From positions 15,522 to 79,521 of the forward strand of contig JAUWYR010000002.1 of the NCBI GenBank assembly GCA_030615745.1: a DNA stretch of 64,000 nucleotides. Reading direction: 5' to 3'. Both the position numbers and the translations under genes were made by a program. Position 1 is the first letter of the stretch. The number at the start of each line of letters is the position of its first letter. The notes beneath the pieces were generated by a model. The model was given only the letters and a program-made list of their open reading frames with translations. It did not search any database and had not been told where the DNA came from. This DNA comes from Candidatus Zixiibacteriota bacterium. Lineage in GTDB: Bacteria > Zixibacteria > MSB-5A5 > SM23-73-2. Positions 1-64,000 of the stretch are shown here, piece after piece.

Positions 1-3
1 AAT

Positions 4-50
4 TCGTCATTCTTCATCCGTCATACGTCATTCTTTATCCGTCATTCTTC
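4..50. repeat. Degenerate heptamer tandem array (TCGTCAT/TCTTCAT/CCGTCAT), probably truncated by window start
   Basis: tcgtcat tcttcat ccgtcat acgtcat tctttat ccgtcat tcttc read directly. Confidence 0.75.
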
Positions 51-304
51 ATTTTTTAATTGATTTTTTGCTTGACTTTTGAGGGGGGAAAGGTTTAATT
101 TTAAACCTAAACGAACAATGTGAAAAAAAATGATTAACTTTAAAAGAAGGGAGTAAATAGGCAATGCGTCTATACTTCTGAATTGGAATGCTATCAGCAA
201 TGCGATTAAGAACAAAAGATGCAAAACCGTGGCTCTTCTTCGTGAACAGTCTTATGTCGTGAAATGGAGATATTTCTCATTTTCCGGCCTTAGGAGATGA
301 AATA

Positions 305-1297
305 ATGGAACAGGCTATTCAATTATTTGGATATCTAATACTTACTTTTTTGGGCATCGTGGCACCAATCATGGCAATTTTGTTATCTGTATTTAATGAG
401 GGGATATTGAAGTTAACTACCCAATATGAGAATGAAAAAGCCCAAAGTGAAGCAAATATCAGAGAACAAATGAAAGGTAAAGAAGAAGCAAAAGGGTTAG
501 ATATAGCAAAGATAGAGCAGAGTTTAAAGGAACTCAAAGCAATCAAGAAAAGCGCCAAAATTAAGCTATCTTTTCTAAATCCTAAAAGGGTAGTATCACG
601 CGTATTTATATTACTCCTCATTTCTTTTCTAGGAGTGATACTATCCCTTTTGAGTGATAGTAACAGTTATATCTGTTATGCGTCTGTCCTAGTAAGCATA
701 GCATGTTTCTGTTATGCTCTATTTATTCTTTGGAAATTACTGGGCGTTGTAATTGAAGTAAGAAAAACCATAGACGAAGAGAAGAGAGATATATATATGA
801 AAACAATAGAAAGAGATATGAAAACAATAGAATTATTATCAGCATTAGTGCGGAAGGAATCACAGTACTTTTTAAAGAATGTTTATATAGCCATAGATGA
901 CAAGAAAATTAAAGATAACGCAGGTGAAATTACAATGTCTGCCTATAAGAAACAAGAACTAAAAATCGGAATAATAAATAGTGAACTCCGAATGGCAAAG
1001 AATATAGAAATAGGTTTTACTTTCCCATCTGATTTTATTGTTGAAAAAACAGCTTACTATTCAATTTTTACTAGTAAAACAAGCCAAGTTGTTCGTTACA
1101 AATCAAGCTTTATCCATGGGAATACAGATCTAAAATTGAGCCCTTTAATTATTACACCGATTAAAGTAGGCGAGTATAAAATAGGAACCTTTATAAAAGC
1201 GGAAAATATTGAAACTATTAATCGGGATTTGAATCTTAAGGTTACTCCAGGCTGGCTATTTTCAGAAATATTCAAAGACATGCTCTCCAAACCATAA
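305..1297 (+). CDS. Hypothetical membrane protein (about 3 TM helices, coiled coil, beta-rich C-terminus)
   Basis: 330-aa ORF with AGGAG RBS and hydrophobic segments; no recognisable motif. Confidence 0.7.
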   Translation: MEQAIQLFGYLILTFLGIVAPIMAILLSVFNEGILKLTTQYENEKAQSEANIREQMKGKEEAKGLDIAKIEQSLKELKAIKKSAKIKLSFLNPKRVVSRVFILLLISFLGVILSLLSDSNSYICYASVLVSIACFCYALFILWKLLGVVIEVRKTIDEEKRDIYMKTIERDMKTIELLSALVRKESQYFLKNVYIAIDDKKIKDNAGEITMSAYKKQELKIGIINSELRMAKNIEIGFTFPSDFIVEKTAYYSIFTSKTSQVVRYKSSFIHGNTDLKLSPLIITPIKVGEYKIGTFIKAENIETINRDLNLKVTPGWLFSEIFKDMLSKP

Positions 1298-1307
1298 AAG
1301 GAGCAGA

Positions 1308-1592
1308 ATGACGACTTTTAAAGTTACGAAAATAATCGATGGAGATACCTTTGAAGTATCGCCTAATTGGAAATTGAATAACCAAACGGGGAGTGTCGTA
1401 AGGGCAAATGGTTATGATACGCCCGAAGAAGGTAAACCAGACTATCAAACTGCGAAGGACAAACTTGAAAACTTAATACTCAATAAGGAAGTCGAACTCA
1501 ACGACCCAATAAGGATTACTTATGGTCGCTTACTATGTGATGTTTATTATAAGGGGAAGAATATAGCTGATTATTTTACTGAATATCAGTAA
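1308..1592 (+). CDS. Small thermonuclease (SNase-like) family protein
   Basis: VTKIIDGDTF, GYDTPE and YGRLL motifs; AGGAG RBS. Confidence 0.85.
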   Translation: MTTFKVTKIIDGDTFEVSPNWKLNNQTGSVVRANGYDTPEEGKPDYQTAKDKLENLILNKEVELNDPIRITYGRLLCDVYYKGKNIADYFTEYQ

Positions 1593-1595
1593 AAG

Positions 1596-1621
1596 TAACC
1601 CCGATTTCTAAATCGGGGTTA
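1596..1621. repeat. Palindrome TAACCCCGATTT-CT-AAATCGGGGTTA between convergent genes (REP-like / bidirectional terminator)
   Basis: 12-bp perfect stem; related copy at ~51528-51551. Confidence 0.7.
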
Positions 1622-3856
1622 TCAGCACACCTTCAAAACCACCAAAGTGAAATCATCCCAGAAAGTCGCTCCTCTGGAGAAGTTGTTTACCTCTTTGACT
1701 AAAATATTTTTAATCTCATCTGCTGTTTGATGGCGGGAGGCCTCAAGTAAATCCAAAAGCCTCCTTTCCCCGAACTGCTCTTCAGATTTATTGAATGCCT
1801 CGGTTAAGCCATCGGAATAAAAGACTAAAATATCTTCTGAATCCAAAAACTTCTCACCTTTCTCATAAGTAGCAAAAGCAAAGGCTCCTAAGATCAATCC
1901 CCCCTCTTTTAAAAACTCGATTTCACCGGATTTACGCAAAAGCACTGGATAGTTATGACCGGCATTGCAATAACAAAGACTTTTTTTCTGCGGGTCGAAT
2001 TCACCGTAAAACATAGTGGCGAACTTCTCGGTGGAGGTTGAGGAATAGATTAGCTGATTTACGTTAGATATTACAAGATTCGGAAGGGGCGAATTTTTCG
2101 CCTCAGCCCTTAAGGATGCGTGGAGCAGAGATACTAAAAGTGCCGCTGGGATCCCCTTTCCAGTGGCATCGGCTATTGCTATCCCAAATGATTCATCCCC
2201 AGTTTTTATGAAATCGTAATAGTCTCCACCAACCTGCCTGGCAGGCTGTATATATGCTGAGACCTCAAATCCCTTACCAGTTGGAAGGGTCTTTGGAAGA
2301 AGGGCAAGCTGAATCTGCCGGGCAACCAAAAGCTCCTCCTCTAATTTTTGCTTTTCTAAAGACTCCGCATAAAGCTTTGCATTGTCAATCGCCACAACAA
2401 GCTGATTAGCTAAGACATTCAACAAGGTCAAATCCTCATAGGTGAACCTGAAACGAGTAGCCTTCTGAGATAAGCCGATAAACCCAATAAGTTCTTCTTT
2501 CTGAGAAAGAGGAACCGCCAGATGCAATCCACCCTGGCCGAGCAGGCCCGGAAACAAAAGCTTACTCATGGGAGTATCATCTGTTTTTATCTCCAACTCA
2601 TCAATATAAACCGGATTTTTTTTACCTTTTAAAGAAAGCAAAAATTTATCATCCTTCTCAAAATAGAATCTCCCCTCCTCAGCAAAGAGGACAAACTTAC
2701 CTTCATTATCCTGATAAACACACAAAAAGACCTTTTCCACCAGCATATTCCTCTTCAAGGTATCAAATACCGTCTCCTTCAGCTGGTCGAAATCAAAAAT
2801 TGTAATAATCTTTCTGCTGAAAGTCTCCATCATATTTCGGTAGTCAGAGGTATCTCTGATAAACATTCTCTTTATGAAATTATCCAGCTGACTCATTATA
2901 GGTTGAAAGAAAACCAGCGCTAAAATCACATAACTTATCTCTAAAATCGGTGTGGGACGCCCTAAGAAACCCTGGACTGCTTTTCCCAACTGAACCACAA
3001 CCAAAAAATAAAGCCCGACTAAAAGACCCGAGGTCAAAGAATAGACCAAGCTTTGTCTGACCAAAAGCCTTATATCTAAAAACTGGTGTTTGATTATAGC
3101 CCAGGCAATAGAACTTCCTCCAACAACCAGTGCTGTGATTGTCAAAAAATATTTCAGGTTATCTGAGATTTTTATAGGGGTAAGAACCGGGATTATGAAA
3201 GCCAGAGCATAAAGCCCTGTAGCAGACCATATCCCCCGGACTAAAAATTTGACCTGACGCTTTAGCCTCTGAATTTTAACCTTTTTGTAACCGAGATAAA
3301 GAAAAAAGACTGCTAAAAAAAGGTAAATCAAATTGACAACCGAGAAGAACTGAAGATGAAAACTATACAAAACACCCATCAGGGTGGCAAAGATTTTAAC
3401 CACAAAAGCAAAGGGTTCTAAAAGCCATCCAAAAACAAAACCTGTTTTCCAAGATTCTAAAGATCTAACCCAGCTATCCGGATCATAAAAAATTAGCATA
3501 AGAAAGATATGGAAAATGTGAGGTAAAAATAAAAGCCATTTAACCTTTGGAAAATCAAAAAGAAACTTTTTCTTTTCAGGAAAAACAAAGGAGAAAAGCA
3601 AAAGAAATGGGAAAAAAAGCTCCCACAGGTAAAAGATATTGGTGTAGAAAATCGATCGGGATATCTCCGGGGAGATGTCTTTAGCAATTGTTCCTAAAGC
3701 TCCCAATAAAGGTCCTAACCCAGCAAAAAAAAGCATCAGGCTGGTTATCCTGTTGATTTGGGCTTTGGGGTTCTCTCTGAAAATTACAACTGCCAAAAAA
3801 AATAGAAAGATACCACCAACTAAATAAATTGCTGCGACAATGGTTGAAAGGTTCAA
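1622..3856 (-). CDS. Membrane 7TM sensor + GAF + SpoIIE/PP2C (RsbU-like) phosphatase
   Basis: N-terminal TM helices; VGGDYYD, DATGKG, YCNAGH and YSDGLTEA motifs. Confidence 0.9.
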   Translation of the reverse strand: MNLSTIVAAIYLVGGIFLFFLAVVIFRENPKAQINRITSLMLFFAGLGPLLGALGTIAKDISPEISRSIFYTNIFYLWELFFPFLLLFSFVFPEKKKFLFDFPKVKWLLFLPHIFHIFLMLIFYDPDSWVRSLESWKTGFVFGWLLEPFAFVVKIFATLMGVLYSFHLQFFSVVNLIYLFLAVFFLYLGYKKVKIQRLKRQVKFLVRGIWSATGLYALAFIIPVLTPIKISDNLKYFLTITALVVGGSSIAWAIIKHQFLDIRLLVRQSLVYSLTSGLLVGLYFLVVVQLGKAVQGFLGRPTPILEISYVILALVFFQPIMSQLDNFIKRMFIRDTSDYRNMMETFSRKIITIFDFDQLKETVFDTLKRNMLVEKVFLCVYQDNEGKFVLFAEEGRFYFEKDDKFLLSLKGKKNPVYIDELEIKTDDTPMSKLLFPGLLGQGGLHLAVPLSQKEELIGFIGLSQKATRFRFTYEDLTLLNVLANQLVVAIDNAKLYAESLEKQKLEEELLVARQIQLALLPKTLPTGKGFEVSAYIQPARQVGGDYYDFIKTGDESFGIAIADATGKGIPAALLVSLLHASLRAEAKNSPLPNLVISNVNQLIYSSTSTEKFATMFYGEFDPQKKSLCYCNAGHNYPVLLRKSGEIEFLKEGGLILGAFAFATYEKGEKFLDSEDILVFYSDGLTEAFNKSEEQFGERRLLDLLEASRHQTADEIKNILVKEVNNFSRGATFWDDFTLVVLKVC
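2533..2547 (+). repeat. 15-nt CCTGGCCGAGCAGGC element, in frame inside the phosphatase gene
   Basis: Matches 4 other copies; removal restores LFPGGLHL from LFPGLLGQGGLHL. Confidence 0.75.
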
Positions 3857-3868
3857 CTCAATCCACCC

Positions 3869-4297
3869 TTACTTTTTCAAGTATTTAACCATCTTGACAA
3901 TGGTGCCGCCTTCCGGCTGGAAAATAAAGTTGACTTTATCCATCAAGGATTTTAAAATGAAAACCCCCCTTCCAACTTTTTTTAAAATATTTTCACCCTC
4001 TACCGGTGAGCTCAAAGACTCTGGGTCAAACCCATCTCCCTGATCTTCGACTGTGATCACTATCTTTAATTTTTCGATTTTTAAATCTATTTTGACCTTC
4101 TTCCCCCTATCGTTTTTATTTCCATGAACAATCGCATTGGTCACCGCCTCAGTAACGGAGATAGCCACATCAGCCAACTGGCTTTGATCCAGCCCGAGCT
4201 TTTTTAATTTTCCCTCAACGAACTCATCAACATCCCTAAGATAATCCAAAGAGCTTGGAACAGAGATTTTATTTTTCCCTTTTACGATTTTTCCCAT
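3869..4297 (-). CDS. Anti-sigma factor Ser/Thr kinase (RsbW-like HATPase)
   Basis: EAVTNAIVHGN, DQGDGF and GRGVFI boxes. Confidence 0.9.
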   Translation of the reverse strand: MGKIVKGKNKISVPSSLDYLRDVDEFVEGKLKKLGLDQSQLADVAISVTEAVTNAIVHGNKNDRGKKVKIDLKIEKLKIVITVEDQGDGFDPESLSSPVEGENILKKVGRGVFILKSLMDKVNFIFQPEGGTIVKMVKYLKK

Positions 4298-4374
4298 TTC
4301 TTTTCCTAAAGAGAAAAGGTAGGCTTGTGACCTACCCCATCCAATCTTTTTTTTAAAAAATTTGCCAGATGAAA

Positions 4375-4713
4375 TTATTTGAAGCTCTCAATTGCCTTCT
4401 CCAAAGAGTCGAATCTTTCGAAAACAGTGAGCAACCTGGTTATTTCCAGAAGCTTCTCGATTTTCTCAGTTACGTTTGCAAGCTTGAGTTCCCCCTGATT
4501 GTTGCGTATGGTGGTTAAAGCGGAGATCAGAATTCCAAGTCCAGTGGAGTTCATCCAGTCCACTTTAGATAGATCGATTACTATCCTTTTTTTATTCTGA
4601 GAAATAAGATTACGAAGCTTATCGTGTAATTCGGTCGCATCCGGTCCGCCCATAATTTTCCCCTGAGGAGAGATCACCACCACACCTTTTTTCTCACTGA
4701 TAGTAAACTCCAT
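4375..4713 (-). CDS. STAS anti-sigma factor antagonist (RsbV-like); start reassigned to ATG 4713
   Basis: DLSKVDWMNSTGLG motif; AGGAGG RBS before MEFTISEKK. Confidence 0.9.
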   Translation of the reverse strand: MEFTISEKKGVVVISPQGKIMGGPDATELHDKLRNLISQNKKRIVIDLSKVDWMNSTGLGILISALTTIRNNQGELKLANVTEKIEKLLEITRLLTVFERFDSLEKAIESFK

Positions 4714-4836
4714 AAGAAATCCTCCTAAAATATGAACCTTTTTAAATTCTACGAAGGAAAAAAAATTGCGTTTCAACAAAAAAATAAAGCCACCACAGAT
4801 GACTTTTCGAATTTTGGGATAAAATATTTTGAACTC

Positions 4837-5253
4837 TTATTTGAACAAAGCTTTTATTTTACCCCAGGTGGTCAATTTTACATTCAGGGAGGAAACAGTT
4901 ATTTTTTGTCTTATTGTGCCAGAAAAAGCTTTAATCGGGGGGGTGGCTTTTTGCCCATTGACCTTCAAAACTATAATATCATCCTCTGACCATCCATCCT
5001 TTTTCTGAGTATCTGGGTCATCCTTTGGTATACATAGAGAATATTCGCCATCTTCTGTGGTGGTCTGGGCTACTAGATTATTATCTATATATGCGGTTAC
5101 TTCATATCCATCCTCAGCTGGCGCACCCCGGTAGTCTACTTCACCCCACAGACAACAAAAAGAGGACTTATGTTGAGCAAAAAGTGTCCCTGAAAAAAGA
5201 AAAAGAAGTATCAAACTTAAAATTGAAAGAACCTTTATTTTTCCCCCGCTCAA
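4837..5253 (-). CDS. Small secreted protein with C-terminal TWGKIK motif
   Basis: Signal-peptide-like N-terminus; ends LTTWGKIKALFK. Confidence 0.75.
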   Translation of the reverse strand: MSGGKIKVLSILSLILLFLFSGTLFAQHKSSFCCLWGEVDYRGAPAEDGYEVTAYIDNNLVAQTTTEDGEYSLCIPKDDPDTQKKDGWSEDDIIVLKVNGQKATPPIKAFSGTIRQKITVSSLNVKLTTWGKIKALFK

Positions 5254-5333
5254 ATTTGAACCCCTCCGCTATTTTCTCTTCATTTTATGTTTTTTCTCGG
5301 ATTTGTCAAGTAAAAAATTTAATTTTTTTTAAA

Positions 5334-5957
5334 TTAAATCTGGTTAATCAGGGCAAAGGAGAGATGTTCTAACTCCATTGCCATGTTCACTGTTCTTAAA
5401 AAGACTTGATCTGGAACTTTTATATTAGCTGGGGCGAAGTTTAATATAGTTCTTATACCTGCTTTGACAACCTGGTCTACAACTTTTTGGGCTTGGTCTG
5501 CTGGAACTGCTATTATCACCATCTCGATTTTACTCTCCTTCAATTCTTTGACCAAATCTTTCACATCCTTAATTATAATCCCCTTGTGATTTTTCCCTAT
5601 TTTCCTTTGGTCGTTATCAAATAAAAGCTTTATTAAAAATCCCTGTTTTGCAAATTCTTTGTATGATACTAAAGCGGAGCCCACATTTCCAACGCCGATC
5701 AAGGCGACCTTCCAGGTTTTGTCCAACCCAAGAATCGAGGCGATCTTTTCTTTCAACTCCAATACCTTATAACCTAACCCTCTTGTTCCAAAGCTTCCAA
5801 ATAAAGACAAATCTTTTCTTACCTGAGCCGGGGTGAGCTTTTCTATTTTTGCCAACTCTTTTGAAGAAACAGTAACGTATCCTTCTTTTTCCAATAAGCG
5901 GAGCACACGATAATATCTCGAAAGCCTCTTTACCGTGGATTCTGACACTTTTCTCAC
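5334..5957 (-). CDS. rex: Redox-sensing transcriptional repressor Rex
   Basis: RLSRY, QVRKDLS, GTRGLGY and GVGNVG motifs. Confidence 0.95.
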   Translation of the reverse strand: MRKVSESTVKRLSRYYRVLRLLEKEGYVTVSSKELAKIEKLTPAQVRKDLSLFGSFGTRGLGYKVLELKEKIASILGLDKTWKVALIGVGNVGSALVSYKEFAKQGFLIKLLFDNDQRKIGKNHKGIIIKDVKDLVKELKESKIEMVIIAVPADQAQKVVDQVVKAGIRTILNFAPANIKVPDQVFLRTVNMAMELEHLSFALINQI

Positions 5958-5979
5958 AAAAATTTATCCTTTCTTAACC

Positions 5980-5997
5980 TTGTGAACTCTTTCACAA
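5980..5997. promoter_or_regulatory. Rex operator TTGTGAA-CTCT-TTCACAA (probable autoregulation)
   Basis: Perfect match to the established TTGTGAA-N4-TTCACAA consensus, 22 nt upstream of the rex start. Confidence 0.9.
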
Positions 5998-6114
5998 TTA
6001 TGAAGGAAAAAGTTAAATTGTCAAGGGAAAAATGGCAGTATTTTACACTGAAGAGAAAAGATTACCAACAGATGAAATGGACTACAAAAGATTGTATCCA
6101 ACATTTGAGTTTCT

Positions 6115-6190
6115 GGAGTGTAAAGCTTCAGCTTTACCTTATGGAGAAATAATCTTTTTTATCATAGGGCAGGGCATTTAGCCCTGCCAC
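6115..6190. repeat. REP-like palindromes (GTAAAGCT-TC-AGCTTTAC; GGCAGGGC-ATTTA-GCCCTGCC)
   Basis: Two short stems; the first is related to 51638-51660. Confidence 0.65.
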
Positions 6191-6296
6191 AAATTATCTT
6201 TTGAAATTTTTTTATGAAACTTTCCTTTATCTTCTGAGTAAAACACAAATGAGAGGAAAACCTCACCTCTTTTTATAGCTGCATTCCTCCTTTTTC

Positions 6297-6328
6297 AAGG
6301 CTGCCTCGCTTTAAAAGGCAGCCTTTTG
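6297..6328 (+). terminator. Rho-independent terminator-like hairpin
   Basis: AAGGCTGCCT...AGGCAGCCTT followed by a short T run. Confidence 0.55.
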
Positions 6329-6412
6329 CAATTGACAAATTAGATTCTAAAGCGTAATCGGAAAAAAGACAAAAGTTAAAAACAGATTTTATAAAACAGG
6401 ATACCAGTTTTT

Positions 6413-6670
6413 TTAAAATATCTTCCCCACTACCCAGATTATAATAAAAACTGAAATCAAAGAGTTCAAGATAACCAACAAAGAATACTTGACATCCCTT
6501 TTGGATATATCCTTTTTGAAAGAAAGATTGGTCAGCAAAAAATTAAATCTTTTACCGGTTCTTTTAACAGATACTTTCTGCCAGCCTAAAAGGATTAGTT
6601 TTAAAATAAAAATAAATAACAAAAAAATAAGGGCTATCTTTAGCCCATCCACCCCGGATGATTGAAACAT
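6413..6670 (-). CDS. Small hypothetical 2-TM membrane protein
   Basis: 85-aa ORF with two hydrophobic stretches. Confidence 0.5.
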   Translation of the reverse strand: MFQSSGVDGLKIALIFLLFIFILKLILLGWQKVSVKRTGKRFNFLLTNLSFKKDISKRDVKYSLLVILNSLISVFIIIWVVGKIF

Positions 6671-6778
6671 AATTTTTGAACTAAACTTTCCAGAGTATAA
6701 AAACTGTAAACTAAAAAAACTCTGACTACTGCCTACCTCCTACAATATCTCTTTTCCCAAATCTCAGCTCTCGAATCT

Positions 6779-9211
6779 CTATTCTTCTTCAGCTTTCATA
6801 ACCCTGGCGATATCTACCACCTTATCCCCTTCATCTAAATTTATCAGCCTCACACCCTGAGTCGCTCTTCCAATCGCCTTAATCTGTTTAGCAGGTTGTC
6901 TGATTATCTTTCCCTTCTGAGTTATAATCAAAAGCTCATCCTCATCCTCAACCATCTTGATAGCAACAGCTTTTCCATTCCTTTTGGTTGTCCTTATGTT
7001 TATTATCCCCTTTCCCCCACGATTGGTTATTCTATAATCAGAGACATCGGTTCTTTTACCATAGCCGTTCTCAGTGATAACTAAGATTTTTGTATCTTTT
7101 TTAATGATCTCCATTCCAATAACAAAGTCCTTATCCGAAAGATTTATTCCTCTAACTCCATAAGCATTTCTTCCGGTGGGTCTGATTTTGATCTCAGGAA
7201 ATCTTATAGCAACCCCACCTGTTGTGGCTAAAAGTATATCATAGGTCCCATCAGTTATCGTCGCTTCAATCAACTGATCATCTTCAGGAAGATTTATTGC
7301 GATGATCCCTCCCTTTCGAGGATTGGAAAAAGCATCCAGCTTTGTCTTTTTTATCACTCCTTTTTTAGTTGCCATCACAACAAAACGCTTCTCATCGAAT
7401 TTATCCACCGGAACAAAAGCAGTTATGTTCTCATCTTTACCTAAATCCAAAAGGTTAACTATAGGCTTCCCTTTTGTCAATCTCCCCCCCTGTGGAATCT
7501 CATAAACCTTTAGCCAGTGGCATCTGCCTTTGGTAGTAAAGAAAAGTATATAATCGTGGGTGAAGGCGATAAACAGATGTTCAACAAAATCTGTTTCCTT
7601 GGTCCCAATCCCTATAACTCCCTTTCCACCTCTGGACTGACGCTTGTAAGCATCGACACCCAGCCTTTTTATATATCCCTGATGAGTGATGGTTATCACC
7701 ATATCCTCCTCAGCTATCAAATCCTCTAAGGTGAACTCCTCCTCCTCCTCTTTTATCTCAGTCCTTCTCGGGTCCGCATATTTTTTCTTTAACTCTAAAA
7801 GCTCCTCTTTTATAAGTTGCATCCTTTTGACTTTGCTTTCGAGAATCCCTTTAAGTTGAGCAATCAATTTTATAAGCTCTAAGTATTCATCCTCAACTTT
7901 TTTCCGCTCAAGCCCGGTAAGCCTCGAAAGCCTCATATCCAATATCGCCTGCGCCTGGATCTCAGTTAATTCGTAATTTTTTATAAGTCCCTTTTTAGCA
8001 TCATCGGGGGTTTTTGATCTTCTAATCAATTTTATTATCGCATCTAAATACTTTAAAGCGATTTTAAATCCCTCTAAGATGTGTGCCCGCTTCTCCGCTC
8101 TTTTTAATTCGAATTTCATCCTTCTTGTGATAACCTCATGGCGATGTTCCAAAAAGTGCGAAAGAAGCTGTTTTAAGGTCAAAATCTTTGGCTGACCATC
8201 AACCAGAGCTAAAAGTATTACCCCGAATGTGCTCTGCATTTGAGTTTGCTTGAAGAGCTGATTCAAAATCACCTCAGCCGGAGCATCCCTTTTTAACTCA
8301 ATCACAATCCTCATCCCTTCTCTGTCGGACTCATCCCTTAAATCAGAGATCCCTTCGATGACCTTATTGTTCACCAAACTTGCAATCCTTTCCAGAAGGT
8401 TGGATTTGTTGATCTGAAAAGGTATCTCTGTTATTACAATCGATTCCTTTCCAGATTTTTGCTTCTCTGCTTTTGCCCTTGCTCTTAAGATGATCCTTCC
8501 TCTTCCTGTCCTGTAAGCTTCTGTTATCCCCGAAGTGCCGTAGATTATTCCTCCGGTTGGAAAGTCAGGACCAGGAATAAAGTTTAAAAGGTCCTCATCC
8601 TCTGTTTCAGGCTCCTCTATTATGTTTACCAATGCATCTACAACTTCACCCAGATTATGGGGGGGAATGTTTGTAGCCATTCCAACAGCGATGCCGGAGG
8701 AACCATTGCATACCAAATTAGGGAACCTGGAGGGCAAAACCACTGGTTCTTCTCTGGTCTCATCGTAGTTGGGTTGAAAATCCACTGTATCCTTTTCTAA
8801 GTCAGAAAGGATCTCCGTAGCAAAGAATGAAATCCGTGCCTCAGTGTATCTCATAGCTGCCGGAGCATCTCCATCGATGGACCCGAAGTTTCCCTGCCCA
8901 TCCACCAAAGGATATCTTAAGTTGAAATCCTGAGCCATCCTCACTAAAGTGGGATAGACCACCTGTTCGCCATGGGGATGATAATTACCCGAGGTATCTC
9001 CGCAGATTTTAGCACACTTCCTGGGAGGTCTCTCAGGGGATAAACCCAAATCGTTCATCGCCACTAAAATCCTTCGCATCGATGGTTTTAAACCATCCCT
9101 CACGTCTGGCAATGCACGGGAAGTTATAACAGACATAGAGTAGTCTATATAGGAGGATTTCATCTCCTCCTCAATATAGACCGGAACGACTTTCTCTTTG
9201 TTTCCTAACAT
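6779..9211 (-). CDS. gyrA: DNA gyrase subunit A
   Basis: [24 protein letters not shown] and GyrA-box-like QSRGGKG. Confidence 0.98.
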
Positions 9212-9621
9212 TATTGTTGACCTTCAAATACCTTTATCTTCTCCCCTAAGCTCTTCTGCAAAAAAGAGGCAATTTTTATTACATTGATACCATCTTTTCT
9301 TTTGATTTCTACGTCAAAGCGACCTGTTGCCTCTTTGCTTTTATTAAATGCCCAATAAAGATTCCTCATAGATATTTTGGAAAATTTCCTTGCCTCTGCA
9401 TAAAATTTCCAAAAAGAATTTAGTATTCCAATACTTGAACGAGGAAGTCTTTCTTTTTTTAGGATAAGCAAACCTCTTAAGGAAAGTTCCAACGAGTGAT
9501 ACCCTGTGTATACAGCTAAACGAGCCAAGCCCACTTTTAGGCTTTCTTTTGAACCGTACAAATACTCTTTTGAAAGTTTAAAAAAATCTAATGCTTTGTA
9601 TTTTTTCTCTAAAAGACTCAT
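9211..9621 (-). CDS. HEPN-domain protein, apparently degenerate and without an adjacent MNT partner
   Basis: AVYTGYHSLELSLRGLL helix pattern; no R-x4-H/Y motif; stop overlaps gyrA ATG. Confidence 0.6.
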   Translation of the reverse strand: MSLLEKKYKALDFFKLSKEYLYGSKESLKVGLARLAVYTGYHSLELSLRGLLILKKERLPRSSIGILNSFWKFYAEARKFSKISMRNLYWAFNKSKEATGRFDVEIKRKDGINVIKIASFLQKSLGEKIKVFEGQQ

Positions 9622-9703
9622 ACTTGAGATCTTAAACGTTGTGTTTACTCAACTTTTAATTTAAAAAATTGTTAAATTATTTGTCCTAATAAACATACGC
9701 ATT

Positions 9704-9769
9704 TATATAGGAAGATTTCATCTCCTCCTCAATGTAGACTAGAAAGATTTTCTCTTTGTTTTAATACAT
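9704..9769 (-). pseudogene. Degenerate duplicate of the first 22 codons of gyrA
   Basis: 56/66 nt identical to 9146-9211; reads [21 protein letters not shown]. Confidence 0.9.
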
Positions 9770-9839
9770 CTTTAAATATTAAAAAAAGGGGTTAGCTCTT
9801 TGTTTTGAGTTCTTCTGTAATCCTTTATGGAAAAGCTGA

Positions 9840-9890
9840 GCAAAAATAAATTTCTGCACTCCAAACCTATCGATCAAAATTTATTACATA
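9840..9890 (-). repeat. Degenerate duplicate of gyrB 3' end and downstream flank (partner 10425-10474)
   Basis: GCAAAAATAAATTT(C)TGCACTCCAAACCTAT shared; encodes YVINFDR* versus gyrB YVKNLDV*. Confidence 0.85.
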
Positions 9891-9902
9891 GTTAAAATAT
9901 CT

Positions 9903-10130
9903 TTAAAGTTTATTGAATTCCTCAATTGAGAGCTTAGCTTGATGAATCACAATGTTTCTCAAGGTTCCGATGGGGATATCTTTTCCATGAAGAGGCACCA
10001 CCGCAATTCTTCCAGTCTTGGGATTTTTAAGAGAAACATGACTTCCTCTTTGATGGGTCCTTCGAAATCCGGCCTTTTCCAATTTTTTTATCACTCTCCT
10101 TGCCGAAAGAGCTTTTAATCTCTCTGACAT
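9903..10130 (-). CDS. hicA: HicA family toxin
   Basis: GF..QRGSH, VVPLH and IPIGTLRNI motifs. Confidence 0.9.
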   Translation of the reverse strand: MSERLKALSARRVIKKLEKAGFRRTHQRGSHVSLKNPKTGRIAVVPLHGKDIPIGTLRNIVIHQAKLSIEEFNKL

Positions 10131-10393
10131 TAAGATCTCGACGAAGTTTTTTTCGTCACATATAATTTTATGTAAGTTCCTTCAGTCCGAAAAACAGGCT
10201 TAGGGATAGGCCTTTTCTCCTTTTCAAGTGTTTCTAAATAACATAAAGCTGCCTCTTTAACATTTGCTTCCGCTTCAGCAAATGTATCACCAAAAGATGA
10301 AACATTATTCAATTCAGGAATGGTGGCTATTACCCTGCCCGTTTTTTTGTCCACTTCGTATTCAATCCTGAAATTGTACTCCTTTTTAGTCAT
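10130..10393 (-). CDS. hicB: HicB family antitoxin
   Basis: IPELNNVSSFGDTFAEAEANVKEA motif; translationally coupled to hicA. Confidence 0.9.
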   Translation of the reverse strand: MTKKEYNFRIEYEVDKKTGRVIATIPELNNVSSFGDTFAEAEANVKEAALCYLETLEKEKRPIPKPVFRTEGTYIKLYVTKKTSSRS

Positions 10394-10450
10394 GCTCTCC
10401 TTCCATATAAGTTATTTAAAAAAGGCAAAAATAAATTTTGCACTCCAAAC

Positions 10451-12732
<2,282 letters not shown>

Positions 12733-12868
12733 ATATCTAATCTATTAAGATTATACGTAAATAGCAAGTAAATTTTCTTTAATTTTTTGTATAAAAAATA
12801 TCTGTCCTGCAGGGAAAAACAACCCCCTTCTGCCTAAAAATTAGAGCCTTAAATTAAAAATCCATATC

Positions 12869-12924
12869 TGCGTATGCCGAAGGTCAAGAGACATGCATCG
12901 GAGATCAAGAGATACGCATTCTAC
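12869..12924. repeat. 20-bp palindrome (REP-like; GTAG overlaps dnaN stop) interrupted by two 15-nt CAAGAG insertions
   Basis: Removing 12878-12892 and 12898-12912 gives the perfect palindrome TGCGTATGCATGCATACGCA. Confidence 0.85.
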
Positions 12925-14066
12925 TCCACCAGCCTTAAAGGCATCAAAAGACAGAGATATTCCTCTCCCTCTTTTTGCGGAACAGAATATATAATTCCTG
13001 CAGATACAGAAGTGGACAGCTCAAAAGTTACCTTCTCTCCTTCCATCTGCTTCAAAACATCCAGCACATAGTTGGCGTTGTATCCTATCTCCATATCTTC
13101 CCCTGTATACTCACAGGGGATAGTCTCTTTTGCCTCACCCCCAAGATCAAAATTAACCGAGGATAGTTCTAAACTCCCTCCACTTGCCCCGGCACCCCTT
13201 TTTAAACCAAACTTGACTTGATGAGTCAAAGTATTTGACAAAATTGCAACTCTTCTAACCGTGCTGGTTAAACTCTCTATATCTGCCACAAGTTTTTTGT
13301 CGTTATCCTTGGGTATAACCTGTTCAAAATTAGGATAAGGACCCTCAATCAAACGTGAAGATAAAATAACATCCTCGAGAGAGAAAATGATATTATTCTC
13401 ACCAAATATAATCCCCACATCATATTCTTCTTCACCGATGAATCTTGTCAGAAGGTTTAGAACTTTTGGTGGTATGATCACATCCTCATGCATACCTTTT
13501 AGCTTTTTATTAATCAAAGAGATCTTTGCCAACCTATGACCATCAGTTGCAACCATCTCCATCCTGTCTCCTTTGGTTCGCCACAATACTCCATTCAAAG
13601 CCGGGCGAGTCTCATCAGTTGATACTCCAAATATAGTCTTTCTGATTAAATTAGTTAGGTCAGCTCCGTTAATCTTTATCTGTTTGGCTAAGTTCACCTG
13701 GGGCAATTTTGGAAAATCATCTTTGGGAAGACCTGATATTTTGTAAACTCCCTTTCCGAACTTGATCTCAACACGCGTATCAGTCGAACTCACCTCGATC
13801 TCTGTCTCAGGGGCTTCCCTCACAATATCTGCGAACACTTTTGCCGGAATTGTTATATTCCCTAACTTCTTAACATTTACAGGTAGGGTCTTTATCACAA
13901 AAGTGTCCAGATCTGTAGCAGCTAACCTAAGTTTTCCAACACCTTTTGTATTATCAGTCTCAAGCAAAATATTTGACAATACTTGAAGCGTAGTCCTGGT
14001 TGGAACTACACTTAATACACTTTGGAGCGCTTGTAATAGTTCACTTTTTGCAACAGAGAATTTCAC
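12921..14066 (-). CDS. dnaN: DNA polymerase III beta sliding clamp
   Basis: ATDLD, ATDGHRL, SRLIEGPYP and LLMPLRL motifs. Confidence 0.97.
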   Translation of the reverse strand: MKFSVAKSELLQALQSVLSVVPTRTTLQVLSNILLETDNTKGVGKLRLAATDLDTFVIKTLPVNVKKLGNITIPAKVFADIVREAPETEIEVSSTDTRVEIKFGKGVYKISGLPKDDFPKLPQVNLAKQIKINGADLTNLIRKTIFGVSTDETRPALNGVLWRTKGDRMEMVATDGHRLAKISLINKKLKGMHEDVIIPPKVLNLLTRFIGEEEYDVGIIFGENNIIFSLEDVILSSRLIEGPYPNFEQVIPKDNDKKLVADIESLTSTVRRVAILSNTLTHQVKFGLKRGAGASGGSLELSSVNFDLGGEAKETIPCEYTGEDMEIGYNANYVLDVLKQMEGEKVTFELSTSVSAGIIYSVPQKEGEEYLCLLMPLRLVE

Positions 14067-14069
14067 TTT

Positions 14070-14300
14070 ATCCTCCTTATAATTTTAAATTTTTAACTTT
14101 AAATTTTAAATTAATAGTAATAGCTGTGTTAAAATGTTAACAAAGTAATTCAATTTCCTTTAACTTTTTTTCTCATTTGAGATTAACTTCATCACCTGAC
14201 AGTTTTTTTATGTTAATAAGATATTGAAATATATAACTTTTTTCAACAAGAATTAACTAATTCTATTTTTAAACAGACCTTCCACATTTTTTTAACCTAT
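14070..14300. promoter_or_regulatory. AT-rich dnaA-dnaN intergenic region with degenerate DnaA boxes; candidate oriC part
   Basis: TGTTAATAA, TTTTCAACA, CCTTCCACA; very AT-rich. Confidence 0.55.
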
Positions 14301-15644
14301 TTATCCATATAAGGAATTTATAATTTCATCAACTTTAAGTTTGAAATCTTGGTCCTTTTTAATATTTTCTGCAACAAGATTACATGAGTGAATTACAGTT
14401 GAATGATCCCTTCCACCGAATTTAAGACCGATAGACTTCAAGGAGAAATCAGTAAGATTTCTACAAAGATACATCGCCACCTGCCTGGCCCAGCAGATCT
14501 CCTGAGTCTTTCTTTTGGAACATAAAAGTTCTGGAGACAGCTTAAAATATTCACCGACCTTTTTCTGAATATCCTCAATCGATATTTTTTTACTCTCATT
14601 TCTTATAGTATCTTTCAAAACATCCTTTGCTAATTCCAAAGTAAGCTCTTTTTGGTGAAGAGAACAATAGGCTAAAAGGCGTATCAATGACCCCTCCAGT
14701 TCCCTTATATTGGAGGTTACATTGTCAGCTAAAAAACCAGCGACATCATCAGGTATAGTTATATTATCAGACTCAGTTTTCTTTTTAATTATAGCTATTC
14801 TTGTTTCCAGATCAGGTGGTTGGATGTCGGTCACCAGACCCCAGCCGAATCTTGAAAGAAGCCTCTCTTCTAATCCTTTGATCTCTTTGAGTGGTCGGTC
14901 TGAGGTTAAAACGATCTGCTTACTACTCTGGTATAGTGCATTAAATGTGTGGAAGAATTGAACCTGAGTGCTCTCCTTTCCGGTGAAGAACTGAATGTCG
15001 TCCAAAAGCAGGAGGTCCACACTTCGATAAAAATGGACAAAATCCTGAAGGGTTGATGCCCCAATTGATGATATGAAGTCGTTGGTGAACTTCTCGCTTG
15101 TGACATATAAAACCTTTGCATCTTTTTTAAAATCTTTCACAAAATGTCCAATAGCCTGAACCAGATGTGTCTTGCCCAAGCCAACACCTCCATAGATGTA
15201 AAGTGGGTTGAATTTGGTTTTTCCTGGGGCTTCAGCAACTGCCATAGCAGCCGCGTGTGCAAACTGATTGTTCTCCCCTACAACGAAGCTCTCAAAAGTG
15301 TATTTTGGATTTAAGATTGTGCTTTGCTCGGAAGATAGATTTAAATCCCTTTTTTTTGAATTAAAGGATATCTCTGTTTGATGACCTCCTAACTCATTTC
15401 TTATGCACAAAGATAGGTTCAATTTTTCATTAGTTATCTTTTGGACAGCTTCCTTTATCAAATGTGAATAATGTTCCTCAAGCCACTCAGCAACGAATTT
15501 GTTCGGGACTGCGACCTTCAAAGAACTGTCATTGCTTGGAAGCCCTTTAGTGGGCTTTAACCAGGTTAGAAAGCTTTGTCTCTTTATCTTGGTGCTCAAA
15601 TAATTAAGACATTCATCCCAGATTTTCACACTGTCTATAGGCAT
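14301..15644 (-). CDS. dnaA: Chromosomal replication initiator DnaA
   Basis: GGVGLGKTHL, DDIQF and FGGRDHSTV motifs. Confidence 0.98.
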   Translation of the reverse strand: MPIDSVKIWDECLNYLSTKIKRQSFLTWLKPTKGLPSNDSSLKVAVPNKFVAEWLEEHYSHLIKEAVQKITNEKLNLSLCIRNELGGHQTEISFNSKKRDLNLSSEQSTILNPKYTFESFVVGENNQFAHAAAMAVAEAPGKTKFNPLYIYGGVGLGKTHLVQAIGHFVKDFKKDAKVLYVTSEKFTNDFISSIGASTLQDFVHFYRSVDLLLLDDIQFFTGKESTQVQFFHTFNALYQSSKQIVLTSDRPLKEIKGLEERLLSRFGWGLVTDIQPPDLETRIAIIKKKTESDNITIPDDVAGFLADNVTSNIRELEGSLIRLLAYCSLHQKELTLELAKDVLKDTIRNESKKISIEDIQKKVGEYFKLSPELLCSKRKTQEICWARQVAMYLCRNLTDFSLKSIGLKFGGRDHSTVIHSCNLVAENIKKDQDFKLKVDEIINSLYG

Positions 15645-15679
15645 AGCGAACTTCTTTTAAAGTTAAACTTAAATATCGA

Positions 15680-16110
15680 CACCTTTTCCACAATTGTGGG
15701 GAAAAGATAACTCTTTTATTTACATATAATTAGGTGATTCTATTTAGAAAAATAAAAAGTTTTCCACAAAAGAGTTACAAATCAGGCAAATTTTATCTTT
15801 TGTGGCACAACCACTTAAAAAACCACCCTCGACTTTCCACATCTTATTAACAGACTTTAACTTACACTCATCTTTTCACAAAGGTAAATCCGAAAAAACT
15901 TTTGTCAAGAGATTTTATTAAATTACTTTAAAAAAATTTTAACCTTTTAAGAAAACAACTGTTAGAAAGCCCACGAAAAAATATTTAAATAAAAACATTT
16001 TCACTTTTAAAAAATTCAAAAAAAAGAAAAAACCCAATCCATCTTCTTAGAAATTAAAATGATATAGTTTTGGCTTTTCAAAACATTATTAATATAACTA
16101 ATAAAGCTTC
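15680..16110. promoter_or_regulatory. dnaA upstream region with DnaA-like boxes; candidate oriC part
   Basis: TTTTCCACA at 15684 and 15760, CTTTCCACA at 15833, TTATTAACA at 15844; gene-orientation switch nearby. Confidence 0.65.
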
Positions 16111-16114
16111 ATTT

Positions 16115-16272
16115 TCAAAACTCCATTAAAAGAGTTTTTTCGATTTTGCTGATTAGAGTATCTCCATTGTGCAGAGAGCACTTACATCGTCCCTCTCTGG
16201 TTCGAATTCCGAGCTCGTCGAGTATTAGTTGGATGCTTATCAGATTTTTTAGTTTTCTAAATCAATCTTCAT
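16115..16272 (-). pseudogene. Frameshifted, truncated CHC2 zinc-finger primase N-terminus
   Basis: MKIDLE/(shift)KLKNLISIQLILDELGIRTREGRCKCSLHNGD. Confidence 0.6.
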
Positions 16273-16426
16273 TCAAAATCTGTTTGATCTGCGAGATAAT
16301 CACAGGTTTCATTTTCTCGATCTTATCCCGCAAGTTTTTTTCTTCTTCCAGGTCATCGTAATTGGGAACAAAGGTCACTTTATAGCCATTTTCTTCTTTA
16401 GTGACGGGAATCTGCAGAATAGCCAT
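16262..16426 (-). CDS. Small hypothetical protein (54 aa, not in ORF track)
   Basis: GGAGG RBS; MAILQIPVTKEENGYKVTF...QILNED*; overlaps next start. Confidence 0.55.
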   Translation of the reverse strand: MAILQIPVTKEENGYKVTFVPNYDDLEEEKNLRDKIEKMKPVIISQIKQILNED

Positions 16427-16429
16427 CTT

Positions 16430-16693
16430 TCACCTCCCTTCTTTTGTTTTTTGCTTTAATTTTTGAACCACAAAAGTTGCTGATTTCAGGGATTGGAATG
16501 CCTCAAAAAGTCTTATTGTGGAGACAGTTTGTGATCCGTTGTAGAATCCCAGGATTACCTCTTGGGAGGGAGCAGGTTCAAAAATGAAGGTCTTTCGACC
16601 CGCTCCATTATCTTGGATATCCTTGAGAGTGGAATATCCTGAGGCGATTAAAAAAGAAGCGAAAAACAAGTCGGTGGTCTCGTAATGGTTCAT
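16430..16693 (-). CDS. DUF5659-like small protein
   Basis: YETTDLFFASFLIASG...RKTFIF pattern recalled for this family. Confidence 0.65.
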   Translation of the reverse strand: MNHYETTDLFFASFLIASGYSTLKDIQDNGAGRKTFIFEPAPSQEVILGFYNGSQTVSTIRLFEAFQSLKSATFVVQKLKQKTKEGR

Positions 16694-16855
16694 ATCATCT
16701 TTTGTTTTTCTTCATCACGTTCATCCTGCTTTCAAAAACAAAAAATCCCTGTAAAGATTTTATAATCCTTACAGGGAAAAATCTATAGCCCCTCTTGTGA
16801 AAAGTCAAAGACGCTACAAGATTCTTAGAGAATCCCCAGGAAAATCAAACTGCTT

Positions 16856-17920
16856 TTATATTTCCTCCTTTTCGACCTTGTCAAATGCCATGAAAGGATA
16901 TCTGCGACTGCCTTTCACCTTTGGCACCATTACCATGTTCTTAATGTCCTTTTCCATCCGCTTTATTGCCTTCTTTATGACATCCACAAAAGGAACCGGA
17001 GATTTCATCACCTTTCCTCTTTCGTTTCTGCTCTGGCCAGTGATATAAAAGCTTCTCTCATCTTCAAAGTCCTGTGCGTATTTTGGAGACAGAAAACCAG
17101 ATTTTACTTCTCTAATCAAGGCAAAATCATCTAACTCTTTCCCTTTCCTATCTTCTTTGCTGATCTCTTTCTTAATTCCTCTGATAACCAACAAATCGAT
17201 ATCTTCAGGATGCAATTCAGCCCAGATTTTGGCTATTTCTGATGGTCTGAGTTTGCACTCTTTAGCCAAATCGTACCAACACAAATCTCTATTAAAATTT
17301 GTTCTACCTTCCCTTTTGCCCCAGAACTCATTTTGCAATTCCTCAATTCTTTTCCATTTCGCTCGAATATCTTCGAGCGTTGTCCACTCGTTTATACGTA
17401 TCTCAAGCCATATTCGCCCCGTTTCGTCGTTCCAAGTATACCTAATTTCTGCAGGATCGCTCAGATAAATAGACAAAGAATCGATCTTTCCGTCCCACCT
17501 GTGACCGATATCCCAACGTCTGCAGAAGTCTTCCCATTTGAAAGTGTATTGTTGAAACACTATACCTTTGTTCCAAATCCTTTCATGCAAATTCCTAGGG
17601 TTGTAATACTGTTGACAGTCTAGATCTTCAGCGTCTTTAAAATATCTGTCCTTTGGCTTCCGGCCTCTGCATTTCCTGGTCTTGGGATAGTCTAATCTTA
17701 GCCATAGATTCTCTTCAGACTCTTCTTCGAGTTTCTCCCTATAGCGCAAATCATAGTGAAACTTCTTCAATTCAAAAAAAGTGCCTCCTCCCAATCTCTT
17801 GGCAATCCCCTTTAATTCCTCCAGAAATGTCTTATTTCTTGCTAACAACTCCGCCCGTTGAACTCTTTTATCAGAGATTTGGCGATGTTTTTCCAATATC
17901 TTCTTTACTTTCTCGTCCAC
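16856..17920 (-). CDS. Hypothetical protein of the mobile remnant
   Basis: 354-aa open ORF; no recognised motif. Confidence 0.7.
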   Translation of the reverse strand: MDEKVKKILEKHRQISDKRVQRAELLARNKTFLEELKGIAKRLGGGTFFELKKFHYDLRYREKLEEESEENLWLRLDYPKTRKCRGRKPKDRYFKDAEDLDCQQYYNPRNLHERIWNKGIVFQQYTFKWEDFCRRWDIGHRWDGKIDSLSIYLSDPAEIRYTWNDETGRIWLEIRINEWTTLEDIRAKWKRIEELQNEFWGKREGRTNFNRDLCWYDLAKECKLRPSEIAKIWAELHPEDIDLLVIRGIKKEISKEDRKGKELDDFALIREVKSGFLSPKYAQDFEDERSFYITGQSRNERGKVMKSPVPFVDVIKKAIKRMEKDIKNMVMVPKVKGSRRYPFMAFDKVEKEEI

Positions 17921-18333
17921 CTTTTCCTCACATTTTCAATACCAAAATATAGCAATTCAAAACCCAAAAATCAACTAAATTTGTTGAAGTGACCGACCTA
18001 TTTTCCCATAAAAAGAGAACAAGGCGAAAGCATAATCCCAAAAATCGCCTTTGGAAAATCTAAGGATAAGACACACAAAGGGGTTCCTTTGTCCCTGTTG
18101 ATAGGGGTATGGGGTGGGCATACCCCCTACCCCCCTGTTTCAATTTTGTTTCAAATCCACTTATGTTTTCTTACGTTTTTATGGGTTATGGTGGGTTCAG
18201 TGAATATAAGCTATCTTATGTCTTTCTTTCTAACAGCAAGCAATTCGAGAACTTGAGATGCCCCCCCTTAATTTTCCTTGACTAAAAAATTGAATGTTTT
18301 ATTTTAACTTTCGTAGTCAAAAGGAGATGAAAG

Positions 18334-18486
18334 ATGAAAAGAACTTATCAACCTTCGAGGATCAAAAGGCTTAGAGACCATGGGTTCAGAAAAAGGATGT
18401 CAACCAAAGGGGGAAGGAAAATCTTGAATAGAAGAAGGGCTAAAAAAAGAAAGAGACTCACTGTCCAAGTCACCACAAAAAGATGA
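18334..18486 (+). CDS. rpmH: 50S ribosomal protein L34 (not in ORF track)
   Basis: [37 protein letters not shown]. Confidence 0.97.
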
Positions 18487-18854
18487 TGAAATCCGAAGGA
18501 TTCATAGAAAAAGAGGGCTTTCCTAAAGAGATAAGGATTAAAAAGGATTTAGAATTCAAAGAGGTCATAAAAAAAGGGGAAAAGAAAATTGGAGAAAAAT
18601 TAATTTTATTCATACTTAAAAAAGATAACACTTCTTTGAAGTTTGGTATAAGGGTCGACAAAACCATTAAAAAAGCTACGAAAAGAAACAGAATAAAAAG
18701 GATTATAAGGGAGATTCTGAGAAAGAGCAAGGATAAATTTTTACCTGGTGAGAGGGTAGTGATTGTCTATAAATCTTTGGAAGAAAACGTAAAATTAAAA
18801 GAGCTTCAAAAAGATTTCGATAATTTAGTCGGTATCGATCAAGAGATGAGATGA
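18483..18854 (+). CDS. rnpA: RNase P protein component
   Basis: [14 protein letters not shown] (RNR motif); synteny. Confidence 0.92.
18829..18847 (+). repeat. CAAGAG micro-insertion TCGGTATCGATCAAGAGAT in the rnpA C-terminus
   Basis: Identical 19-mer at 19101, 41960 and 51491. Confidence 0.9.
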
Positions 18855-19084
18855 GAAATTTTAAATTTAAAAAAGCCTTGATGGTTTTTATTATTACATT
18901 GATAAAGTTTTATCAGATAAGCTTTAGATTCCTTTTTCCCCCCAGCTGTAGGTTTTATCCATCTTGCTCCGAGTACTCTATTTCAGCTTTGAAAAAATAT
19001 GGTTTTTTAAAGGGAGGGTGGCTGGTGGTAAAAAGAATCATCAGGTGTAATCCCTTTAATCCGGGCGGATATGACCCAGTATAA
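18851..19084 (+). CDS. yidD: Membrane protein insertion efficiency factor
   Basis: [10 protein letters not shown] and [13 protein letters not shown] motifs. Confidence 0.95.
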
Positions 19085-19099
19085 ATTTTTAAGATAAAA

Positions 19100-19119
19100 A
19101 TCGGTATCGATCAAGAGAT
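19100..19119 (+). repeat. CAAGAG micro-insertion at the yidC start codon
   Basis: AT-CGGTATCG-AT-CAAGAG-AT(G); removal leaves AAAAATGGAC with the ATG intact. Confidence 0.9.
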
Positions 19120-20779
19120 GGACAGAAGAACCCTTTTAGCTTTTATATTAATCGGACTTATTTTAGTCCTTTACCCTTTATATGTCGACCTTATCACTGG
19201 CGGGAAAAAAAGGACCTTGCCAGAAAGAAAAGATAGGGTCGAGTATGATACCACCAGTGCTGTCATAGACACATTTCCCGGAGAAGAGATCGCTGAAAGG
19301 GAGTTAGCTTTCCCTTTTGTGGAAGATACATCTTTGGAGGAGAAAAAAGTTTTGGTCGAAACCGATCTATACGAGGCTGAGTTTACTACCAGAGGGGGTA
19401 ACCTTGTTCGCTTTATCCTCAAAAAATATAAGTATTCAGATGATAGTAATATCCAGCTTGTTCCTCAAAATCGATTCGAAGCTTTAAACATTGAATTTCC
19501 AGATGCGGGGATTGATTTCTCAAATTTGGTTTTTCAGGTCGAAAAAGAAAATGTCTTTGTGAATGAAATAAACCTAAAAGATTCTTTAGTATTCATACAC
19601 AAGACTTTTGATGGCGTTCTTTTTAAAAAAAGTTTCATTTTTTACCATAATAAATACCATATTGACTTAGAGTTCGAAAGCTCTGGTCTTGATATGGGAA
19701 GGCACTATCTTTTGAGCTGGAAGCCCGGGCTACAGGTTACCGAGAAAAATTTCAAGGAAGATTTGGGACATTTTGCAGCTTACGCCAAGATGGGAGATGA
19801 AATAGCTAAAATAAACAAATTCAGACAGCCTAAGGGTTCTTCTGTTGGAATTTTAGATGAGTCTCGTTCTGGAAAGACCAAATGGATTGTAACCAGAAGT
19901 AAATACTTTTTAGCTTCGATCATACCTACATCGAAGGTTGCCTCTGGTTTTGTGGCTAAAGGGGAAAGGGAAAGAGAAGTTGAGGATGATGTCACTCTGG
20001 AAAGCAAAAGAATAGGGGTAGCTTTAAAGATGCCTATAGAACAGAGAGACTATTTGAAAGATAGCTTTGTGGTTTATATTGGTCCACTCGATTATCATAT
20101 TTTAAAAGGGTATAAGATTGGACTGGAAAATATCGTGGATTTGGGCTGGAAAATCATTCGTCCGTTTTCTATTTTTGTTTTGTGGATTTTTTCAAATCTT
20201 TTTAAGATCTTAGGTAATTATGGACTGGTGATTATCTTTTTCACTTTGGGGATGAAGGTTTTGTTTCATCCTTTGACTCGTAAATCGGTCAAAGCCACCC
20301 ATAAGATGCAGGAGATTCAGCCCCTTATGGCTCAGCTTAAGGAGAGATATAAAAAAGACCCTCAGAGGCTCAATAAGGAGATGATGAAGCTTTACAAGGA
20401 GCGAGGGGTCAATCCTCTTGGGGGGTGTTTGCCCCTTATTTTCCAGATGCCTTTATTCTATTCTCTTTTTGTGGTCTGCAGGAGCACAATTGAGTTAAGA
20501 GGAGCTAAATTTATTTTCTGGTTAAAAGACCTCTCCCAGATGGACCCCTATTATGTTCTTCCTATTGTGATGGCTGTTACGATGTTTTTGCAACAGAAGA
20601 TGACCATAAAAGACCCGAAGCAGATGGCTTTGGTCTATTTTATGCCCATTTTGTTCTTTTTTATGTTCAAAAGTTTTCCCGCGGGGCTGACTTTGTACTG
20701 GACCTTTTTTAATATATTTTCCCTTGTCGAACAGTATTATATAAAATGGAAGACCAAGCCTCAGCCAGCTCCAGTGTAA
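19118..20779 (+). CDS. yidC: Membrane protein insertase YidC
   Basis: VNPLGGCLP, DPYYVLP and PAGLTLYW motifs. Confidence 0.97.
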   Translation: MDRRTLLAFILIGLILVLYPLYVDLITGGKKRTLPERKDRVEYDTTSAVIDTFPGEEIAERELAFPFVEDTSLEEKKVLVETDLYEAEFTTRGGNLVRFILKKYKYSDDSNIQLVPQNRFEALNIEFPDAGIDFSNLVFQVEKENVFVNEINLKDSLVFIHKTFDGVLFKKSFIFYHNKYHIDLEFESSGLDMGRHYLLSWKPGLQVTEKNFKEDLGHFAAYAKMGDEIAKINKFRQPKGSSVGILDESRSGKTKWIVTRSKYFLASIIPTSKVASGFVAKGEREREVEDDVTLESKRIGVALKMPIEQRDYLKDSFVVYIGPLDYHILKGYKIGLENIVDLGWKIIRPFSIFVLWIFSNLFKILGNYGLVIIFFTLGMKVLFHPLTRKSVKATHKMQEIQPLMAQLKERYKKDPQRLNKEMMKLYKERGVNPLGGCLPLIFQMPLFYSLFVVCRSTIELRGAKFIFWLKDLSQMDPYYVLPIVMAVTMFLQQKMTIKDPKQMALVYFMPILFFFMFKSFPAGLTLYWTFFNIFSLVEQYYIKWKTKPQPAPV

Positions 20780-20789
20780 TTACAAGGAA

Positions 20790-20913
20790 ATGAAAGAGTC
20801 TTTTAGTTATATTTCCCAAAAAGATGATACCATAGTGGCTATAAGCACCCCATTAGGCACAGGTGGATTAGGTGTTGTCAGAATCAGCGGCAAAGAAACA
20901 TTTTCTATAGCTG
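20790..20913 (+). pseudogene. Diverged duplicate of the first ~41 codons of mnmE
   Basis: DDTIVAISTPLGTGGLGVVRISG; collinear with 22191-22314 (offset 1401); 21-nt identical core 20861-20881 / 22262-22282. Confidence 0.9.
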
Positions 20914-20978
20914 TGCTCCTGCTGGATGTTATCATCCAGCAGGACGGGAAGACGGATGATAACATCCGTCCAAGAGCA
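20914..20978. repeat. REP-like inverted doublet
   Basis: TCCTGCTGGATG-TTAT-CATCCAGCAGGA and GACGGATG-ATAA-CATCCGTC. Confidence 0.75.
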
Positions 20979-21027
20979 GAGATTTTGGGATATTAAAAGA
21001 CTGGAATTTGATTGAAGGGATAAATAA

Positions 21028-22020
21028 ATGTCGAATCGAGTTTTAACTAAAAGTAAAATCTCTATAACACCAAAAGTTAAGTATGAGGAATACCTTCTTA
21101 TAAATGGGAAAAGACAAGTTTTAGTTGAACGGGTAAATGATGGCTCGATAATTAAACGTTTTGACAAGACTCCTTTACCTGAAAAAGCTACTGATGTTAT
21201 CTGCCCGCATTTTCTTGAGTTGAAATGGGCTTACGGTTGTCCTTTTGATTGTAGCTGGTGCTATCTTAAAGGGACCTTCAGATTTAGACCAGAAGGGATA
21301 AAACCAGCATTTAAGCCTCTGGAGAAAATTAAATCACATGTTGAGGCTTTTCTCGAACAAGTGGATACCCCGGAGATACTTAATACCGGTGAGATTGCAG
21401 ATAGCCTGATGAAAGAGGATAAAATCTCTCCTTTCTCTAAGTTTATCATCTCAATGTTTCAAAGACAAAATATTCATAAGGTTCTTTTTGTAACCAAATC
21501 AACTAATATAAAAAATCTTTTAGAGATATCCTCTAAGGGACAGGTTATAATAAGTTTTAGCCTGAATGCAATACCTGCTGCGGAGAAGTGGGAAAAGAAA
21601 GCACCCCCTGTTAGCAAAAGGTTGGAGGCGGCAAGTAAACTTTACCAGGCAGGTTATGAAGTAAGAATAAGGATCGATCCCATTGTGCCGATTGATAATT
21701 GGCAGAGGTATTATTTACAACTCATAGATAAGATATTCTCAAAATTCAAACCATCACGAATTACCTTAGGAACTTTACGAGGACTTCAAAGCACACTTAA
21801 TGGTACAAAAGACCATTCTTGGGTACATTTTCTAAAGGAAAAATCTAACTGGGGAAAGAAGATTGACTTTACTACAAGATACAACTTGTATAAAACCATA
21901 ATGAAACACCTTAGGGAAAACTTGAGCTACTCCGAGGTTGCCTTATGCAAGGAAACAATGGCAATGTGGGGAAAATTAGGAATGGACTGGCAAAACATAA
22001 GGTGTAATTGTATCTGGTAG
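21028..22020 (+). CDS. Radical SAM protein, spore-photoproduct-lyase-like
   Basis: CPFDCSWCYL (CxxxCxxC), GEIADSL, SFSLN and RIDPI motifs. Confidence 0.8.
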   Translation: MSNRVLTKSKISITPKVKYEEYLLINGKRQVLVERVNDGSIIKRFDKTPLPEKATDVICPHFLELKWAYGCPFDCSWCYLKGTFRFRPEGIKPAFKPLEKIKSHVEAFLEQVDTPEILNTGEIADSLMKEDKISPFSKFIISMFQRQNIHKVLFVTKSTNIKNLLEISSKGQVIISFSLNAIPAAEKWEKKAPPVSKRLEAASKLYQAGYEVRIRIDPIVPIDNWQRYYLQLIDKIFSKFKPSRITLGTLRGLQSTLNGTKDHSWVHFLKEKSNWGKKIDFTTRYNLYKTIMKHLRENLSYSEVALCKETMAMWGKLGMDWQNIRCNCIW

Positions 22021-22175
22021 GAGTATTTCTTGAAGAACAGAAACGAGTATAACCTTCATCGACGACCCTTTTCACTGCGTAGATAATCAAGAGAGCTTTT
22101 AGATAAATCAAAAAAGAAATTGAAGAGTTTATTGAAGAAAAAGATAATTAAAACATCTCCTGATCAGCGTTTTTA

Positions 22176-23594
22176 ATGCAAGAGAACCAAATGAAAAAAA
22201 ATTTCAAGTCGACATCTCTGGATGAAGATACTATTGCTGCTATCTCCACACCACTGGGAGAAGGTGGATTAGGTGTTGTCAGGATCAGCGGCAGGGAGGC
22301 TTTCGTGATAGCTGATAAGATATTCAGGGGTAAAGTTAAGCCCTCAAAGGCACCCTCCCACACAGTTCACTATGGTAAGGTGGTTGTTCTGAATACAGAT
22401 GAGGAGATAGATGAGGTTTTGTTAACTGTTATGCATCCGCCTAAAACTTATACTAAAGAACCTTTGGTGGAGATAAGCTCTCATGGAAGTTCTTTTATCT
22501 TGTATAAGATTTTAAATCAGGCAAAAGAGGCTGGAGCAAGATTGGCCAATCCGGGAGAGTTCACCTTAAGAGCCTTTTTAAATGGGAGAATTGACTTAGC
22601 TCAGGCTGAGGCAGTGGCTGAGTTGATAAAAGCTAAGACTGATTTGAGTCTGAAAGTTGCTCTTTCACATCTCAAAGGAGAGCTATCTTTTAAACTCAAT
22701 TCATTTCGAGAAAATCTGATTGAGATCTTAGCTAACTTAGAAGTTCAGATCGACTTTCCTGAGGAGGATTTAGAGCCAAAGGATAAAGAATATATCTTAA
22801 AAGAGTTAGATAATATCAAAGGTGGTATCGATAAGTTATTGGATACATACGATGAAGGCAAGATTCTAAAGGATGGATTAAGGGTAGTGATAGTTGGAAA
22901 GCCGAATGTTGGTAAGTCCAGCCTTTTGAATGCTTTATTAAAGGAGGAAAGGGCAATTGTAACACCAGTTCCAGGAACAACAAGGGATGTGATATCAGAA
23001 GATGCTAATTTCAAAGGTGTTCCAGTAAGACTTTTTGATACAGCTGGTTTTAGAGTATCTAAAGATACAATTGAGGCAGAAGGGATAAAAAGGACAAAGC
23101 TTGAGATAGGAAAAGCAGATATGATCTTGTGGGTAGTGGATGCTTCCAGTGGTCTTGATAAAGATGAGCTCGAATTGGAAAAGCAGATCGAAAGTTTCAA
23201 GCATGTGGTGGTATTAAATAAGATAGATTTAGGCTCTGAGGATTCGATTTCAAAGCTTTTGGATAGATTTGAAAATAAAATCTACAAAGAAATATGCGCG
23301 ATAAAAAGAGAGGGAATTGAAGATTTGATTGACGCAGTTGCAAAAGAAGCCATAACTTTTGATAGGGATGCAAATGGCGATGTGGTCTTATCCAATTTTC
23401 GTCACAAAGATGCTTTGCTAAGGTCAAAGGAGGGCTTATCAAAGGCAAAAAAATCTTTAACTGAAAAGTTAAGCCTTGAGTTTATTGCCTTAGATTTAAG
23501 AATAGCCTTAGATGCCATAGGTGAGATAATAGGAAAAACAGTAACAGAGGATATTTTGAATAAGATATTCTCAGATTTCTGCGTTGGGAAATAG
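22176..23594 (+). CDS. mnmE: tRNA modification GTPase MnmE (likely start 22191)
   Basis: GKPNVGKS, GTTRD, DTAG, NKID and C-terminal FCVGK. Confidence 0.97.
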   Translation: MQENQMKKNFKSTSLDEDTIAAISTPLGEGGLGVVRISGREAFVIADKIFRGKVKPSKAPSHTVHYGKVVVLNTDEEIDEVLLTVMHPPKTYTKEPLVEISSHGSSFILYKILNQAKEAGARLANPGEFTLRAFLNGRIDLAQAEAVAELIKAKTDLSLKVALSHLKGELSFKLNSFRENLIEILANLEVQIDFPEEDLEPKDKEYILKELDNIKGGIDKLLDTYDEGKILKDGLRVVIVGKPNVGKSSLLNALLKEERAIVTPVPGTTRDVISEDANFKGVPVRLFDTAGFRVSKDTIEAEGIKRTKLEIGKADMILWVVDASSGLDKDELELEKQIESFKHVVVLNKIDLGSEDSISKLLDRFENKIYKEICAIKREGIEDLIDAVAKEAITFDRDANGDVVLSNFRHKDALLRSKEGLSKAKKSLTEKLSLEFIALDLRIALDAIGEIIGKTVTEDILNKIFSDFCVGK

Positions 23595-23639
23595 AAGGGA
23601 ATTACAGCGTTCAAATTTATCCAATAAGATGAAAAAGTT

Positions 23640-26003
23640 ATGTTAAAAAAGATTGATCTCTTTATTTGCCTGATTATCTTTTTGCTTTTAAAATTTAACT
23701 TATGTTTTTCTCAAAATAATGTAATTGAGGATGGATTAAAACTATACGAAAAGCTTAAAGGTCTGAGTTTAGATGATTCGAAAATAGCAGAAGTAGTTGA
23801 TTTATCTATTAAAAAAGATGTTGCTACTTTTAATTTAAATAGAGGGAAGATATATTTTTTAAAGCCTTTTTTGGAGAAAATCACAGGTTTTGTTTTCATC
23901 GGAGAGGGGACATTTGAGTTTACCCCGCCTACTGAGATCGAGAAATATCAATTGGAAAGGTTTACCAAAACAAGAAAGTTGAATCTGAAGTTTACCCAAG
24001 CTTATTTCAGATTTACAGACAACACCGTAGAGGAATTCGAAGGCAAATTACGATTAGCCTCAGGAGAGATTGAAAGTAGAGCAAAAAAGATTTTAAAGGA
24101 TGGGCAAAAAAGGGCTTTGAGGAAATTAAAAGAGAATTTGAATGTTAGGATTTTAAAAGACCTTTGTGAAGAATCTTCAAATGGATTTTTCTACTGTGAT
24201 ATTTTTCCTAAAGATGAAAGTAGGGTGTTTTTCAGCTATTACCCAGATGAGTTTGAGGAAGTATTATTGAAAAGAGAGAGTCCGGGTGAAATAAGCCAGA
24301 CAGATGTTGTTTGTTCATTTCATAAAAAATCCGAAGGACTCTTCGAGAAGGATTATGAGAAAAGATTCCCAACAGATGAAACGGATGAAACAGATGATAA
24401 GGATGAAATAAGGATTGAAAATTATAAGATGGATGTTAAGATAAAGGCTTCAGGTGAACTGGAAGCAGAGGTGGAGATAGCTCTTATCCCTCTTTTAGAT
24501 GGGATTAGGGTTTTGAAATTCTATTTAAGTGATAAACTTAAAGTAAAAGAGGTAAAGGACGAAAATGGAGATTCTTTGGGTTTTATTCGTGAGAAAAATC
24601 TTTACGACCTTTTTGTGATTTTACAAAAGCCTTTGGAAAAAGAAAAAAAACTTAAGCTTTTCTTTAAATATTCAGGAGATGTCTTGGACCAGAACTGGTA
24701 TGGGGATTATTATATAAAATCGACGACTTACTGGTATCCGAGGTATGGGTATTTTACCAGGTCAAGTTATGATTTAACTTTCCGAACGCCCGAACAGTAT
24801 AAGTTCGTCTCCATTGGAAAGAAGAAAAAAGAGAAAAAAGAGGGTGAGTATCTTATAACTTCATGGAAAGAGGATTTTCCAGTATCAGTTGCATCTTTTA
24901 ACATGGGTAACTTCGATATATACGAGATGAAACATAAGGGTTTGCCAGATGTGAAAGTCTTTTATGTAGAGGAAAGCCACAGGAGATTTACTCAGGATTT
25001 TAACAGATATCTGGCTAAGTATGATCTTTCAGCTGACATAATGACACGTGGCGCTCATATGAAGGAGAATATCGGTGCGGATGTTACAAACAGTATAAAT
25101 TTCTTTCAAAAAACATATGGAAAGCTCCCCTTTTCCAAGATCGCGGCAACTGAGATCCCGGCATCTTATGGTCAGGGCTTTCCGGGTCTTTTACATCTTT
25201 CCTGGGGAAGTTTTCAAAAGGAGGAGGAGTTCAAGCTTGAAGCATTCAGAGCACACGAGGTCTCCCATCAGTGGTGGGGTCATATAGTTGGCTGGAAAAC
25301 ATATCATGACCTCTGGTTATGCGAAGGTTTTGCTGAGTATTCTGGTTTATGGTTTGCCCAGCTTTCAACCAAGGATAACAAAAAATTTTTCACGGAGCTC
25401 GAATCTTTTAGAAAGGATATTTTAGGAAAAGGGAATCCTTACTCAGATGGTTCAAAAGCAGGTCCTTTGTGGCTCGGATACCGGCTCGATTCCTCAAAAT
25501 CAAAAGACTACGTAACCTTGGTATATGAGAAAGGTGCTTATATTTTGCATATGTTGAGGAATATGATGATCGATTTTTCAAATTTCAGCGATGATAAATT
25601 CAAAGACATGATGAAGGATTTTGTTAAAACCTATTATGGTAAAGATGCGAGCACCGGGGATTTCAAAAAGATAGTTGATAAACATACAGGCGAGGATATG
25701 TCCTGGTTTTTCGACCAGTGGGTTTACGGCACTGAGATTCCAAAATACACTTATTCATATTCAATAGACAATGTTGATAATAAATTTCAAGTTACCATCA
25801 GGGTTAAGCAAAAGAATGTTTCACCCAACTTCAAGATGCCGGTTCCTATTGTAGTTGTTTTTAAAGATGAATCATATTCTATATTCAGGATAATGGTTGA
25901 CAAGCCAAAAGATGAGATTAAATTACCTTTGGTGGAAAAAGAGGTAAAAGAGGTTGTTTTCAATCCTTTTCATTCGGTTTTGTGTGAGGTGGAAAAAGAG
26001 TAG
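23640..26003 (+). CDS. Secreted M1 family zinc aminopeptidase
   Basis: Signal peptide; HEVSHQWWG..WLCEGFAEY and YEKG motifs. Confidence 0.88.
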   Translation: MLKKIDLFICLIIFLLLKFNLCFSQNNVIEDGLKLYEKLKGLSLDDSKIAEVVDLSIKKDVATFNLNRGKIYFLKPFLEKITGFVFIGEGTFEFTPPTEIEKYQLERFTKTRKLNLKFTQAYFRFTDNTVEEFEGKLRLASGEIESRAKKILKDGQKRALRKLKENLNVRILKDLCEESSNGFFYCDIFPKDESRVFFSYYPDEFEEVLLKRESPGEISQTDVVCSFHKKSEGLFEKDYEKRFPTDETDETDDKDEIRIENYKMDVKIKASGELEAEVEIALIPLLDGIRVLKFYLSDKLKVKEVKDENGDSLGFIREKNLYDLFVILQKPLEKEKKLKLFFKYSGDVLDQNWYGDYYIKSTTYWYPRYGYFTRSSYDLTFRTPEQYKFVSIGKKKKEKKEGEYLITSWKEDFPVSVASFNMGNFDIYEMKHKGLPDVKVFYVEESHRRFTQDFNRYLAKYDLSADIMTRGAHMKENIGADVTNSINFFQKTYGKLPFSKIAATEIPASYGQGFPGLLHLSWGSFQKEEEFKLEAFRAHEVSHQWWGHIVGWKTYHDLWLCEGFAEYSGLWFAQLSTKDNKKFFTELESFRKDILGKGNPYSDGSKAGPLWLGYRLDSSKSKDYVTLVYEKGAYILHMLRNMMIDFSNFSDDKFKDMMKDFVKTYYGKDASTGDFKKIVDKHTGEDMSWFFDQWVYGTEIPKYTYSYSIDNVDNKFQVTIRVKQKNVSPNFKMPVPIVVVFKDESYSIFRIMVDKPKDEIKLPLVEKEVKEVVFNPFHSVLCEVEKE

Positions 26004-26054
26004 GTCAAAAACTTCTTATGTTAGTCAAGGGTGCTCTCACACTTGACCATATGA

Positions 26055-26212
26055 GGATCGGGGTAAGGTACCCCGATCCAACAAGAATGGACAGATAAGT
26101 CTTTAAAGTTGGTTCGGGAATTGCCTGTCCGGCCAGGAAATTCCCGAACCTAAGATTCCTGCGGGAAATCCCCCGCCTTTGGCGGGGTCTTGACGACAAT
26201 TCCCGCAGAAAC
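26055..26212. repeat. Cluster of nested REP-like palindromes
   Basis: GGATCGGGGTA..TACCCCGATCC; GGTTCGGGAATT[15-nt element 26123-26137]AAATTCCCGAACC; CTGCGGGAA..[CCCCGCCTTTGGCGGGG]..TTCCCGCAG. Confidence 0.8.
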
Positions 26213-26265
26213 AAAACAAATTGTTTTAGGATTTCGTAGAGCATATTAAAACTCGCTAAGAAGTA

Positions 26266-28128
26266 ATGATCACCTACGAGGAAAAATTTGACATAATAGT
26301 TGTTGGAGCTGGGCATGCAGGGTGTGAGGCGGCTTTGGCTTGTGCGCGGATGGGGTGCAAGACTTTGCTTTTGACCTCGAATAAGGAGACCATTGCCCAG
26401 ATGTCCTGCAATCCTGCTGTTGGTGGACTGGCTAAGGGTCAGCTGGTTAAGGAGATCGATGCACTAGGCGGAGAGATGGGTTTTATAACTGATAAAGCAG
26501 GAATACAGTTCAAGACTTTGAATAAGAAAAAAGGACCTGCTGTTTGGTCTTCTCGGGCTCAATGTGATAGAGTCTTATATAGAGTTTATATGAGAGAATC
26601 CTTAGAAAATCAGAAAAATTTATGGCTTAAACAGGCGATAGTCACAGAGGTTCTTATTGATAATGGAAAGGCAAAAGGGATTTTGACAAATATAAATAGT
26701 GCTTATTTATCCGATGTTGTCATTTTGGTTTGCGGGACTTTTTTAAATGGATTGATTCATATAGGCTTAGAAAACTTCCCCGCCGGAAGGGCAGGTGAGT
26801 TTCCTTCTTTGACCTTATCAGATAAGCTTAAAGAATATGGATTTGAAGTAGGAAGATTAAAAACAGGAACACCTCCGAGATTAGATGGAAAAACAATAGA
26901 TTTTTCCAAAACAATTCCTCAATATGGTGATGAAAATCCTAAGCCCTTTTCTCTAAAAACAAAAAAACTGCCAGAAAGGCATTATCTATGCCATTTGACA
27001 CATACAAATGGAGAGACTCATAAGATAATATTAGCAAATTTGGACAGGTCACCACTATATAGTGGAGTAATAAAAGGAATTGGCCCAAGATATTGCCCTT
27101 CCATCGAGGATAAGGTTGTAAAATTCAGGGGAAAACCAAGACATCAGCTATTCTTAGAACCTGAAGGTGAAAATACAACAGAATATTATGTCAATGGTTT
27201 TGCAACATCTTTATCTGAAGATGTTCAATTAAAAGCGATAAGAACAGTTTCCGGTTTGGAAAAAGTTGAGATGACACGTCCAGGATACGCAATAGAATAC
27301 GATTTTTTCCCTCCCACTCAATTGAATCCAACACTGGAGACGAAATTGGTTGAAAACCTCTTCTTTGCCGGTCAGATAAATGGAACCTCGGGTTACGAGG
27401 AAGCAGGTGCTCAGGGGATAATGGCTGGAATAAATGCGGTCTTGAAATTGAGAAAAAAACCACCTTTTGTTTTAAAGAGGTGCGAAGCTTATATCGGGGT
27501 TTTAATCGATGATCTGGTCACAAAAGGGACAAAAGAGCCATATCGTATGTTCACCTCCAGAGCAGAGCATAGATTGGTCTTAAGAGAGGATAATGCAGAT
27601 CAGAGATTGCTCGAATACGGCTATAAGTTCGGTTTGGTCTCAGAAAAGATATACCTTGAGTTCAAAAAGAGGAAGGGAATAATAGAAAATGAGAAGAAGA
27701 GATTAAAAAAGGTGAAAGTCTCGGTTTCTGTGTTTGGTAAGTTAACAGAGGATATGGAAAATCACAAAAGGGTTTCTTTAGCCTATGCTTTGAAAATCCC
27801 GGATATAACTTACAAAGACCTTGCTAAAATTGATAAGGATTCAAAAGAGGTTCCTCAAAGGATTGCTGAGCAGGTTGAGTTAGAAATAAAGTATGAGGGA
27901 TATATCAAAAGGCAAAACCAGGAGATTGAGAAGTTCAAGCGATTAGAATCGATGCTCATACCCCCGGATTTCAAGTATGATGAACTTACCGGTTTCAAGC
28001 ATGAAGCAAAAGAAAAGCTCAAAGATGTTAATCCGATCTCAGTTGGTCAAGCATCCAGGATTTCCGGTGTTTCACCAGGCGATATTGCGGTTTTGATGGT
28101 TCATTTAAAGAAGTTTTTATCGAAATGA
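26266..28128 (+). CDS. mnmG: tRNA uridine modification enzyme MnmG (GidA)
   Basis: GAGHAGCEAA, SCNPAVGG, GPRYCPSIEDK and GQINGTSGYEEA motifs. Confidence 0.98.
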   Translation: MITYEEKFDIIVVGAGHAGCEAALACARMGCKTLLLTSNKETIAQMSCNPAVGGLAKGQLVKEIDALGGEMGFITDKAGIQFKTLNKKKGPAVWSSRAQCDRVLYRVYMRESLENQKNLWLKQAIVTEVLIDNGKAKGILTNINSAYLSDVVILVCGTFLNGLIHIGLENFPAGRAGEFPSLTLSDKLKEYGFEVGRLKTGTPPRLDGKTIDFSKTIPQYGDENPKPFSLKTKKLPERHYLCHLTHTNGETHKIILANLDRSPLYSGVIKGIGPRYCPSIEDKVVKFRGKPRHQLFLEPEGENTTEYYVNGFATSLSEDVQLKAIRTVSGLEKVEMTRPGYAIEYDFFPPTQLNPTLETKLVENLFFAGQINGTSGYEEAGAQGIMAGINAVLKLRKKPPFVLKRCEAYIGVLIDDLVTKGTKEPYRMFTSRAEHRLVLREDNADQRLLEYGYKFGLVSEKIYLEFKKRKGIIENEKKRLKKVKVSVSVFGKLTEDMENHKRVSLAYALKIPDITYKDLAKIDKDSKEVPQRIAEQVELEIKYEGYIKRQNQEIEKFKRLESMLIPPDFKYDELTGFKHEAKEKLKDVNPISVGQASRISGVSPGDIAVLMVHLKKFLSK

Positions 28129-28164
28129 GAGTTGATTCAATGTTAATCGATTTGTTACCCTATT

Positions 28165-28450
28165 TGTCATTGCGAGCGTTAGCGAAGCAATCTCATCAAA
28201 CTCAAAAGATTGCTTCGGGACTTTCGCCCCCCGCAATGACAGGCTAAAATATGCGGAAGCATCAAGAGATAATGTTATTTTGGAAACATTTCACCAGAGC
28301 CATAAAGGATCCCTGGTCGGGCAGGCAATGTGGGTTAAATAAGCCCCACCTTATGGGCAAGGTGGGGATACGATGATATTTTGCGTAGCGGAGGGTTTAT
28401 CCCTCCGATGCAGAGCCATAAAGGCTCCCTGGCCGGACAGGCTGCTACGC
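28165..28450. repeat. Repeat cluster: RPE-like element (28165-28241), CAAGAG insertion (28251-28270), two 15-nt elements (28312-28326, 28428-28442) and GTAG-type REPs
   Basis: GTCATTGCGAG..GAAGCAATCT..AGATTGCTTC..CGCAATGAC; GTAGCGGAGGG-TTTAT-CCCTCCG. Confidence 0.8.
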
Positions 28451-28470
28451 GATTAATTAGATTAGCTTAA

Positions 28471-29154
28471 TTGTTTCACGTGAAACAAACTTATCTCTTG
28501 ATGGGTACCCATCTCAAAAAATTTCAAAAAGCCTGTAAATCTCTTGAAATAGAGCTGACCGAGGAGCATTTAGATAAATTCAAACTATATTCAAAAGAAC
28601 TTGCAAAGTGGAATGAAAAAATTAATCTTATCTCAAGAAAATCTGATACACCAAAAGATATTTATAGACATTTCCTCGATTCCCTTTTAATACTCAATGC
28701 TATAAAGATTCCTTTTCAAACGAATTTATTAGATTTAGGCTCAGGAGCAGGCTTTCCAGGCCTCCCTTTAAAAATCTTAAGAAAAGATATATTTTTGATC
28801 CTCTTAGAATCAAAAAGGAAAAAGGCTTTTTTTCTCGAACATATAGTTGACATCTTAAACCTAAAAAATACAAATGTGATAAACCAGAGAGCAGAAGAGT
28901 TGAGCTTAAATTCAGATTATATTGAAAAATATGATTTGACAACAGCAAGATTATTAGGGAAATTAGATAAGATAACCAAAATTGCTCACTCTTTTTTAAA
29001 AGTCGGAGGACTTTTAGTCTGCTATAAAGGAAAATCAGTTGAAGAGGAGTTAAAAAAACTCTCAAAAGACTTTGAGCTTGAAAAGAAATTCCTTTACGAA
29101 AACTCTGTGTTTGGCTTGCAAAGAAATTTGATTATTTTAAAAAAAATCAAATAA
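28471..29154 (+). CDS. rsmG: 16S rRNA m7G527 methyltransferase (start 28471 or 28501)
   Basis: RHFLDSL and DLGSGAGFPG motifs; synteny. Confidence 0.95.
   Translation: MFHVKQTYLLMGTHLKKFQKACKSLEIELTEEHLDKFKLYSKELAKWNEKINLISRKSDTPKDIYRHFLDSLLILNAIKIPFQTNLLDLGSGAGFPGLPLKILRKDIFLILLESKRKKAFFLEHIVDILNLKNTNVINQRAEELSLNSDYIEKYDLTTARLLGKLDKITKIAHSFLKVGGLLVCYKGKSVEEELKKLSKDFELEKKFLYENSVFGLQRNLIILKKIK
28472..28487. promoter_or_regulatory. parS centromere-like site
   Basis: Perfect TGTTTCACGTGAAACA about 0.7 kb upstream of parAB. Confidence 0.95.
28493..28512 (-). repeat. CAAGAG micro-insertion ATGGGTACCCATCAAGAGAT at the rsmG 5' end
   Basis: Same AT-hairpin-AT-CAAGAG-AT architecture in reverse orientation. 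Confidence 0.8.
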
Positions 29155-29217
29155 ACTTCTTGCTTTTTCAAAAAAAATATTTTATAAAAATGAAAACTTA
29201 TAAAGCGAGAGGAAATT

Positions 29218-29994
29218 TTGGCGAAGGTTATTGCTATTGCCAATCAGAAAGGGGGAATGGGAAAGACCACAACAGCGGTAAACCTCTCAGCCTGCTTTGC
29301 CATTTCGGAGAAAAAAACCCTTTTGGTGGATTGTGACCCTCAGGCTAATGCAACAAGTGGATTGGGGATTGATAAAAACAATCTGAGAATCTCTGTCTAC
29401 GATGTCCTGATAGAAAAGCTACCAGCACAAGATGCTATATTGAAAACAGAGCTCCCACTTTTGGAGATTTTACCCTCCAATATCAATTTAGTTGGAGCAG
29501 AGATTGAGCTGGTGAATGTTACGGGTAGGGAAAAAAGATTGAGATCCAAACTTGAGCCTTTGAAAAATCTTTATGATTTTATCTTATTAGATACTCCTCC
29601 CTCTTTAGGTCTTTTAACCATAAATACCTTAACTTCTGCTGATTCCGTTTTAATCCCTATCCAGTGCGAATATTATGCATTGGAAGGTTTGGGTCAACTT
29701 CTGAATACAATATCTCTGGTTAAAAAAAATTTAAATTCTAACCTCGAAATCGAGGGTGTCCTTTTAACTATGTATGACTTAAGGCTCAATTTATCAAAGC
29801 AGGTTGCAGAAGAGGCGAAAAAGTATTTTGGAGATAAAATTTTTAATACGGTTATTAAAAGGAATGTCAGATTATCAGAGGCTCCGAGTTTTGGCAAGCC
29901 TATTATATTATATGACATCCAATCAACCGGAGCTTTTAACTATATAAAATTAGCAAAGGAGATCTTAGACCATGACCAGGCAAGCATTGGGTAG
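29218..29994 (+). CDS. parA: Chromosome partition ATPase ParA/Soj
   Basis: [15 protein letters not shown] and QCEYYALEG motifs. Confidence 0.97.
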
Positions 29995-30817
29995 AGGGAT
30001 CGAGGCTTTAATACCCAAGGAATCAGATTTTTTAAAAAAGAAAGATTTGATAGAAATAGAGGTTGAAAAGATAAAGCCAAATCCCTATCAGCCAAGAGAA
30101 AGTTTTGATGAAAAAAGGCTTTCAGGGTTAGCTGAGTCTATAAAGGAAAAGGGTATGATTCAGCCGGTGGTTGTGAGGAAAAAACAAGATGGGTTTGAAA
30201 TTGTTGCTGGGGAGAGGAGACTTCGCGCTGCAAAGTCGATCGGGCTAAAATTGATCCCAGCTATAATAATGGAAGGACTTTCAAAGCAGTCGATGCTTGA
30301 ATTGACCCTGGTGGAGAATGTTCAAAGAGAGGATTTAAATCCAATTGAGGAGGCAAAAGGATATAAAAGACTTCTTGAGGAGTGTGGATTAACCCAAAAA
30401 GAGCTATCTAAAAGGGTTGGAAAAGACCGCTCATCAATTGCTAACACCTTGAGACTGTTAAACTTACCTGAGGAAGTGCAAAACCTAATTTTATCTGATA
30501 TAATTTCAGAAGGTCATGCAAGAGCCATTTTGGCATTATCTACGCCAAAAGAGCAGATAAATTTAGCGAAAATAATCAAAGAATTATCCCTTTCTGTAAG
30601 AGAGACCGAAGAATTGGTTTATAGGAAAAAGAAAAAAATCTCCCCAAAAAATAAAAGACCAAAACTTTCTTCTGAGCTAAAAGATTTAGAAGAAAGATTG
30701 ATAAAATTTTTTGGCACAAAGGTTAAAATCGTAAAAGGAAAAAAAAGGGGCAAAATTGAAATAGAGTTCTTTTCAGAAAAAGAGTTAGAGCGGATTTTAG
30801 AGCTTTTGAATATTTAG
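29972..30817 (+). CDS. parB: Chromosome partition protein ParB
   Basis: [16 protein letters not shown] and ENVQREDL motifs. Confidence 0.97.
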
Positions 30818-30837
30818 GTAGAGAAAGGATTTTAGAT

Positions 30838-31719
30838 TTGTCAGTTGCAAAAATCAAAAACATCTTTAAAAAGCTAAAGGAGGGAAAATACTTACACATA
30901 ATGCTTTTGCCCGATGGTAAAAAGGGTCTAAGGTTCAAAATATCTTTGAAATTAGCCTATTTTTTAGCCTTTTTAATCGGTTTATTCCTAATATTTGTGA
31001 TGGTTCTGGTGATATCTTATGGAAAGGTTTTTTATAAAGCCCTTCAGGCAAAATCATTAGCTTTGGAGAACAGACGCCTTTCCGAATATAACGCTAAAGT
31101 GACAGAGCTTGAAAAACAGTTAAAAGCTTACAGAAGTTTTATCCAAAAAATTGGAAAGTTAGCCGGGGTAGAATATCCAACAAAAAATGAGCCAAACATA
31201 GATTATAAAAAGGATTTCTACACAATGTTGGAGGAGGCAAGTTCTGATAGTAAAAGTTTTAATAAGTTTGACTTTTTTGGTCGATTGCGAAAGTCATATA
31301 TTAACCCTTTTTTTGAGGATTTCATACCGAGAGGTTTCCCAGTGGGGGGTTGGATAACAAAGGGTTTTGTGGAAAAAAAAGAGAAGTTGGGTGTGGAACA
31401 CCCTGGAGTGGATATAGCATGTAAGGAGGGAACAGAGGTGAAAGCGACTGCTTGGGGGTGGGTAAAATTTGCTGGCTGGGACCCGGAATACGGGAATCTT
31501 TTAATCTTAGAACATCGAGAAGGTTATTCAACATTTTATGGTCATAACAAAAAGCTAAAAGTTTTAGAGGGTGAATTTGTTGAGAGGGAAAAAGTGATTG
31601 CCCTATCAGGGAACACCGGAAGGAGTTCTGCTCCCCATCTTCATTATGAGATCAGAAAAGATGGGGTGCCAGTCGACCCAAAAAACTTTTTAACTATAGA
31701 GGAAAAAGATGAAAAATAA
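30838..31719 (+). CDS. M23 family peptidase
   Basis: HPGVD, YGH and PHLHYE motifs; N-terminal TM. Confidence 0.9.
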   Translation: MSVAKIKNIFKKLKEGKYLHIMLLPDGKKGLRFKISLKLAYFLAFLIGLFLIFVMVLVISYGKVFYKALQAKSLALENRRLSEYNAKVTELEKQLKAYRSFIQKIGKLAGVEYPTKNEPNIDYKKDFYTMLEEASSDSKSFNKFDFFGRLRKSYINPFFEDFIPRGFPVGGWITKGFVEKKEKLGVEHPGVDIACKEGTEVKATAWGWVKFAGWDPEYGNLLILEHREGYSTFYGHNKKLKVLEGEFVEREKVIALSGNTGRSSAPHLHYEIRKDGVPVDPKNFLTIEEKDEK

Positions 31720-32092
31720 AAAAGGAGAAGGAGAGTTGAACACCATTATCGGGAAAGGGACAATTTTTGAAGGAACCCTTACTGTTCAAAGTGGATTAAG
31801 GATTGATGGGACAGTCAAGGGAAAGGTTTCTGGTGCCGATACAATATCAATTGGGGAAGATGGGAAACTCGAAGCTGACCTTAATGCAAAAATAATAATT
31901 GTTGGTGGGAACGTGACAGGTAATATTTTTGCAAAGGAGAAAATTGAGCTTCAACCTAATTCCGTTGTCACTGGAGATTTGACAACTAAAAGCCTTGTTG
32001 TTGAGGAGGGTGCGATCTTTTGTGGAAAATGCAATATGAAAGAGGAAAAGTATAGTCAAAAAAAGTCCGAAGGATCTTCTGATTGTGGATAA
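31709..32092 (+). CDS. Bactofilin (polymer-forming cytoskeletal protein)
   Basis: TIIGKGTIFEG..LRIDGTVKG..GAIFCG beta-helix pattern. Confidence 0.9.
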   Translation: MKNKKGEGELNTIIGKGTIFEGTLTVQSGLRIDGTVKGKVSGADTISIGEDGKLEADLNAKIIIVGGNVTGNIFAKEKIELQPNSVVTGDLTTKSLVVEEGAIFCGKCNMKEEKYSQKKSEGSSDCG

Positions 32093-32180
32093 CTAAAAGA
32101 TTGTGTTGAAAAGATGTTAATTGTTTTATTATCAACGAGTTAGCTTAATGAATTGACCGTTTTCAGCTTAGTTATCCACA
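32084..32180. promoter_or_regulatory. DnaA-box cluster
   Basis: Perfect TGTGGATAA 32084-32092 and TTATCCACA 32172-32180, with degenerate boxes between. Confidence 0.7.
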
Positions 32181-32272
32181 AAATTTAAAGGTAACTTTTT
32201 AAGATGATTTAACTTAAACCAAGCTAAAAAAACCTTTTGATTAAGTGGTAAACAGAATCGATTGAAGTACCT

Positions 32273-32986
32273 ATGCTTGAGATGAAATTGCCAATTTTTG
32301 GAACAATATTTTTTATTTTAGGTCTTTTTTTCTTATTATATCTTTTTGTAAGGATTTTGCGTCCAATTCTTCAGAAGAACAAAAAAAGTAAAAGAAGAGT
32401 CAACTCTCAATCGAGTGTAGTTGATTCATCTTTATTTATTATTGCTTTGGTTTTTCTTTTATTTTCCTGGTTTTTTTTCTGGACTGGAAGGTCATTAAGA
32501 GGATTTCATACATTTTATCCCCAAACTCAGGTTGGAGAAATGGAAGTGATTCCGGAGACTCAAACCGCCTCAAGGTTAGTTTTAACCTTTTTCGGGTCAA
32601 ATGGGAAAAGTTATATCCAAAGCCTTTTCATCTCCGGGGACAAATTGCGGATCGAGGCTGAATATTTGAATTTTAAACCCTGGGTAAAAGGATTAGGGGT
32701 TTATCCTTGTTACAAGATAGTTAGAATAAATGTTCTGGATATATCTGATCCCAAATTAGGTGAGGGTGAAGTTAAATCAATAATATCCGAAGGATTTCCG
32801 AAGGACTCTTCGAGCATAGAATTTGAGCTTTTAGAGGGAGGGACTGATCTATTTTTTTGGACTGAAAAGTTCGATAAGGTCTTACCCTGGGTACAGACAA
32901 AGGTTTTGAAAAGCGAATATTTTTCTATTGCTCAACAAGTGGTAAAAAAGATTTACATCACAGAAGAAAAGATCGACTTAAGCTAA
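32273..32986 (+). CDS. Hypothetical 2-TM membrane protein
   Basis: 237-aa ORF. Confidence 0.7.
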   Translation: MLEMKLPIFGTIFFILGLFFLLYLFVRILRPILQKNKKSKRRVNSQSSVVDSSLFIIALVFLLFSWFFFWTGRSLRGFHTFYPQTQVGEMEVIPETQTASRLVLTFFGSNGKSYIQSLFISGDKLRIEAEYLNFKPWVKGLGVYPCYKIVRINVLDISDPKLGEGEVKSIISEGFPKDSSSIEFELLEGGTDLFFWTEKFDKVLPWVQTKVLKSEYFSIAQQVVKKIYITEEKIDLS

Positions 32987-33028
32987 ATTACTACAACTTA
33001 GGCTTTTTTCTTCATGGTAAGTTTCAGT

Positions 33029-33062
33029 TTTTCATCTGTTTCATCTGTTTAATCTGTTGGGA
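33029..33062 (-). repeat. 9-mer array (TCCCAACAGATTAAACAGATGAAACAGATGAAAA)
   Basis: Near-identical to 24367-24400; related to 6065, 54995 and 63764. Confidence 0.75.
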
Positions 33063-33204
33063 TTTTTTCATCTTTTGGCAATCTTTTATCTTCTCCGTAT
33101 ATATAATTGAGTTGACAATTAGAACCCATTGAATTAATTTAAAAATGGGTTAAGTTTTGGGTTTTTTTGACTTTTTACCCGAAAAAAGTTTTTCTGGAGG
33201 AATA

Positions 33205-34215
33205 ATGGCTGAACAAAAGATTGAGAAAAAAGACATTGAGGCAGTAGAGAAGTTAAAAGAGGCAAGGGATAGAATAAAAAATGAGATAAAAAAAGTAATT
33301 ATCGGGCAGGAAAAAGTTATTGATGAGCTATTGATTGCTCTTTTGTCCAATGGGCATTGTCTTTTGATAGGTGTTCCCGGGTTAGCTAAGACACTTTTGA
33401 TCTCCACAATAGCTAAGATTTTAGACTTAAAGTTCTCAAGAATTCAGTTCACCCCTGACCTTATGCCCTCGGATATCACAGGAACTGATATAATTCAGGA
33501 AAATGTAACAACTGGGGAAAGGTCTTTCAGATTTGTAAAGGGTCCCATCTTTGCTAATATAATTTTGGCAGATGAGATCAACAGAACCCCTCCCAAAACT
33601 CAGTCAGCTTTACTTCAGGCGATGCAGGAGCATGAGGTCACAGCAGGTGGGACAACCTATAAGTTGTCTGAACCCTTCTTTGTTCTGGCAACTCAGAATC
33701 CTATTGAGCAGGAGGGGACATATCCATTGCCAGAAGCTCAACTCGATAGATTTATGTTCAATGTCTATATAGATTATCCTTCAGAGGAGGAGGAAAATCT
33801 GATTGTCAAGACCACCACCTCTGCATATTCCTGGGATCTAAAAAAGGTGATGGGAGCAGATGAGATAGTAAGATTACAGAAGCTTGCAAGAAGGGTTCCG
33901 GTGTCTGACCACGTGATAAACTATGCGGTAAGACTTGCTCGAAGCACCAGACCTAATCCATCAAATTCTTTTGAATATATCAAAAACTGGATTAGCTGGG
34001 GAACAGGACCAAGAGCATCCCAGTATATGATCTTAGGTGCAAAGATCATGGCGATCCTGGATGGAAGATATACTCCATCAGTTGATGATGTGAGAGGAGT
34101 AGCACGCCCGGTTATGCGACACCGGATCGTAACAAGCTTCAATGCGGAGGCAGATGGAGTCGGGACACTGGATATAATAAATAAGTTGTTGGAAGATGTT
34201 AAAGAAAAGGGATAA
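33205..34215 (+). CDS. MoxR family AAA+ ATPase
   Basis: GVPGLAKT, RIQFTPDLMPSD, DEINR and LPEAQLDRF motifs; GGAGG before ATG 33205. Confidence 0.95.
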   Translation: MAEQKIEKKDIEAVEKLKEARDRIKNEIKKVIIGQEKVIDELLIALLSNGHCLLIGVPGLAKTLLISTIAKILDLKFSRIQFTPDLMPSDITGTDIIQENVTTGERSFRFVKGPIFANIILADEINRTPPKTQSALLQAMQEHEVTAGGTTYKLSEPFFVLATQNPIEQEGTYPLPEAQLDRFMFNVYIDYPSEEEENLIVKTTTSAYSWDLKKVMGADEIVRLQKLARRVPVSDHVINYAVRLARSTRPNPSNSFEYIKNWISWGTGPRASQYMILGAKIMAILDGRYTPSVDDVRGVARPVMRHRIVTSFNAEADGVGTLDIINKLLEDVKEKG

Positions 34216-34240
34216 ATAAATTGTAAAAGTTACACAGGAG

Positions 34241-34657
34241 GTGAAGGTGAGGTTGAAAATTTGTAATTTAATTTTTTTCGTATTTTTGATTTTTACTTTT
34301 TTAATTTTTAACTATTCTACACCTTATGCTCAAAAGTTGGGCTTCAAAAAAATCACCAATGAAGTCTCTTTATATCAGAACCGTTACGATGATTTTCTAA
34401 ATGCGGGGCAGACCTTTCAGTTGGTCTGTATAAACAGTTTCCGGCTTTTGACCTGGTTTAATTTGGAGATAACCTGGGATTTGAATTATGATTTAGAGAA
34501 AGAGGATAAATTCACCCATTATGTTGAAGTAGGTATAGTCAAAGAGCTTTTACCTCACTTCAGCGTAAACTACCAGAGAATACATGGCACCTTTATAGGG
34601 CCCTGGCGCAAAAGTTCTGCGCCTGTAAATCAGGTAGGGATAAGATATTCTTTTTAA
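34241..34657 (+). CDS. Secreted hypothetical protein, possibly a small outer-membrane beta protein
   Basis: Signal peptide; ends VGIRYSF. Confidence 0.6.
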   Translation: MKVRLKICNLIFFVFLIFTFLIFNYSTPYAQKLGFKKITNEVSLYQNRYDDFLNAGQTFQLVCINSFRLLTWFNLEITWDLNYDLEKEDKFTHYVEVGIVKELLPHFSVNYQRIHGTFIGPWRKSSAPVNQVGIRYSF

Positions 34658-34719
34658 GAAGAGGCGATTAGGATGAGAAGAGGGTTCAGCGAATAGAGCG
34701 GTTTTTAATTAATAAGTTT

Positions 34720-36066
34720 ATGGTGACAAAGATTAAAAATAAGTCTAAAGCAAAAACTCAGAAAGCGGTCTCGGTTAAAACTAAGAGAAGTAGAAAAAAA
34801 ACGAGTTATAAACTGGCTAATTTTAGAGAGTGTCTGCTTGGAGAAAAGCCGATTACATATGCTATAGATAGAAAAAAGATAAAGAAGTTAGAATTGACGC
34901 TTATTCCAAATATACAGTTCATATATGAATTAGCCTTAGCGAGATTTGAGTTGAGAGCATTAGGCGCAGATTTTGAGGTTGTTAATAATCTGAGGTCGTT
35001 CAATGTATTAAATGATGTTGATGAAGATTTTCTGTGCAGACGCTTGGCATATTTTGAAAATGTAGGTTCACGAAAAACTGATTACTATTGCCTTCAGCAA
35101 TACAATATAACACGTTCTGTCAATCAATATCTCACTCACTGGATTTATCCTTATAAAGGTAAGTATCATCCTCAGATGATTAGAGCATTGTTGAATATTA
35201 TAGGGATAAAAGAAGGTGAAACGGTACTGGACCCGTTCATAGGAAGCGGAACTACGGCAGTAGAGTGTCAGATATTTGGGATAAATTGTATAGGTATAGA
35301 TGTTTCTCCATTGTGTGTTCTTATTAGTAAAGTAAAGACGGAATCAATTTATGCGTTGGATGAAATAGCTAAAAATATTAGCAGTGTAAAACCTAATAAA
35401 ATTGTTCTCAATCAAGGTGATATTTTTGCTGAAACAGAAATAGTCAAGATAGGTAATGACCGAGTAGAGAATTTCTTCACGATGGCTGAAATGATTGCGC
35501 ATAGTGATAATAGTCGCAGAGGTAAAAATTTCGAAAAATCCTTTTATGAAAATGAGAGGAAGATGATAGCATCTATAAAAGATTTCAAAAGTGCTGTGGA
35601 GAGATTCAATTTAAGATTGGGGAAAATGCGAATTGAAGAGGGAGATGCACGAAGTTTGAATATTAAATCGAACTCAATCGATGGAATTATTACCTCTCCT
35701 CCTTATTCAATTGCATTGAATTATGTTGAAAACGATGCGCATTCTCTTGAAGCATTAGGGTATGATTTAAAAAGAATAAAAGATGATTTTATAGGAGTTA
35801 GAGGAACAGGGTTTAAAAAATTTGAACTTTACTATGATGACATGTATAAATCAATCCAAGAAATGCATAGGGTTTTGAAAAAGGGTAGATATTGTGTAAT
35901 TGTTATTGGAAATGTTACTTTTCAAGGAAAAGAGATAGATACAGCCAATAAAATAATTAGTTTTTGTCGAGATGTTGGTTTTAAATATGTCAAGAAGATA
36001 GAAAAAATCATTTATGGATTATATAATGTGATGCAAAAGGAATATATCTTAATTTTCAAAAAGTGA
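34720..36066 (+). CDS. Site-specific DNA methyltransferase (SPPY, likely N4-cytosine)
   Basis: DPFIGSGTT followed by ITSPPY. Confidence 0.88.
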   Translation: MVTKIKNKSKAKTQKAVSVKTKRSRKKTSYKLANFRECLLGEKPITYAIDRKKIKKLELTLIPNIQFIYELALARFELRALGADFEVVNNLRSFNVLNDVDEDFLCRRLAYFENVGSRKTDYYCLQQYNITRSVNQYLTHWIYPYKGKYHPQMIRALLNIIGIKEGETVLDPFIGSGTTAVECQIFGINCIGIDVSPLCVLISKVKTESIYALDEIAKNISSVKPNKIVLNQGDIFAETEIVKIGNDRVENFFTMAEMIAHSDNSRRGKNFEKSFYENERKMIASIKDFKSAVERFNLRLGKMRIEEGDARSLNIKSNSIDGIITSPPYSIALNYVENDAHSLEALGYDLKRIKDDFIGVRGTGFKKFELYYDDMYKSIQEMHRVLKKGRYCVIVIGNVTFQGKEIDTANKIISFCRDVGFKYVKKIEKIIYGLYNVMQKEYILIFKK

Positions 36067-36096
36067 GAGAGTTGCAACGTTTTACAGGAGGTTACA

Positions 36097-36489
36097 ATGC
36101 CGTTTATCACTCGGGCCAGAAATTTTGTAGATAATCCACAACCCGATCACGCATCGCATCCTCGATTTCCGGTTATGGTTGAAACCGTTCGCTATTTGCT
36201 CGACTGTGCTATTGGAATAGAGAATGCAGTTTCAACTAACGAGATAATAGATTTTCTACATGGAGCTGGGCACGATATAGACAGGGAAACATGGCAGATT
36301 GAGGTTTTAGGATATCTAAGAGATAATGGAATATTCATTGGTTCCAGCGGACAGAGAGGTATGTTTCTTATTCGAGACCAAAACGATGCAAGGGAAGCAC
36401 GGAACTTTATCCGTAACAGGATCGAAAGAGAAAGACAAAGATTATCGGCTTTGGAGAATTTAATGGGAGAAGCAGGATGGACAATTTAA
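36097..36489 (+). CDS. Hypothetical protein (possible winged helix) within the RM cassette
   Basis: 130-aa ORF with AGGAGG RBS. Confidence 0.65.
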   Translation: MPFITRARNFVDNPQPDHASHPRFPVMVETVRYLLDCAIGIENAVSTNEIIDFLHGAGHDIDRETWQIEVLGYLRDNGIFIGSSGQRGMFLIRDQNDAREARNFIRNRIERERQRLSALENLMGEAGWTI

Positions 36490-36527
36490 AGAGAAGTATT
36501 GAATAGAAAACAACAAGTTTTGCAATT

Positions 36528-37181
36528 ATGGAAGAAGATTATATTAAACAGTTGGAAGCCACGATTTCAAAATTCATGGCTCCTATAAAGAATATACCTT
36601 TCCCCGTAGCGATAAAAGCCCTATCAGGTTACAAGGTGATCGCATTCGATAAAAGCTCTAAAGAAGACTGTAGACTATTGGACAAACTGAAGACTGCCGC
36701 TCGAAGTGCTGGGGAAAAGGCTAAACAGGTAGGATTTGAGAGGAACAGACCTAACGAGGTTGGGAATGATATTGAACCTTATGTGAAGAAAGCCTTATCT
36801 GATGTAGGGTTGAAGGCGGAAACACCAAGAAATGTCAAAGGTAAAAGGCAAGGTCTGGCTTACCCGGACATAGAAATTACAGAGCCTAATGGGAGAATTA
36901 CTTACTTAGAATGCAAAACCTACAACATAAAAAACATTGCTACCAGCCAACGAGCTTTCTATTTTTCACCTTCAGTAAAAATTACTAATGATGCAAGGCA
37001 TCTTTTACTAAGTTACCAAATTGAGCGAATACGAAGGCAAGAGAAAACAATATTTGTGCCTGTGCATTGGCGTATTTATACTATTGATGATCTTCTGGTC
37101 TCAGTAAAACACGAATTCAATGCGAGCAATCGTGATATGTATAGAGAGGAAGCACTCTTGGTAGAGGGTTCAATAATATAG
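36528..37181 (+). CDS. Probable type II restriction endonuclease (PD-(D/E)xK)
   Basis: NEVGNDIE..YPDIEI..YLECK; next to the MTase. Confidence 0.7.
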   Translation: MEEDYIKQLEATISKFMAPIKNIPFPVAIKALSGYKVIAFDKSSKEDCRLLDKLKTAARSAGEKAKQVGFERNRPNEVGNDIEPYVKKALSDVGLKAETPRNVKGKRQGLAYPDIEITEPNGRITYLECKTYNIKNIATSQRAFYFSPSVKITNDARHLLLSYQIERIRRQEKTIFVPVHWRIYTIDDLLVSVKHEFNASNRDMYREEALLVEGSII

Positions 37182-37189
37182 TAAATAAT

Positions 37190-37280
37190 ATGGTCAAGGA
37201 TAAAAGAATAAAAAAAATCATAAAAGATATTGCAAAAAAGATTGTGAAGGAGTATAAGCCGGAAAAGATTATTTTTTTGC
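37190..37280 (+). pseudogene. Truncated MNT-like nucleotidyltransferase N-terminus
   Basis: IAKKIVKEYKPEKIIF then loses the expected GS motif and runs into REP sequence. Confidence 0.6.
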
Positions 37281-37319
37281 CTCTTATATTTACTGGGAAT
37301 AGAGTTTTGCCTATTCCCC

Positions 37320-37385
37320 CTGATAGGTCGGGCACGCTTGCCCGACAAGAGATTCAATGCGGGGCTGGGAGCCCCGCCTATCATC
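37320..37385. repeat. REP-like doublet
   Basis: TGATAGGTCGGGCA-CGCT-TGCCCGAC and GCGGGGCT-GGG-AGCCCCGCCTATCA. Confidence 0.75.
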
Positions 37386-37444
37386 AGGAGATGAAAAAAT
37401 AGAAAGAATGTCGGGTATAATACTATGATTAATAAGAGCTATTT

Positions 37445-38356
37445 ATGAATGAAAATTCGAATAATTTTTCCTATCGAAGGTTTTTAAAACCGGATGTGGT
37501 CTCTAAACTATCCGGAATTGAGATAAAGGCGAGATTGGTGGTGGAGGGGTTTATCGCTGGTCTGCACAGGTCTCCTTATCACGGGTTCTCTGTTGAGTTC
37601 GCAGAACATCGTCAGTATATGCCAGGAGACCCGATAAGAAATATCGACTGGAGGGTCTATGCTAAATCTGACAGATACTTTGTCAAAGAATTCGAGGAGG
37701 AAACTAATTTAAAAGCCTATATTCTGCTCGATACCTCCGGGTCTATGGGGTATAAGTCCAATGGAATCCATAAATTAGAATATAGCTTATATCTTTCAGC
37801 CTCCTTAGCCTATCTTATGCTTAAACAAAGGGACTCAGTTGGCCTGGTCGTATTTGATGAGCATATAAGAAAATATATACCTCCTAAATCAACTATGAGC
37901 CATCTTCATAACCTTTTAAAAGAGCTGGATAGATTAGAGCCATCGAAAACGACTAATATAAGCTCAACTTTACATGAGATGGCTGAAAGGATTAAAAGAA
38001 GGGGGCTTATTATTGTTATCTCAGATTTACTTGATGATCCGGATCTTGTAATAAATGGATTAAAGCATTTCCGACACAAAAAACATGAGGTTATAGTTTT
38101 TCATATCTTGGACCCAAAAGAGAGAGATTTCGGTTTTCCAAGGGAGGCAATTTTTAAGGACTTGGAAACCGGTGAGGAGATTTTGACCTCTCCCTGGCAG
38201 ATAAGAAAAGATTATAAACAAAAGCTTGAGCAAATAATTAAAAGATACACTCTCGAGTGCAGGGAAAGTATAATCGATTATGTTCTTTTAGATACCTCTG
38301 TTCCATATGATATCGCTTTATTTTCTTATCTGAGCAAAAGGAAAAGACTTTTTTGA
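37445..38356 (+). CDS. DUF58 family protein
   Basis: GFSVEFAEHRQYMPGD..IDW and LDTSGSM motifs. Confidence 0.92.
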   Translation: MNENSNNFSYRRFLKPDVVSKLSGIEIKARLVVEGFIAGLHRSPYHGFSVEFAEHRQYMPGDPIRNIDWRVYAKSDRYFVKEFEEETNLKAYILLDTSGSMGYKSNGIHKLEYSLYLSASLAYLMLKQRDSVGLVVFDEHIRKYIPPKSTMSHLHNLLKELDRLEPSKTTNISSTLHEMAERIKRRGLIIVISDLLDDPDLVINGLKHFRHKKHEVIVFHILDPKERDFGFPREAIFKDLETGEEILTSPWQIRKDYKQKLEQIIKRYTLECRESIIDYVLLDTSVPYDIALFSYLSKRKRLF

Positions 38357-38360
38357 GAGT

Positions 38361-38510
38361 AAGTTGTTAGTTGTTAGTTTTTAGTGGTTAGTTTGGTGTT
38401 GTTGCTGCATTTTAAATGCAGCAACAACAAGAGAGAGCAAATTGTTAGTGATTAGTGGTTTTTAATTTTTTTACTAACAACTAATAACCAACAACTAAAA
38501 ACCAAAAACG
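38361..38510. repeat. Inverted heptamer arrays (GTTGTTA / TAACAAC) around a 31-nt palindrome
   Basis: agttgttagttgttagtttttagtggttag..GTTGTTGCTGCATTTTAAATGCAGCAACAAC..actaacaactaataaccaacaac. Confidence 0.8.
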
Positions 38511-38519
38511 AAGTTTTTC

Positions 38520-39362
38520 ATGATTCTTTTAGGTGCGCACACCTCAATTGGTGGTGGGGTTTTCAAAGCACTCTTAAGAGGAAAGGAGCTTGAGTGCACA
38601 ACTATCCAGATATTTACCAAGAACGCTAACCAGTGGTATACAAAAGAGCTCAAAATTGAGGATATTGAAAAATTTAAAAAGACTCAAAAAGAAACAGGGA
38701 TAAAACCAGTGGTTGCGCATAATTCATATTTGATTAATATTGGCTCAAAAGATAAAGACTTGTTGAAAAAATCACAGGAATCACTTCTTTTAGAGCTTAC
38801 CCGAACAGAGAAATTAGGCTTACAATATCTTGTTATGCATCCTGGTTCAAATCCTGATGAAAAAGATGGAATAAAAAGGATAGCAAATTCTTTAAATTGG
38901 GTTCACCAGAAAACTCCTCAATATAAGGCTATAATCTGTTTGGAGACAACTGCTGGACAGGGAAACACTTTTGGGTGGAGATTTGAGCAATTAGCTCAAA
39001 TTATTGAATTAGTTGAAGAAAAAGGCAGATTAGGCGTTTGTTATGACACCGCACACACCTTTGCTGGAGGCTATGATATAAGGGATAAGAAAGCTTATGA
39101 TGAGACCTTCAGAGAGTTCAATAAGATTATTGGACGAAAAAGGATAAAGGTTATCCATTTAAACGACTCAAAAAAAGGTTTGGGAACAAGGGTTGATAGA
39201 CATGAGCATATCGGAAAAGGCTTTATAGGTTTGGTCGCTTTTGAAATCTTAATGAATGATTCAAAGTTTGAAAAGATTCCAAAGATAATCGAGACCCCAA
39301 AAATTGAAGATTGGGATAGGATAAATTTGAAATTGTTAAAGAGTTTGGTGAAAAATAAATAA
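38520..39362 (+). CDS. nfo: Endonuclease IV
   Basis: GAHTS, LETTAGQG, DTAH, HLNDSK and DRHEHIG motifs. Confidence 0.95.
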   Translation: MILLGAHTSIGGGVFKALLRGKELECTTIQIFTKNANQWYTKELKIEDIEKFKKTQKETGIKPVVAHNSYLINIGSKDKDLLKKSQESLLLELTRTEKLGLQYLVMHPGSNPDEKDGIKRIANSLNWVHQKTPQYKAIICLETTAGQGNTFGWRFEQLAQIIELVEEKGRLGVCYDTAHTFAGGYDIRDKKAYDETFREFNKIIGRKRIKVIHLNDSKKGLGTRVDRHEHIGKGFIGLVAFEILMNDSKFEKIPKIIETPKIEDWDRINLKLLKSLVKNK

Positions 39363-41267
39363 ATGAAAAAGCTCTTTTTATTTTTCCTCATTTTATTCTT
39401 TTTATGCACATCTTTTACCTTTTCATACCAATCTCTTGATGCATACGCATATATTCAGTTGAAAATAATGGTGGAGGAGGGTAGTGAAAAAGACTCTTCA
39501 GGTTTTCAGCTTATAGACCAAAGAAAAATGATTTTAAAAGAGGGAAAAGAGAATTTCTGTTTTTTAGGGAATTTCACCCTTTATGTAACTCCGACAATAA
39601 TCGAGGATAAAATCTTTTTATCAGTTGAGCTTTATACCTTGGGACCTCAAGTTCAAAAGATCTCAAAGGAGCTTTTAACATCTTCAGGTGAGCTTTTGGA
39701 ATTTGGTAGGGTGAGGGTCAAAGAAGATAGGGTCTTTCGGGTCTGGATTTCTCCTTCTTTGTGGAATGTAGGAAAAAGAATTGATTGGTGCGACTTTTCA
39801 CCAAAAGATCCGGATGATTTTTATTCTGAGGTGAGTATTCATTATACATTCTATTGTATGAAAAATTCCTTGGCAGATTTTCACTGGCTTAAAAACAAGG
39901 ATTTTTTGGAGAAAGTTTATAAAAAGCACAAGAAATCCTGGATGTTTTCCTACCCTGAGAAAATAGATTATTTTCTTTCCCCCTGTTATCTATCAGGGGT
40001 GGGATGGGATTTTCGGTTCGAAAGCGCTCTGGATCCAGTTAAAAATAGCGTATTTGTTGTCTATAACAAAGAAAAAAAAGGGCTCTTCTCACCTTTTGCA
40101 ATGGAGTTGCTTTATTACAGGTATTGGGGTTATGCTCCGAAGTTTATAGTAGAAGGACTTGCTGGAGAAAGAGATTTAGCTCACTTTTATGCCAAAAAAC
40201 TTAAAAAGAAGAAAAACTTAATTCCTTTAAAAAAGCTTATATTATCAAAAGATTATAGAAGCTATCCGAAAGATTTGGCTTTTTATTCCGCCTCATCCTT
40301 TGTGAGTTTTTTGATTGAGAAATACGGGCAGGGTGAGTTCAAAAAATTTTATAATGAGGTTACTGACCTCACATTGGATGAAGTCCTTTTTTCAATTTAT
40401 AAAAAAAACATTTGCGAATTAGAAGCTGAGTGGCACAATTTTTTGGATGAATACTCTCCTTCTGCCTGGAAACTATTGGAATTCGCAACAACTAAATTAT
40501 CCTATAATGAGTATGACCAGGCAATAGTTCTTTTAAAAGATGCGCTTGAGCATATAAGCGAAGAAGACATTCTCACACCTTTGTATCATCTTACCAATGC
40601 TTATTTTATGGCTGGCAGATACTCAGATGCGAAAGAAAGTGTTAATAAAATGCTTGAGATAAAACCAGAAGAACCAGAGCTATGGAATGCCTTAGGTAAT
40701 AATTATTTTTTTGATGGAGAGGACTCTTTGGCAAAAAAAGCTTTTTTTAAAGCCTTAGAACTCGCTCCTGATTATGGTGATTGTTACTTTAAGTTGGGCA
40801 AAATTTCTCTAAGACAAAAAGATTTTGGGAATGCTATAACTTATTTTTCAGAGGCAGAAAGTTTAGCAGGGAATTTATTGGATTTAATTGAGGTTAATCT
40901 CTGTTTTGGCGAAGTATATGATTTTTTATGCGATGATAGTCTGAAAAACGATAAATACAAAAAAGCCTTAGATTATTCAAAAAGGTTTACTAAAAACGCA
41001 CCGGAAAGTCCTCTTTCTTATCTTAAGATGGGTGAATCCTTTTTAGGATTAGGCGATCTTGGTTCTGCTATAGATTATCTGAATACAGCTTTGTTTTTGG
41101 AGAGAAGACCCAACCTGTTAGGCGAAATCTATTTAGCCTTGGGCAAAGCTTATCAAAAAAAAGGCGATCTGTCTATGGCTAAAACCCTTTACAAAAAAGT
41201 TCTTTACACAACTTCAAACAAAAAAGATTTAGAAGAGGCTAAGAAATCTTTAAAAGATTTGGATTAG
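39363..41267 (+). CDS. Secreted protein with peptidase-MA-like region and C-terminal TPRs
   Basis: Signal peptide; EGLA..FY..SFVSFL; TPR pattern. Confidence 0.75.
   Translation: MKKLFLFFLILFFLCTSFTFSYQSLDAYAYIQLKIMVEEGSEKDSSGFQLIDQRKMILKEGKENFCFLGNFTLYVTPTIIEDKIFLSVELYTLGPQVQKISKELLTSSGELLEFGRVRVKEDRVFRVWISPSLWNVGKRIDWCDFSPKDPDDFYSEVSIHYTFYCMKNSLADFHWLKNKDFLEKVYKKHKKSWMFSYPEKIDYFLSPCYLSGVGWDFRFESALDPVKNSVFVVYNKEKKGLFSPFAMELLYYRYWGYAPKFIVEGLAGERDLAHFYAKKLKKKKNLIPLKKLILSKDYRSYPKDLAFYSASSFVSFLIEKYGQGEFKKFYNEVTDLTLDEVLFSIYKKNICELEAEWHNFLDEYSPSAWKLLEFATTKLSYNEYDQAIVLLKDALEHISEEDILTPLYHLTNAYFMAGRYSDAKESVNKMLEIKPEEPELWNALGNNYFFDGEDSLAKKAFFKALELAPDYGDCYFKLGKISLRQKDFGNAITYFSEAESLAGNLLDLIEVNLCFGEVYDFLCDDSLKNDKYKKALDYSKRFTKNAPESPLSYLKMGESFLGLGDLGSAIDYLNTALFLERRPNLLGEIYLALGKAYQKKGDLSMAKTLYKKVLYTTSNKKDLEEAKKSLKDLD
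39431..39450 (-). repeat. CAAGAG micro-insertion ATGCGTATGCATCAAGAGAT, in frame (SLDAYA)
   Basis: Reverse complement of the unit at 52001-52018. Confidence 0.85.
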
Positions 41268-41274
41268 AGATTAT

Positions 41275-43410
41275 ATGTTAGGTTTTTTAAATCCCTTAAT
41301 TTTACTTGCCACTCCAGCTACATTGATACCGCTTCTTATCCACATATTTAATCGCAGGAGATTAAAGAAGTTAGATTTCAGCTCGATTCAGCTTTTAAAA
41401 TCTTTTGAGAAGACCAAGCTTAAAAGGATAAGATTAAAGGAGCTTCTTCTTCTTTTATTGCGCTGTTTGATAATCTTTTTAGTTGTGATGGCATTTGCTC
41501 GCCCTACCTGGAAAGGTAGCTTAGAGACTTTTGGCTCTTCTGCACAGACATCCGCAGTGATTTTACTCGATAACTCTTTTAGCACAAAATTCGAGACCAA
41601 AGAAGGCAGCATTTTTGAGATTGGCAAAAAAAGGGCAAAAGAACTTTTAACTATTTTTGGAGAAAAAGATGAAATTAGCCTGGTTGTTTTCAACTCTGAG
41701 TTAGAGCTTTTGACCTCTGAGCCGAGTTCAGATATAAAAGCTTTAAAAAACTTGATAAAAGAGGTCTCTTCATCTTTTTTCTCGACTGATATAAAAAAAG
41801 CATTGTCTTTTGCAAAGGAAAGACTGAAAAGCTCAAAGAATCTTAACAAGGAGATATATCTTTTATCAGACCTTCAAAGAGCTGGATGGTTGGGCAAAAA
41901 TTTATCTTCTATCGGTGATGAGAGTATGCGTATGCCGAAGGTCAAGAGACATCAAGAGATCGGTATCGATCAAGAGATAAGGTTATATGTGGTTGGGTTG
42001 TGGGAGGAGAAGAAAAAAAATGTTGGGATAGTCAAAACAGGTTTTGGGGAAGAGTTAATCCTCAAAAACAGGCCCTTCAGGTTAAATGCTAAACTCCGTA
42101 ATTTTTCCCAAGAACCACAAAAAGACCTTTTGGTGGCTTTGTATTTAGATAAAAAAAGGGTGAGTCAGACAGACATTGTTCTTGAGCCTCAAAGCGACTT
42201 TGATTTAGGATTTGTTCAATCGGAGGACGATGTTGGACTGCATCACGGTTTTTTCGAGATAGAGGATGATGAGCTTTTAGTTGATAACAGAAGATATTTT
42301 GTCTTTTATGTTCCTGAAAAAATTAAAGTCTTAATTTTAGGTGAAAATTTAGGTGATAACTATTATCTCAATTTAGCATTAAACCCAACTGAGGAGAAAA
42401 ATTGGCACTTTGAGATCAACTCAACCACCTTGAAATCATTTAAAAAGCCATCATTTTCCGAATATGATGTTGTTATTTTATCCAATGTGAAAAGTTTAAA
42501 CTCAAGTCAATTAAATAACTTAGAGACTTTTATAAAAAGTGGTGGTGGTCTTGTTTTAGGGTTGAATAAAAAAATCGATTTCGAATTTTATAACCAGAAG
42601 ATAATGAGTAAATTTTTTGGCACAAAGATTTCAAAAATTAACTCCTCAAAAAAGAAAGGATTTTTCCCTTTGGGCAAAATAGATTTTGACCATCCTATAT
42701 TTCAGGTATACAAAGATGAAAAGGAAATCCCTATGGTCAAATTCTACTATTATTTCGATTGCCCCGAGAAAAGAGGTTTAAAAGTTTTAGTTAGATTGAG
42801 AAACGAAAAGCCAATTCTTTTGGAGAAAAGCTATGGCTTAGGTAAAATTTTAGTTTTTTTGAGTTCCTTTGACTCAGATGGAAATGATTTAGTCCTGCAC
42901 ACTTTCTTTGTTCCTTTTGTTCATCGCTGTGTTGAATATCTGAGCAAAACTCGGTTCAGTCTGGGATTTGATAAAGATCTTTTAGTGGGAACTAAAATCG
43001 AAAGGGAGCTTGACCCATCCTTTTTTGGAAAAAAGATCAAATTGGTTGAGCCTCAAAAAAAAGAATTTTTTTTAAAACCAGATTTTGTTCAACAAAAATT
43101 GAAAGTGAGAACACCCAAAACCTCTTTGCCAGGGATATATTCTATATTAGCTGATAGCTTAACTGTTGACCGGTTCGCTCTGAATGTGGACCCTTCGGAG
43201 TCCGATTTAGAGGTTTTAAAAGATAAGGAGATAAAAAAGATATTAAAAGGGTGGAACATAATCTTTATAAATCCTCAAGATGACATTTTAGAGAGGATAA
43301 AAAGTTCACGTTACGGAAGGGAGTTGGGAAAAGTTTTTTTGTGGTCAGCCTTTTTCCTTTTGTTTTTGGAGCTTTTTTTATCGAGGACAAAAGGAGAAGA
43401 AAAGTATTAA
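41275..43410 (+). CDS. BatA-domain / vWA protein
   Basis: FLNP..PLLIH..FSS..LRCL..AFARP; LDNSFS; ESDL motifs. Confidence 0.9.
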   Translation: MLGFLNPLILLATPATLIPLLIHIFNRRRLKKLDFSSIQLLKSFEKTKLKRIRLKELLLLLLRCLIIFLVVMAFARPTWKGSLETFGSSAQTSAVILLDNSFSTKFETKEGSIFEIGKKRAKELLTIFGEKDEISLVVFNSELELLTSEPSSDIKALKNLIKEVSSSFFSTDIKKALSFAKERLKSSKNLNKEIYLLSDLQRAGWLGKNLSSIGDESMRMPKVKRHQEIGIDQEIRLYVVGLWEEKKKNVGIVKTGFGEELILKNRPFRLNAKLRNFSQEPQKDLLVALYLDKKRVSQTDIVLEPQSDFDLGFVQSEDDVGLHHGFFEIEDDELLVDNRRYFVFYVPEKIKVLILGENLGDNYYLNLALNPTEEKNWHFEINSTTLKSFKKPSFSEYDVVILSNVKSLNSSQLNNLETFIKSGGGLVLGLNKKIDFEFYNQKIMSKFFGTKISKINSSKKKGFFPLGKIDFDHPIFQVYKDEKEIPMVKFYYYFDCPEKRGLKVLVRLRNEKPILLEKSYGLGKILVFLSSFDSDGNDLVLHTFFVPFVHRCVEYLSKTRFSLGFDKDLLVGTKIERELDPSFFGKKIKLVEPQKKEFFLKPDFVQQKLKVRTPKTSLPGIYSILADSLTVDRFALNVDPSESDLEVLKDKEIKKILKGWNIIFINPQDDILERIKSSRYGRELGKVFLWSAFFLLFLELFLSRTKGEEKY
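41927..41977 (+). repeat. Triple nested/tandem CAAGAG insertion (51 nt, in frame)
   Basis: TGCGTATGC[CGAAGGTCAAGAGAC]ATCAAGAGA + TCGGTATCGATCAAGAGA. Confidence 0.9.
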
Positions 43411-43418
43411 ATAAAAAA

Positions 43419-43550
43419 TGGGGTTGTTGCCGAAGTCTACAAATGTCACCCTGAACGAAGTGAAGGGTCTTTTATTTCGTGGGAAAAATGAGATTCTTCC
43501 CCCGCCAAAGGCGGGGTCAGAATGACACAATGGGGTTGAGCAACAGCCCA
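43419..43550. repeat. Composite palindromic element
   Basis: GTCACCCTGAACGAAGTGAAGGGTCT..GAGATTCTTC[CCCCGCCAAAGGCGGGG]TCAGAATGAC inside GGGTTGTTGC/GCAACAGCCC arms. Confidence 0.75.
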
Positions 43551-43551
43551 A

Positions 43552-44760
43552 ATGTCGCGGATGTTGAGTAAAAAAAGCTTTGATTTTAAAGATAGATATG
43601 CTTTAAGGTTAAATGTGCTTGAACCATATCTTTTCTGTAAGTTGGCTGAAGCGAAAAAGAGGTCAAAAAAAGAATTAATCGATTTAGGTGCAGGAGACCC
43701 TGACCTTTTCCCTCCAAAAAAGATAATTGAAACTATAAAAAAGGAGGCTTTAAAACCAGAAAATCATCGCCATCCTGTTTATGAGGGTATTTGGGAGCTG
43801 AAGGAAGCCATAGTTGAGTGGTTTTATCAAAGATTCAGGGTGAAACTTGATCCTAAAAAAGAGGTTTTGGTCTTAGCTGGTTCAAAAGAGGGTCTTGGTC
43901 TTATAAGCTGGGCTATTTTGAATCGAGGTGAGGAGGCTTTAGTTCCTGATCCAGGATATCCGATCTACAGAAGGTCTGTTCTACTTTGTGGTGGCAAGCC
44001 AGTTTTTTTCCCTCTCTTAGAAAAGAATGATTGGCTTTTAGATTTTGAAAAAATAAAGATTGGACCAAAGACCAAGCTTTTATTTCTAAATTATCCTCAT
44101 AATCCGACTGGAGCGGTTCTGGATTCAGATTTTTTTGAAAAAATATATTCTTTTGCTAAAAAAAACCAGATTATTGTGTGTAATGATATGGCATATTCGG
44201 AAATCACTTTCGATGGTTACATCTCCCCGAGCTTTTTGCAGATAAAAGGTGCAAAAAATCTCTGTCTTGAGTTTTATTCATTTTCCAAGACCTATTCTAT
44301 GAGCGGATGGAGGCTTGGATTTGTGGTGGGGAATAGAGATTTGATCGATGCGCTATTTAAGGTTAAGGTTACTTCTAACTCAGGAGTTTTTCACCTGATT
44401 CAGAAGGCGGGAATAACAGCTTTGAGACTTCCAAAAAAAGAGGTCGAAAAGATAAAAGAGATTTATCAGAAGAGGAGAGATATTTTAACTGATGGATTGA
44501 TGAGGCTTGGTTGGAAGGTGAAAAGACCGAAAGGGACGATCTACCTCTGGGCAAAGATTCCGAATTTTTCTTCTAAAAAAAGAGATTCAAAAAAGTTCTG
44601 TTTGAATCTGCTCAAAAAAAAAGGAATTTTAACCACACCGGGCGCAGGCTTTGGTGAAAACGGGGAGGGATGGGTTCGTTTTTCCCTGACCACTAAAGTT
44701 GAAAATATAAATCGGGCTTTGAAAAGAATGGAAAAATTTGATTTTCAGGAGTTAAATTGA
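43552..44760 (+). CDS. PLP-dependent class I/II aminotransferase (DapL/DapC-like)
   Basis: NYPHNPTG, DMAY and SFSKTYSMSGWRLG motifs. Confidence 0.9.
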   Translation: MSRMLSKKSFDFKDRYALRLNVLEPYLFCKLAEAKKRSKKELIDLGAGDPDLFPPKKIIETIKKEALKPENHRHPVYEGIWELKEAIVEWFYQRFRVKLDPKKEVLVLAGSKEGLGLISWAILNRGEEALVPDPGYPIYRRSVLLCGGKPVFFPLLEKNDWLLDFEKIKIGPKTKLLFLNYPHNPTGAVLDSDFFEKIYSFAKKNQIIVCNDMAYSEITFDGYISPSFLQIKGAKNLCLEFYSFSKTYSMSGWRLGFVVGNRDLIDALFKVKVTSNSGVFHLIQKAGITALRLPKKEVEKIKEIYQKRRDILTDGLMRLGWKVKRPKGTIYLWAKIPNFSSKKRDSKKFCLNLLKKKGILTTPGAGFGENGEGWVRFSLTTKVENINRALKRMEKFDFQELN

Positions 44761-45671
44761 GCAAAAAAGTTTTTGAGGAGATAAAAAGCTTAATCACAGA
44801 AAGTCCTAATCCAGAGACCGAAAATATCGATTCAAAATCGACCAAAAAGATTTTAGAGTTGATAAACAAAGAGGACCAGAAGATAGCAAAAGAGGTAAAA
44901 AAAACAATACCACAGATAGTAAAGGGTGTTGACCTTATTGTGTCATCACTTAAGGGCGGTGGGAGACTTTTTTATATAGGTGCCGGGACAAGTGGAAGGC
45001 TTGGAGTCCTGGATTCTGCTGAGTGTCCCCCCACTTTCGGAACAGACCCAAAAAAGATTTCGGGGATAATAGCTGGAGGATATAAAACCTTAGTCAGGTC
45101 AAAAGAGGGAGTGGAGGATGACTTCTCCTCTGGTGAGGAGGATTTGAAAAAGAGAAATCTAAATAAATGCGATGTGGTCGTTGGAATAGCTGCTTCCAGA
45201 AGAACACCTTATGTCTTAGGTGCTTTAAAATATGCTAAAAAAATTAAAGCTAAAACCATTTTTTTGTTCTGTAATCCCTCGTCTCAACTTGAAATCAAGC
45301 CCGATGTTGTTATCTCCCCTGTTTTGGGCCCGGAGGTTATCGCTGGCTCCACTCGAATGAAGGCAGGGACAGCACAGAAGCTTATTTTAAATATGCTCTC
45401 AACCTGTGCTATGATTAAGCTCGGGAAAGTCTATAAAAATTTAATGGTAGACCTCCAGGCAAAAAGCAAAAAGCTTGAAGAACGCTCCAAAAGGATAATA
45501 ATGATTTTAACTGGTTTGGATTATGAAAAAGCAGGAGTGTATCTGAAAAAGGCTGATGGAAAAGTGAAAAAAGCTTTGTTGATGATTCTGGCTAAAGTCG
45601 ATAAAAAGGAAGCGGAAAAGAGATTGAAAAAATCTATGGGCTTTGTGAGGGAAGCTTTGGAAGAAAAGTAA
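44757..45671 (+). CDS. murQ: N-acetylmuramic acid 6-phosphate etherase
   Basis: GAGTSGRLGVLD..ECPPTFG and GSTRMKAGTAQK motifs. Confidence 0.96.
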   Translation: MSKKVFEEIKSLITESPNPETENIDSKSTKKILELINKEDQKIAKEVKKTIPQIVKGVDLIVSSLKGGGRLFYIGAGTSGRLGVLDSAECPPTFGTDPKKISGIIAGGYKTLVRSKEGVEDDFSSGEEDLKKRNLNKCDVVVGIAASRRTPYVLGALKYAKKIKAKTIFLFCNPSSQLEIKPDVVISPVLGPEVIAGSTRMKAGTAQKLILNMLSTCAMIKLGKVYKNLMVDLQAKSKKLEERSKRIIMILTGLDYEKAGVYLKKADGKVKKALLMILAKVDKKEAEKRLKKSMGFVREALEEK

Positions 45672-45705
45672 AAAATCCCGATTTAAAAAGAAAAGGTATT
45701 TATGG

Positions 45706-45785
45706 TATTATCTCCCCATCTCCAACCATTTTTAACCTTAAAAGTATCTCCATCAATTACTTCGCTCACCGTAAATTCTGCCTTC
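45706..45785 (-). pseudogene. Truncated second thermonuclease gene at the island edge
   Basis: AEFTVSEVIDGDTFKVKNGWRWGD resembles the N-terminus of 1308-1592. Confidence 0.7.
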
Positions 45786-45791
45786 GCCCCC

Positions 45792-46085
45792 CTATTGTTT
45801 TATTTTTTTCTGCATTTTCTTATTTACAGATTCACGGCCTAAGTAGACATTGGCGACTGCTCTGCCATATTTATCACGACTAACAGTATCAATTCTTACT
45901 TCCTCTCCCTCAATCATCCTACTAAGAGCCTCTTTTGTTTTAGCAGAACCACGCTGTCCTTTCTCTGGGGCATCTACATTCGCAAGCCTTACAGGGTTCT
46001 TTCGGCTGGCTGTTTCAAATGTATCGCCATCGATAATCTTTGTAACTTTTTCCTTTCTTGCCATTATTTTACTCCTTTCTATCAA
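45792..46085 (-). CDS. Small thermonuclease (SNase-like) family protein
   Basis: IIDGDTF, VRLANVDAPE and DKYGR motifs. Confidence 0.88.
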   Translation of the reverse strand: MIERSKIMARKEKVTKIIDGDTFETASRKNPVRLANVDAPEKGQRGSAKTKEALSRMIEGEEVRIDTVSRDKYGRAVANVYLGRESVNKKMQKKIKQ

Positions 46086-48910
46086 ATAAATAATGTTCCT
46101 TGGGCTTGGGCGATGATTTGATCACAAAGTCCCTGGCATAAAGGAACGAGTGCCTCAAATCCTAATCCCTGGTTATTCTTAAATAACCCTTCCGATAATA
46201 ATAGATATTCCCACATCTGAGGTTGACTATAATCAGATGGAGAGAAAACTGTTGAAGCCTGCTCACACCACGCCATCGCTGCTCGCACTTTTACTGCCAC
46301 ATTCGGACTACCTATGTCTTTGTCGGCTTTTGTTTCTACCAAATACATTTTATCTTTTGTTTTTACAATAAAGTCTACTTCGTAATTTCTCAAAATACCT
46401 GTATGGTCTCGATATGTTATCTTCAATCTATGTCGCCTATCCAGTTTGGAATAGGAAAGAACTTCTGTTGAAGGATTAAGAATCTTAAGCATGAAATCTC
46501 GTTCAAAACCACCGCCTTTAATTTGGTAGCCAATCCGGGGATAGATACTTTTATCAGTCTCTACAGATTTACTTTCTCTAACCATGACTCTTGGGACTTC
46601 CGACAGTTTCCCCCATACACCTTTTACCTCATATTTGTATCCTTCGATTAATTTCACGATTGCTTGATTAATAGTTTGAACAATATGGTCATAGACAAGA
46701 ATGTAATTCAAAACCGAGTAGTTCTCCTGCTTAGTAAAGTCGACAGATTCACCAAAACAATAATCCGTAACATAATCATCTATAAGCTGGGCGATTTCTG
46801 CCTGCTTTGCAGTAAGAATTGATTCTTTACCTCTTGTCGCTACTGCTCTGGATGCTTGTCTCAGGAAATATGAATAATCAAAATACTCATTATCCAGTTT
46901 CCATGTCTTTGTTTTTTTACCGCTTTCCACATGTATTTCCTGAATTATCAATTTTGAAAGCCAATTTTTCAGTTGCTGAAAATCACCGCTATATTTAGGA
47001 AGGCTACTAATGTCTATTTGTGAAAGTTCCGGCATGCGTCCTTCATCGAAAACTTGAATCGGCCAAGCAATATCATATTCCTTAATTCTTTCTGTTACTG
47101 CATCGACTGGCATTATATCACCAGTAGAAGTTGTACCACTGGAATCACCACCACCTATGATGTATCCTTCTTGTTTCAGGCTCTCATAGAACTCACGGAA
47201 TCTTGGATGTTCAACAACAAAAAGAAAGTCTAAAGAGTTGGAAGGTATCTTATTTTTTCGGATTTCAAGGAAGGCTTCTTTCTTTGCTTCCTGCAATTCG
47301 GGGAAACCATATCCAGGGAACATAAGTCTCAAACCTCTCCCTACAATCTGCTCTAAAAGAAGATCTGCCTCAGTTGCCCTTAAAACCACAGTTACACAGA
47401 TATTGTTTTTGTCAAACCCTTCCCGCAGCATCAGCACAGAGACAACCACCCTGAGCGAATCATCATCAATATCAATTCTATCAAGCCTTTTCCTAGCGTT
47501 TTCCAGAGTGGTGCCGTGCCTCGCCTCGGTAAGGTCAGAGTGAATTACCATTACTTGGTCATCATCATAGTAGTTTCCATTCTCATCAGTTAGTGTGGCG
47601 AAATGGTCTTTGGTCAAATCTGCAACTCTTGTGTCTTCACATAGCACCATCATTACAGGTTTTTTCTCAAGTCCTTTTTGCTTAAACTCCGAAGCTAATT
47701 GTTCCAGTTTCAAACGACCGATTTCCAAGAGAAGTTTCTGACCAGCAGAAAGAGACTTAATTTCACCACGTCGATGTCCCCCTTCAGGCTCGTATCTCTC
47801 TGCCCGAAAGTCAAGATCATCCAATGACTCACCGCCAATAGACTGACGCTCTTCCAGAAAGAGTTGTTTAACTAACATATCCTGCATTGCTGTTCTCAAC
47901 TCGTAGTCATAGACAATATGAGGAAAGTATTCTCTCTTCTCAGCACTTCCATAAAATGGAGTTGCCGAGTAGTCTATTTGGATAAATGGTCCAAAGCCAT
48001 CTTCGTGACGTTCTTTTAATCTCTCGTAAAGTGCATTCATAAACTGGCGCCAGACCAATTCTTCTCCAGTAGCAGTTTTTTTTCCATGAACATGATGAGC
48101 CTCGTCATTCATTACAATCAGATCAGGATATTGTGAAAGAAAATCGAGGATAATTTCCCCTCGGGGCATCTCCTCCACATCCTCACCAGTATACTGAGCC
48201 CAGAGATTCTGGGCACCGGTCTTAAGGCGAAACTGCTGCCAGTTTGTAATATAGACAAAAGGACCATCCGGAGGAGTTGTGTTGGAATTAACATCTTGCG
48301 GTTCAAATATCTCCCAATGGAATCTATCTCTCCAACGTGCTCCTTCTGGCATAAATAAAGAAAGTTTATAATCAGAGGTCTCTGGATTTCGATTCCCGGT
48401 TTTAAGGTCTCTCTTACCTCTAAAAGAATCAAGTAGTCGATCCAAGACTTCACGTCCTGGGGTAACTACCAGAAAACGAAAAGAATAATTACCTTTTTCG
48501 TCATTTATCTTATTGAAATACTGCCAGATAAGTAAAGCCGCCAAGACCCAGGTTTTGCCTGAACCTGTTGCCATTTTTACAGCATATTTTGGAAACGATA
48601 TAGTTTCAACTTCCTGTTTTAAGGGAAGGTGTAGGTAAAGTGTTTCGGGTGCTACTCGTTCAAAAAGTCCCTGCAAATTTCCTGGATTTAATATCTCATA
48701 ACAATAGACTATTGTCTCAATTGCTTGCTTTTGACAGGGGTAAAAACATTCTCCACCCTCTGCATCCCGATTAAACCAGTAATTAAAAAGTTCAAGTGTA
48801 GTCTGGGTAATACCCGGCCAACCCTCGTCAACCCAGGCTTTAACCTCTCCTTCTAGGACTTGAGCTAAATACATCTGAGAAAAAGCTTCGTTATCTTTTT
48901 TCTTAACCAT
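46082..48910 (-). CDS. Type III-like restriction enzyme Res subunit (SF2 helicase + nuclease)
   Basis: MATGSGKT, NDEAHH, EQIVGRGLR and VDF..LVETK motifs. Confidence 0.88.
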   Translation of the reverse strand: MVKKKDNEAFSQMYLAQVLEGEVKAWVDEGWPGITQTTLELFNYWFNRDAEGGECFYPCQKQAIETIVYCYEILNPGNLQGLFERVAPETLYLHLPLKQEVETISFPKYAVKMATGSGKTWVLAALLIWQYFNKINDEKGNYSFRFLVVTPGREVLDRLLDSFRGKRDLKTGNRNPETSDYKLSLFMPEGARWRDRFHWEIFEPQDVNSNTTPPDGPFVYITNWQQFRLKTGAQNLWAQYTGEDVEEMPRGEIILDFLSQYPDLIVMNDEAHHVHGKKTATGEELVWRQFMNALYERLKERHEDGFGPFIQIDYSATPFYGSAEKREYFPHIVYDYELRTAMQDMLVKQLFLEERQSIGGESLDDLDFRAERYEPEGGHRRGEIKSLSAGQKLLLEIGRLKLEQLASEFKQKGLEKKPVMMVLCEDTRVADLTKDHFATLTDENGNYYDDDQVMVIHSDLTEARHGTTLENARKRLDRIDIDDDSLRVVVSVLMLREGFDKNNICVTVVLRATEADLLLEQIVGRGLRLMFPGYGFPELQEAKKEAFLEIRKNKIPSNSLDFLFVVEHPRFREFYESLKQEGYIIGGGDSSGTTSTGDIMPVDAVTERIKEYDIAWPIQVFDEGRMPELSQIDISSLPKYSGDFQQLKNWLSKLIIQEIHVESGKKTKTWKLDNEYFDYSYFLRQASRAVATRGKESILTAKQAEIAQLIDDYVTDYCFGESVDFTKQENYSVLNYILVYDHIVQTINQAIVKLIEGYKYEVKGVWGKLSEVPRVMVRESKSVETDKSIYPRIGYQIKGGGFERDFMLKILNPSTEVLSYSKLDRRHRLKITYRDHTGILRNYEVDFIVKTKDKMYLVETKADKDIGSPNVAVKVRAAMAWCEQASTVFSPSDYSQPQMWEYLLLSEGLFKNNQGLGFEALVPLCQGLCDQIIAQAQGTLFI

Positions 48911-48918
48911 AGTATCTC

Positions 48919-50913
48919 CTACACTTCAATTGTTGCTCCTGCATCGTTACCAAAGATATCTACTACACGCACAGCAATGGTTCTCTTTTTTTTCTTATCT
49001 AATGTTTCTGTTGCTGCAGTTGGCACTGTTTTAGCTTTTTTACCATTACCTCTAAATGCTTGCCACCCGCTTTTGAAAGTAAATCCATCATAATCCCAAT
49101 CAACTGCCCAGTAATCTATTAATACGGCAAAATTATCCTTGGCAAGTTTCATTAGTGCATTGTAAGTCTCTTGTTCTTTCTTTGATGTATGGCTAACGGG
49201 GATATCCATCAACACATATCGCTTTATGGCAAGCCTTATCTGAACCTTTCCGTCTTCTAAGTCTTTCATCTCTGGCTCATTCATCCGCAGATAAGGTCTT
49301 TCATAAAAACGCACCTTGTCAGCAAGTGCTTCAATATCTTCTTCAGTTTTGGCTTTCTTAAGGTAATCATATATGTCTGGAGGAATATCCCGGCTCTCAA
49401 TTTGAACTTTCAATTTATCTCTTAAGGCACTCTTACGGGACTCTAATGCTTGATGGTAATTATATTCATAATCCCAGCCAAGTATAACTAATCTTCTGTA
49501 ACCTCTGCCGTCTAATTTTTGTGCCTGAAGTGCAAGCTCTTCTGCTTTCTTTGCAGTAATGGGGCGGTCGGGATAACCAACATATATCAATTCCTCAATG
49601 TCATTTACCTTACGAACACCAAGACCGCTTGTTTTATCTCTCGGAGTTGCACCGTAAAGTTTCAGAATCAGATGTTGCATCTCCCAGATTCTACCGCCAG
49701 TAAGATAAATCATTTCTCGCTGATAATTGCCGATATTTTCAATTAGAAATGGCTTTGCCTGCTGTTCCACAAGACGAGCACGAGTTACCTGAATTCCAAC
49801 TTTACCAAGTTCACAACCGATCCAGCGACGATTAAGTTTTTCTGCAACAGCAAGGGTAGTACCTGAACCGGAGAAGAAGTCGGCAACAAGGTCGCTTTCG
49901 TTAGATGAGGCTTTGAGGATGCGTTCAAGAAGTGCAGAGGGCTTTTGGGTGTTGAATCCCGTATTCTCTGATGCACTGGCAGCCAAACCCAACGAGGCGA
50001 TGTCATCCCACACGTCAGCAAGTTTCTTGTGACGGATGACATTTCCCTGTTCATCGGTGTGAACGAAGTGCTTTATCCTTATTTTCCCGCTTGACGTTCT
50101 TAGAACTCTTCCTTCGGCTTCTAATCTTCTTACGCTTTCCGCGGAATAGTCGCCTTTTGGAGTTGTATAGAAATATCTACCTTGATCATCCCGACGGTAA
50201 TGAGTTTTCGCCAACGGTTCTTTTTTCTCAAAGTACATCTCTCCACCAAACACAGCGTCTGCATCCTTAGCGTATCTCAATATTATGTCGTGTTTCGTTG
50301 CAAACCGAACTGGGCTTGGAGACTGAGGACCTTCATACCGCCATACAACTTCGTTCAGAAAGTTAGCCTTGCCAAAGATTTCGTCTAAGACTACCTTCAC
50401 ATAGTGCCCAACGTGCCACGCAATGTGTAAGTATAGGCTCCCATCTTCCGCCAGCAATCGTTTCATAAGCTGCAACCTTGGATAAAGCATATCAAGATAA
50501 GAATCAGTGCCACCTGCCCAGGTATCTTTGTAGGCAAGGCGTTCAATCACAGAGGGTTCTTTAGTAAACTCATTCCCTTCTATTGTCATCTTGTGAGAAT
50601 AATCTGCTTTGCTGTCAAAAGGCGGGTCAATATAGATAAGATTTATTTTCCCTTCATACCCTTGTGCAAGAAGTGCCTGCATTGCCAGAAGATTATCGCC
50701 CCAAATAAGACGATTCATTTTTTGCTTATCAATGTCTTCTTCGCCAAATAAACCGTCTCGGAAAGATAGAGGAAGTTGTCCAGCTTGCTGGGGATTAGGA
50801 ATTACCACCTCTGCAGTTTGAAATTCTATATCTTTTGGGTTAGGAGCTCTTCTGGGTTTCGTATCCCACACTAACCTTGCAGAATCTTTTTTTCTATGTT
50901 GATTATTAGCCAT
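48919..50913 (-). CDS. Type III-like Mod adenine methyltransferase
   Basis: IYIDPPF, TQKP and DFFSGSGTT motifs. Confidence 0.9.
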   Translation of the reverse strand: MANNQHRKKDSARLVWDTKPRRAPNPKDIEFQTAEVVIPNPQQAGQLPLSFRDGLFGEEDIDKQKMNRLIWGDNLLAMQALLAQGYEGKINLIYIDPPFDSKADYSHKMTIEGNEFTKEPSVIERLAYKDTWAGGTDSYLDMLYPRLQLMKRLLAEDGSLYLHIAWHVGHYVKVVLDEIFGKANFLNEVVWRYEGPQSPSPVRFATKHDIILRYAKDADAVFGGEMYFEKKEPLAKTHYRRDDQGRYFYTTPKGDYSAESVRRLEAEGRVLRTSSGKIRIKHFVHTDEQGNVIRHKKLADVWDDIASLGLAASASENTGFNTQKPSALLERILKASSNESDLVADFFSGSGTTLAVAEKLNRRWIGCELGKVGIQVTRARLVEQQAKPFLIENIGNYQREMIYLTGGRIWEMQHLILKLYGATPRDKTSGLGVRKVNDIEELIYVGYPDRPITAKKAEELALQAQKLDGRGYRRLVILGWDYEYNYHQALESRKSALRDKLKVQIESRDIPPDIYDYLKKAKTEEDIEALADKVRFYERPYLRMNEPEMKDLEDGKVQIRLAIKRYVLMDIPVSHTSKKEQETYNALMKLAKDNFAVLIDYWAVDWDYDGFTFKSGWQAFRGNGKKAKTVPTAATETLDKKKKRTIAVRVVDIFGNDAGATIEV

Positions 50914-50938
50914 AGTAATCTCCCTACTTTTTAGTCCT

Positions 50939-51064
50939 TTAGATATTCTTAATATTTTTCAAGCCAATTTTATCAGCCATTTCCAACTGAGCAAATTGTC
51001 CTTGAGTAAGGTCAAGCTTTTTCCTGAGTTCTTTAATCAAATTTGATACATCTTTATTTTTCAT
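50939..51064 (-). pseudogene. XRE HTH regulator, apparently with an internal deletion (41 aa)
   Basis: LIKELRKKLDLTQGQFAQ joined directly to LEMADKIG; recognition helix missing. Confidence 0.55.
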
Positions 51065-51238
51065 GACTGTACTCGAGACAATATTCAACGTATAAGATTC
51101 TATGAAGTATTATATAGAATTTTAATGCAAAGTCAAAACTTTTTGTTTTGGTTGTCAATAGGGGCTAAAGGAGCAAGTGATATTGTCCGTGCTTCTAGAT
51201 GTAATACGTGAAAATTCCCGATTTAAAAAAAGATAATA

Positions 51239-51487
51239 ATGGGAAAACAAAAAGGCAGACCAATAAAATATGTTCCTTTGAGAACCCTTCCTTCACGGCT
51301 TTATGCTTTGATGTTGAAGGAAGCATTAGCAAAACATAAAATTCCATCGATAGTCAAAGGTGATGATGTGGGGATTATGTTAGGCAGTTATTCTACCACC
51401 TCCCCGGTTGAGGTTTCCATCTGGGTTCCTGAAAAGGACAAAAAAAGATGTGAAGAGATAGCTGATCAGATGTTCGACCATATATGA
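51239..51487 (+). CDS. DUF2007-like small protein
   Basis: ALMLKEALAKHKIPS..VSIWVPEKD pattern. Confidence 0.7.
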   Translation: MGKQKGRPIKYVPLRTLPSRLYALMLKEALAKHKIPSIVKGDDVGIMLGSYSTTSPVEVSIWVPEKDKKRCEEIADQMFDHI

Positions 51488-51490
51488 TTT

Positions 51491-51707
51491 TCGGTATCGA
51501 TCAAGAGATTTGTTCTTTTTCTGGTCAAAGCCCCGTTTTTAATCGGGGTTTTTTTATTTTAGATAATACAAAAAATAGGATAAATACCGATAATAAAATG
51601 AAGAGTAAGCAGTAGACAGTAGGCAGATGAGATTTTTGGAGTGTCAAGCTTTAGCTTGACTGGATAGTGGCTCTTGTTAGTGCGGGAAATCCAATTCCCG
51701 CACTAAC
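51491..51707. repeat. CAAGAG insertion (51491-51509), terminator-like hairpin, 7-mers and REP-like palindromes
   Basis: AAGCCCCG..CGGGGTTT+T run; GTCAAGCT-TT-AGCTTGAC; GTTAGTGCGGGAA..TTCCCGCACTAAC. Confidence 0.75.
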
Positions 51708-51735
51708 ATAAACATATTCTCAAAATAGTGTTTTT

Positions 51736-53451
51736 ATGGAAGAGTTAGAGATCAAAAAAGAAAGGCTCGAAAAGGAACAAGAGATAAACGAAGCAAAAAA
51801 GCTTTTGGATTTTTTTCTAAAAGCTTTGAAAAACATAATGATCTATCCTGAGGATAATCCTATCCCTTTTGAATTCAAAAAAGGTCTTTACAAAAAATTC
51901 AAAGATTTTTTAGAAAAAAATGGTGAATTTAAAATTCAGGTCGATTCAACCAATCTTTTATATCAAAATGAAGTGATCTATCATGATCAATCAAAAGATG
52001 TGCGTATGCATCAAGAGAAAAGCATCGCTTTCTTTATATATAGAGATGGTATAAGGGAGATAAAATTTGAGATGGGTCTTCCTGAGAAGGAGTTGAACTC
52101 TTTTTTAGAAATATTAAAATTAGTAGTAAAAAGGCTTGTGCCAGAGGATGATCTGGTAACTTTATTATGGGGCAAAGACTTTAATTTCATAAAATATGAG
52201 GTAGTGGATGAAATTTTAGCTGAGGAGCTTTCTTATTCCACTCAGGTTTTTTCTCAGCCCGACTTCGAGAAGCTATATCACTCCGAGATAGACCTTCCTG
52301 AAACAGAAGAGGAGAAAAAAGTTAAGGGGGAAAAGGTTAAAATCTTTGTAGAAAATATCAAAGCATTTGCAGAAGGAGAAATAACTGATCTTAACAAGCT
52401 TTTAGCTATGGATCAAAAATATCACCCTTTGGAGGCAACCATCTCTGTTTTTATTGAGATTCTGAATCAGGAAGAGCTTCCAGACTTTTATGAAATGGTG
52501 GGTCTGATCGAAAAAGGATTGGATTTGCTTATAGAGACATACGATTTCGCTTCTACTTATAAGATAATTGAGGCGATCAAGCAGGTGGAGCAGAGGTTTT
52601 CAGGGATTTCGAAAGAGAGGTCCGAGAGATTGAAGATTGCAGTAGAAAGGGCAGGTGATAAAAGAAGGATAGAGATTATTGGCGAGATACTTAACCGGGA
52701 AAAGAAAGTTGACCTTTTTTCTGTTCAGGATTATCTTTGTTCCCTTTATTGGAATTCCATCTCAAATTTAATTAATATTTTGGGGGAGTTAAAGACCTTT
52801 TCAGCACGAAAGATGGTTTGTCGAGTATTGGAGAAATTCGGCAGGGAAAATCTCGAGTTGGTGGGAAAGGGAGTATTTGATTCCCGCTGGTATGTTGTGA
52901 GAAATATTTTATGGGTCTTAGGTGAGATTGAAGATAGGAGAGGGGTCGAATTTGTAAATTTTGCCCTAAAACATGAAGATGTCAGGGTTCGCAGGGAAGC
53001 GATCAGGATTTTGGAAAAAATTGGAGATTCTAACTCTGGCACTGCTTTAATTCCTCTTTTGGATTATGATTTTAATAAAATTCGCATAATGGCAGTTAAG
53101 CTTTTAGCCAAATGGAAGGTCAAAGAGGCTATAAAACCTTTGCTGGAGATAGCTGAAAAGAAGGAGTTTCATAATATAGATATTGAGGAGAAAAAGGAGC
53201 TGCTTTTAGCTTTAGCAATAATTGGCCGAGACGAAATAATACCCTTTTTTAGAAAGCTTTTGAGGAAAAGGGCTTTTTTTAATCGGGAAAAAAAGATCGA
53301 AACTAAAATCCTGGCGATAAAAGCCCTGGGAGCATTAAATTTTTTAAAGGCAAAAAATTTATTGACGGAGATTAAAACCAAAAGGAATAAGACCTTAAAG
53401 GAAGCATCAGCTAAGGCCTTAGCAAAATTAGAGTTGCTACCAAAAATTTAG
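51736..53451 (+). CDS. HEAT-repeat protein
   Basis: DSRWYVVRN and DVRVRREAI repeats. Confidence 0.85.
   Translation: MEELEIKKERLEKEQEINEAKKLLDFFLKALKNIMIYPEDNPIPFEFKKGLYKKFKDFLEKNGEFKIQVDSTNLLYQNEVIYHDQSKDVRMHQEKSIAFFIYRDGIREIKFEMGLPEKELNSFLEILKLVVKRLVPEDDLVTLLWGKDFNFIKYEVVDEILAEELSYSTQVFSQPDFEKLYHSEIDLPETEEEKKVKGEKVKIFVENIKAFAEGEITDLNKLLAMDQKYHPLEATISVFIEILNQEELPDFYEMVGLIEKGLDLLIETYDFASTYKIIEAIKQVEQRFSGISKERSERLKIAVERAGDKRRIEIIGEILNREKKVDLFSVQDYLCSLYWNSISNLINILGELKTFSARKMVCRVLEKFGRENLELVGKGVFDSRWYVVRNILWVLGEIEDRRGVEFVNFALKHEDVRVRREAIRILEKIGDSNSGTALIPLLDYDFNKIRIMAVKLLAKWKVKEAIKPLLEIAEKKEFHNIDIEEKKELLLALAIIGRDEIIPFFRKLLRKRAFFNREKKIETKILAIKALGALNFLKAKNLLTEIKTKRNKTLKEASAKALAKLELLPKI
52001..52018 (+). 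repeat. CAAGAG micro-insertion, in frame in the HEAT gene
   Basis: TGCGTATGCATCAAGAGA; removal turns DVRMHQEKS into DES. Confidence 0.8.
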
Positions 53452-53465
53452 TTAAATCTTTTACC

Positions 53466-54938
53466 ATGGGAAAAGAGACTTCAACAAAATCTTCAGATAA
53501 AAAGTTTTTAGATAGACAAGAAGAAACCCTTCTTCAGAAAGGGAAAGAGCTTGTAAGTCAGCTTCATGCCTCGATAAAAACTGCGCAAATTTATGAGCAA
53601 AATAACGAGATGTTTATAAAGCAAAGCAGAAAACTTTTTGATCTGATATCGGAGCTTATTCAAAAAGAAGGGGAGATATTGTTGGTCTCAAAAGAGGGGT
53701 ATTTGTTTTTAAACGATCTTAGGTTGAAATTCGATTTGGAAAAATATGCGGGAAGTAAATTTATAATGGAGATTTTTGAGAGATTTGATATGGAAAAAAT
53801 TTCAATTGAGGAGGGGGTCACATCGAGTGAACTCGACAGCTTCGTTTATCTTTTTGGTCATCTGAATCCTGAAGAAAAGGACATCTTCGATCTTTTCGAG
53901 GAAAAGATTCACAAGCTTGGTATATCCCATATAAAAGTTGAGAGGATACCTCTTTTCAAAAAGGAGTCTTATAAGAAGTCCTTGCAAGAAAACAAAAGAT
54001 TAGCAAAAAAGACTTTTTTCAACGCAGTAACAGTTGTCAGGGAGGCTATGTCGAGTTTGGAATCTCGCAAGACAGTCAACATCGTCAGGGTTAAAAGGAT
54101 GGTTCAATCTTTGGTCGATTTGATAATGGAGGATGAGGGAACTTTTTTGGAGTTAACTGCTCTTAAAAATTTCGATGAATATACTTATATACATTCAGCA
54201 GATGTATGTGTTTTATCCATTATGTGTGGTGTGAGATTAGGACTTGAGAAAAATAAATTATGTGAGCTTGGTTTTGCCGCTTTATTTCATGATCTGGGGA
54301 AGGTCAGACTCCCCTATGAATTGATTAATAAGCCTGCTGAATACGATGACTCCGAATGGGTCCAGATAAGGCGTCATCCTGAGTTGGGGGTCAAGACAAT
54401 TTTATCCTTTCGGAGACTCGATGACTACTCGATGAGAGCAATATTGGTTGCTTTTGAGCATCACCTAAATCTGGATTTGTCCGGATATCCAAAGGTTTCA
54501 AAAAAAAGGGATTTGAATCTTTTCTCAAGAATAGTGAGCATCGCCGATGCTTATGATGCTATGACCTCAGGAAGGGTATATATTAAAACATCATACTCCC
54601 CGGATGAGACTTTGAAAAGAATGTTTTATCGCTCTGGTATCTTTTATGATCCGGTATTGCTTAAGGTTTTCATAAACGTTGTAGGGGTATATCCGGTGGG
54701 CACTCTGGTTGTTTTAGATACCGGGGAGATAGGGGTAGTATGTGGTATTAACTCGGAGGATTTAGCCCGTCCCAGAGTTAAAATAATTGCGGACAGATAC
54801 GGTGAAAAAAAGGAATATAAGGTGGTGGACTTAAGGAAATTCGATGAGACAAGAAACGAATACCACTTTTCAATTGTGCAAACTTTAGACCCGCAAAGAT
54901 ACAAAATCGACATCTCACAATATCTTGCAGTCGAGTGA
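53466..54938 (+). CDS. HD-GYP domain phosphodiesterase
   Basis: HDLGK, EHH..SGYP and IADAYDAMTS motifs. Confidence 0.9.
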   Translation: MGKETSTKSSDKKFLDRQEETLLQKGKELVSQLHASIKTAQIYEQNNEMFIKQSRKLFDLISELIQKEGEILLVSKEGYLFLNDLRLKFDLEKYAGSKFIMEIFERFDMEKISIEEGVTSSELDSFVYLFGHLNPEEKDIFDLFEEKIHKLGISHIKVERIPLFKKESYKKSLQENKRLAKKTFFNAVTVVREAMSSLESRKTVNIVRVKRMVQSLVDLIMEDEGTFLELTALKNFDEYTYIHSADVCVLSIMCGVRLGLEKNKLCELGFAALFHDLGKVRLPYELINKPAEYDDSEWVQIRRHPELGVKTILSFRRLDDYSMRAILVAFEHHLNLDLSGYPKVSKKRDLNLFSRIVSIADAYDAMTSGRVYIKTSYSPDETLKRMFYRSGIFYDPVLLKVFINVVGVYPVGTLVVLDTGEIGVVCGINSEDLARPRVKIIADRYGEKKEYKVVDLRKFDETRNEYHFSIVQTLDPQRYKIDISQYLAVE

Positions 54939-55047
54939 TAATATTACCAGAGTCTCATTTTGATTTTTGGTCAGTTTCTGTGCAAAAAAAAGGAATTCCC
55001 AACAGAAAAAGCAGATTACGAAAATGTGAGGGATGCAATAAAAATTT

Positions 55048-55614
55048 TTAGAAATTATAATTTATTAAAAGATTAATTCTTTTATCGTAAGGTTGTAAAG
55101 CTAACCCCACCTCCAAATCCTTCATCTTTATCTTATCGAAATTGTAAAGGTGAGCGTCCACATAAGCATCAAACATGCTTATAAAAATTATTCCTGATAC
55201 GACCCATAAATATAGGTTTCTTGTGTCACGATGATACTGATAGAGGTCAAACTGGTAGAGGGAATCTACAAAGTTTTTGGCGTTTTTAAAATTTTTTTCG
55301 GATTTGTCAGTTTTTATCCATTCGTCCAAGGCTAAGATGATATAGCTTGTCTCAAATCCGAAGGCTACTATCGCTTTTAGATATTTTTCGTTATAAAACT
55401 GCCCCCATCCAGGAAAAGTAACTGACCTTAATAATGCTCCCATTGGTGATTTATGCTTTAAAGTGCTATCACAGGACGCAAAAAAGATTTTTTTTTCATT
55501 TTTGGCAAAGACCTTTTGAAAAGAAAAGAGGCTTAAAATTATAAGTGTGTTCAGAAAAAAAATTATCATTTTTTTCATTTCTTCAAAAGATAGATTCTTA
55601 TCCCAAAAAAACAA
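55048..55614 (-). CDS. DUF5683-like membrane protein
   Basis: KSP..FPGWGQFYN and DAYVDAHL motifs. Confidence 0.8.
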   Translation of the reverse strand: MFFWDKNLSFEEMKKMIIFFLNTLIILSLFSFQKVFAKNEKKIFFASCDSTLKHKSPMGALLRSVTFPGWGQFYNEKYLKAIVAFGFETSYIILALDEWIKTDKSEKNFKNAKNFVDSLYQFDLYQYHRDTRNLYLWVVSGIIFISMFDAYVDAHLYNFDKIKMKDLEVGLALQPYDKRINLLINYNF

Positions 55615-55736
55615 GCGATTTTTATCCGGTTCATTTCGTCATAAATGGAAAACCCTTCACTCTAAGAATATAACTGAAAGCAACGTATCTGGTAAAAATT
55701 ATAAAATGATAATGCGGGCTTCCAGCCCTCAAAAGA

Positions 55737-55816
55737 GAGATTGCTTCGTCCCGATTTCATCGGAACTCGCAATGACGTCTTCCTTTGTCATTGCGAGCCG
55801 AAGGCGTGGCAATCTC
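55737..55816. repeat. RPE-like palindromic element
   Basis: GAGATTGCTTCG..CTCGCAATGAC..GTCATTGCGAGCCGAAGGCGTGGCAATCTC. Confidence 0.8.
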
Positions 55817-55896
55817 TGACGGAAATAAGAGTTTTTCAGACCAATCTAAAAAAACTTGACTTCACTTTGACCAATTCGTATATATTATTTGGAGTT

Positions 55897-56652
55897 ATGA
55901 AGTTAGAGATTTCTGAGAAACTGCAATCGAGGCTGGTTCCTGAGACAAAAGTTGTGGTTTTAACAGGAGCAGGAATTTCAGCTGAGAGTGGAGTCCCCAC
56001 TTTCAGGGGTAAAGAGGGCTTGTGGAAGAAGTTCCGGCCAGAGGAGCTGGCTACATTTGAGGCTTTTATGGCTAATCCCAAACTTGTGTGGGAATGGTAT
56101 CAATACAGAAGAAAACTCTTGGAGCAGGTTAAGCCCAATTTGGGGCATAAAGCTTTAGTCGATTTTCAAAAGTTTTTTAAAGGTTTCACATTGATAACTC
56201 AGAACGTTGATGGTCTTCACCAAAAAGCTGGCTCTTTTGATATAGTCGAACTTCATGGTAATATAAAAAGGAACAGATGCATAAGTTGCGGAAAGATATT
56301 TGAAAGCTTAAAGAATTTAAAAGAGAAAAACCCTCCTTTATGTGATTGCGGAGGTAGAATTCGTCCGGATGTAGTGTGGTTCGGAGAGATGCTTCCTCAG
56401 GATGCTTTACAAAAGGCTTTTTTTGTATCATCAAACTGCGAGTTGTTCTTCTCAATTGGGACCTCTGCTGTGGTTCATCCTGCTGCTTCCCTTCCAATTA
56501 TGGCTAAAAGAGGTGGCGCATATCTTATTGAGGTTAATATCGAGCCTACTGAGCTTTCCTTTATCACAGATGAGAAGTTATTGGGTAAAGCAGGAGAAAT
56601 CCTGCCTGAGATTGTGAAGCTCTTCAGAAAAAATTCGCAAAAAGATATGTAG
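55897..56652 (+). CDS. cobB: NAD-dependent deacylase (sirtuin); start reassigned to ATG 55897
   Basis: TGAGISAESG, TQNVDGLH, ELHG and RPDVVWFGE motifs. Confidence 0.93.
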   Translation: MKLEISEKLQSRLVPETKVVVLTGAGISAESGVPTFRGKEGLWKKFRPEELATFEAFMANPKLVWEWYQYRRKLLEQVKPNLGHKALVDFQKFFKGFTLITQNVDGLHQKAGSFDIVELHGNIKRNRCISCGKIFESLKNLKEKNPPLCDCGGRIRPDVVWFGEMLPQDALQKAFFVSSNCELFFSIGTSAVVHPAASLPIMAKRGGAYLIEVNIEPTELSFITDEKLLGKAGEILPEIVKLFRKNSQKDM

Positions 56653-56672
56653 GTCGAATTTCTGAATTCGAC
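56649..56672 (+). repeat. GTAG-type REP overlapping the cobB stop
   Basis: GTAGGTCGAATT-TCTG-AATTCGAC. Confidence 0.7.
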
Positions 56673-56680
56673 TAAAAGTT

Positions 56681-57565
56681 ATGAAGGCAAAAGATGTAAA
56701 AGAAAAAATAGATGAAGCTTACCAGATTTTAAGATCGTGTAATCTTTGTGGTAACCTCTGTGGTGTTAATAGATTGAATGGTCAAAAAGGAAGATGTAAA
56801 GCTGCAGGTGAGCTTATGGTCTCAAGCCAAAACATCCACTTCGGGGAGGAACCACCTATTTCAGGAAAAAGGGGCTCTGGTAATATATTTTTCACCTGGT
56901 GCAGTCTGAGATGTCTTTATTGTCAGAATTATCCCATAAGCCAGCTCGGAGTGGGAAGGGTTGTAACTTCACAAGAGTTGGCAGAGATGATGATCTATCT
57001 TGAGAAAAAAGGATGCCATAATGTGAATTTAGTGACTCCCACACATTTTATCCCCCAGATAATAGAGGGTGTATCAAAAGCAAAGGATATGGGTTTTCAT
57101 CTGCCTTTGGTCTATAACACCTCAGGGTATGAGACCAAATCCGCCCTAAAACTCTTAGAGGGGATAATCGATATATATCTTGTGGATATGAGATACTCAG
57201 ATAATGGGATAGCAAATACTCTATCCCAGGCAAAAAATTATACCAGGGTCAACCGGGATGCGGTCAAAACAATGTATTCACAGGTCGGGAACTTAAAAAT
57301 AAAAGATGGTCTGGCTACCCAGGGAGTGATAATAAGGCATCTTGTGCTTCCTAATAAGCTTGCCGGTTCCAAAAAGACTTTTGAGTTCATCCAGAAAAAG
57401 GTCTCAGAAAAAGCCTGGGTAAGCCTGATGATGCAGTATTTTCCTGCTTATAAGGCACTAAATTTCAGACTTTTAAAAAGAAAAACCACAAAAAAGGAAT
57501 ATCAAAAAGTTTTTGAGGAGTTCTTTGAAGTTGGTCTTTCCAATGGGTGGATTCAGCTTAATTGA
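56681..57565 (+). CDS. Radical SAM protein, PflX-like
   Basis: HFGEEPPISG, CSLRCLYCQN and IIRHLVLP motifs. Confidence 0.88.
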   Translation: MKAKDVKEKIDEAYQILRSCNLCGNLCGVNRLNGQKGRCKAAGELMVSSQNIHFGEEPPISGKRGSGNIFFTWCSLRCLYCQNYPISQLGVGRVVTSQELAEMMIYLEKKGCHNVNLVTPTHFIPQIIEGVSKAKDMGFHLPLVYNTSGYETKSALKLLEGIIDIYLVDMRYSDNGIANTLSQAKNYTRVNRDAVKTMYSQVGNLKIKDGLATQGVIIRHLVLPNKLAGSKKTFEFIQKKVSEKAWVSLMMQYFPAYKALNFRLLKRKTTKKEYQKVFEEFFEVGLSNGWIQLN

Positions 57566-57566
57566 G

Positions 57567-59561
57567 GTGAGTAAAGTGCGTAAAATTTCTCTAACCTTAA
57601 TTTTCTTTTTTCTTTTTACCTGCGCCTATTACAATACCTTCTACCATGCAGAAAAGCATTTTAAAAATGCTCGAAAAATTGACCGGAGCTCCGAATCGGA
57701 CGCACCTAATCCTAGGGCATTCGGAGAGTATGACAATGCGATAAAGAAAGCCTCCAAGATTTTGACCTTTCATTCTAAAAGCAAATGGGTGGATGACGCC
57801 TTGTTTATGATCGGACAATGCTTTTATTATAAAGGTGAATACCTTAAAGCAGAAAGAAAATTCAAAGAGCTTATAGTTGGATTTCCCAAAAGTGATTTGG
57901 TAGAGGATAGCCACTATTTTTTAGGACTATGTTATCAAAAATTGGAGGATCCACTCAAAGCGAAAAAACAGTTCAGCCAGATCTTGGCTGATCCCCAGAA
58001 AAAAAAGCATAAAATGGATGCTTTGTTTATGCTGGGAGAGGTCTTTTTTCAAGATGGTGAATATGATAGTGCGATTGTTCAATATCAAAGGCTTTTAAAA
58101 GAGGGTGCTGAGAAAAACATTTCGGTTAAAGCCCAGTTCAGAATAGGTGAATGTTGTTTTTTAAACCACGAATATGAAAAGGCAAAAGATGCTTTTTCTG
58201 AAATTGAAAAACTTGATCCAGACCAGGAGAGCTTATTTAAATCCAAATTCAAGATAGGGGAATGTTTTTATCTTTTAAAAAATTATCAGAAAGGCTTGGA
58301 TGAATTCCTAAATCTTTCTAAAAAGGAGGAATACTATAAATATCTTGCGGATGTAAAATTAAAGATTGCCCAGGGTTATCTTTTTTTGGACAAAATCGAG
58401 GAAGCTACAGATGAATATAAAAAAATAACAGTTGAGTATCCAAAAACAGATTGGTCAGCTGAGGCTTTTTTTCAACTTGGGCTTATCTACCAAGAAAAAA
58501 TTTACGACCTTTCCAAAGCTAAGGAGATGTTCGATCTTTGTAGCAAAGAAAAACAGGGGACCACTTTAGCTAAAAGGGCTTTGGAAAAATCTGCTGACAT
58601 CGCCAAGTTGGAGGAGTATCAGGCTGAGCTTTCAAAGGAGGAAACTGAGAGGTCTGTTAAGACTTTATTTCTTTTAGCTGAGGTTTATTTAACTCAGATG
58701 AACCAGCCCGATTCAGCCTTAGCTGAGTATCTTCTTTTGGCTGAAAAATATCCAGAATCAGAGTACGCCCCTAAATCACTTTATGCAGCTGGCTGGATTT
58801 TTTTGCATTTGAAAAATGATACAACAGAGGCTCAAAAACTTCACAGAAGAATTTTAAAAGAATATCCGAAATCCGATTATGCCAAGTTAGCTTCACAATT
58901 ATCGGAGTCTTTTCCTGATACCTTAGAATATCCAGAAGATATCTATTTAGAAGCTGAGCGCCTTCTTTTTGAAGAAGGGAAAATTGACTCTGCTTTAAGT
59001 TTGCTTAAAAAGATTACCGAAAAATATCCTGAAAGCGCCTATGCAGCTAAATCCCGGTATACTTTAGCCTGGGTAATTGAGAATTTTAAGAATACTGGTG
59101 ATAGCAGTGCTATTTTCGCCTATCAGGAGGTAATAGAGAAAAATCCAGACTCGGAATATGCTGAGTTTGCCAAAATCAGGCTGGGCTTAAAAAAACAAAA
59201 AAAAGAACCCGAAGCACCACCGGCTACTCAACCCGATACTACAGATACAACAGAAGCGGAAGCTCCCTCAGCTTTTGAGGCAGGGATACCCTTTGCTCCC
59301 ACTCCGATAAAAAAGGAGCCTTTCGTCTATCCTGAGGAGATGGTAGATTTAAACATACGGACGAAAGTGAGGTTCAAAATCAAAATTGAGATGGATGGGA
59401 AGGTAAGCGATACTCAAATTTTGAATCCCTCAGGTTATTATGATATAGACGATGCTGCAACACAGGCTGCTCTTTCTACCATGTTCAGCCCGGATAGCAT
59501 AGAGGTTATCCTTTTACCGGGATGGTTTTTGTATGATGTGGAGGTGAAACCTCCAGAATAA
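57567..59561 (+). CDS. TPR-rich exported protein with a C-terminal TonB_C-like domain
   Basis: Many TPRs; Pro/Thr linker; YPE..V....I..DGKV......SG...ID.AA pattern; start approximate. Confidence 0.8.
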   Translation: MSKVRKISLTLIFFFLFTCAYYNTFYHAEKHFKNARKIDRSSESDAPNPRAFGEYDNAIKKASKILTFHSKSKWVDDALFMIGQCFYYKGEYLKAERKFKELIVGFPKSDLVEDSHYFLGLCYQKLEDPLKAKKQFSQILADPQKKKHKMDALFMLGEVFFQDGEYDSAIVQYQRLLKEGAEKNISVKAQFRIGECCFLNHEYEKAKDAFSEIEKLDPDQESLFKSKFKIGECFYLLKNYQKGLDEFLNLSKKEEYYKYLADVKLKIAQGYLFLDKIEEATDEYKKITVEYPKTDWSAEAFFQLGLIYQEKIYDLSKAKEMFDLCSKEKQGTTLAKRALEKSADIAKLEEYQAELSKEETERSVKTLFLLAEVYLTQMNQPDSALAEYLLLAEKYPESEYAPKSLYAAGWIFLHLKNDTTEAQKLHRRILKEYPKSDYAKLASQLSESFPDTLEYPEDIYLEAERLLFEEGKIDSALSLLKKITEKYPESAYAAKSRYTLAWVIENFKNTGDSSAIFAYQEVIEKNPDSEYAEFAKIRLGLKKQKKEPEAPPATQPDTTDTTEAEAPSAFEAGIPFAPTPIKKEPFVYPEEMVDLNIRTKVRFKIKIEMDGKVSDTQILNPSGYYDIDDAATQAALSTMFSPDSIEVILLPGWFLYDVEVKPPE

Positions 59562-59620
59562 AAAGATCACCTTTTGAACCAGACTGATTAAGATATTTTT
59601 GCGTATCCATTCATACGAAA

Positions 59621-60448
59621 ATGGTTTTTCAAAAAAAAGTTAAGTTAATCTCATCTGAAAAGCTCACCAGTGATCTCTTCAGATTGAGGTTTTTTTGTCC
59701 AGAGGTCGCAAAGGGTGCAAAGCCTGGAAATTTCGCTCATATCCGGATAAGCCAGAATACTACTCCCCTTTTGAGGAGGGCTTTCAGTATTTTTGATGTC
59801 GATTTGAAAAAGAAGACATTCGATATTCTTTTCAAAGTTGTAGGGTTGGGAACAAAGATTTTGTCTGAGAAAAAAAAGGGGGAGAGTTTAGATGTTTTAG
59901 GACCTTTAGGAAACAGTTTTCTTATTTCATCAAAAGAGCAAAATTTAGTTCTGGTAGCTGGTGGAATGGGAATCGCACCTCTTATGTTTTTAGCTTCTTA
60001 TCTGGTTAAAAGTGAAAAAATCAAGCGGGAAAAAATTAGCTTTTTATATGGGGAAAAGACAAAAAACAACTTTGTTTGTTTGGGTCAGCTTAAAAAGTTA
60101 GGGGTAAAAACGGTTCTCACAACAGAGGATGGCACAAAAGGTTTTAAAGGTAAAGTGACAGATCTTTTTTTAAAGCGAAGAATTAAACTTGGAATTGGGA
60201 AAAATTGTTTTATCTATTCTTGCGGTCCACAAAAGATGATGAAAAAGATGTCTGAGCTCTCAAAAAAATATGATCTTTTCTGTCAGCTTTCTTTGGAAAC
60301 TCATATGCCCTGCGGTTTAGGAGCTTGCTTCGGATGTGTGGTTAAATATATAAAAAATGATACCACTCCCCTGGCCGGGCAGGCAACTTATAAAAGAATC
60401 TGTGTGGATGGACCGATATTTGATGCAAGAGAGGTTGAGCTTGATTGA
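59621..60448 (+). CDS. pyrK: Dihydroorotate dehydrogenase electron transfer subunit
   Basis: RRAFS, GGMGIAP and CGLGACFGC..CVDGP motifs. Confidence 0.93.
   Translation: MVFQKKVKLISSEKLTSDLFRLRFFCPEVAKGAKPGNFAHIRISQNTTPLLRRAFSIFDVDLKKKTFDILFKVVGLGTKILSEKKKGESLDVLGPLGNSFLISSKEQNLVLVAGGMGIAPLMFLASYLVKSEKIKREKISFLYGEKTKNNFVCLGQLKKLGVKTVLTTEDGTKGFKGKVTDLFLKRRIKLGIGKNCFIYSCGPQKMMKKMSELSKKYDLFCQLSLETHMPCGLGACFGCVVKYIKNDTTPLAGQATYKRICVDGPIFDAREVELD
60370..60384 (+). repeat. 15-nt CCTGGCCGGGCAGGC element, in frame in pyrK
   Basis: Removal turns TTPLAGQATYKR into TTPTYKR. Confidence 0.8.
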
Positions 60449-61358
60449 CCTAAAGGTAAAAATTGGGAAAATAATATTTAAAAATTCGGTCCTTGTTGCC
60501 TCCGGCACTTTTGGATATGGTGAGGAGTATTCAGAGCTTTTCGATTTAAACAGATTAGGTGGGATAATCACCAAATCTGTTACCTTAAATCCCAGAGAGG
60601 GAAACCCACCCCCGAGAACCTGTGAGACCCCATCAGGAATGCTCAACTCCATCGGTCTGGCTAACATCGGGATTGAAAAGTTCATCCAAGAAAAACTTCC
60701 CTTTTTGAGGAAATTTAATACCAGAATTATAGTTAACGTTGCCGGAAGCACCGTGGATGAATATCTTCAGGTGGTGGAGAAGTTAAATAGGGCAAAAGGG
60801 GTCGATATGCTGGAGATAAATATCTCCTGTCCCAATGTAGTTGAGGGTGGTATGGTTTTTGGCTCGGACCCTGAGTGTGCTTTCAGATGTGTAAAGTCTA
60901 TAAGGAAAGCAACAGATTATCCCTTGGTGACTAAATTGACTCCTAATGTTAGGGATATAGGTGAGATAGCCTTAGCAGTTGAGGATGCAGGCTCAGATTG
61001 TGTTTCACTTATAAACACTTTAGTTGGGATGGCAATCGATTCTAAGACAAAAAAACCTCTTTTAGCAAATATTACAGGTGGTCTTTCTGGTCCTGCTATA
61101 AAACCAGTGGCTTTGGCTATGGTCTGGAAAGTTGCCCAAAAGGTTAAAATTCCAGTTGTGGGAATAGGTGGCATTACAAACACTGAGGATGCTTTGGAAT
61201 TTTTACTGGCTGGAGCATCCTTGATTCAAGTGGGGACTTCTAATTTTATAGACCCACAAACCGCTATTAAAATTATTGAGGGGTTGAAAAATTATTGTAA
61301 GGGAAATAAAATCTCAAAAATAAAAAGTCTTATAGGAAAATTGAAGATCGGAGATTGA
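60441..61358 (+). CDS. pyrD: Dihydroorotate dehydrogenase family 1B (start reassigned to TTG 60441)
   Basis: ASGTFGYG, NISCPN and GGLSG motifs. Confidence 0.95.
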   Translation: MIDLKVKIGKIIFKNSVLVASGTFGYGEEYSELFDLNRLGGIITKSVTLNPREGNPPPRTCETPSGMLNSIGLANIGIEKFIQEKLPFLRKFNTRIIVNVAGSTVDEYLQVVEKLNRAKGVDMLEINISCPNVVEGGMVFGSDPECAFRCVKSIRKATDYPLVTKLTPNVRDIGEIALAVEDAGSDCVSLINTLVGMAIDSKTKKPLLANITGGLSGPAIKPVALAMVWKVAQKVKIPVVGIGGITNTEDALEFLLAGASLIQVGTSNFIDPQTAIKIIEGLKNYCKGNKISKIKSLIGKLKIGD

Positions 61359-61363
61359 GAAAT

Positions 61364-62176
61364 ATGAAATTTATTGAAAAATTAAAAAAAATCTCTCAGA
61401 AAAACAACTCACTTCTCTGTGTTGGTTTGGATACCGATATAAAAAAGATTCCTCTTTTTTTACATAAAGAGGATGACCCTGTTTTCTCTTTTAATAAAAA
61501 AATAATCGATTCCACATCTGATTTAGTCTGCGCATATAAGCCCAACATCGCATTTTATGAGGCTTTAGAAGAAAAAGGATGGGAGAGTTTAAAAAAAACA
61601 ACAGATTATATTCCAACTGATATACCTGTGATCTTGGATGCTAAAAGAGGAGATATCGGCAATACCGCCAAAATGTATGCAATCGCATTTTTTGAAAAGT
61701 TGAAAGTGGATGCTGTTACATTAAATCCTTATTTGGGTGAGGATGCTATAAATCCTTTTCTGGAATACGATGATAAATTGTCATTTATCCTCTGTCTAAC
61801 CTCTAACAAATCCGCAGACGATTTCCAGTTGAGAAAAATCGATGGAAAGCCTTTATACCAATTGGTGGCTGAAAAAGTCTTAGAGTGGAACAAAAAACAA
61901 AACTGTGGGTTGGTTGTGGGCGCAACATATCCTGAGCAGCTAAAGAAAATAAGGGAGATTGTTCCGAATTTACCAATCCTCATCCCTGGCGTAGGAGCAC
62001 AAGAAGGAGATTTAGAGTCAACAGTTAAATTTGGAACAGATAAAGATGGAAATTTAGCTATTATAAATTCATCCAGAGGGATAATCTACGCATCAGTGAA
62101 TGAAGATTTCGCAGATGCGGCAAGGGAAAAGGCAAAAAAGCTAAAAGATACGATAAATCTTTTCCGCAAAAAGTAG
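61364..62176 (+). CDS. pyrF: Orotidine-5'-phosphate decarboxylase
   Basis: LCVGLD, DAKRGDIGNT and PGVGAQ motifs. Confidence 0.95.
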   Translation: MKFIEKLKKISQKNNSLLCVGLDTDIKKIPLFLHKEDDPVFSFNKKIIDSTSDLVCAYKPNIAFYEALEEKGWESLKKTTDYIPTDIPVILDAKRGDIGNTAKMYAIAFFEKLKVDAVTLNPYLGEDAINPFLEYDDKLSFILCLTSNKSADDFQLRKIDGKPLYQLVAEKVLEWNKKQNCGLVVGATYPEQLKKIREIVPNLPILIPGVGAQEGDLESTVKFGTDKDGNLAIINSSRGIIYASVNEDFADAAREKAKKLKDTINLFRKK

Positions 62177-62185
62177 GGGATTCTT

Positions 62186-63802
62186 ATGAAATTAGTAACT
62201 TCTGAACAGATGAGAAATATTGACAAGAAAACAATTACGGGAGTGAAAATCCCTGGTCTGGAGCTGATGGAGAAAGCAGGGAGAGGTTCTGCAGAGGTGG
62301 CAAAAGAGATGCTTGGGGGTGAGGTGGAAGGTAAGAAGGTTTTGATCTTCTGTGGTAGAGGAAATAACGGTGGGGATGGATTTGTTGTGGGGAGGTATCT
62401 TTCTCAGTGGAAAGCAGATGTCTCCTTCTATCTTTTAGCTAAAAAAAATGATTTGAAAGGTGATGCAAAGACCAATTTAGAAAAAGCTGAGAGACTAAAT
62501 TTGCCCATCTATGAGATTCTGAATGAGAAGGATTTGCCAAAAATAAAAGATACTTATTTGATAGTGGATGCGATCTTCGGAACAGGTTTCAAAGGAAAAG
62601 CAGAAGGGTTGGATTATGAGGTGATAAAATTCATCAATGAGTCTGACTCCTCTGTTTTAGCTATCGATGTCCCCTCAGGACTGAATGCTGATAACGGAGA
62701 GATTGAAGGTATATGTGTGAAAGCTAAAAGCACAGCCACAATGGGTTTACCCAAAATAGGTCATTTTTTCCATCCAGGAAAAGACTTTTCTGGAAAGGTA
62801 AAAGTCATAGATATAGGTGTTCCTGAGGATGTGATAGATGAAGAGAATATAAATCTGAATGTGATAACAAAAAAGATGGTATTGGCTTTACTTCCCCAAA
62901 GAGCAGGTGATGCTTACAAAGGGAGCTGCGGCAGGGTTGTCTTGATCGCCGGGTCAACCGGAATGACTGGTGCAGCAGCCTTAGCATCCTTGTCCTGTTT
63001 AAGGGTGGGAGCCGGGATGGCTATTTTGGGTCTGCCTAAGACCTTAAATGATATAATGGAGACAAAGTTAACTGAGGTTATGACCGAACCTCTGCCGGAT
63101 GTGAGAAAAAAGGGTGCTTTAGCTTTAAGAGGTCTTGGTGAGATAAATCAACTTTTGAAATGGGGAGATTGCCTGGCTTTGGGACCAGGATTAGGTCAGC
63201 ACTTCGAAACAATTGAGTTAGTTAGAAGATTGGTCAAAAAGACCAATTTGCCAACAATAGTTGATGCAGATGGTCTGAATGCTTTAGCCAAAGATAGCTC
63301 CATTTTAAAAGAGATAGACCTGCCTTTGATTTTAACACCCCATATTGGTGAGCTACAGAGATTGATCGATGTTCCCTTAGAGGAGATTGCAAAGGATAGG
63401 ATAAAGTATGCGATAGAGTCTGCCAAGGAGTTCAACTGCATTTTAGTTTTCAAAGGTGCTCCAACGATTGTCGCTTTTCCAAAAGGTGAAGCTTTTGTTA
63501 ATTCAACTGGAAATGCTGGGATGGCAACCGCAGGGTCAGGGGATGTTTTAACCGGGATAATAATCGGACTTTTAGCTCAACTCCTTTTCGATGAAAAAAG
63601 AAAAGATGAAGATAAGATGAATTTAATGTTAGATTCAGCCAAAAGTGGAGTTTTCATCCATGGCTTAGCCGGGGATTTAGCTAAAGATGAGAAGGGTGAG
63701 ATGGGGATGATAGCCGGGGATATAATGGAGAAGATACCAGAGGCTTTGAGAAAGCTGTCAATGGTCAACGGATCGAGCGGTCAACGGATGAAACGGATTT
63801 AG
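62186..63802 (+). CDS. nnr: Bifunctional NAD(P)H-hydrate epimerase/dehydratase
   Basis: GNNGGDG, DVPSG, TPHIGE and AGSGDVL motifs. Confidence 0.95.
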   Translation: MKLVTSEQMRNIDKKTITGVKIPGLELMEKAGRGSAEVAKEMLGGEVEGKKVLIFCGRGNNGGDGFVVGRYLSQWKADVSFYLLAKKNDLKGDAKTNLEKAERLNLPIYEILNEKDLPKIKDTYLIVDAIFGTGFKGKAEGLDYEVIKFINESDSSVLAIDVPSGLNADNGEIEGICVKAKSTATMGLPKIGHFFHPGKDFSGKVKVIDIGVPEDVIDEENINLNVITKKMVLALLPQRAGDAYKGSCGRVVLIAGSTGMTGAAALASLSCLRVGAGMAILGLPKTLNDIMETKLTEVMTEPLPDVRKKGALALRGLGEINQLLKWGDCLALGPGLGQHFETIELVRRLVKKTNLPTIVDADGLNALAKDSSILKEIDLPLILTPHIGELQRLIDVPLEEIAKDRIKYAIESAKEFNCILVFKGAPTIVAFPKGEAFVNSTGNAGMATAGSGDVLTGIIIGLLAQLLFDEKRKDEDKMNLMLDSAKSGVFIHGLAGDLAKDEKGEMGMIAGDIMEKIPEALRKLSMVNGSSGQRMKRI

Positions 63803-63835
63803 CGGATAATCTGTTTAATCAGTTAAATCCGTTGA
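63764..63835. repeat. Inverted 9-mer arrays upstream of the GxxExxY gene
   Basis: caacggatg aaacggatt tagcggat / aatctgttt aatcagtta aatccgttg. Confidence 0.75.
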
Positions 63836-63851
63836 TGGTCTTTTGTTAATT

Positions 63852-64000
63852 ATGAACAAGAGTATACCTCATCAAGAACTCACTTACAAAATTATTGGAG
63901 CGGCAATGGCGGTTTATAATGAGTTGGGTCCTGGATACAAGGAAGAAATCTATCAGAAAGCTTTAAAAGTAGAGCTTTCCTCTAATAACATTTCTTTTGA
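63852..64000 (+). CDS. GxxExxY family protein (partial, runs off window)
   Basis: MNKSIPHQELTYKIIGAAMAVYNELGPGYKEEIYQKALKVEL. Confidence 0.9.
   Translation, partial: MNKSIPHQELTYKIIGAAMAVYNELGPGYKEEIYQKALKVELSSNNISF

Follow-up and report, generated by a model that had tools for sequence, protein, structure and literature searches.

A discrete 15-nucleotide insert, dispersed through a Zixibacteria genome and recurring in distant bacterial phyla

The 15-nt sequence described here is a discrete indel. It has been inserted repeatedly and recently, its insertions leave the target unduplicated, its copies fall into subfamilies, and more than one phylum contains it. We consider it probable that these indels represent a non-autonomous, ultra-short insertion element, with the 15-nt unit YCCTGGCCGGRCAGG, which would be copied from existing copies and placed 5' of a C without duplicating the target.

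The unit and its copies

The window, by which we mean the whole 64,000-nt stretch of DNA analysed, contains exactly five matches to CCTGGYCGRRCAGGC at up to two mismatches, where 0.16 would be expected by chance (100 shuffles), and none of the 100 shuffled windows contained five. The places and contexts given for these copies in the original prediction, which included a REP loop, a phosphatase gene and the Fe-S cysteines of pyrK, were all confirmed. The first copy (2533..2547, plus strand, CCTGGCCGAGCAGGC, one mismatch; 2532-2546 in the register preferred here) lies antisense and in-frame within the gene for a membrane-anchored, RsbU-like GAF and SpoIIE (PP2C-type) phosphatase of 744 residues (1622..3856, minus strand; Pfam SpoIIE 3.8e-48, GAF_3/GAF_2/GAF at 1e-6), to which it contributes the extra residues LLGQG. 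The second (26123..26137, minus strand, preferred unit 26124-26138), a member of the T/A subfamily discussed below that reads tCCTGGCCGGACAGGc on the minus strand, tops a 12-bp REP-like stem, GGTTCGGGAATT...AATTCCCGAACC; folded as DNA, the site reaches -16.5 kcal/mol (z -5.2), and in this structure the element caps the REP stem with 4 bp. The third (28312..28326, plus strand, CCTGGTCGGGCAGGC) lies at a chimeric junction between two repeat families, GCCATAAAGGNTC on its left and AAYGTGGG on its right. Elsewhere in the genome the 11-mer on its left is followed ten times by TGCTACGC, nine times by CTCTACGC and six times by the element, while the 11-mer on its right has one further occurrence directly after the element.

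The fourth copy (28428..28442, plus strand, CCTGGCCGGACAGGC) sits in the 3' arm of a hairpin, at the site GCAGAGCC-ATAAA-GGCTC^TGC followed by TAC, which is a GTAG tag on the other strand, and it is the single A10 copy with a preceding C. Its excision in silico yields GCAGAGCCATAAAGGCTCTGCTAC, for which seven empty paralogs exist genome-wide (up to three mismatches over 28 nt), all with C at the ambiguous base; removal of these 15 nt thus restores the hairpin, as had been suggested. The fifth (60370..60384, plus strand, preferred unit 60369-60383) is an exact consensus copy, in-frame in pyrK (59621..60448, plus strand), which encodes the electron-transfer subunit of dihydroorotate dehydrogenase and has pyrD directly downstream. 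It adds PLAGQ to PyrK between the third and fourth Fe-S cysteines, after the CxxC pair and ahead of the last cysteine of the cluster.

The genome-wide count proposed along with the original prediction gave 140 near-exact copies in 2.28 Mb (85 exact, 37 with one mismatch and 18 with two) and 103 matches to the degenerate pattern, and the most frequent 13-mer of the genome belongs to the element. In this genome ten composition-matched shuffled 15-mers gave no exact matches and 0-3 at up to two mismatches, and the reversed sequence gave none. The fixed length of 15 nt first proposed stands, while its boundaries are better set one base further left; as far as the sequences indicate, the true unit is YCCTGGCCGGRCAGG, mostly in the form CCCTGGCCGGGCAGG. 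It reads as an imperfect palindrome with CCTG and CAGG ends, symmetric at 12 of 14 positions. Folded as isolated DNA it reaches -2.4 kcal/mol (z 0.3 and -0.7), a hairpin that is not significantly stable, which weakens a model of structure-specific recognition.

Such palindromic ends, together with the missing target duplication, are what would remain if a larger cut-and-paste element with CCTG...CAGG termini had left its two tips behind as a 15-nt footprint on excision. We think this very improbable, because the left half, CCTGGCCG, occurs 111 times with just three occurrences outside full units, which means that the two ends of a longer element are not seen apart; the subfamily markers at both ends are linked, and tandem and nested copies fit insertion of the unit itself more easily. 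On the same half-site evidence, no larger parent element was found.

Empty sites and polymorphism

The fixed length is most apparent at sites that lack the insert. For 82 of the 140 copies there is a paralogous empty site shorter by exactly 15 nt, in agreement with the frame-preserving element originally envisaged; the pairs span at least ten different hairpin-repeat families, and no target duplication was seen in these comparisons. Within any one repeat family, however, spread may reflect amplification of repeat and insert together, or gene conversion, rather than independent insertion. Protein-coding genes provide a second line of evidence. The ortholog alignments that had been suggested for PyrK and the phosphatase revealed exactly five extra residues in each, and the same was found for MltG/YceG, a metallophosphatase and RsmE, making five housekeeping genes. 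All 41 genomes searched have a pyrK ortholog, and 29 of 29 orthologs compared are shorter, that of the same-genus genome G001 by exactly five residues and the other 28 by at least five. The phosphatase has its five-residue gap in all five orthologs examined, including that of G001 (79% amino acid identity), and YceG, the metallophosphatase and RsmE have an exact five-residue gap in every ortholog examined. At the DNA level the alignment to G001 has a 15-nt gap, which is single in YceG, the metallophosphatase and PyrK and split as 12+3 in the RsbU-like gene. A copy in a DEAD-helicase gene, with two mismatches, has no clean five-residue insert relative to orthologs, and GatA of genome G294 was left out of the clean inserts, the alignment around its copy being ambiguous (2+1 gaps).

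Presence and absence also vary among close relatives. A metagenome contig (L327) carries a pyrK allele identical at 234 of 243 positions (96.3%) that lacks exactly the 15 nt of the fifth copy; this was the one close relative used, six other loci (paralogs or orthologs at 35-39% identity) having been left out. The comparison of strains draws partly on Logan contigs, from which the presence of a variant can be read but not its absence, and leaves out the copies at 551, 13397 and 18904 of L112 (at contig ends or uncovered in four runs); within it, the contig from run X6 that bridges the copy at C41:34613 omits 11+4 = 15 nt there, the pieces from X2 and X4 across the same copy have 15 gaps each, and the copy at C41:30468 is kept in X3 with no gaps. 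Exact copies number 85 in this genome against one in G001.

These observations bear on two rival accounts. According to the first, the 15-mer would have entered a few REP loops long ago and spread since then by amplification or recombination of the REPs (gene conversion, slippage), with no insertion activity of its own. The majority of copies do lie in REP-like families, at least eight chimeric junctions between repeat families attest to recombination at the element, and GTAG REP families with short and long loop variants are known from a published account (PMC3733652). Against this stand the bare 15-nt insertions in five non-repeat housekeeping genes, an insertion in a unique terminator-like hairpin that is polymorphic among strains, the 96%-identical pyrK allele without the insert, which comes close to a de novo insertion without flanking repeat homology, the presence of the element in at least ten unrelated repeat families, and copies in AT-rich Patescibacteria with no REP nearby; we therefore grant this account only a small share of the probability. 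The second account, that a fixed oligonucleotide was added at hairpins during library preparation or assembly, takes its force from the fact that all genomes concerned are metagenome-assembled. We regard it as next to impossible, since an independent study recovers the same copy in place (X3, record 10, no gaps), the copies have subfamilies, mutations and nesting, the genomes come from many projects and assemblers, and the reversed-sequence control gives 0-1 everywhere.

Register, landing sites and the origin of new copies

The base preceding the unit (-1) and position 10 are linked, being C and G in 119 of the 140 copies, T and A in 16, and other combinations in five. Empty sites corresponding to T-type copies carry C in four independent contexts, as does the X6 allele, and hence the T came in with the element. 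In genomes G063 and G065 the two A10 copies whose flanks were read (of four A10 matches) lack the T, and the T/A linkage is therefore a lineage marker. Comparison of the copies supports the idea that new ones are probably templated on existing ones. A guide-base model, in which T(-1)/A10 was a target-guide pairing or a compensatory hairpin pair (YCC/GGR), was dropped in view of the C of the empty sites, the A10 copies elsewhere without T and a fold that ignores the pair. For IS200/IS605-type single-strand transposition one would expect insertion 3' of a fixed short target without duplication; here no duplication is seen and the insertion point lies just 5' of a constant C, with upstream bases that are pyrimidine-rich and form no fixed tetranucleotide.

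Hairpins are preferred as landing sites: 39% of copies lie between perfect arms of at least 5 bp, against 4.7% of 5000 random positions. Genes are depleted, with 32 of 140 copies under an ORF of at least 120 codons as against 85% of random positions. Two copies are self-nested (C3:10945 and C56:4592), a tandem triple occupies C15:17082-17126, and other genomes contain tandem doublets. The copies are divided between the strands (71 plus, 68 minus) and do not follow local GC skew, whether over 5, 10 or 20 kb, so that the replication-strand signature of IS200/IS605-type elements is missing, although in a draft genome without a mapped origin this is a weak test.

The identity of the sequence across phyla (100%), its position on top of REP stems, to which it adds a 4-bp GC cap, and its frequent occurrence downstream of genes, for example 13 dockerin-tail genes, could all be read as signs of a functional motif, a binding or processing site (for a nucleoid protein or a nuclease, or as a terminator-strengthening RNA hairpin cap) that selection keeps identical while useful copies accumulate. 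This strikes us as distinctly improbable. Selection leaves the arrival of an exact 15-nt block unexplained, as the copies are indels and not convergences by point mutation; in-frame copies are found inside enzymes in both orientations and several frames; nesting and tandems are hard to reconcile with it; and presence or absence varies among close strains.

Under the insertion reading that we prefer, new copies would arise from existing copies and would be placed immediately 5' of a C, usually after one or two pyrimidines, with no duplication of the target site. The preferred targets would be hairpin-extruding DNA, typically the 3' loop edge or the 3' arm of REP-like palindromes, and further targets would be the central part of the element itself, giving nested copies, and its own 3' junction, giving tandems. 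The rare insertions in genes would persist as five-residue surface insertions, surviving because the unit is 15 nt long and free of stop codons in all six frames. A sequence-specific enzyme that works on single-stranded or hairpin DNA presumably mobilises the element in trans, and the 15-nt identity among copies may also support secondary recombination, producing chimeric repeat junctions.

Distribution, mobilisation and known systems

The element is confined neither to this genome nor to the Zixibacteria phylum. The 15-mer is present in 27 of 285 other Zixibacteria genomes, with up to 22 copies, and a Verrucomicrobia MAG and four of five Patescibacteria MAGs contain 10-33 copies per 0.6-3.1 Mb, the fifth (G289) having one; the Patescibacteria carriers belong to several classes. 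The reversed sequence gave no matches in the Verrucomicrobia and Patescibacteria set and 0-1 across all genomes checked. In these MAGs a C again stands before the element, copies are commonly in-frame within genes, essential ones among them, and in AT-rich Patescibacteria copies lie in contexts and coding regions without a surrounding REP. A search of the published literature found no paper carrying the 15-mer or its complement, and for palindromic repeats in Zixibacteria it returned only papers whose titles and opening abstract lines dealt with other subjects.

With the 15-mer multi-copy in phyla as distant as Zixibacteria, Patescibacteria and Verrucomicrobia, whatever spreads it must be widely shared or widely transferred. 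A bolder proposal, which we offer tentatively and think somewhat doubtful, is that CCCTGGCCGGGCAGG is a pan-bacterial 15-nt mobile element, which conserved machinery would copy from a template and paste 5' of C in single-stranded or hairpin DNA, keeping it letter-identical across Zixibacteria, several Patescibacteria classes and Verrucomicrobia, and steadily lengthening essential proteins of small-genome bacteria by five-residue loops. A sequence-specific ssDNA nuclease/ligase and a templated-insertion enzyme are two possibilities for such machinery. It counts against the insertion reading that no enzyme partner was found among the RAYT and small GIY-YIG genes tested. This genome has three Y1 (RAYT-like) genes, none with a copy less than 7 kb away; of 41 relatives, 39 have Y1_Tnp, with or without the element; and Y1_Tnp has no match in the element-rich Patescibacteria G286 (10 copies) and G288 (18 copies), MAGs that may be incomplete; RAYT was rejected as a universal partner on these grounds. 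Most of the 41 relatives contain small GIY-YIG genes (an estimate and not a genome-by-genome tally, UvrC giving every genome a GIY-YIG match), including the element-free G004, G005 and G007, and a copy lies within 1.5 kb at two of 13 such loci, so that near-ubiquity and poor adjacency leave an Ssn-like nuclease unsupported as partner. One small GIY-YIG gene in this genome is flanked by its own GTCATnCTGAGC hairpin repeats. When the 293 ORFs lying no more than 600 nt from a copy were compared all against all, none stood out as an enzyme candidate; the only neighbours that recurred were ordinary paralogs, IS transposases and 13 ORFs for dockerin-tail secreted proteins. A machinery common to this element and the CAAGAG family, at which the original prediction hinted, is not supported by the distribution of one CAAGAG-type 13-mer over 41 genomes: there are 52 copies here and none in G006, which has 22 copies of the 15-mer, or in G002, and the joint bloom of both families is therefore seen only in this genome.

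Given its multi-copy insertion and the identical 15-mer in distant bacteria, the element seems to rank among the smallest mobile DNA elements yet observed; we know of no described mobile repeat as short as 15 nt. The known size limit for mobile-element behaviour would thereby be lowered to 15 nt, for an element whose anatomy is given exactly, in its unit, register, lack of duplication, subfamilies, nesting and tandems. The spreading agent can now be sought directly, by phylogenetic profiling in which gene content is set against copy number. Enzymes repeatedly gain five residues through the element, among them PyrK, MltG, RsmE, RsmA and aminoacyl-tRNA synthetases; it also generates recombination junctions between repeats, and its copies are handy strain markers in metagenomes.

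Several known systems have analogous features. The GC clusters of yeast mitochondria are short, GC-rich mobile palindromes, scattered like the element through an AT-rich genome and with in-frame copies in a protein gene, but they are longer (30-60 nt) and organellar, and some classes have target duplications. MITEs have terminal inverted repeats and a target-site duplication and derive from a full-length IS; here there is no target duplication and half-sites hardly occur apart from full units. Rickettsia palindromic elements (RPE) are about ten times longer than the 15-nt element and are restricted to one genus, whereas a copy of the element contributes only five residues, and in Zixibacteria most copies are extragenic; the likeness lies in in-frame insertion into conserved genes, tolerated as extra peptide segments. 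RPE are described as selfish repeats inserted in-frame in functional conserved genes (PMC3733652).

REP and REPIN sequences, GTAG- and CGTC-tagged REPs among them, go with RAYT (TnpA-REP) transposases (PMC3733652, PMC8266576, PMC3116915). By definition they are imperfect palindromes of 20-40 nt with a conserved GTAG or CGTC tag at one end, and their cognate RAYT (Y1 HUH) gene co-occurs with the repeats and has them on its flanks. They share with the element the form of small GC-rich repeats in hairpin-forming DNA, with occasional in-frame intragenic copies. However, the element has 15 nt, a 4-bp stem, no GTAG or CGTC tag and no stable hairpin alone; it does not lie beside RAYT genes and is present in genomes without a Y1_Tnp match; and it is an insert within REPs and not a REP. 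This genome has GTAG-tagged REPs as well as three RAYT-like genes, and its REPs are the main landing sites of the element. The NTS/SRM hairpin repeats, associated with Ssn (GIY-YIG) single-strand nucleases, are about 30 nt long with a 20-bp palindrome and likewise comprise hundreds of copies of a short conserved motif across distant phyla (PMC11893778). Such motifs flank the ssnA-type GIY-YIG gene and co-occur with it. The partner expected for the element would be of this type, a dedicated nuclease specific for a sequence in ssDNA, but the element is not enriched beside small GIY-YIG genes and these are equally present in relatives without it.

The small dispersed repeats (SDR) of heterocyst-forming cyanobacteria are, like the element, very short, high-copy, dispersed, non-coding units that land in other repeats and in copies of their own kind and vary in presence and absence among relatives. 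Elhai and colleagues are said to have described them, in 2008, with units of 21-27 nt, as against 15 nt here, and two papers cite that work (PMC3116915, PMC2884548). The element belongs to another phylum and its sequence is presumably unrelated; it differs further in its identical unit in several phyla, and in its documented N^C register, its lack of duplication and its in-frame insertions in genes.

A precise 15-nt unit and its empty sites

The original prediction had proposed a genome-wide count of the GC-rich 15-mer, and this count gives 140 copies in the source genome (2.28 Mb, 74 contigs, 38.6% GC), of which 85 are identical to CCTGGCCGGGCAGGC, 37 carry one mismatch and 18 carry two. A degenerate pattern of the 15-mer has 103 matches, and the most frequent 13-mer of the genome, with 87 occurrences, is the element core. 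Ten composition-matched shuffled 15-mers produced no exact and between zero and three near matches in the same genome, and the reversed 15-mer produced none. The window is AT-rich (35-40% GC), as had been claimed, and its five copies lie exactly where they had been placed, at 2533, 26123, 28312, 28428 and 60370, against an expectation of 0.16 for the degenerate pattern.

To recognise sites without the unit, we fused the left and right 14-nt flanks of each copy and looked for the product in the genome, allowing up to three mismatches. At least one paralogous empty site was found for 82 of the 140 copies, spread over at least ten different hairpin-repeat families; examples, with the junction marked by a caret, are GCAACCTTC^AGGTTGC, GGGAGACCAC^RAGGGTCTCCC, GCCATAAAGGCTC^TGCTAC, GAGGGATAAACCCTC^YGCTAC, CTCYACTCC^TGACGC, GGATGTTATC^ATCC and GGTCCCC^TGACC. 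Most of the remaining 58 copies likewise lie in such families, with more variable stems. No target duplication was seen in the empty-site comparison, and the sole ambiguity of the unit boundary is one base, because a C both precedes the unit and ends it. A precise unit, added without duplication, is established, and these comparisons argue that the 15-mer is a discrete 15-nt insertion.

Position 10 of the unit is linked to the base in front of it, the combinations, with that base first, being C/G in 119 copies, T/A in 16, T/G in two, and C/A, A/T and G/G in one each, the last of which is an overlap artefact at a palindromic site. Base pairing as a reading of the T/A linkage was dropped, given that empty sites have C and that copies with A at position 10 occur without the T in G063 and G065, two other Zixibacteria. 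In four independent contexts, the empty counterparts of T-type copies read C at that base; the counts are 13 of 13 for a nested copy, 4 of 4 for contigs C25/C54 and 3 of 3 for C41:40403, and some CCTT[T/C]AGG families are polymorphic there. An empty allele from public sequencing run X6, ACATT-CA-GTAAC, again has C, and in G063 and G065, which have four A10 matches between them, G and C precede the two whose flanks were read. Because these empty sequences have C and A10 copies elsewhere lack the T, the T is part of the element, and the unit is therefore YCCTGGCCGGRCAGG, inserted 5' of C. In this register the base that follows the unit is C in 135 of 140 copies and the preceding base is T in 81, C in 39, A in 16 and G in four; the junction 5' of C is established. 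The two linked changes occur as a pair in at least nine different contexts, and hence the copies descend from template copies.

Copies within genes

Genes hold far fewer copies than expected: a stop-free frame of at least 120 codons covers 32 of 140 copies, compared with 85% of 3000 random positions, and several of the 32 are upstream of the real start. The unit is open in all six reading frames (PGRAG, LAGQ, WPGR, ACPAR, PARP, LPGQ), and the coding copies of the source genome use several frames and both orientations. By Pfam, the host genes encode a SpoIIE/GAF phosphatase (window 2533), PyrK (window 60370), YceG/MltG, a calcineurin-like metallophosphatase, RsmE, a DEAD helicase (C41:1405-4167) and transposases of three genes, of the IS256/Mutator, rve and rve_3 types.

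Five-residue gaps had been predicted in orthologs of PyrK and the phosphatase, and they are present. PyrK is exactly five residues longer than its same-genus ortholog and at least five longer than all 28 others aligned, and an exact five-residue gap occurs in all orthologs examined of the phosphatase, YceG and the metallophosphatase (five genomes each) and of RsmE (four genomes; the same-genus relative, G001, has no RsmE match). In DNA, the gaps against G001 sum to 15 nt, as a single gap in YceG, the metallophosphatase and pyrK and as 12+3 in the phosphatase. An empty pyrK allele is provided by a metagenome contig (L327), which is 96.3% identical (234/243) to the 3' end of the gene with exactly the 15 nt absent, its junction reading GATACCATTT|CAACTTAT where the source genome has GATACCACTC[unit]CAACTTAT. 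The alignments argue that the coding copies are true, recent insertions. The helicase copy, with two mismatches, is not a clean insert: relative to three orthologs the source genome has 19 extra residues and G001 has 13, and the insertion may be compound or older.

Of the nine differences that separate the filled from the empty pyrK allele, two are no more than 4 nt from the left junction (ACTC against ATTT; window 60360-60369), which could be chance or a change associated with the insertion. The extra helicase residues of both genomes directly follow the DEAD domain, in a region that includes the two-mismatch 15-mer. The IS256/Mutator-type transposase gene is present in three copies (C9:1-588, C11:1-471 and C35:11306-11788), each containing two oppositely oriented 15-mers, in frame and about 318 bp apart; rve-type transposase genes with copies are located at C34:64749-65372 and C37/C42:1-585.

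Landing sites and strain variation

A preference for hairpin-prone DNA is established: 39% of copies sit directly between perfectly pairing arms of at least 5 bp, compared with 4.7% of random positions, and many others occupy the 3' edge of larger loops or the 3' arm. Window copy 26123 caps a 12-bp stem. The unit alone folds no better than shuffled sequence. Copies are nested in reverse-oriented copies at C3:10945 and C56:4592, and a head-to-tail triple occurs at C15:17082-17126. At least eight copies, including window copy 28312, have the left half of one repeat family on one side and the right half of a different family on the other, and these chimeric junctions are most readily explained by secondary recombination between copies.

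In G063 (L138, L146) and in G247 (L121), a further Zixibacteria genome, some copies have a partial repeat of their last 8 nt behind them (..GGGCAGGC-GGGCAGGC) or an incomplete first half in front, which resembles the outcome of slippage; in the source genome, GGGCAGGC is found 26 times outside full units. A dockerin-like C-terminal double repeat (GDVNGDG..INL.DVIYLANYLLKGGP.P) is found in 13 of 293 ORFs within 600 nt of a copy in that genome, for example at C41:13870-14325, C17:39980-40450 and C62:12312-16454, and hairpins composed of REP and insert often stand after such secreted-protein genes.

Close relatives of this organism are present in public runs from ten studies, and four runs have at least half of the sampled words in common with it, one of these being the probable source. 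Logan contigs, which reveal the presence of a variant and not its absence, were taken from four runs of four studies, excluding the probable source, and aligned to a 20-kb stretch (L112, C41:21500-41499) with five copies. At C41:34613, a bridging contig of X6 lacks 11+4 = 15 nt at the copy, and pieces from X2 and X4 that extend across this site each have 15 gaps somewhere along their length. X3 has no gaps over C41:30468; at the remaining three copies contigs end or coverage is poor. It is established that insertion events are recent. Elsewhere in this stretch (L112 4125-6968, C41:25624-28467), joined contigs of X2, X4 and X6 skip 2842 nt, with 20 other letters there in X6; this 2.8-kb segment is strain-specific.

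Distribution, machinery and known systems

Over a set of 41 relatives, counts of the exact 15-mer are 85 in the source genome, one in the same-genus genome G001, four to five in the same family and zero in most, with 22 in G006, a 65% complete genome of another family. Across the phylum it is found in 27 of 285 genomes (reversed control 0-1), and multi-copy genomes are scattered over five Zixibacteria families (e.g., G065 with 18, G063 with 10 and G247 with six). A one-genome-per-species scan with the unit, two bases before and one after matched at least 106 stretches, where we estimate about 17 by chance, assuming uniform composition. The 80 matches listed include 30 Patescibacteria-type MAGs (Saccharibacteria, Kaiser-, Colwell-, Paceibacteria, Staskawicz-, Terrybacteria and unclassified), 14 Zixibacteria, eight Verrucomicrobia-type and two Planctomycetes DG_23; the rest are singles, some in high-GC actinobacteria, which may be due to chance. 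The flanks of many matches have 18-45% GC.

Exact copies number 18 in a Saccharibacteria genome (G288, 0.6 Mb), 15 in a Colwellbacteria genome (G285, 0.7 Mb), 10 in another of Patescibacteria (G286, 0.6 Mb) and 33 in a Verrucomicrobia genome (G287, 3.1 Mb), the reversed control being zero in each, and C precedes the unit in all but one context read. The identity of the 15-mer across phyla is established. In places a 7-nt direct repeat with TC at its end separates one unit from the next, which makes a 22-nt period within heptamer arrays; heptamers seen are AAAAATC, AAATATC, AGGTGTC and AGGKTTC (Colwellbacteria L171, L207; Verrucomicrobia L186, L187). In five further Patescibacteria genomes the majority of copies are in-frame within genes, including GatA and RsmA (PDB matches) and, judging from sequence motifs, what we take to be IleRS, LeuRS, TsaD and RarA; the RsmA has a clean five-residue gap relative to B. 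subtilis KsgA. One gene, reading ...GQI[TI]F-PGRAG-KSGK.SYFRYNTLDLNPVGASD..., has the identical 15-mer at one and the same place in a Saccharibacteria MAG (L307, G290) and a Kaiserbacteria MAG (L313, G291) with diverged flanking codons, reflecting either a hot spot or homogenisation.

Mobility of this kind would call for an activity that is specific for the sequence and works in trans on single-stranded or hairpin DNA. The original suggestion that such machinery is common to the CAAGAG family, a second mini-repeat family of the source genome, is unsupported: one CAAGAG-type 13-mer occurs 52 times there, twice in G001 and never in G006 or G002 (another Zixibacteria), so that both families bloom together only in the source genome. 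The CAAGAG family itself comprises variable small units, often tandem or nested, in which a short GC hairpin precedes TCAAGAGA, as in TGC-GGAA-GCA-TCAAGAGA (window 28250-28520 and genome-wide); TCAAGAGA is present at 339 sites, and the top 13-mers occur 52, 33 and 25 times.

RAYT was rejected as the universal partner: 39 of 41 relatives, with and without the element, have it, no 15-mer copies adjoin RAYT genes, and two element-rich Patescibacteria genomes gave no RAYT match. Small GIY-YIG nucleases found no support as partners either; they appear to occur in most of the 41 relatives, including some that lack the element, and have a copy nearby at only two of 13 loci. Recurrent neighbours of copies are confined to dockerin-tail proteins and IS genes, and searches found neither a replication-strand bias of copies nor a larger parent element. 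A small nuclease gene of the GIY-YIG (Ssn-like) type lies outside the window at C69:67915-68133 and contains an in-frame TAG. With GTCATnCTGAGC...GAAGnATC hairpin repeats on either side, it resembles an NTS/Ssn-type pair, here in Zixibacteria; a related 13-mer, TGTCATTGCGAGC, has 29 occurrences.

No paper containing the 15-mer or its complement was found in the literature searched. The closest described systems include REP/REPIN-RAYT (PMC3733652, PMC8266576), Rickettsia palindromic elements (PMC3733652) and NTS/Ssn (PMC11893778). Those defining features of REPs, MITEs and SRMs that could be tested are not found in the 15-mer. Cyanobacterial small dispersed repeats (SDR) and yeast mitochondrial GC clusters are also among the closest systems, and the SDR concept fits the 15-mer in everything save size.

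Follow-up and report, generated by a model that had tools for sequence, protein, structure and literature searches.

How can accessory genes settle in the most conserved neighbourhoods of a bacterial chromosome when no enzyme that would insert them is at hand? The question is raised by the replication-origin region of a metagenome-assembled genome (MAG) of Candidatus Zixiibacteriota (phylum Zixibacteria; 2.3 Mb in 74 contigs), of which we analysed a stretch of 64,000 nucleotides, here called the window. A sequence-only reading of the window had described four cargo units, each bounded by a direct duplication of local host sequence, and had proposed that a common mechanism placed them there, either Campbell-type integration of homologous donor DNA from relatives or REP-associated duplicative capture. 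Comparison with sister genomes confirms that the units are insertions, as all four cargos are missing from the corresponding sites in relatives. Three of the four duplications beat chance (the gyrA start, the mnmE start and the murQ-DUF2007 spacer), each with a score reached by 0 of 2000 shuffles; the fourth, at the gyrB end, does not in its coding part. The three repeats measure 58, ~91–124 and 35–38 nt and lie around blocks of 0.56, 1.4 and 5.5 kb. Below, the displaced copy of a gene end is called the ghost, and the copy in the intact gene the working copy.

The gyrB-gyrA locus

The intact gyrA gene (6779–9211, minus strand; Pfam DNA_topoisoIV and gyrase C-terminal repeats) holds the working copy of the duplicated end in its first 66 nt (9146–9211). 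Positions 9146–9203 recur at 9704–9761 with 90% identity over 58 nt, within a ghost of the gyrA start (9704–9769, minus strand) that has an ATG equivalent at 9767–9769, a stop at codon 3 and a Pro-to-Leu change. Between the two copies lies a 136-aa ORF (9211–9621, minus strand) whose stop codon overlaps the gyrA ATG (TAATG). The HEPN label given to it earlier is weak, since its Pfam HEPN score of 19.7 bits falls below the 22-bit cut-off and the protein is without a PDB match. It was not found among 33 other genomes of the order, nor by peptide patterns in genome contigs; the ORF is present at 97.5% identity in the independent sequencing runs X2 and X4.

Next to the ghost, positions 9770–9893 (minus strand) are a relic of the ancestral gyrB-gyrA spacer, which is ~77–110 nt long in four relatives and ~250 to 680 nt in three others. 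The relic holds the second copy of a hairpin motif (9840–9870) and a 27-nt stretch weakly resembling the gyrB end. It is followed by a toxin-antitoxin cargo (9912–10393, minus strand) of hicA (9912–10130; Pfam HicA_toxin, 67 bits) and hicB (10130–10393; HicB_lk_antitox, 26.2 bits, slightly below the cut-off), which carries a 279-nt deletion in run X5. Two relatives have a hicB upstream of gyrA, and no HicA or HEPN match appeared at the 16 gyrB-gyrA loci examined.

The flanks of HicBA are copies of a 31-nt dispersed motif, one of them (10425–10454, minus strand) directly 3′ of the stop of gyrB (10451–12394). The proposed gyrB-end repeat pairs 9840–9893 with 10425–10477. Its strong part is the hairpin motif (GGAGTGCA plus an A/T stem), and its coding part does no better than chance, with 1246 of 2000 shuffles reaching its score. 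A genome scan with blastn-short gave 19 matches of at least 17 nt to this motif, which elsewhere lie between housekeeping genes. What had been taken for duplicated host coding sequence is thus mainly a dispersed intergenic motif. Two identities considered for the motif were set aside: by eye the core of an integron attC site is absent, and the spacing misfits the Bacteroidota-type promoter consensus.

The yidC-mnmE locus

At the second locus, yidC (19118–20779, plus strand; Pfam, with C-terminal tails compared) is contiguous with a ghost of the mnmE 5′ end (20790–20913, plus strand), in the arrangement that cargo-free relatives show for the gene itself. Read in frame, the ghost runs from an ATG at 20790 through 41 codons to 20913 without a stop, and its positions 20823–20913 match 22224–22314 at ~75%. 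It was found in metagenome contig L146 and in runs X1, X2 and X4, with a 51-nt deletion in X2 and X4. A REP-like double hairpin of a multi-copy family (20914–20978, unstranded; palindromic core 20924–20937/20954–20967) adjoins it, followed by an SPL-like radical SAM ORF of 330 aa (21028–22020, plus strand; Pfam SPL, every NCBIfam match under its cut-off) and by intact mnmE (22191–23594, plus strand; Pfam, start picked from relatives). The ORF is the 3′ half of a 700-aa TcmP-radical SAM fusion that is seen in the relative's locus L148 (TcmP, 127.6 bits). The gene is a remnant of a TcmP-radical SAM pair and not a named defence gene.

Without cargo, yidC and mnmE are adjacent in seven relatives by tblastn, among them G003 (on its contig C374), and in two more at the DNA level. 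The relatives' loci L147 and L148 have cargo between yidC and mnmE and no ghost, so cargo can occupy this site without a duplication. The contig of run X5, ~3% diverged in yidC, departs from the window at 20751, exactly where the yidC tail of the window changes type; the last ~10 codons of the window gene are not of the type seen in the G003/L147/L148 group. From this point to codon 25 of the radical SAM gene, X5 has 1391 letters of other sequence, not far from the ~1300 nt that separate these points in L148, a ghost-free locus with the full-length fusion.

The ghost and the working copy are 68% identical over 124 nt. Quartet sites split 8:1:0, with eight grouping the ghost with family f2 and the working copy with G003, and unique changes are about equal (6 in the ghost, 5 in the working copy). 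On this allele comparison the mnmE ghost is a different allele and not a decayed self-copy, which settles for mnmE the choice between foreign allele and self-copy that the earlier reading had posed and fits its Campbell-type proposal. For the gyrA and RM repeats, allele origin could be assigned to neither copy, and the two-allele result applies to mnmE only.

The working copy is itself mosaic. Over its first ~124 nt it is G003-group-like to ~nt 71–93 and native-like beyond. We scored 25 informative sites, those with a difference between the two copies and the same letter in both G003 alleles. Agreement with G003 in nt 1–66 is seen at 17 sites for the working copy and at 3 for the ghost; in nt 98–121 the counts are 1 and 4 (Fisher p = 0.012 for this reciprocal switch, from 25 sites at one locus). 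The switch falls within nt 71–93, in the 31-nt block that is best conserved (27/31 identical between copies). A change-point analysis of the working copy against G003 puts the break at nt 92–108 with log-likelihood gains of 3.7–7.0, a suggestive result, though confounded by the protein conservation profile. In nt 98–121 the ghost matches the all-group consensus, with no specific donor-group match, so a two-step history, discussed below, fits as well. In addition, sliding-window and informative-site analyses of yidC place the genome as far from the G003 group as from family f2 (~69% identity to each), and 'f2-like' and 'native' are therefore indistinguishable for the ghost, which is ~65–72% identical to f2 over its whole length.

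The radical SAM gene is 81.5% identical to that of G003 at the nucleotide level and the mnmE arm 83% identical to L148, compared with 69% for yidC to all groups and 62–63% for mnmE past the arm; because of this difference, cargo and arm look co-transferred by sequence identity. In G003, the yidC-linked and the cargo-linked mnmE starts differ by 16%, mostly synonymously and only to ~nt 118, which falls 3–6 nt from the end of the window ghost.

The murQ-DUF2007 locus

The third repeat surrounds a type III restriction-modification (RM) cargo. The left copy of the murQ-DUF2007 spacer (45668–45705, plus strand) begins at the end of murQ (44757–45671) and runs through an orphan ATGG; it agrees with the right copy (51208–51242) in 30 of 38 columns, and the right copy continues into the intact DUF2007 gene (51239–51487; both plus strand). 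The left junction is followed on the minus strand by a SNase-like 5′ fragment (45706–45790, by translation), which ends there, and by a 97-aa SNase-like ORF (45792–46085; Pfam SNase). The RM cargo itself (46082–51070, minus strand; PADLOC REase_III and MTase_III, Pfam ResIII and N6_N4_Mtase) consists of Res (46082–48910), Mod (48919–50913) and a 42-aa HTH-like ORF (50945–51070) with a weak HTH_3 match (E 0.0058). The SNase-like fragment and the radical SAM half-fusion are the two cases in which edge genes are indeed cut mid-ORF. At the DNA level murQ and DUF2007 are adjacent in nine genomes, four of them rechecked by tblastn together with G007 and G017. An empty site thus exists in relatives, but the spacer itself is unalignable there. 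In another genome, G025, no repeats of 25 nt or more flank the RM homologue within 14.7 kb.

Recombinases, REP sequences and repeats across the genome

The absence of mobility genes stands: no integrase or transposase domain was detected by Pfam in the 51 window ORFs, and none of the four units is bounded by terminal inverted repeats. Recombinases are also missing from the cargo-bearing loci of relatives (L147, L148 and contig C254 of G003). Across the genome, the tyrosine recombinases comprise two full-length proteins about as large as Xer, a fragment and a weak relic; a single serine recombinase lies on contig C5, next to a second type III Res fragment.

REP sequences had been placed at several junctions. 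The hairpin at 20914–20978 is a true member of a multi-copy family; the stretches at 9640–9710 and CCCGATTT are single-copy, with short matches no better than chance. A true REP occurs at one of eight junctions, and REP-associated capture is not supported as the common mechanism. The genome has three RAYT-like genes, and the REP hairpins that REP/RAYT-mediated mobilisation would leave at unit boundaries are not the rule here.

Recurrence extends beyond the window. Low-copy local repeats across the genome are direct in 60 cases and inverted in 2, and at ~12 sites they bracket accessory genes. Cargo elsewhere includes dockerin proteins and oxidative-stress genes, so that defence and toxin-antitoxin genes, thought earlier to be typical, are not the rule. 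Several repeats outside the window are 92–98% identical, two repeats involve tRNA 3′ ends, and at the KAP/mutL site one G003 copy aligns to both repeats. An islet on contig C54 has a 228-nt repeat of an FtsX 3′ end around a truncated tyrosine integrase; at least some of the bracketed structures, of the C54 type, are therefore made by site-specific integration. Three other strain-variable or inserted blocks of the window have no flanking repeats, and duplication is thus not obligatory. Pooled over six repeats, 42 differences fall at codon positions 1, 2 and 3 in the ratio 11, 8 and 23. This is non-uniform, yet the same is expected from a neutral ghost next to a constrained working copy, and the counts were dropped as a discriminator.

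Possible origins of the duplicated gene ends

Our tentative preference is for Campbell-type integration, in which a fragment from a relative circularises and enters by a single crossover. Homologous recombination with the DNA of a diverged relative would then have left the two parental alleles of a conserved gene end next to each other as the duplicated ends, and no dedicated inserting element would take part. A donor fragment with the cargo and a short stretch (35–125 nt) of the adjacent core-gene end would circularise through a non-homologous joint, and the circle would integrate by a single RecA-type crossover within the short arm. The resulting order would be core gene A, the first repeat copy, the closure joint, the cargo, and the second copy with the rest of core gene B, which would stay intact since its start or stop lies within the repeat. 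The mosaic working mnmE fits homologous recombination at a conserved gene end together with one non-homologous joint; the reciprocal chimera expected of Campbell integration is found at mnmE only and in small numbers. We infer a circular intermediate, a route of DNA entry and the same process at all sites. Neither a circle nor a precise-excision joint was seen among the aligned public contigs, in which rare variants are invisible.

Arms of 35–66 nt at 75–90% identity are near or under the usual lower limit for RecA crossovers. In the E. coli conjugation experiments described in PMC3240628, duplications of the homologous segment occurred in 56 of 60 recombinants (14 sequenced, 109–950 bp) and were attributed to a single crossover of circular molecules. 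As in the window, the insert was bracketed by a duplication of the homologous segment, and no site-specific recombinase was needed; unlike in the window, with its diverged 35–125 nt arms, presumed circle and natural relatives, the E. coli case involved a laboratory plasmid and identical homology (PMC3240628).

The closest rival, possible but somewhat unlikely, is a two-step overwrite by homology-facilitated illegitimate recombination (HFIR), in which a homologous crossover in a conserved gene is combined with a non-homologous joint at 3–10 bp of microhomology. Cargo would first enter cleanly, by a double crossover between homologous sequences in the core genes on its two sides. In a second step, a piece of DNA from a cargo-free relative (end of core gene A, spacer, start of core gene B) would recombine homologously in core gene A and join illegitimately at its other end within the cargo, overwriting part of it, and the ghost would be the scar of incomplete curing. 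The ghost-free cargo of L147 and L148, the X5 gap of nearly the L148 length, the type switch of the yidC tail where X5 departs, the resemblance of the ghost to f2 along its whole length, the truncated cargo edge that faces the ghost at both mnmE and RM, and the REP hairpin at the joint all agree with this history. A homologous tract ends in mnmE, and another may end at 20751 in yidC. Three naturally competent species and E. coli are known to undergo HFIR (PMC3240628), and the genome encodes ComEC and DprA, though so do 10–11 of 14 control genomes. Foreign genes trapped by an anchor and cargo cut mid-gene are shared with HFIR, but its products, as described in PMC3240628, usually have a net deletion of similar size and no duplication of the anchor. 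Moreover, the ghost between gyrB and gyrA lies between two cargos, which requires two non-homologous joints or the 31-nt motif as an anchor, and a two-step overwrite leaves unexplained why the foreign mnmE tracts (~nt 80 in the window, ~nt 118 in G003) end within the ghost length.

If Campbell-type integration is extended, the units might be integrase-free mobile modules whose short copy of a conserved core-gene end serves as an 'address label', with host RecA both integrating and excising them. We consider this doubtful. If true, recombination between the repeats would free a circle of cargo and one arm, able to enter relatives that share the gene end; toxin-antitoxin, RM and other cargo would thereby be directed to sites beside essential genes (gyrA, mnmE and mutL, for example), and the ~12 such sites in one small genome would be accounted for.

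Alternatively, the units could be remnants or satellites of site-specific elements that supply a replacement gene end, with the integrase lost or acting in trans. A displaced end, an element-supplied end and an intact target are the established pattern of tyrosine-integrase elements at gene and tRNA ends. The C54 islet, the two repeats at tRNA 3′ ends, the Res fragment beside the serine recombinase on C5, and 7–9 nt of identity where the mnmE and gyrA ghosts end towards the cargo point in the same direction. In contrast to such elements, however, the four units and the cargo-bearing loci of relatives are free of recombinases, two full-length tyrosine recombinases are set against ~12 different target sites, and the crossover in the working mnmE (nt 71–93) lies within the repeat rather than at its end. 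A 0.56-kb unit could have held an integrase only before internal deletions that spared both ends. As an explanation of the four units, site-specific integration is quite improbable.

Still less probable, and very unlikely in our judgement, is replicative long target duplication, in which far-apart staggered breaks, perhaps made by the cargo's own nuclease, would be filled in, giving copies that are identical at first and of which the spare one decays. This is the reading given for RM systems of all types, type III included (Nobusato et al. 2000, cited in Furuta, Abe & Kobayashi 2010; PMC2853133), where DNA breakage by the RM system is proposed as the common property and a start or stop codon often lies within the repeats, which keeps the target gene intact (PMC2853133). 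The window shares with these cases cargo of <20 kb, no mobility genes, direct repeats of >30 bp and an alignment of the repeats to the single copy at a relative's empty site (mnmE, gyrA and KAP/mutL). The 92–98% identity of several repeats elsewhere in the genome, and the stop and Pro-to-Leu change of the gyrA ghost, are consistent with duplication and decay. Nevertheless, the RM repeats are near-identical (e.g. 44/46 and 47/47) and are read as target duplications linked to DNA breakage (PMC2853133), whereas the window copies are 68–90% alike, and those of mnmE, at 68% identity, are different alleles with a crossover inside the repeat; the mnmE ghost groups apart from the working copy without an excess of unique changes. 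Three of the four cargos are non-RM and encode no restriction enzyme, R and M genes without mobility genes occurring in the type III unit only. The codon-position counts do not separate the models.

Finally, the reading as an assembly artefact, with alleles of two strains placed in series, is close to refuted: although the MAG is in 74 contigs and the link between the REP hairpin and the radical SAM gene (20943–20949) is unbridged by the X1 Logan contigs, these span 8500–10436 and 10986–20943 with zero differences, X2 and X4, from other studies, cover 9140–9950 and 9060–9950 at ~97.5% and also have the ghost-REP joint, an X5 contig connects yidC, the radical SAM gene and mnmE, L146 carries ghost, REP, radical SAM gene and mnmE on a single contig at 97%, and the repeats are 68–90% identical and not k-mer-exact, so that misassembly, which the earlier reading had named as a threat to its proposal, is not the case.

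Implications

With Campbell-type integration as the favoured account, the recombination scar is one already described for RM genes in other bacteria, where insertion with long target duplication is its nearest known counterpart, and it is extended here to non-RM cargo and to a new phylum, with ~12 sites in one 2.3-Mb genome. Even the most conserved neighbourhoods, of which the replication origin is one, can gain and lose accessory genes without a mobile-element enzyme. This indicates that a structure initially attributed to RM systems arises more generally when diverged relatives recombine. As scars, the displaced gene ends can be dated and typed by allele, and in uncultured lineages known from metagenomes only, such scars could reveal the partners of DNA exchange and its route.

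Gene-end duplications around the cargo units

The genome studied here (2.28 Mb in 74 contigs, 98.6% complete) has as its closest named relative by GyrA a Zixibacteria MAG with 86% amino-acid identity. The window (C61:15522-79521) carries origin-region genes, with gyrA, gyrB, dciA, dnaN and dnaA on the minus strand and rnpA, yidC, mnmE, mnmG, gidB and parAB on the plus strand, and near 18 kb the GC skew switches sign. Four cargo units in it, a HEPN-like ORF, HicBA, a radical SAM gene and a type III restriction-modification (RM) system, had been described from the sequence alone as each bounded by a duplicated gene end or spacer. Three of these duplications score above all of 2000 shuffles made per repeat. 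The gyrA start is repeated over 58 nt at 90% identity (9146-9203 and 9704-9761). The best local alignment of the mnmE starts (20823-20913 and 22224-22314) reaches ~75%, and the extra copy is in frame, with an ATG at 20790 followed by 41 codons without a stop. At the type III RM system, the spacer that runs from the stop of murQ up to the ATGG of the following gene is repeated at 45668-45705 and 51208-51242, with 30 of 38 columns matching. The fourth, the gyrB end, falls away, as the score of its 27 coding nt is reached by 1246 of 2000 shuffles, which is chance level.

What the two "gyrB end" copies have in common is a hairpin motif in which a 7-bp A/T stem follows GGAGTGCA. The genome has 19 matches to it that are 17 nt or longer, two of them at the gyrB locus (9840-9870 and 10425-10454) and others on contigs C12, C23, C40, C50, C60, C66, C69 and C73, between housekeeping genes such as cobO, gcpE, mreB and purA. 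The motif frequently lies directly 3' of stop codons, is sometimes paired 0.8-1 kb apart, and also has matches in the relatives G001, G013 and G026. REP-like sequence had been placed at three junctions and linked to a duplicative capture. Only 20914-20978 belongs to a true multi-copy family, and the REP idea does not hold. This stretch is a REP-like double hairpin with the palindromic core GGATGTTATCATCC, present in many copies in this genome and in relatives. The family and its RAYT-like genes are found at C17:32268-32531, C25:17668-17913 and C65:20014-20343; the genome has three such genes, which encode RAYT-like Y1 transposases, one of them between grpE and dnaK.

The integrase-free reading of the window is borne out, with no integrase or transposase domain among the 51 ORFs scanned, and no inverted repeats bounding the four units were found. 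Three further blocks of the window that are inserted or vary between strains lack flanking repeats. The block between dnaA and rnpA (16244-18179; a DUF5659 ORF and a 354-aa ORF without family) has next to no contig cover in three other sequencing runs (X2, X4 and X5), where its flanks are covered, and is apparently a strain-variable insertion next to the origin. moxR and a DUF58 gene, usually one operon, are separated by four ORFs (34241-37181), among them an N6/N4 DNA methylase, which are probably a further insertion; neither block has a flanking repeat. 63-nt repeats that are 86% alike enclose a PD-(D/E)XK_3 ORF after a yjeF-type gene, at window 63780-63842 and, just past the window end, at C61:79780-79842; these are made of a short dispersed repeat unit, not a gene end. 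A 32-nt direct repeat (91%, 116 nt spacing) lies between mnmG and gidB at 28295-28326 and 28411-28442.

Empty sites and strain variation

In relatives the core neighbours adjoin at yidC-mnmE, murQ-DUF2007 and gyrB-gyrA, as the insertion reading had anticipated. The yidC-mnmE adjacency is found in seven relatives by tblastn and two further ones by DNA. The murQ-DUF2007 adjacency is found in nine by DNA, four of which were re-checked by tblastn along with G007 and G017. The gyrB-gyrA spacing is ~77-110 nt in four relatives and ~250 to 680 nt in G001, G017 and G007, and none of 16 loci has a HicA or HEPN match there. In another family, hicB lies upstream of gyrA (G005 C8, L134; G024 C73, L135), with gyrB on a different contig; these hicB genes share 75-81% amino-acid identity with that of the window, and the G024 copy is truncated.

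The duplications and insertions are not assembly artefacts. In the likely source run (X1), Logan contigs span 8500-10436 and 10986-20943 with zero differences. X2 and X4, from other studies, contain the gyrA start, the HEPN-like ORF and the ghosts (displaced extra gene-end copies) at ~97.5% identity, as well as the joint between ghost and REP, and have lost 51 nt of this ghost by deletion. Ghost, REP, radical SAM and mnmE also lie on one piece in a metagenome contig (L146, 97%). The differences between close strains fall exactly at the cargo sites: in X5, hicBA has a 279-nt deletion, different DNA, apparently another ORF with an identical TAATG overlap at its end, precedes the gyrA ATG, and 1391 other letters run from the yidC tail to radical SAM codon 25.

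Two alleles at the mnmE site

The radical SAM cargo represents the 3' half of a TcmP-radical SAM pair. At L148, a locus of a relative, yidC and mnmE are separated by a 700-aa ORF that combines TcmP (127.6 bits) with an SPL-like radical SAM domain, and there is no ghost; L147 has a short cargo form, likewise without a ghost, and the relative G003 has a TcmP-radical SAM ORF of at least 495 aa. Identity is 81.5% between the radical SAM gene and its G003 counterpart, and 83% between the working mnmE arm (the gene-end stretch beside the cargo) and the L148 arm; it is lower for yidC (69% to every group) and for mnmE past the arm (62-63%).

The ghost and the working copy of mnmE share 68% identity. 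The ghost might have been a foreign allele or a decayed self-copy. Since it groups apart from the working copy (8 sites against 1 and 0) and its private changes are not in excess (6, versus 5 in the working copy), it is another allele. In nt 1-66 the working copy itself agrees with G003 at 17 of the 20 sites that discriminate, in nt 98-121 at just 1 of 5, and the switch falls within a 31-nt block of highest likeness among all alleles (Fisher p = 0.012). Within G003, yidC-linked and cargo-linked mnmE starts differ by 16%, almost all synonymous, only to ~nt 118, and are nearly identical beyond.

Recurrence across the genome

Self-BLAST of the genome for local repeats (30-500 nt long, 100-10,000 nt apart) returned 277 direct and 31 inverted repeats, and 60 direct versus 2 inverted among low-copy ones. 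When 24 pairs were aligned and annotated with ORFs and Pfam, 14 bracketed one to four ORFs and were neither REP nor tRNA sequence, in keeping with the proposed recurrence; 8 were REP-type or dispersed-motif hairpins and 2 involved tRNA 3' ends. The clearest gene-end duplications are those of the mutL start, around a KAP NTPase; of a DUF362 gene 3' end (102 nt, 98%), with a dockerin protein between the copies; of the dinB 3' end, enclosing an M14 peptidase; of a rubrerythrin start (139 nt, 96%); and of an FtsX-family 3' end (228 nt; C54:17814-20818, L114), around a truncated tyrosine integrase and unknown ORFs. The last looks like a decayed classical integrative element.

The KAP NTPase insertion (C56:26289-28320, L117), between a 23S-rRNA-IVP gene and mutL, is common to this genome and the same-genus G001 and absent from G003, G012, G014, G016 and G018. 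Its 80-nt repeat copies are 92% alike, and the orthologous G001 copy is only ~80% identical, which suggests exchange (gene conversion) between the two copies. A dispersed ~100-nt repeat lies between this cargo and the second repeat copy. Contig C17 mirrors the gyrB/gyrA architecture, in that each of two cargos has a repeat pair to itself and the inner copies abut. Near the end of the 10.7-kb contig C5, a fragment 76% DNA-identical to the type III Res gene of the window adjoins a 503-aa serine recombinase (C5:7780-10178, L125).

Discussion

Judged from these sequences, the mnmE site requires a homologous crossover within the conserved end of the gene and one non-homologous joint at the ghost-cargo border. 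Two histories fit, of which we tentatively propose Campbell-type integration. A relative's fragment with cargo and arm would have circularised and then integrated through a single crossover. Reciprocal chimeras are expected on this view, as are foreign tracts that never pass the arm end, and it would account for the two-cargo architecture. It has laboratory precedent: in a study in E. coli, 56 of 60 recombinants had duplicated the homologous segment (109-950 bp in the 14 sequenced), in contrast to homology-facilitated illegitimate recombination (HFIR), which typically deletes (PMC3240628). ComEC and DprA are found in the genome, but are common in control genomes too.

The second, less likely history has two steps, in which clean cargo import would be followed by a half-homologous, half-illegitimate overwrite with DNA of a cargo-free relative. 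It fits the cargo alleles without a ghost, the yidC tail that breaks at 20751 and the truncation of the cargo on the ghost side. Site-specific integration operates at contig C54, but is unlikely for the four units, as tyrosine recombinases in the whole genome are limited to two of Xer size and one fragment, alongside one serine recombinase. Replicative target duplication, and one-step HFIR with a donor arm running through nt 124, are both excluded by the data at the mnmE site.

The anatomy is shared with the "insertion with long target duplication" that Furuta, Abe and Kobayashi describe for RM systems. These insertions have repeats of >30 bp, often spanning start or stop codons, no mobility genes and empty sites in relatives; they occur mostly in competent species, and their mechanism is left open and tentatively linked to RM-made breaks (PMC2853133). 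Compared with the insertions described there, the present cargo is mostly not RM, the repeat copies have diverged, and one site demonstrably holds two alleles with an internal crossover. A narrow literature search found no report of duplication-flanked non-RM cargo, or of such a pattern in Zixibacteria. In this genome, the duplication of gene ends around cargo is largely real and recurrent.

Follow-up and report, generated by a model that had tools for sequence, protein, structure and literature searches.

The closest precedent for the repeats considered here is that of the cyanobacterial small dispersed repeats (SDRs), with lengths of 21–27 nt; in Nostocaceae these are reportedly hairpin-forming and nested, and are said to have been recognised by comparison of orthologous sequences. 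We know of no enzyme encoded by SDRs or by the units in our genome. Two accounts describe SDRs as ‘some 20 bp long’ (PMC2884548), compared to 15–18 nt for our units with a 20-nt core, and as reported only in Nostocaceae (PMC5861425), whereas the host here is not a cyanobacterium. SDRs and the units are alike in being very short, dispersed, near-identical and mobile-looking, with a palindrome proposed as insertion site. SDR-type traits found among the units are near-identical dispersal at a scale of about 20 nt, nesting, and insertion revealed when related sequences are compared. SDRs and the units are not known to be similar in sequence, and, unlike SDRs, the units have a fixed 8-nt tail behind a 2–3 bp mini-hairpin and many in-frame copies inside genes. 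SDRs are an analogue at most, not a family of which the units are members. Among the papers listed by a literature search for repeats in Zixibacteria, none names Zixibacteria.

Other described systems share some of the features. REP and REPIN sequences resemble the units in having a short conserved stretch beside a hairpin (read on the minus strand, the units have their tail before it), a high copy number and lineage specificity. They are extragenic, with 7–10 bp stems, and in the genome of the window (G000; 2.28 Mb, a draft in 74 contigs), which also holds many classical REP families, they come with leader motifs of their own and are found on the flanks of their RAYT gene. In contrast, units with the tail TCAAGAGA have stems of 2–3 bp, lie within ORF calls in 136 of 231 cases, and flank no RAYT gene. 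Identity with REP/REPIN was rejected on these grounds: the repeats own no GTAG, are not confined to extragenic DNA, and no cognate RAYT gene is flanked by them. IS200/IS605 elements use a single-strand transposition mechanism. Their derivatives and the units both lack inverted terminal repeats and a clear target duplication, have a hairpin at a fixed distance of a few nucleotides from the element end, and insert beside a short specific sequence that depends on the subfamily. The units differ by having one mini-hairpin instead of two subterminal ones, a length of 15–18 nt instead of >100 nt, no strong strand bias seen in a draft of 74 contigs and no TnpB; a miniature element derived from IS200/IS605 was rejected, given that neither two hairpins nor an IS200-type Y1/TnpB pair was found and the Y1 genes are RAYT-like. 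MITEs were rejected as well, since TGCG.. and ..AGAGA at the unit ends do not form inverted repeats and filled and empty alleles differ by exactly 18 nt, with an ambiguity of at most 1 nt. Rickettsia palindromic elements, about 100–150 bp long, insert in frame into protein genes and add peptide segments; they belong to another phylum and are not known to be related to the units in sequence. Finally, some insertion sequences target REP loops, as judged from titles listed in PMC3116915 (IS1397 into palindromic units; Tobes and Pareja 2006). They share with the units the use of palindromes as targets (compare the 20-nt core in REP loops of the related genome G012, or the TGCGTATG head as a site for the CCGAAGG unit), while those titles concern full-size elements that encode a transposase.

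The block adjoining dnaN

Positions 12869–12918 of the window (the whole stretch of 64,000 nucleotides analysed) read TGCGTATG[CCGAAGGTCAAGAGA]CATGCA[TCGGAGATCAAGAGA]TACGCA, a 50-nt block adjoining the 3′ end of dnaN. Once both 15-mers are taken out, the remaining 20 nt, TGCGTATGCATGCATACGCA, are their own reverse complement. The first-pass annotation had described this collapse to a perfect palindrome, and the description is borne out; its brackets, placed one base off, parse the letters just as well, there being a C on either side. With the left 10 nt fixed, the odds of an exactly inverted right half by chance are ~4^-10, and none of 100 shuffled windows contained any match at up to three mismatches. 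Moreover, both 15-mers are repeat units that can be defined without the palindrome: CGRAGRTCAAGAGA has exact matches in the window at 12878, 12899 and 41936, and the tail TCAAGAGA recurs throughout the genome. The block and related features of the window are as follows.

12335–12349, minus strand: 15-nt unit TCGGAGAGCAAGAGA, related to those of the block and in frame with gyrB (N-terminal tail), encodes SESKR; absent from the orthologue in the sister species G001
12869–12876, plus strand: putative host palindrome, left part, TGCGTATG; read from the window sequence
12877–12891, plus strand: probable inserted 15-nt unit 1, CCGAAGGTCAAGAGA, mini-hairpin CC-GAA-GG followed by tail TCAAGAGA; from the sequence and G000 copies
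12892–12897, plus strand: putative host palindrome, centre, CATGCA; read from the window sequence
12898–12912, plus strand: probable inserted 15-nt unit 2, TCGGAGATCAAGAGA, mini-hairpin TC-GGA-GA followed by the tail; boundary ambiguous by ±1 nt
12913–12918, plus strand: putative host palindrome, right end, TACGCA; read from the window sequence
12921–12923, minus strand: dnaN stop codon TAG, outside the repeat; gives ‘GTAG’ with the preceding GAG codon
12921–14066, minus strand: dnaN ORF, ending with the TAG at 12921–12923
41927–41977, plus strand: 51-nt cluster TGCGTATG[CCGAAGGTCAAGAGA]CATCAAGAGA + TCGGTATCGATCAAGAGA, in frame in a 711-aa ORF; from orthologue comparison
59600–59619, plus strand: uninterrupted copy of the 20-nt core, one mismatch to the consensus TGCGTATGCATTCATACGAA

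We consider it highly probable that the block is a three-level nest of ultra-small insertion sequences, made of an old order-wide 20-nt repeat and two younger lineage-specific units. The base layer would be a copy of the old quasi-palindromic repeat, here in the perfect variant TGCGTATGCATGCATACGCA, and two 15-nt members of a younger, lineage-specific family of 15–18-nt units would have entered it. Unit 1, of the CCGAAGG type, sits at ATG^CAT of the TGCGTATGCA head, which is the canonical site and lies 1 nt into the descending arm of the head's mini-hairpin; unit 2, of the TCGGAGA type, is found 6 nt beyond it at a ..CA^TA.. site. The letters of the left part, TGCGTATG, are those with which both the common 18-nt unit head and the order-wide core begin. 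The contrasting case to insertion would be a TGCGTATGCC..ACGCA-like sequence arising by point changes, in which units are inseparable.

Positions 12878–12919 can also be viewed as a 21-nt direct repeat (CGAAGGTCAAGAGACATGCAT / CGGAGATCAAGAGATACGCAT) produced by local tandem duplication rather than by two insertions. The two 21-mers agree at 17 of 21 positions, and a true tandem array of 18-nt units does exist elsewhere in the genome (C34:40205–40258; three copies compared to two in a close strain). Yet the shared tail and the two palindrome arms fully account for the similarity, and duplication would not predict a perfect palindrome two mismatches away from an order-wide repeat. The CCGAAGG and TCGGAGA heads represent distinct subfamilies with 34 and 18 separate copies, unit 1 together with its left flank (26 nt, TGCGTATGCCGAAGGTCAAGAGACAT) is common to more than 20 other loci, and a single 21-nt copy at the locus was found in none of four sequencing runs. 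Tandem duplication thus has very little to recommend it compared with nesting.

The order-wide repeat TGCGTATGCATTCATACGAA is 20 nt long and quasi-palindromic, differing from the collapsed palindrome TGCGTATGCATGCATACGCA at two positions. Nine of the order's 34 genomes contain it, at up to 120 sites each; G033 and G026 are rich in it, as is G012 with 117 exact copies, where it often lies within the loops of longer hairpins: of 12 distinct G012 sites examined, six are in or at hairpins with a stem of at least 6 bp, compared to 8% of random sites. Judging by these letters, the host palindrome of the block appears to be a variant of this repeat. The degenerate relative that had been pointed out at 59600–59619 is confirmed, with three mismatches to the collapsed palindrome. 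The first-pass annotation had also proposed looking for uninterrupted copies; near-palindromes of this kind exist, as just described for TGCGTATGCATTCATACGAA, but the perfect form was not found in G000, and across the order all copies among the matches listed are of the two-mismatch form.

On the minus strand the block had been said to begin with GTAGAA over the dnaN stop, like a GTAG-family REP. The overlap with the stop codon is real, while the likeness to REPs is not: GTAG here comes from GAG-TAG, the Glu and stop codons of dnaN, and ..GAGTAG.. is kept in G001, though G001 has no block. Since other copies of the unit have T-W-N-G after the tail, we conclude that the block is not a GTAG-type REP.

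Contigs from four of four independent public runs (four studies) bridge 12869–12918 without an indel, the sole indel nearby being 1 nt inserted behind 12814, so that a peculiarity of one assembly does not account for the block. The locus is contained in 20 public runs from 12 studies. That the units in general are assembly or library artefacts, such as linker-like oligonucleotides in contigs, might be suspected from very short, identical pieces in a 74-contig draft. However, the same sites recur in separately assembled metagenome contigs and in the four runs, in-gene lengths are multiples of three, and the stems covary, which leaves this explanation with practically no probability. G001 is devoid of the whole 50-nt block, but its divergence (~70% identity at the locus) means that unit boundaries cannot be placed from it. 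Contigs of the four runs, which drop rare variants, all hold the full block, and no empty or half-filled allele was seen among them. Consequently, the order of events at the block has to be argued from internal logic and by analogy to other loci.

Located in the dnaN 3′ spacer, the block is fixed in the species and has a putative function at most. A selected cis-element of the dnaN-gyrB region (a terminator, RNA structure or protein-binding site, the repeats being binding motifs) would agree with its position directly behind the dnaN stop and its identity in contigs of all four runs, and the near-absence of tail mutations could be explained by constraint as well as by youth. But the minus-strand RNA fold (–21.4 kcal/mol, z = –0.05) is matched by 90 of 200 shuffles, and an Rfam search over 12300–13100 (E up to 1) gave nothing with E below 0.7, with only a 21-bit chance match elsewhere. 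The block has no counterpart in G001, and units also occur within coding regions (three sense frames and two antisense ones) and vary between strains. A selected element therefore seems very unlikely to us, though a shade less so than the tandem duplication.

A family of units with their own target sites

The tail TCAAGAGA occurs at 345 sites in G000, and 231 of the 341 sites examined have a recognised head. The most frequent class (129) has a 3-bp stem with a 4-nt loop, followed by a 2-bp stem with a 3-nt loop (57); the remainder consists of 25 CA remainders of nests and 20 heads of 8 or 9 nt. For eight control 8-mers, heads of the 3-bp-stem/4-nt-loop kind numbered six at most for each. The family thus comprises ~230 copies of 15–18 nt, each with a 2–3 bp mini-hairpin followed by the invariant tail, and tails with one mismatch stay at background (22 compared to 9–36 in controls). 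In the 18-nt form, both inner pairs are complementary in 118 of 118 G000 matches to TSSGNANSSATCAAGAGA; the stem types of 18-nt units are TGC/GCA (78), TCG/CGA (31) and TCC/GGA (11). There are 34 CCGAAGG-type units in G000 and 18 TCGRAGA-type units, seven of the latter with TAGA next. TGCGTATG has 83 occurrences, in 62 of which CATCAAGAGA or a nested unit follows.

In 24 other clusters the same 15-mer is placed at the same spot of a TGCG.A.G/CA head. This agrees with the earlier claim of a precise 15-nt insertion with ends defined by the collapse, as does the strain-level presence or absence of exact 18-nt units, one of them nested at that very spot (locus L058). One 33-nt composite, copied many times, could also have given the 24 composite clusters in place of separate nestings; differing loops of their host heads (GTAT, GAAT, GGAC, GGAA) and the de novo nesting at L058 count against this. 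The units are discrete, precisely bounded and mutually nesting, with stems that are always complementary.

Each subfamily has its own short target site. All 34 CCGAAGG/CCTCAAGG units are at ..G^C, and one CCTCAAGG unit occupies the same ATG^CAT spot in a G000 copy of the 20-nt repeat, with three empty paralogues. Isolated 18-nt units are found at W(–3) T(–2) N ^ T(+1) W N G(+4), G and C being nearly excluded at –3, –2 and +1. TCGRAGA units have the flank ..A^TAGA, and paralogous empty sites ..TTCA^TAGA.. are seen; units within three larger repeat families have empty paralogues as well. The first-pass annotation had suggested hairpin DNA as the preferred target, and proposed measuring the fraction of insertions that fall inside palindromes. 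This suggestion holds for the CCGAAGG type, with 28 of 34 units in the palindromic TGCGTATG-type head, but not as a general rule: when the sites of 162 isolated units are reconstituted, 18.5% contain a stem of at least 5 bp compared to 14.4% of 5000 random sites, a weak excess.

Strain differences and units inside genes

Twenty-seven metagenome loci, each at least 90% identical to G000, were compared with it. Four of them (L017, L022, L034 and L047) carry an exact 18-nt unit where G000 is empty, L058 holds one more 18-nt unit, which is nested at TGCGTATG^CCGAAGG, and L035 differs from G000 by one tandem unit. The differences amount to exactly 18 nt in contigs 94–99% identical to G000, and show no clear target duplication; a family-F unit in run contigs is also 18 nt long. 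At the L017 junction the unit is followed by A where T is expected; a last base that varies, or a process of copying, explains this better than cutting with strict precision.

The 18-nt form has 118 copies in G000, one in G001, one non-complementary, chance-like match in G029 and none in the other 31 genomes of the order. A collection with one genome per species gave six matches to the 18-mer, five of them without similarity to G000 and read as chance, and the same reading applies to 12 of 46 metagenome matches. Viral contigs yielded one chance match to the 18-mer, without similarity to G000, and none to the 20-nt core. Units are thus present or absent between close strains and nearly restricted to one species; sister genomes have a similarly repeat-rich content, yet the burst is confined to this species.

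Coding sequence tolerates units only in lengths divisible by three. The 18-nt units are found 80 times within ORF calls and 39 times outside, compared to two and nine for 17-nt units (Fisher p = 0.002); the ORF calls are rough (longest-ORF, codon-score greedy), and absence of units from the TGA-containing antisense frame is circular with the calling. In gyrB, the in-frame unit is present in contigs of three of the four runs, namely those that cover it. In the 711-aa ORF, the 15–17 extra residues due to the 51-nt cluster are missing from nine of nine orthologues in relatives.

How the units may spread, and what follows

Our best guess, a tentative one, is that the units represent non-autonomous mobile DNA and that a nick-and-join enzyme of the HUH/Y1 kind copies them in trans, in the form of single-stranded hairpins. 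Such an enzyme would nick and rejoin DNA a set number of nucleotides away from the hairpin foot, like a RAYT or IS200/IS605 transposase, and part of the short target site would be recognised through the unit. Three RAYT-like genes (matching Y1_Tnp) are present in G000, flanked by their own long-stem REPs and without TCAAGAGA units. RAYT-like genes occur in 31–33 of the 34 genomes of the order and units in two, so that their near-universal presence does not track the unit family. The RAYT-like gene on contig C25 has no orthologue above 48% identity, and no link between it and the units was found. RVT_1, the TnpB TNB domain and Cas1 gave no matches in G000, and Y2_Tnp also gave none, which carries no weight because control genomes were equally silent for it. 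Unit orientation relative to GC skew is 101:58 in this 74-contig genome, where genes themselves give 1257:319; this is no more than gene-sense bias predicts and may count against an IS200/IS605-like mechanism. Intergenic units are co-oriented with both neighbouring genes in 30 cases and opposed to both in 22.

The same observations can be accommodated by replication template switching with no dedicated enzyme. A stalled nascent strand would jump by microhomology of 3–4 nt to a donor copy, copy the hairpin unit and jump back, and the subfamily ‘target’ would then be the flank carried by donors. Donor-flank microhomology predicts precisely such subfamily-own flanks (WTN^TWNG; ATG^C(A/T)T; ..A^TAGA); the unit start resembles the base or bases behind the unit (TGCG/TWNG; TCGA/TAGA), and the A at the L017 junction occurs in some donor flanks. 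No replication-strand bias beyond gene-sense bias and no matching transposase were found, as template switching would have it. However, all six strain differences measure exactly 18 nt, where variable lengths and carry-over of donor flanks would normally be expected. Strict stem complementarity in 118 of 118 units, across at least three stem types, points to hairpin recognition, and a burst in a single species is not expected when sister genomes are similarly repeat-rich. On balance, template switching seems to us unlikely, and a dedicated enzyme acting in trans is preferred.

Be that as it may, the units are some of the smallest mobile-looking DNA known. It is quite plausible, if somewhat short of probable, that Zixibacteria-like genomes host an undescribed class of the smallest mobile DNA: non-coding hairpin units of 15–20 nt that are moving now, as presence and absence between strains would indicate, that choose hairpin loops or 3–4-nt sites read through the unit itself, and that pile up and add 5–6 residues to essential proteins such as GyrB. 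Their machinery may be novel, or HUH/RAYT enzymes may have been put to a new use, and the 20-nt core may be ancestral to the TCAAGAGA family. If the units are truly mobile, the lower size limit of transposable DNA would move down to 15 nt, and a second independent system, after the poorly understood SDRs, would become available for studying the spread of protein-less repeats of oligonucleotide size. As the family is young, nearly invariant and strain-variable, with clear subfamily targets, its mechanism is experimentally approachable. For the host, units create in-frame insertions of 5–17 residues in conserved proteins (GyrB and a BatA-like membrane protein) and supply ATG codons at gene starts; gene calling, alignment-based phylogeny and strain typing in this candidate phylum will be misled by them.

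The nested block beside dnaN

When two 15-mers are taken out of the stretch next to dnaN, TGCGTATGCATGCATACGCA is left, a perfect palindrome of 20 nt, as the first-pass annotation had proposed with the same parse offset by one ambiguous base. Each 15-mer is a unit made of a mini-hairpin head and the invariant 8-nt tail TCAAGAGA. The components are as follows:

12869–12876, plus strand: left part of the host palindrome, TGCGTATG
12877–12891, plus strand: unit 1, 15 nt, CCGAAGGTCAAGAGA
12892–12897, plus strand: centre of the host palindrome, CATGCA
12898–12912, plus strand: unit 2, 15 nt, TCGGAGATCAAGAGA, placed at GCA^TACG
12913–12918, plus strand: right end of the host palindrome, TACGCA, then TTCTAC
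12921–14066, minus strand: dnaN ORF, stop TAG at 12921–12923

Contigs of four sequencing runs from four studies span the block unchanged, which rules out a single-assembly artefact. Local tandem duplication is probably not its origin: the 21-nt period (17/21 identical) is accounted for by the tail that both units share and by the arms of the palindrome. The left arm together with unit 1 (26 nt) has more than a dozen short matches in G000, the genome containing the window (2.28 Mb in 74 contigs, 38.6% G+C, 98.55% complete), because this piece is itself a common repeat. The whole 50-nt block is missing from the sister species G001, a congener with about 70% identity at the locus. G001 retains the GTAG from which membership of a GTAG-family REP had been suggested; this tetranucleotide comes from the last two codons of dnaN, GAG-TAG, and the suggestion falls. 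For the region of the block no Rfam family of known RNA was identified, and a stable RNA structure is not indicated by the fold, which is unremarkable (z = –0.05).

Structure, nesting and target sites of the units

The tail TCAAGAGA occurs 345 times in G000, and 341 copies have enough upstream sequence for classification of the head. Heads of 10 nt (3-bp stem, 4-nt loop) precede 129 of them and heads of 7 nt (2-bp stem, 3-nt loop) 57; a further 20 have heads of 9 or 8 nt, 25 the ‘CA’ remainder of a nest, and 110 no recognisable head (background). Eight other 8-mers, used as a control, are preceded by 0–6 heads of the 3-bp-stem, 4-nt-loop kind. The 18-nt unit is TGCGTATGCA+TCAAGAGA, with head variants TCGGTATCGA, TGCGGACGCA, TGCGGAAGCA, TGCGAATGCA and TCCGTATGGA, while 15-nt units take two forms, with CCGAAGG or TCG(A/G)AGA before the tail. 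Both inner stem pairs are complementary in 118/118 G000 matches to TSSGNANSSATCAAGAGA, and the stem types are TGC/GCA (78), TCG/CGA (31) or TCC/GGA (11). Although the copies are non-independent, at least three stem types occur, all complementary, which shows the importance of the hairpin. One-mismatch tails are at control level (22 versus 9–36 in scrambled controls); thus, the copies are either young or constrained. Families of short hairpin repeats are very abundant in G000; examples are TCCCTGGCCGGGCAGGCA, with 86 copies, GGATGATAACATCC, with 50, and several types of the form ‘hairpin + CACTCC’ or ‘hairpin + CCTAC’.

Thirty clusters of two or three units were found in G000. In the commonest, TGCG.A.G[CCGAAGGTCAAGAGA]CATCAAGAGA, a 15-nt unit lies at an invariant spot within the head of an 18-nt unit; the host heads have loops GTAT, GAAT, GGAC or GGAA, and in four clusters the nesting spot accommodates a further 18-nt unit. 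A composite of an 18-nt and a nested 15-nt unit occupies 41927–41959 of the window. The CCGAAGG/CCTCAAGG units of G000 are all (34/34) at ..G^C: 22 directly in a T..G.A.G head (unit 1 of the dnaN block among them) and 4 in triple nests, with single copies in a TACGTATG head and in the 20-nt core (see below), and 6 at (A/G)GATG^CTT of another repeat family.

Sites differ between subfamilies. Flanks of isolated 18-nt units (113 distinct) have W at –3, T (or A) at –2 and T at +1 (69–86%), followed by W at +2 and G at +4 (56–68%), with G and C nearly absent at –3, –2 and +1. The CCGAAGG unit site is ATG^C, and that of TCGRAGA units is often ..A^TAGA (TAGA follows 7/18). The proposal that hairpins are a preferred target stands for the nested types and the 20-nt core and does not extend to the whole family: reconstituted sites of 162 isolated units have a stem of at least 5 bp in 18.5% of cases versus 14.4% of 5000 random sites.

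The degenerate relative of the palindrome at 59600–59619, also pointed out in the first-pass annotation, is its sole match in the window at up to three mismatches (0 in 100 shuffles). G000 has no perfect uninterrupted copy of TGCGTATGCATGCATACGCA; TGCGTATGCATTCATACGAA, two mismatches away, occurs three times, and three-mismatch forms occur twice, including the one at 59600. TGCGTATGCATTCATACGAA, the 20-nt core, is an order-wide repeat. Sites within two mismatches of the palindrome number 120 in G012, 48 in G033, 25 in G026, 6 in G030, 3 in G000, 2 each in G023 and G031, 1 each in G027 and G028, and 0 in the other 25 genomes of the order. G012 has 117 exact copies of TGCGTATGCATTCATACGAA, often embedded in longer REP-like hairpins, either in the loop or 1–2 nt down the descending arm (e.g. 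loci L089, L091, L096 and L100). Of the 12 distinct G012 core contexts examined (from 14 loci), 6 are in or at hairpins with stems of at least 6 bp, versus 8% of random sites, and four of these six cores are in the loop or 1–2 nt into the descending arm. In this genome the core itself acts like an independent small insertion unit. Three G000 cores form the top of a longer hairpin, CCGGCTGGATG../..CATCCAGCCGG; another core carries a CCTCAAGG unit at ATG^CAT, its three paralogues being empty. The head of the 18-nt unit is identical to the first 11 nt of the core, and therefore the dnaN block is a three-level nest of an old 20-nt hairpin repeat and two young 15-nt units.

Insertion in genes, strains and relatives

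A 15-nt unit, TCGGAGAGCAAGAGA (12335–12349, minus strand), lies in frame in the gyrB N-terminal tail and encodes SESKR; it is missing in G001 and found in all contigs of the public runs X2, X3 and X4 that span the site. A 51-nt three-unit cluster (41927–41977) keeps the reading frame of a 711-aa ORF for a membrane protein, to which it adds 15–17 residues lacking in 9/9 orthologues compared. The 18-mer was found at 46 loci in metagenome contigs; of these, 12, without similarity to G000, look like chance and 27, 90–99% identical to it, belong to close strains. Four of the 27 (L017, L022, L034 and L047) have an exact 18-nt unit where the G000 site is uninterrupted, three of them within called ORFs. 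In L058 an additional 18-nt unit is nested at TGCGTATG^CCGAAGG, in what is a two-level nest in G000, and L035 differs from G000 by one unit in a tandem array. In more distant relatives units are at other positions (L021, 79% identical; L032, L037 and L061, 75%). Inside G000, empty paralogues exist for units embedded in members of larger repeat families.

Another 18-nt mini-unit, of the ATCCGAAGGATTCATAGA type (hairpin TCC-GAA-GGA + TTCATAGA), has about 25 copies in G000; the one at 18490–18507 is skipped in one contig each of X2, X3 and X4 (three of four runs). In other copies of this mini-unit the tail holds a TCGAAGA-type TCAAGAGA unit inserted at TTCA^TAGA. The close-strain contig L051 has an extra 23 nt, CCCGCATAAGCGGGATCTACGAC, at about 51650 (G000 C61:67171); this 5-bp hairpin with a 9-nt tail may be another mini-insertion family. 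A strain-variable stretch, 16082–18127, adjoins dnaA: 16504–17837 has almost no contig cover in four runs, and in one X4 contig 6059 other nucleotides replace 2044. Summed contig depth of about 930–1530 at 27843–28509, versus 5–100 elsewhere, marks a highly repeated element, a CTCGCAATGACA-type repeat; one copy of this type bears the 18-nt unit TGCGGAAGCATCAAGAGA at 28252–28269.

In an approximate ORF annotation of G000 (1885 ORFs, 84% of the genome), 136 of 231 units are within ORFs, 86 intergenic and 9 at edges: units are enriched outside genes, yet by no means kept out of them. Each sense frame is represented (24, 52 and 22 units), as are two antisense frames (29 and 9); the third antisense frame, with TGA, has none, which is circular with ORF calling. 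Independently of this circularity, inside and outside ORFs there are 80 and 39 units of 18 nt, compared with 2 and 9 of 17 nt (Fisher p = 0.002), the two scored inside being in ORFs of 183 and 225 nt. Thus, lengths that would shift the frame are filtered out, which is the outcome predicted for units that land without restriction and undergo translation in genes. Units with GGAC-loop heads are locally clustered (5 in 1.6 kb, C71:3289–4844; 3 in 2.4 kb, C40:54556–56934), giving repeated SLDASA peptides from an antisense frame in several ORFs; this clustering may reflect local hopping.

The sequence TGCGNANGCATCAAGAGA has 75 copies in G000, 1 in G001 and 0 in the other 32 genomes of the order; the degenerate pattern TSSGNANSSATCAAGAGA has 118, 1 and, in G029, 1 that is non-complementary, with 0 in 31 others. 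The G001 copy, which has a degenerate one in tandem, occupies an intergenic spacer where G000 has other mini-hairpins, and is not inherited from a G000 site. A one-genome-per-species collection gave six matches to the 18-mer, five without similarity to G000; the sixth, in a MAG of candidate division Zixibacteria, shares 73% identity with G000 over 622 nt, so that the organism of the window most likely belongs to the Zixibacteria.

Proposed mobilisation and precedent

The units have precise ends, nest, are polymorphic among strains and occupy short subfamily-specific sites; their stem complementarity is obligatory and their burst confined to a single lineage. No reverse transcriptase, TnpB or Cas1 was found in G000, and its only HUH enzymes found are three RAYT-like (Y1_Tnp) genes (C17:32076–32576, C25:17632–18177 and C65:19975–20484), each with long-stem REP hairpins of its own on either side. 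Among the 33 other genomes of the order there is no orthologue of the C25 gene above 48% identity. RAYT-like genes are present in 31–33 of the order's 34 genomes and therefore cannot alone explain the burst. Unit orientation follows GC skew only at 101:58, about as expected from the sense bias in genes.

We tentatively favour mobilisation in trans, in which units would move as single-stranded hairpins by means of a nick-and-join enzyme that would measure from the hairpin foot and read a 3–4-nt site. The main rival, replication template switching via flank microhomology, seems unlikely: it accounts for the subfamily-specific flanks and the odd junction at L017, but fails to account for the invariant 18-nt length. 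The remaining probability belongs to routes of other kinds, or to units that no longer move.

The nearest precedent for the units is the small dispersed repeats (SDR) of Nostocaceae, which are reported not to have been found outside that family and of which SDR5 possibly uses the palindrome HIP1 as an insertion site (PMC5861425). Compared with SDR, the units are shorter, built differently (a mini-hairpin and a fixed 8-nt tail), located in another phylum and frequent inside genes. No published description of the unit family was found in the literature searched on this point. The family is of interest mainly since its mechanism is now open to testing.

Follow-up and report, generated by a model that had tools for sequence, protein, structure and literature searches.

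Comparison of a BatA-like gene with its relatives and with the other repeats of the genome indicated that 51 nt of this gene (41927-41977 of the window, the whole 64,000-nt stretch of DNA analysed) are made up of three stacked repeat units, which together add 17 residues to the protein. With a probability of about 0.7, these units belong to a single, species-specific family of non-autonomous micro-elements and came to lie here by insertion and stacking. The letters and the translation of the open reading frame both agreed with the original prediction of a three-unit, 51-nt insert. The gene and the parts of the insert were as follows:

41275..43410, forward strand: host gene, 711 aa, membrane-anchored, with BatA_N, VWA_2 and ThuA-like domains; reading frame intact
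41927..41935, forward strand: unit A, 5' portion, TGCGTATGC, which holds the hairpin of the 18-nt unit TGCGTATGCATCAAGAGA
41936..41950, forward strand: unit B, 15 nt, CGAAGGTCAAGAGAC, nested in A at ATG^CAT
41951..41959, forward strand: 3' part of unit A, ATCAAGAGA, which bears the family tag
41960..41977, forward strand: unit C, 18 nt, TCGGTATCGATCAAGAGA (TCG/CGA stem, GTAT loop, tag)

The host protein matched PF07584 (BatA N-terminal) at residues 1-77 (E=9e-18, 64.9 bits against a cut-off of 25.9), PF13519 (VWA_2, E=5e-10) and PF06283 (ThuA-like, E=5e-9). Its earlier label of BatA protein was right for the N-terminal domain and loose in wording, VWA and ThuA-like domains being present too. 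Full-length orthologues were found in 31 of 31 relatives, the source genome itself counted. The insert is in frame and encodes residues 218-234 of the 711-aa protein (...GDES-MRMPKVKRHQEIGIDQE-IRLY...). In the predicted structure, pLDDT was below 50 at residues 214-232, between strands 191-197 and 235-240, and this segment was mainly coil with one three-residue helical turn at about 216-218. Such a low-pLDDT, mostly coil segment between two strands agreed with the loop that had been anticipated, and the 17 extra residues are predicted to sit in a floppy, disordered linker of the BatA-like protein.

The 17-residue segment was absent from the orthologues of 11 of 11 genomes (same genus, family and order) and from 4 of 4 database homologues, one of which was identical in that stretch to the orthologue of the congener. 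In the DNA alignment with the congener, cutting exactly 51 nt joined GDES to IRLY, colinear with KDQNVRLY. No equivalent 17-aa segment, which the original prediction had named as the observation to count against it, occurred in any of the 15 relatives, and the insertion reading stood; the comparison shows the segment to be inserted. Of 11 units in six other conserved genes, 10 corresponded to gaps in the congener as well as in a same-family genome.

Paralogous empty sites in larger repeats corresponded exactly to the left flank plus the right flank, and the BatA site did likewise. The units thus insert without target duplication, always facing the same way with respect to a weak target, approximately A/T-T-N^Y (~ATN^Y). 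At the eight known empty sites, the target had A at -3 in five, T at -2 in six and a pyrimidine at +1 in all eight. The flanks of 114 deduplicated 18-mers had T(-2) in 75, A/T(-3) in 104, T(+1) in 84 and G(+4) in 72, and the asymmetric flank consensus of the 18-mers was (A/T)TN^T(A/T)NG. When ORFs were defined as stop-to-stop frames of at least 120 codons, which made up 85.6% of the genome, 91 of the 121 18-nt units (75%), 29 of the 49 15-nt units and 2 of the 11 17-nt units were located within them. The units of 15 and 18 nt are open in five of six frames, and with this length they survive in genes as 5-6 extra residues. Noncoding units were divided 21 to 23 with respect to the local GC skew, which is a weak test of replication strand because the skew in this genome follows gene direction and so tracks the coding strand.

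The boundary of unit B was ambiguous by one base: it could be read as CGAAGGTCAAGAGAC after ..GC or as CCGAAGGTCAAGAGA (41935-41949) after ..TG. The second reading, a CC-GAA-GG mini-hairpin plus TCAAGAGA, was preferred because B then ends in TCAAGAGA like all other units. The general form of the family was a mini-hairpin of 2-3 bp and, behind it, the invariant tag TCAAGAGA; the hairpin was of the type T-NN-GNAN-N'N'-A or had a GNA triloop, for example CCGAAGG. Both inner stem pairs were Watson-Crick in 121 of 126 18-mers, which comprised six stem types. A hairpin with a stem of at least 3 bp stood directly before 145 of 345 copies of TCAAGAGA, as against 0-10% for seven control octamers. In nearest-neighbour DNA folding, the 3-bp stems reached only about -1.5 kcal/mol and the triloop forms did not fold; the hairpin claim rests on covariation, and its thermodynamic support is marginal. 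The intact 18-mer A, the 15-mer B and the 18-mer C had 42, 30 and 20 exact copies in the genome, respectively. In the window, the 15-mer B occurred twice (0.06 expected) and TCAAGAGA 16 times (5.3 expected), and since 0 of 100 shuffles reached either count, this enrichment was not due to chance.

A total of 181 units with lengths of 15-18 nt were counted in the source genome, together with four family-like units in the congener and matches at chance level elsewhere; outside one Zixibacteria species and its congener, the family was not found. The pattern TNNGNANNNATCAAGAGA occurred 126 times in the source genome, 5 times in the congener and 0-2 times in 29 other relatives, while its reversed control gave 0-2 matches. 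The TGC-stem pattern occurred 78 times in the source genome, once in the congener and 0-2 times in the other relatives. Among 185,579 species genomes, with the source genome's own record excluded, the exact A 18-mer had six single matches, including one in the congener. The congener units occupied sites that were empty in the source genome, which suggests independent activity of the family there. Units were present in noncoding DNA and in both orientations, and also as tandem arrays (40205-40258 of contig C34, and a tandem pair in genome G001). A longer autonomous element bounded by TGCGTATGC and ATCAAGAGA was considered and rejected, the 71 copies of TGCGTATGC in the genome being nearly all A, A(B) or a few other small repeats. 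A literature search for repetitive palindromic DNA of Zixibacteria or nested short in-frame hairpin repeats returned nothing relevant.

Other copies in the window were located as follows:

12869..12912, forward strand: second B site, with B (12877-12891) after TGCGTATG and before CAT; host not the standard A
12898-12912, forward strand: 15-nt unit TCGGAGATCAAGAGA, at the same locus as the second B copy
18829..18846, forward strand: unit C copy
19101..19118, forward strand: unit C copy
28252..28269, forward strand: unit A variant with GGAA loop, within a larger repeat that has five copies in the genome
28494..28511, reverse strand: unit with TGG/CCA stem, TGGGTACCCATCAAGAGA
39432..39449, reverse strand: intact unit A, antisense, inside the upstream TPR-protein gene (39363..41267)
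51491..51508, forward strand: unit C copy
52001..52018, forward strand: intact unit A in a 579-codon ORF, reading VRMHQEK

The antisense copy at 39432..39449 reads SLDAYA and lies just past the N-terminal hydrophobic stretch of the TPR protein (...SYQSLDAYAYIQ...). The identity of the first 26 nt of the insert (41927-41952) with 12869-12894, as originally reported, was confirmed. At the 12869 locus no ATCAAGAGA tail stands behind B, so the host of B there differs from unit A; because this tail is absent, the 26 common nucleotides do not represent a moved composite. The letters of the locus are consistent with a 20-nt perfect palindrome that may have received two insertions, and no second occurrence of the proposed palindrome was found.

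Unit B was confined to other repeats, in which all 31 CCGAAGG copies and three CTCAAGG variants were located, with none in unique DNA. Its position was G^C(A/T)T or, where this site already held another unit, immediately behind that unit. Five hairpin variants contained B, in numbers roughly proportional to their abundance (with B against plain: 13/42, 3/12, 1/12, 1/8 and 1/0), and the B copies per variant were 13 for GTAT, 3 for GGAC, 1 for GGAA, 1 for GAAT and 1 for TACGTATG. It was also present in an unrelated repeat at GATG^CTT (6 copies), and in none of the 33 units with a TCG or TCC stem. The ATG^C site used by B was entered by 18-mers too. The 13 GTAT composites were identical (TGCGTATG-B-CATCAAGAGA) and had unrelated flanks.

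Alleles of other strains were known as lengths, gaps and loose ends of k=31 contigs. In runs X2, X3 and X4, from three other metagenome studies, contigs spanned the BatA site with a gap of 15 letters (records 10, 18 and 31) and otherwise had no difference between 41914 and 42040; the gap would lie within 41836-41977. The 15 other differences of the X2 contig (record 10) were all accounted for outside 41914-42040, and the 127 letters of the X4 contig (record 31) were 91 of flank plus 36. In run X10 (record 4, with a loose end at 41927), the left flank up to 41927 was followed directly by T+CGGTATCGA, the start of C, so that nine letters of this allele are known beyond the flank. Run X2 also contained a 33-letter A(B) composite contig at high depth (record 14). 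The species was present in runs X1-X20; the likely source run, X1, held 1.00 of 94 sampled 31-letter words of a 901-nt stretch and was the only run with all of them. Metagenome contig scans with the left and right flanks of the insert gave 0 matches, and a protein homologue search with residues 150-300 gave four proteins, none above 71% identity, and no strain variants; the shorter alleles are thus known from the k=31 contigs alone. For the search for intermediate alleles that had been suggested with the original prediction, these contigs gave two kinds, one 15 letters shorter and one with the flank joined to the start of C. Related strains carry shorter stacks, as if the loop had been built or dismantled block by block.

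The evidence favours stepwise, site-specific stacking over composite transfer. Unit C would have come first, into GAGAGTA^TAAGG, within the disordered segment that links the VWA domain to the following beta domain; unit A would then have entered at the left junction of C, 5' of C; and B, whose target G^C(A/T)T lies on the 3' arm of hairpins with a TGC stem, would have entered A. The net gain from C, A and B would be +6, +6 and +5 residues. This order is the one we infer; the shorter alleles may be earlier stages or precise excisions. Of the two alternatives posed in the original prediction, site-specific re-insertion of B and composites moving as units, re-insertion is favoured by the shorter alleles, the presence of B in five variants and the GATG^CTT repeat with none in unique DNA, and the non-A host at 12869; the GTAT composites (n=13) may nevertheless have been transferred as 33-nt units. 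A wider reading, put forward tentatively and at somewhat less than even odds for all its parts jointly, is an active self-targeting system of 15-18-nt mobile units moved in trans, in which B would be an obligate hyper-parasite of hairpins and new protein loops would be built in 5-6-codon steps through recurrent insertion at shared junctions, with intermediates still segregating in natural populations.

The same insert could be the product of two events instead of three, if the 33-nt A(B) composite were itself mobile and arrived whole beside C, and the 36-nt alleles arose by precise excision of B. The identical composites in unrelated flanks and the high-depth composite contig in X2 speak for such transfer, and the 15-nt difference could run either way, as gain or loss. 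However, B was also found in four other hairpin variants, in the GATG^CTT repeat and in the non-A host at 12877, and to lose exactly 15 nt where the junction has 1-nt homology would still take a site-specific activity on B; we consider this account unlikely. An origin of the 17 residues as an ancestral or a selected functional segment, or as an artefact of MAG assembly, is scarcely credible. Although a read is longer than the repeat, its many copies make mis-threading of the assembly graph conceivable, and all sampled words of the stretch were present in the likely source run only; yet that run held every one of the 94 words, and other runs showed ordered sub-stacks and not noise. The 15 of 15 relatives that lack the segment, the occurrence of the same units in noncoding DNA and in both orientations, and the predicted disorder of the insert also speak against this reading.

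Transposition might be dispensed with altogether if repair or replication polymerases switched template to dispersed copies (microhomology-primed templated insertion or short-patch conversion), A being converted to A(B) from another composite. In accord with this, B was restricted to places flanked on both sides by 8-9 nt that are shared with other copies, but primary insertions in unique DNA shared at most 1-2 nt at their junctions. The lack of target duplication, the tandem arrays (contig C34 and genome G001), the similarity of the downstream flank T-N-N-G to the unit start, and the failure to find a dedicated enzyme (the three Y1_Tnp genes being without TCAAGAGA units) also fit template switching. 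Stem covariation together with the invariant tag, however, suggests selection for a structure that is recognised in trans, and repair polymerases are universal while the expansion is in one species only; template switching appears quite improbable.

For stepwise, site-specific stacking, one candidate mobilising enzyme is a trans-acting protein which would recognise hairpins in single-stranded DNA and use HUH/Y1-type (IS200/IS605 or RAYT-like) chemistry, the best guess, though at well below even odds. The guess was made because target duplication is absent, insertion is oriented and keeps a conserved left flank, a hairpin adjoins the conserved 3' end, and units stack in tandem where a left junction is used again. 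The genome has three Y1_Tnp genes (C17:32268-32531, C25:17668-17913 and C65:20014-20343), which were each flanked by their own, differing inverted repeats, and no TCAAGAGA units were found within 500 nt of these ORFs. Y1_Tnp genes occurred in 31 of 31 relatives (source genome included), with the repeat expansion only in the source genome. A direct Y1/RAYT link was set aside, as the other repeats at the Y1 flanks and the presence of Y1 genes in all 31 genomes neither support nor refute it. A carrier virus was also rejected: the A 18-mer had one IMG/VR match, which was read as chance because its surroundings were unrelated and showed none of the other features of the family, and the B+tail 25-mer had no match in IMG/VR. 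An IS-like element at contig ends by TCAAGAGA proved to be of the IS256 family (Transposase_mut), merely carrying a 17-nt unit.

The closest known kinds of element are cyanobacterial SDRs and Rickettsia RPEs. The SDRs of heterocyst-forming cyanobacteria, the subject of Elhai et al. 2008 (Genome Res 18:1484), are reportedly 21-27 nt long, with stem-loop potential, and nested in one another. SDRs are not known to encode a protein or to have an identified mobilising enzyme. They share with the present family units that are dispersed, very short and much smaller than MITEs, stem-loop potential, nesting and the lack of coding capacity; dispersed high-copy non-coding units below 30 nt, and units nested in units at a fixed position, were both found here. 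Unlike SDRs, the present units are 15-18 nt rather than the reported 21-27 nt and consist of a covarying 2-3-bp mini-hairpin with an invariant 8-nt 3' tag. Their host phylum is Zixibacteria, unit B is confined to other repeats, and strain-level intermediate alleles occur inside a gene. In the cited passage, cyanobacterial small repeats are 'some 20 bp long ... which might be mobile' (PMC2884548), and the SDRs of Elhai et al. 2008 are also cited in passages of PMC3116915 and PMC3733652.

The entry of units in frame into unrelated conserved protein genes (the BatA-like gene and six others) resembles that of RPEs. The Rickettsia palindromic elements were reportedly treated by Ogata et al. in 2000. 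In a MITE review, RPEs are selfish palindromic repeats of ~100-150 bp, in frame in many unrelated protein genes, with fold-compatible peptide segments (PMC10969869). By that description, RPEs differ in their length and long palindromic arms from the units here, which are 15-18 nt, have 2-3-bp stems, are nested and stacked, and belong to another taxon.

REPs are described in the cited passages as 20-40 nt long, with long GC-rich stems and a GTAG/CGTC tag, mostly intergenic and flanking a RAYT gene (Di Nocera et al. 2013, PMC3733652; Bertels & Rainey 2011, PMC3116915). Going by those passages, the units resemble tagged REPs in the conserved unpaired tag by a hairpin, the high-copy dispersal, the location of some in genes and the presence of Y1 genes in the genome; they differ in the 2-3-bp stems, the 3' tag TCAAGAGA, the 75% of 18-mers in ORFs and the 0 of 3 Y1 genes flanked by units. 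Unlike MITEs, which have terminal inverted repeats, target-site duplication and lengths of 70-300 bp, the units are 15-18 nt and show no duplication. IS200/IS605 elements have an imperfect hairpin at each end and are reported, in studies by Ton-Hoang, Barabas, Chandler and Dyda, to transpose as single strands by 'peel and paste'. Like these elements, the units have no target duplication, oriented insertion by a short, conserved and re-usable left-flank word, and a hairpin near a conserved 3' end; unlike them, they have one hairpin and not two, 15-18 nt in total and no linked tnpA. This likeness may point to a way of working, not to membership.

If the account is true, these 15-18-nt mobile units would be smaller than SDRs with their reported 21-27 nt, and the lower size for mobile-like DNA would be about 15 nt, made up of an 8-nt tag and a hairpin of 2-3 bp. 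This raises the question of which protein recognises so small a substrate and finds ATG^C in another copy. For annotation, the units would inflate apparent divergence, add ATG codons and break assemblies. Loop indels are usually anonymous; here their source could be named as 5-6-codon DNA blocks with clean entry and self-stacking, polymorphic between near-identical strains. The stepwise growth of a disordered protein segment would thus become observable in the wild.

The 51 nt at 41927-41977 read TGCGTATGC / CGAAGGTCAAGAGAC / ATCAAGAGA / TCGGTATCGATCAAGAGA. As the original prediction had described, they form an 18-nt unit (A) split by a 15-nt unit (B) and followed by another 18-nt unit (C), in frame with the BatA-like ORF 41275..43410 (+, 711 aa), in which residues 218-234 are MRMPKVKRHQEIGIDQE. 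The predicted identity of the first 26 nt to 12869-12894 was seen letter for letter. B occurred twice in the window (0.06 copies expected) and TCAAGAGA, the invariant 8-nt 3' end ("tag") of each unit, 16 times (5.3 expected); this excess is not chance. Searching the genome (2.28 Mb, 74 contigs) revealed 42 exact copies of intact A, 30 of B, and 20 of C.

Profile matches identified BatA N-terminal, VWA and ThuA-like domains in the host protein, and each of the 30 relatives searched had a full-length orthologue of it. Orthologue alignment, proposed with the original prediction, showed that none of the 11 best orthologues, drawn from the same genus, family and order, had the 17 residues; all four database homologues lacked them too, and one of these four is identical over this stretch to the orthologue of the congener. 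With the 51 nt taken out, the host DNA, GGT GAT GAG AGT A|TA AGG TTA (GDESIRL), was exactly colinear with AAA GAC CAG AAT GTG AGG CTT (KDQNVRL) of the congener, and therefore carries no target duplication at this site. Judged by these alignments, the 51-nt segment is an insertion. Structure prediction, proposed likewise, gave an AlphaFold2 model (12 sequences, mean pLDDT 71.6) in which the insert region was mostly coil, with pLDDT <50 at residues 214-232, flanked by the last VWA strand (191-197) and the strand that opens the following beta domain (235-240). In this model it is an inter-domain linker, where added residues should be tolerated. The TPR-protein gene directly upstream (ORF 39363..41267) contained an intact antisense A (39432-39449, -), read as SLDAYA directly after an N-terminal hydrophobic stretch; two adjoining genes of the bat-like cluster were therefore both hit.

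Part of a 901-nt stretch around the stack was contained in 20 public runs, 14 of which held 20-46% of its words, as expected of strain relatives. Contigs (k=31, known as lengths, gaps and loose ends) were compared from four metagenome runs of four studies, X2, X3, X4 and X10.

Contigs of other strains at the stack
X2 record 10: 41707-42335, 618 letters, 15 letters missing
X3 record 18: 41817-42174, a 15-letter gap too
X4 record 31: 41836-41977, 127 letters = 91 flank + 36
X10 record 4: flank up to 41927, then loose end CGGTATCGA

X2 had 15 substitutions, all outside 41914-42040. The place of the 15-letter gap within 41836-41977 is presumed, and the X10 loose end is the start of C straight after the flank. 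The shorter stacks in these four runs are candidates for the intermediate alleles for which a search had been suggested; on the simplest reading they form an allelic series of C alone (or at any rate without A at the junction), A+C, and the full stack, A(B)+C. Outgroups were empty at this site. The strain difference is exactly 15 nt, the junction shares 1 nt of homology, and the change may be either a gain or a precise excision. Slippage between the two TCAAGAGA copies would delete 10 nt, which does not fit the 15 seen.

All 345 genomic TCAAGAGA sites were sorted by upstream sequence, and a single architecture emerged: a mini-hairpin followed directly by the tag. The 18-nt units were T-NN-GNAN-N'N'-A plus tag, the 15-nt units closed a GNA triloop with a 2-bp stem (CCGAAGG, TCGAAGA, TCGGAGA), and a 17-nt form had a 3-bp stem and triloop (TCCGAAGGA). 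B with its boundary moved one base is CC-GAA-GG + TCAAGAGA, obeying the same rule. A hairpin with a stem of at least 3 bp lay 5' of 145/345 tags, compared with 0-10% for seven control octamers. Both inner stem pairs were Watson-Crick in 121 of the 126 matches to TNNGNANNNATCAAGAGA, in six stem types (GC/GC 75, CG/CG 32, CC/GG 10, CA/TG 2, AC/GT 1, GG/CC 1), and the congener added a seventh, TC/GA. By these counts the stems covary around the invariant tag. Predicted free-DNA stability was marginal (about -1.5 kcal/mol for 3-bp stems, none for triloops), and the structural claim is therefore based on covariation, not energy.

A paralogous empty copy (left plus right flank) was found for 20/181 units, some being nested or tandem cases with trivial matches; within larger repeats, the empty copy was the two flanks joined exactly. 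Eight empty sites were known, one in the BatA-like gene, five in paralogous repeats and two within A itself. They read CATC^TTGA, GATG^CTTC, ATAA^TATG, CATG^TTCG, AAAA^TGAA, AGTA^TAAG, TATG^CATC and TATG^CCGA, suggesting a rough target consensus of A-T-N^Y. The sequences on either side of 114 deduplicated 18-mers agreed with these sites and were asymmetric: 104 had A/T at -3, 75 had T at -2, 84 had T at +1 and 72 had G at +4. Asymmetric flanks and exact empty sites show that insertion is oriented and duplication-free, at a weak target.

Gene context was scored in stop-to-stop ORFs of at least 120 codons, which covered 85.6% of the genome.

Units inside such ORFs
18-nt units: 91 of 121
15-nt units: 29 of 49
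17-nt units: 2 of 11

All five stop-free reading frames were used. When six further long conserved genes with 11 units were aligned to orthologues of the congener and a same-family genome, 10 units were gaps of 5-12 residues in both; the other lay in a poorly conserved stretch, with a gap of equal size shifted by a few residues. An 852-codon gene (contig C9:60805-63360) held units at three separate places, one in sense and two in antisense orientation; two of the three were clean 6-residue gaps in orthologues.

For the match at 12869-12894, the original prediction had weighed site-specific insertion of B against composites moving as units. All 31 CCGAAGG-type B units and three CTCAAGG variants lay inside other repeats, and none in unique DNA.

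Host contexts of B
TGCGTATG^CATCAAGAGA: 13 copies
TGCGGACG^: 3 copies
TGCGGAAG^: 1 copy
TGCGAATG^: 1 copy
TACGTATG^: 1 copy
After another unit at the same site, e.g. TGCGTATG, 18-mer, B, CATCAAGAGA: 4 copies
Truncated A: 1 copy
12877, host without A tail: 1 copy
Unrelated repeat at GATG^CTT: 6 copies

The first four host variants occurred 42, 12, 12 and 8 times without B, so B occupancy follows host abundance; B was in 0/33 TCG- or TCC-stem units. Such a pattern would be hard to obtain from one clonally spreading composite, and site specificity is favoured. Near contig C12:21149, a composite lacked the CATCAAGAGA tail (TGCGTATG plus B, then unique DNA), as would result from deletion between two TCAAGAGA direct repeats. 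At C56:10246 (-), the TATG^CAT of another hairpin repeat, GGCTGGATG...CATCCAGCC with five copies, contained a B-like unit (CCTCAAGG plus tag) in reverse orientation; insertion at ATG^CAT can therefore occur in either orientation.

Units also formed tandem arrays (C34 40205-40258) and nests. In the stack the left junction (..GTA^T..) was re-used, with A 5' of C; their order of entry is putative. Each unit has a structure-constrained hairpin beside an invariant 3' tag; a putative trans-acting enzyme would recognise both, probably on single-stranded DNA. In clean oriented insertion, the hairpin beside a conserved 3' end and junction re-use, the units behave much as IS200/IS605 and RAYT systems do. 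The likeness is one of function only, and IS200/IS605 elements have two hairpins whereas the units have one; an enzyme of this class is the leading candidate, though at well below even odds. Y1 genes were found in 31/31 genomes searched, and the three of the source genome were flanked by repeats other than family units. These RAYT-like Y1_Tnp ORFs (176-190 aa; C17:32268-32531(-), C25:17668-17913(+), C65:20014-20343(+)) were each bracketed by their own hairpin-repeat pair, differing among the loci. The main non-transpositional rival is templated copying, in which repair polymerases would insert the units without transposition. No replication-strand bias was demonstrable among noncoding units (21 vs 23 by GC skew, which follows gene direction).

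An IS256-family element present in several copies (C-terminal part matching Transposase_mut, E=5e-12), with a 17-nt unit, TCCGAAGGATCAAGAGA, in its transposase region, was located at C9:1-600, C11:1-150, C32 end, C33 start, C54 end and C35:11200-11450. Several contigs end at it, and in C35 two unit copies flank an extra segment of ~80 nt. Small repeats with no relation to the TCAAGAGA family were abundant too: GCCTGCCCGGCCAGGG (~89 copies), CTCGCAATGACA (56), GGATGATAACATC (54) and GCTTTACACTCCA (42).

Cyanobacterial SDRs are very small dispersed repeats that nest. RPEs are described as palindromic elements entering genes in frame (PMC10969869). The general kind, nesting small dispersed repeats and in-frame palindromic elements, is thus already known. 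The family did not match REP/RAYT elements, MITEs or RPEs by their defining features, and a literature search returned nothing on Zixibacteria repeats or nested in-frame short repeats. New are the unit size of 15-18 nt, a module of hairpin plus tag whose stems covary, the confinement of one member (B) to hairpins of others, the phylum and, above all, the intermediate alleles that natural strains carry within a conserved gene.

The 18-nt pattern had 126 matches in the source genome and five in the congener, four of the latter family-like, including a tandem pair; 29 other relatives had 0-2 each, without complementary stems. A reversed control pattern gave 0-2 matches, and the TGC stem alone was distributed alike. 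Exact A gave six single matches in 185,579 species genomes (the source genome's own record excluded), one being the congener; one IMG/VR match was unrelated. A stem variant of the congener, TTC/GAA (C5:844-879, C57:25662-25679, C78:6279-6296), was absent in the source genome, where all its sites were empty; one occurrence was a perfect tandem pair, and another lay in frame at a gene 3' end. Congener units occupy sites empty in the source genome, and the presence of units in both genomes at different sites argues that the family is older than the divergence of the two species, has been active in both and has expanded greatly in the source genome.
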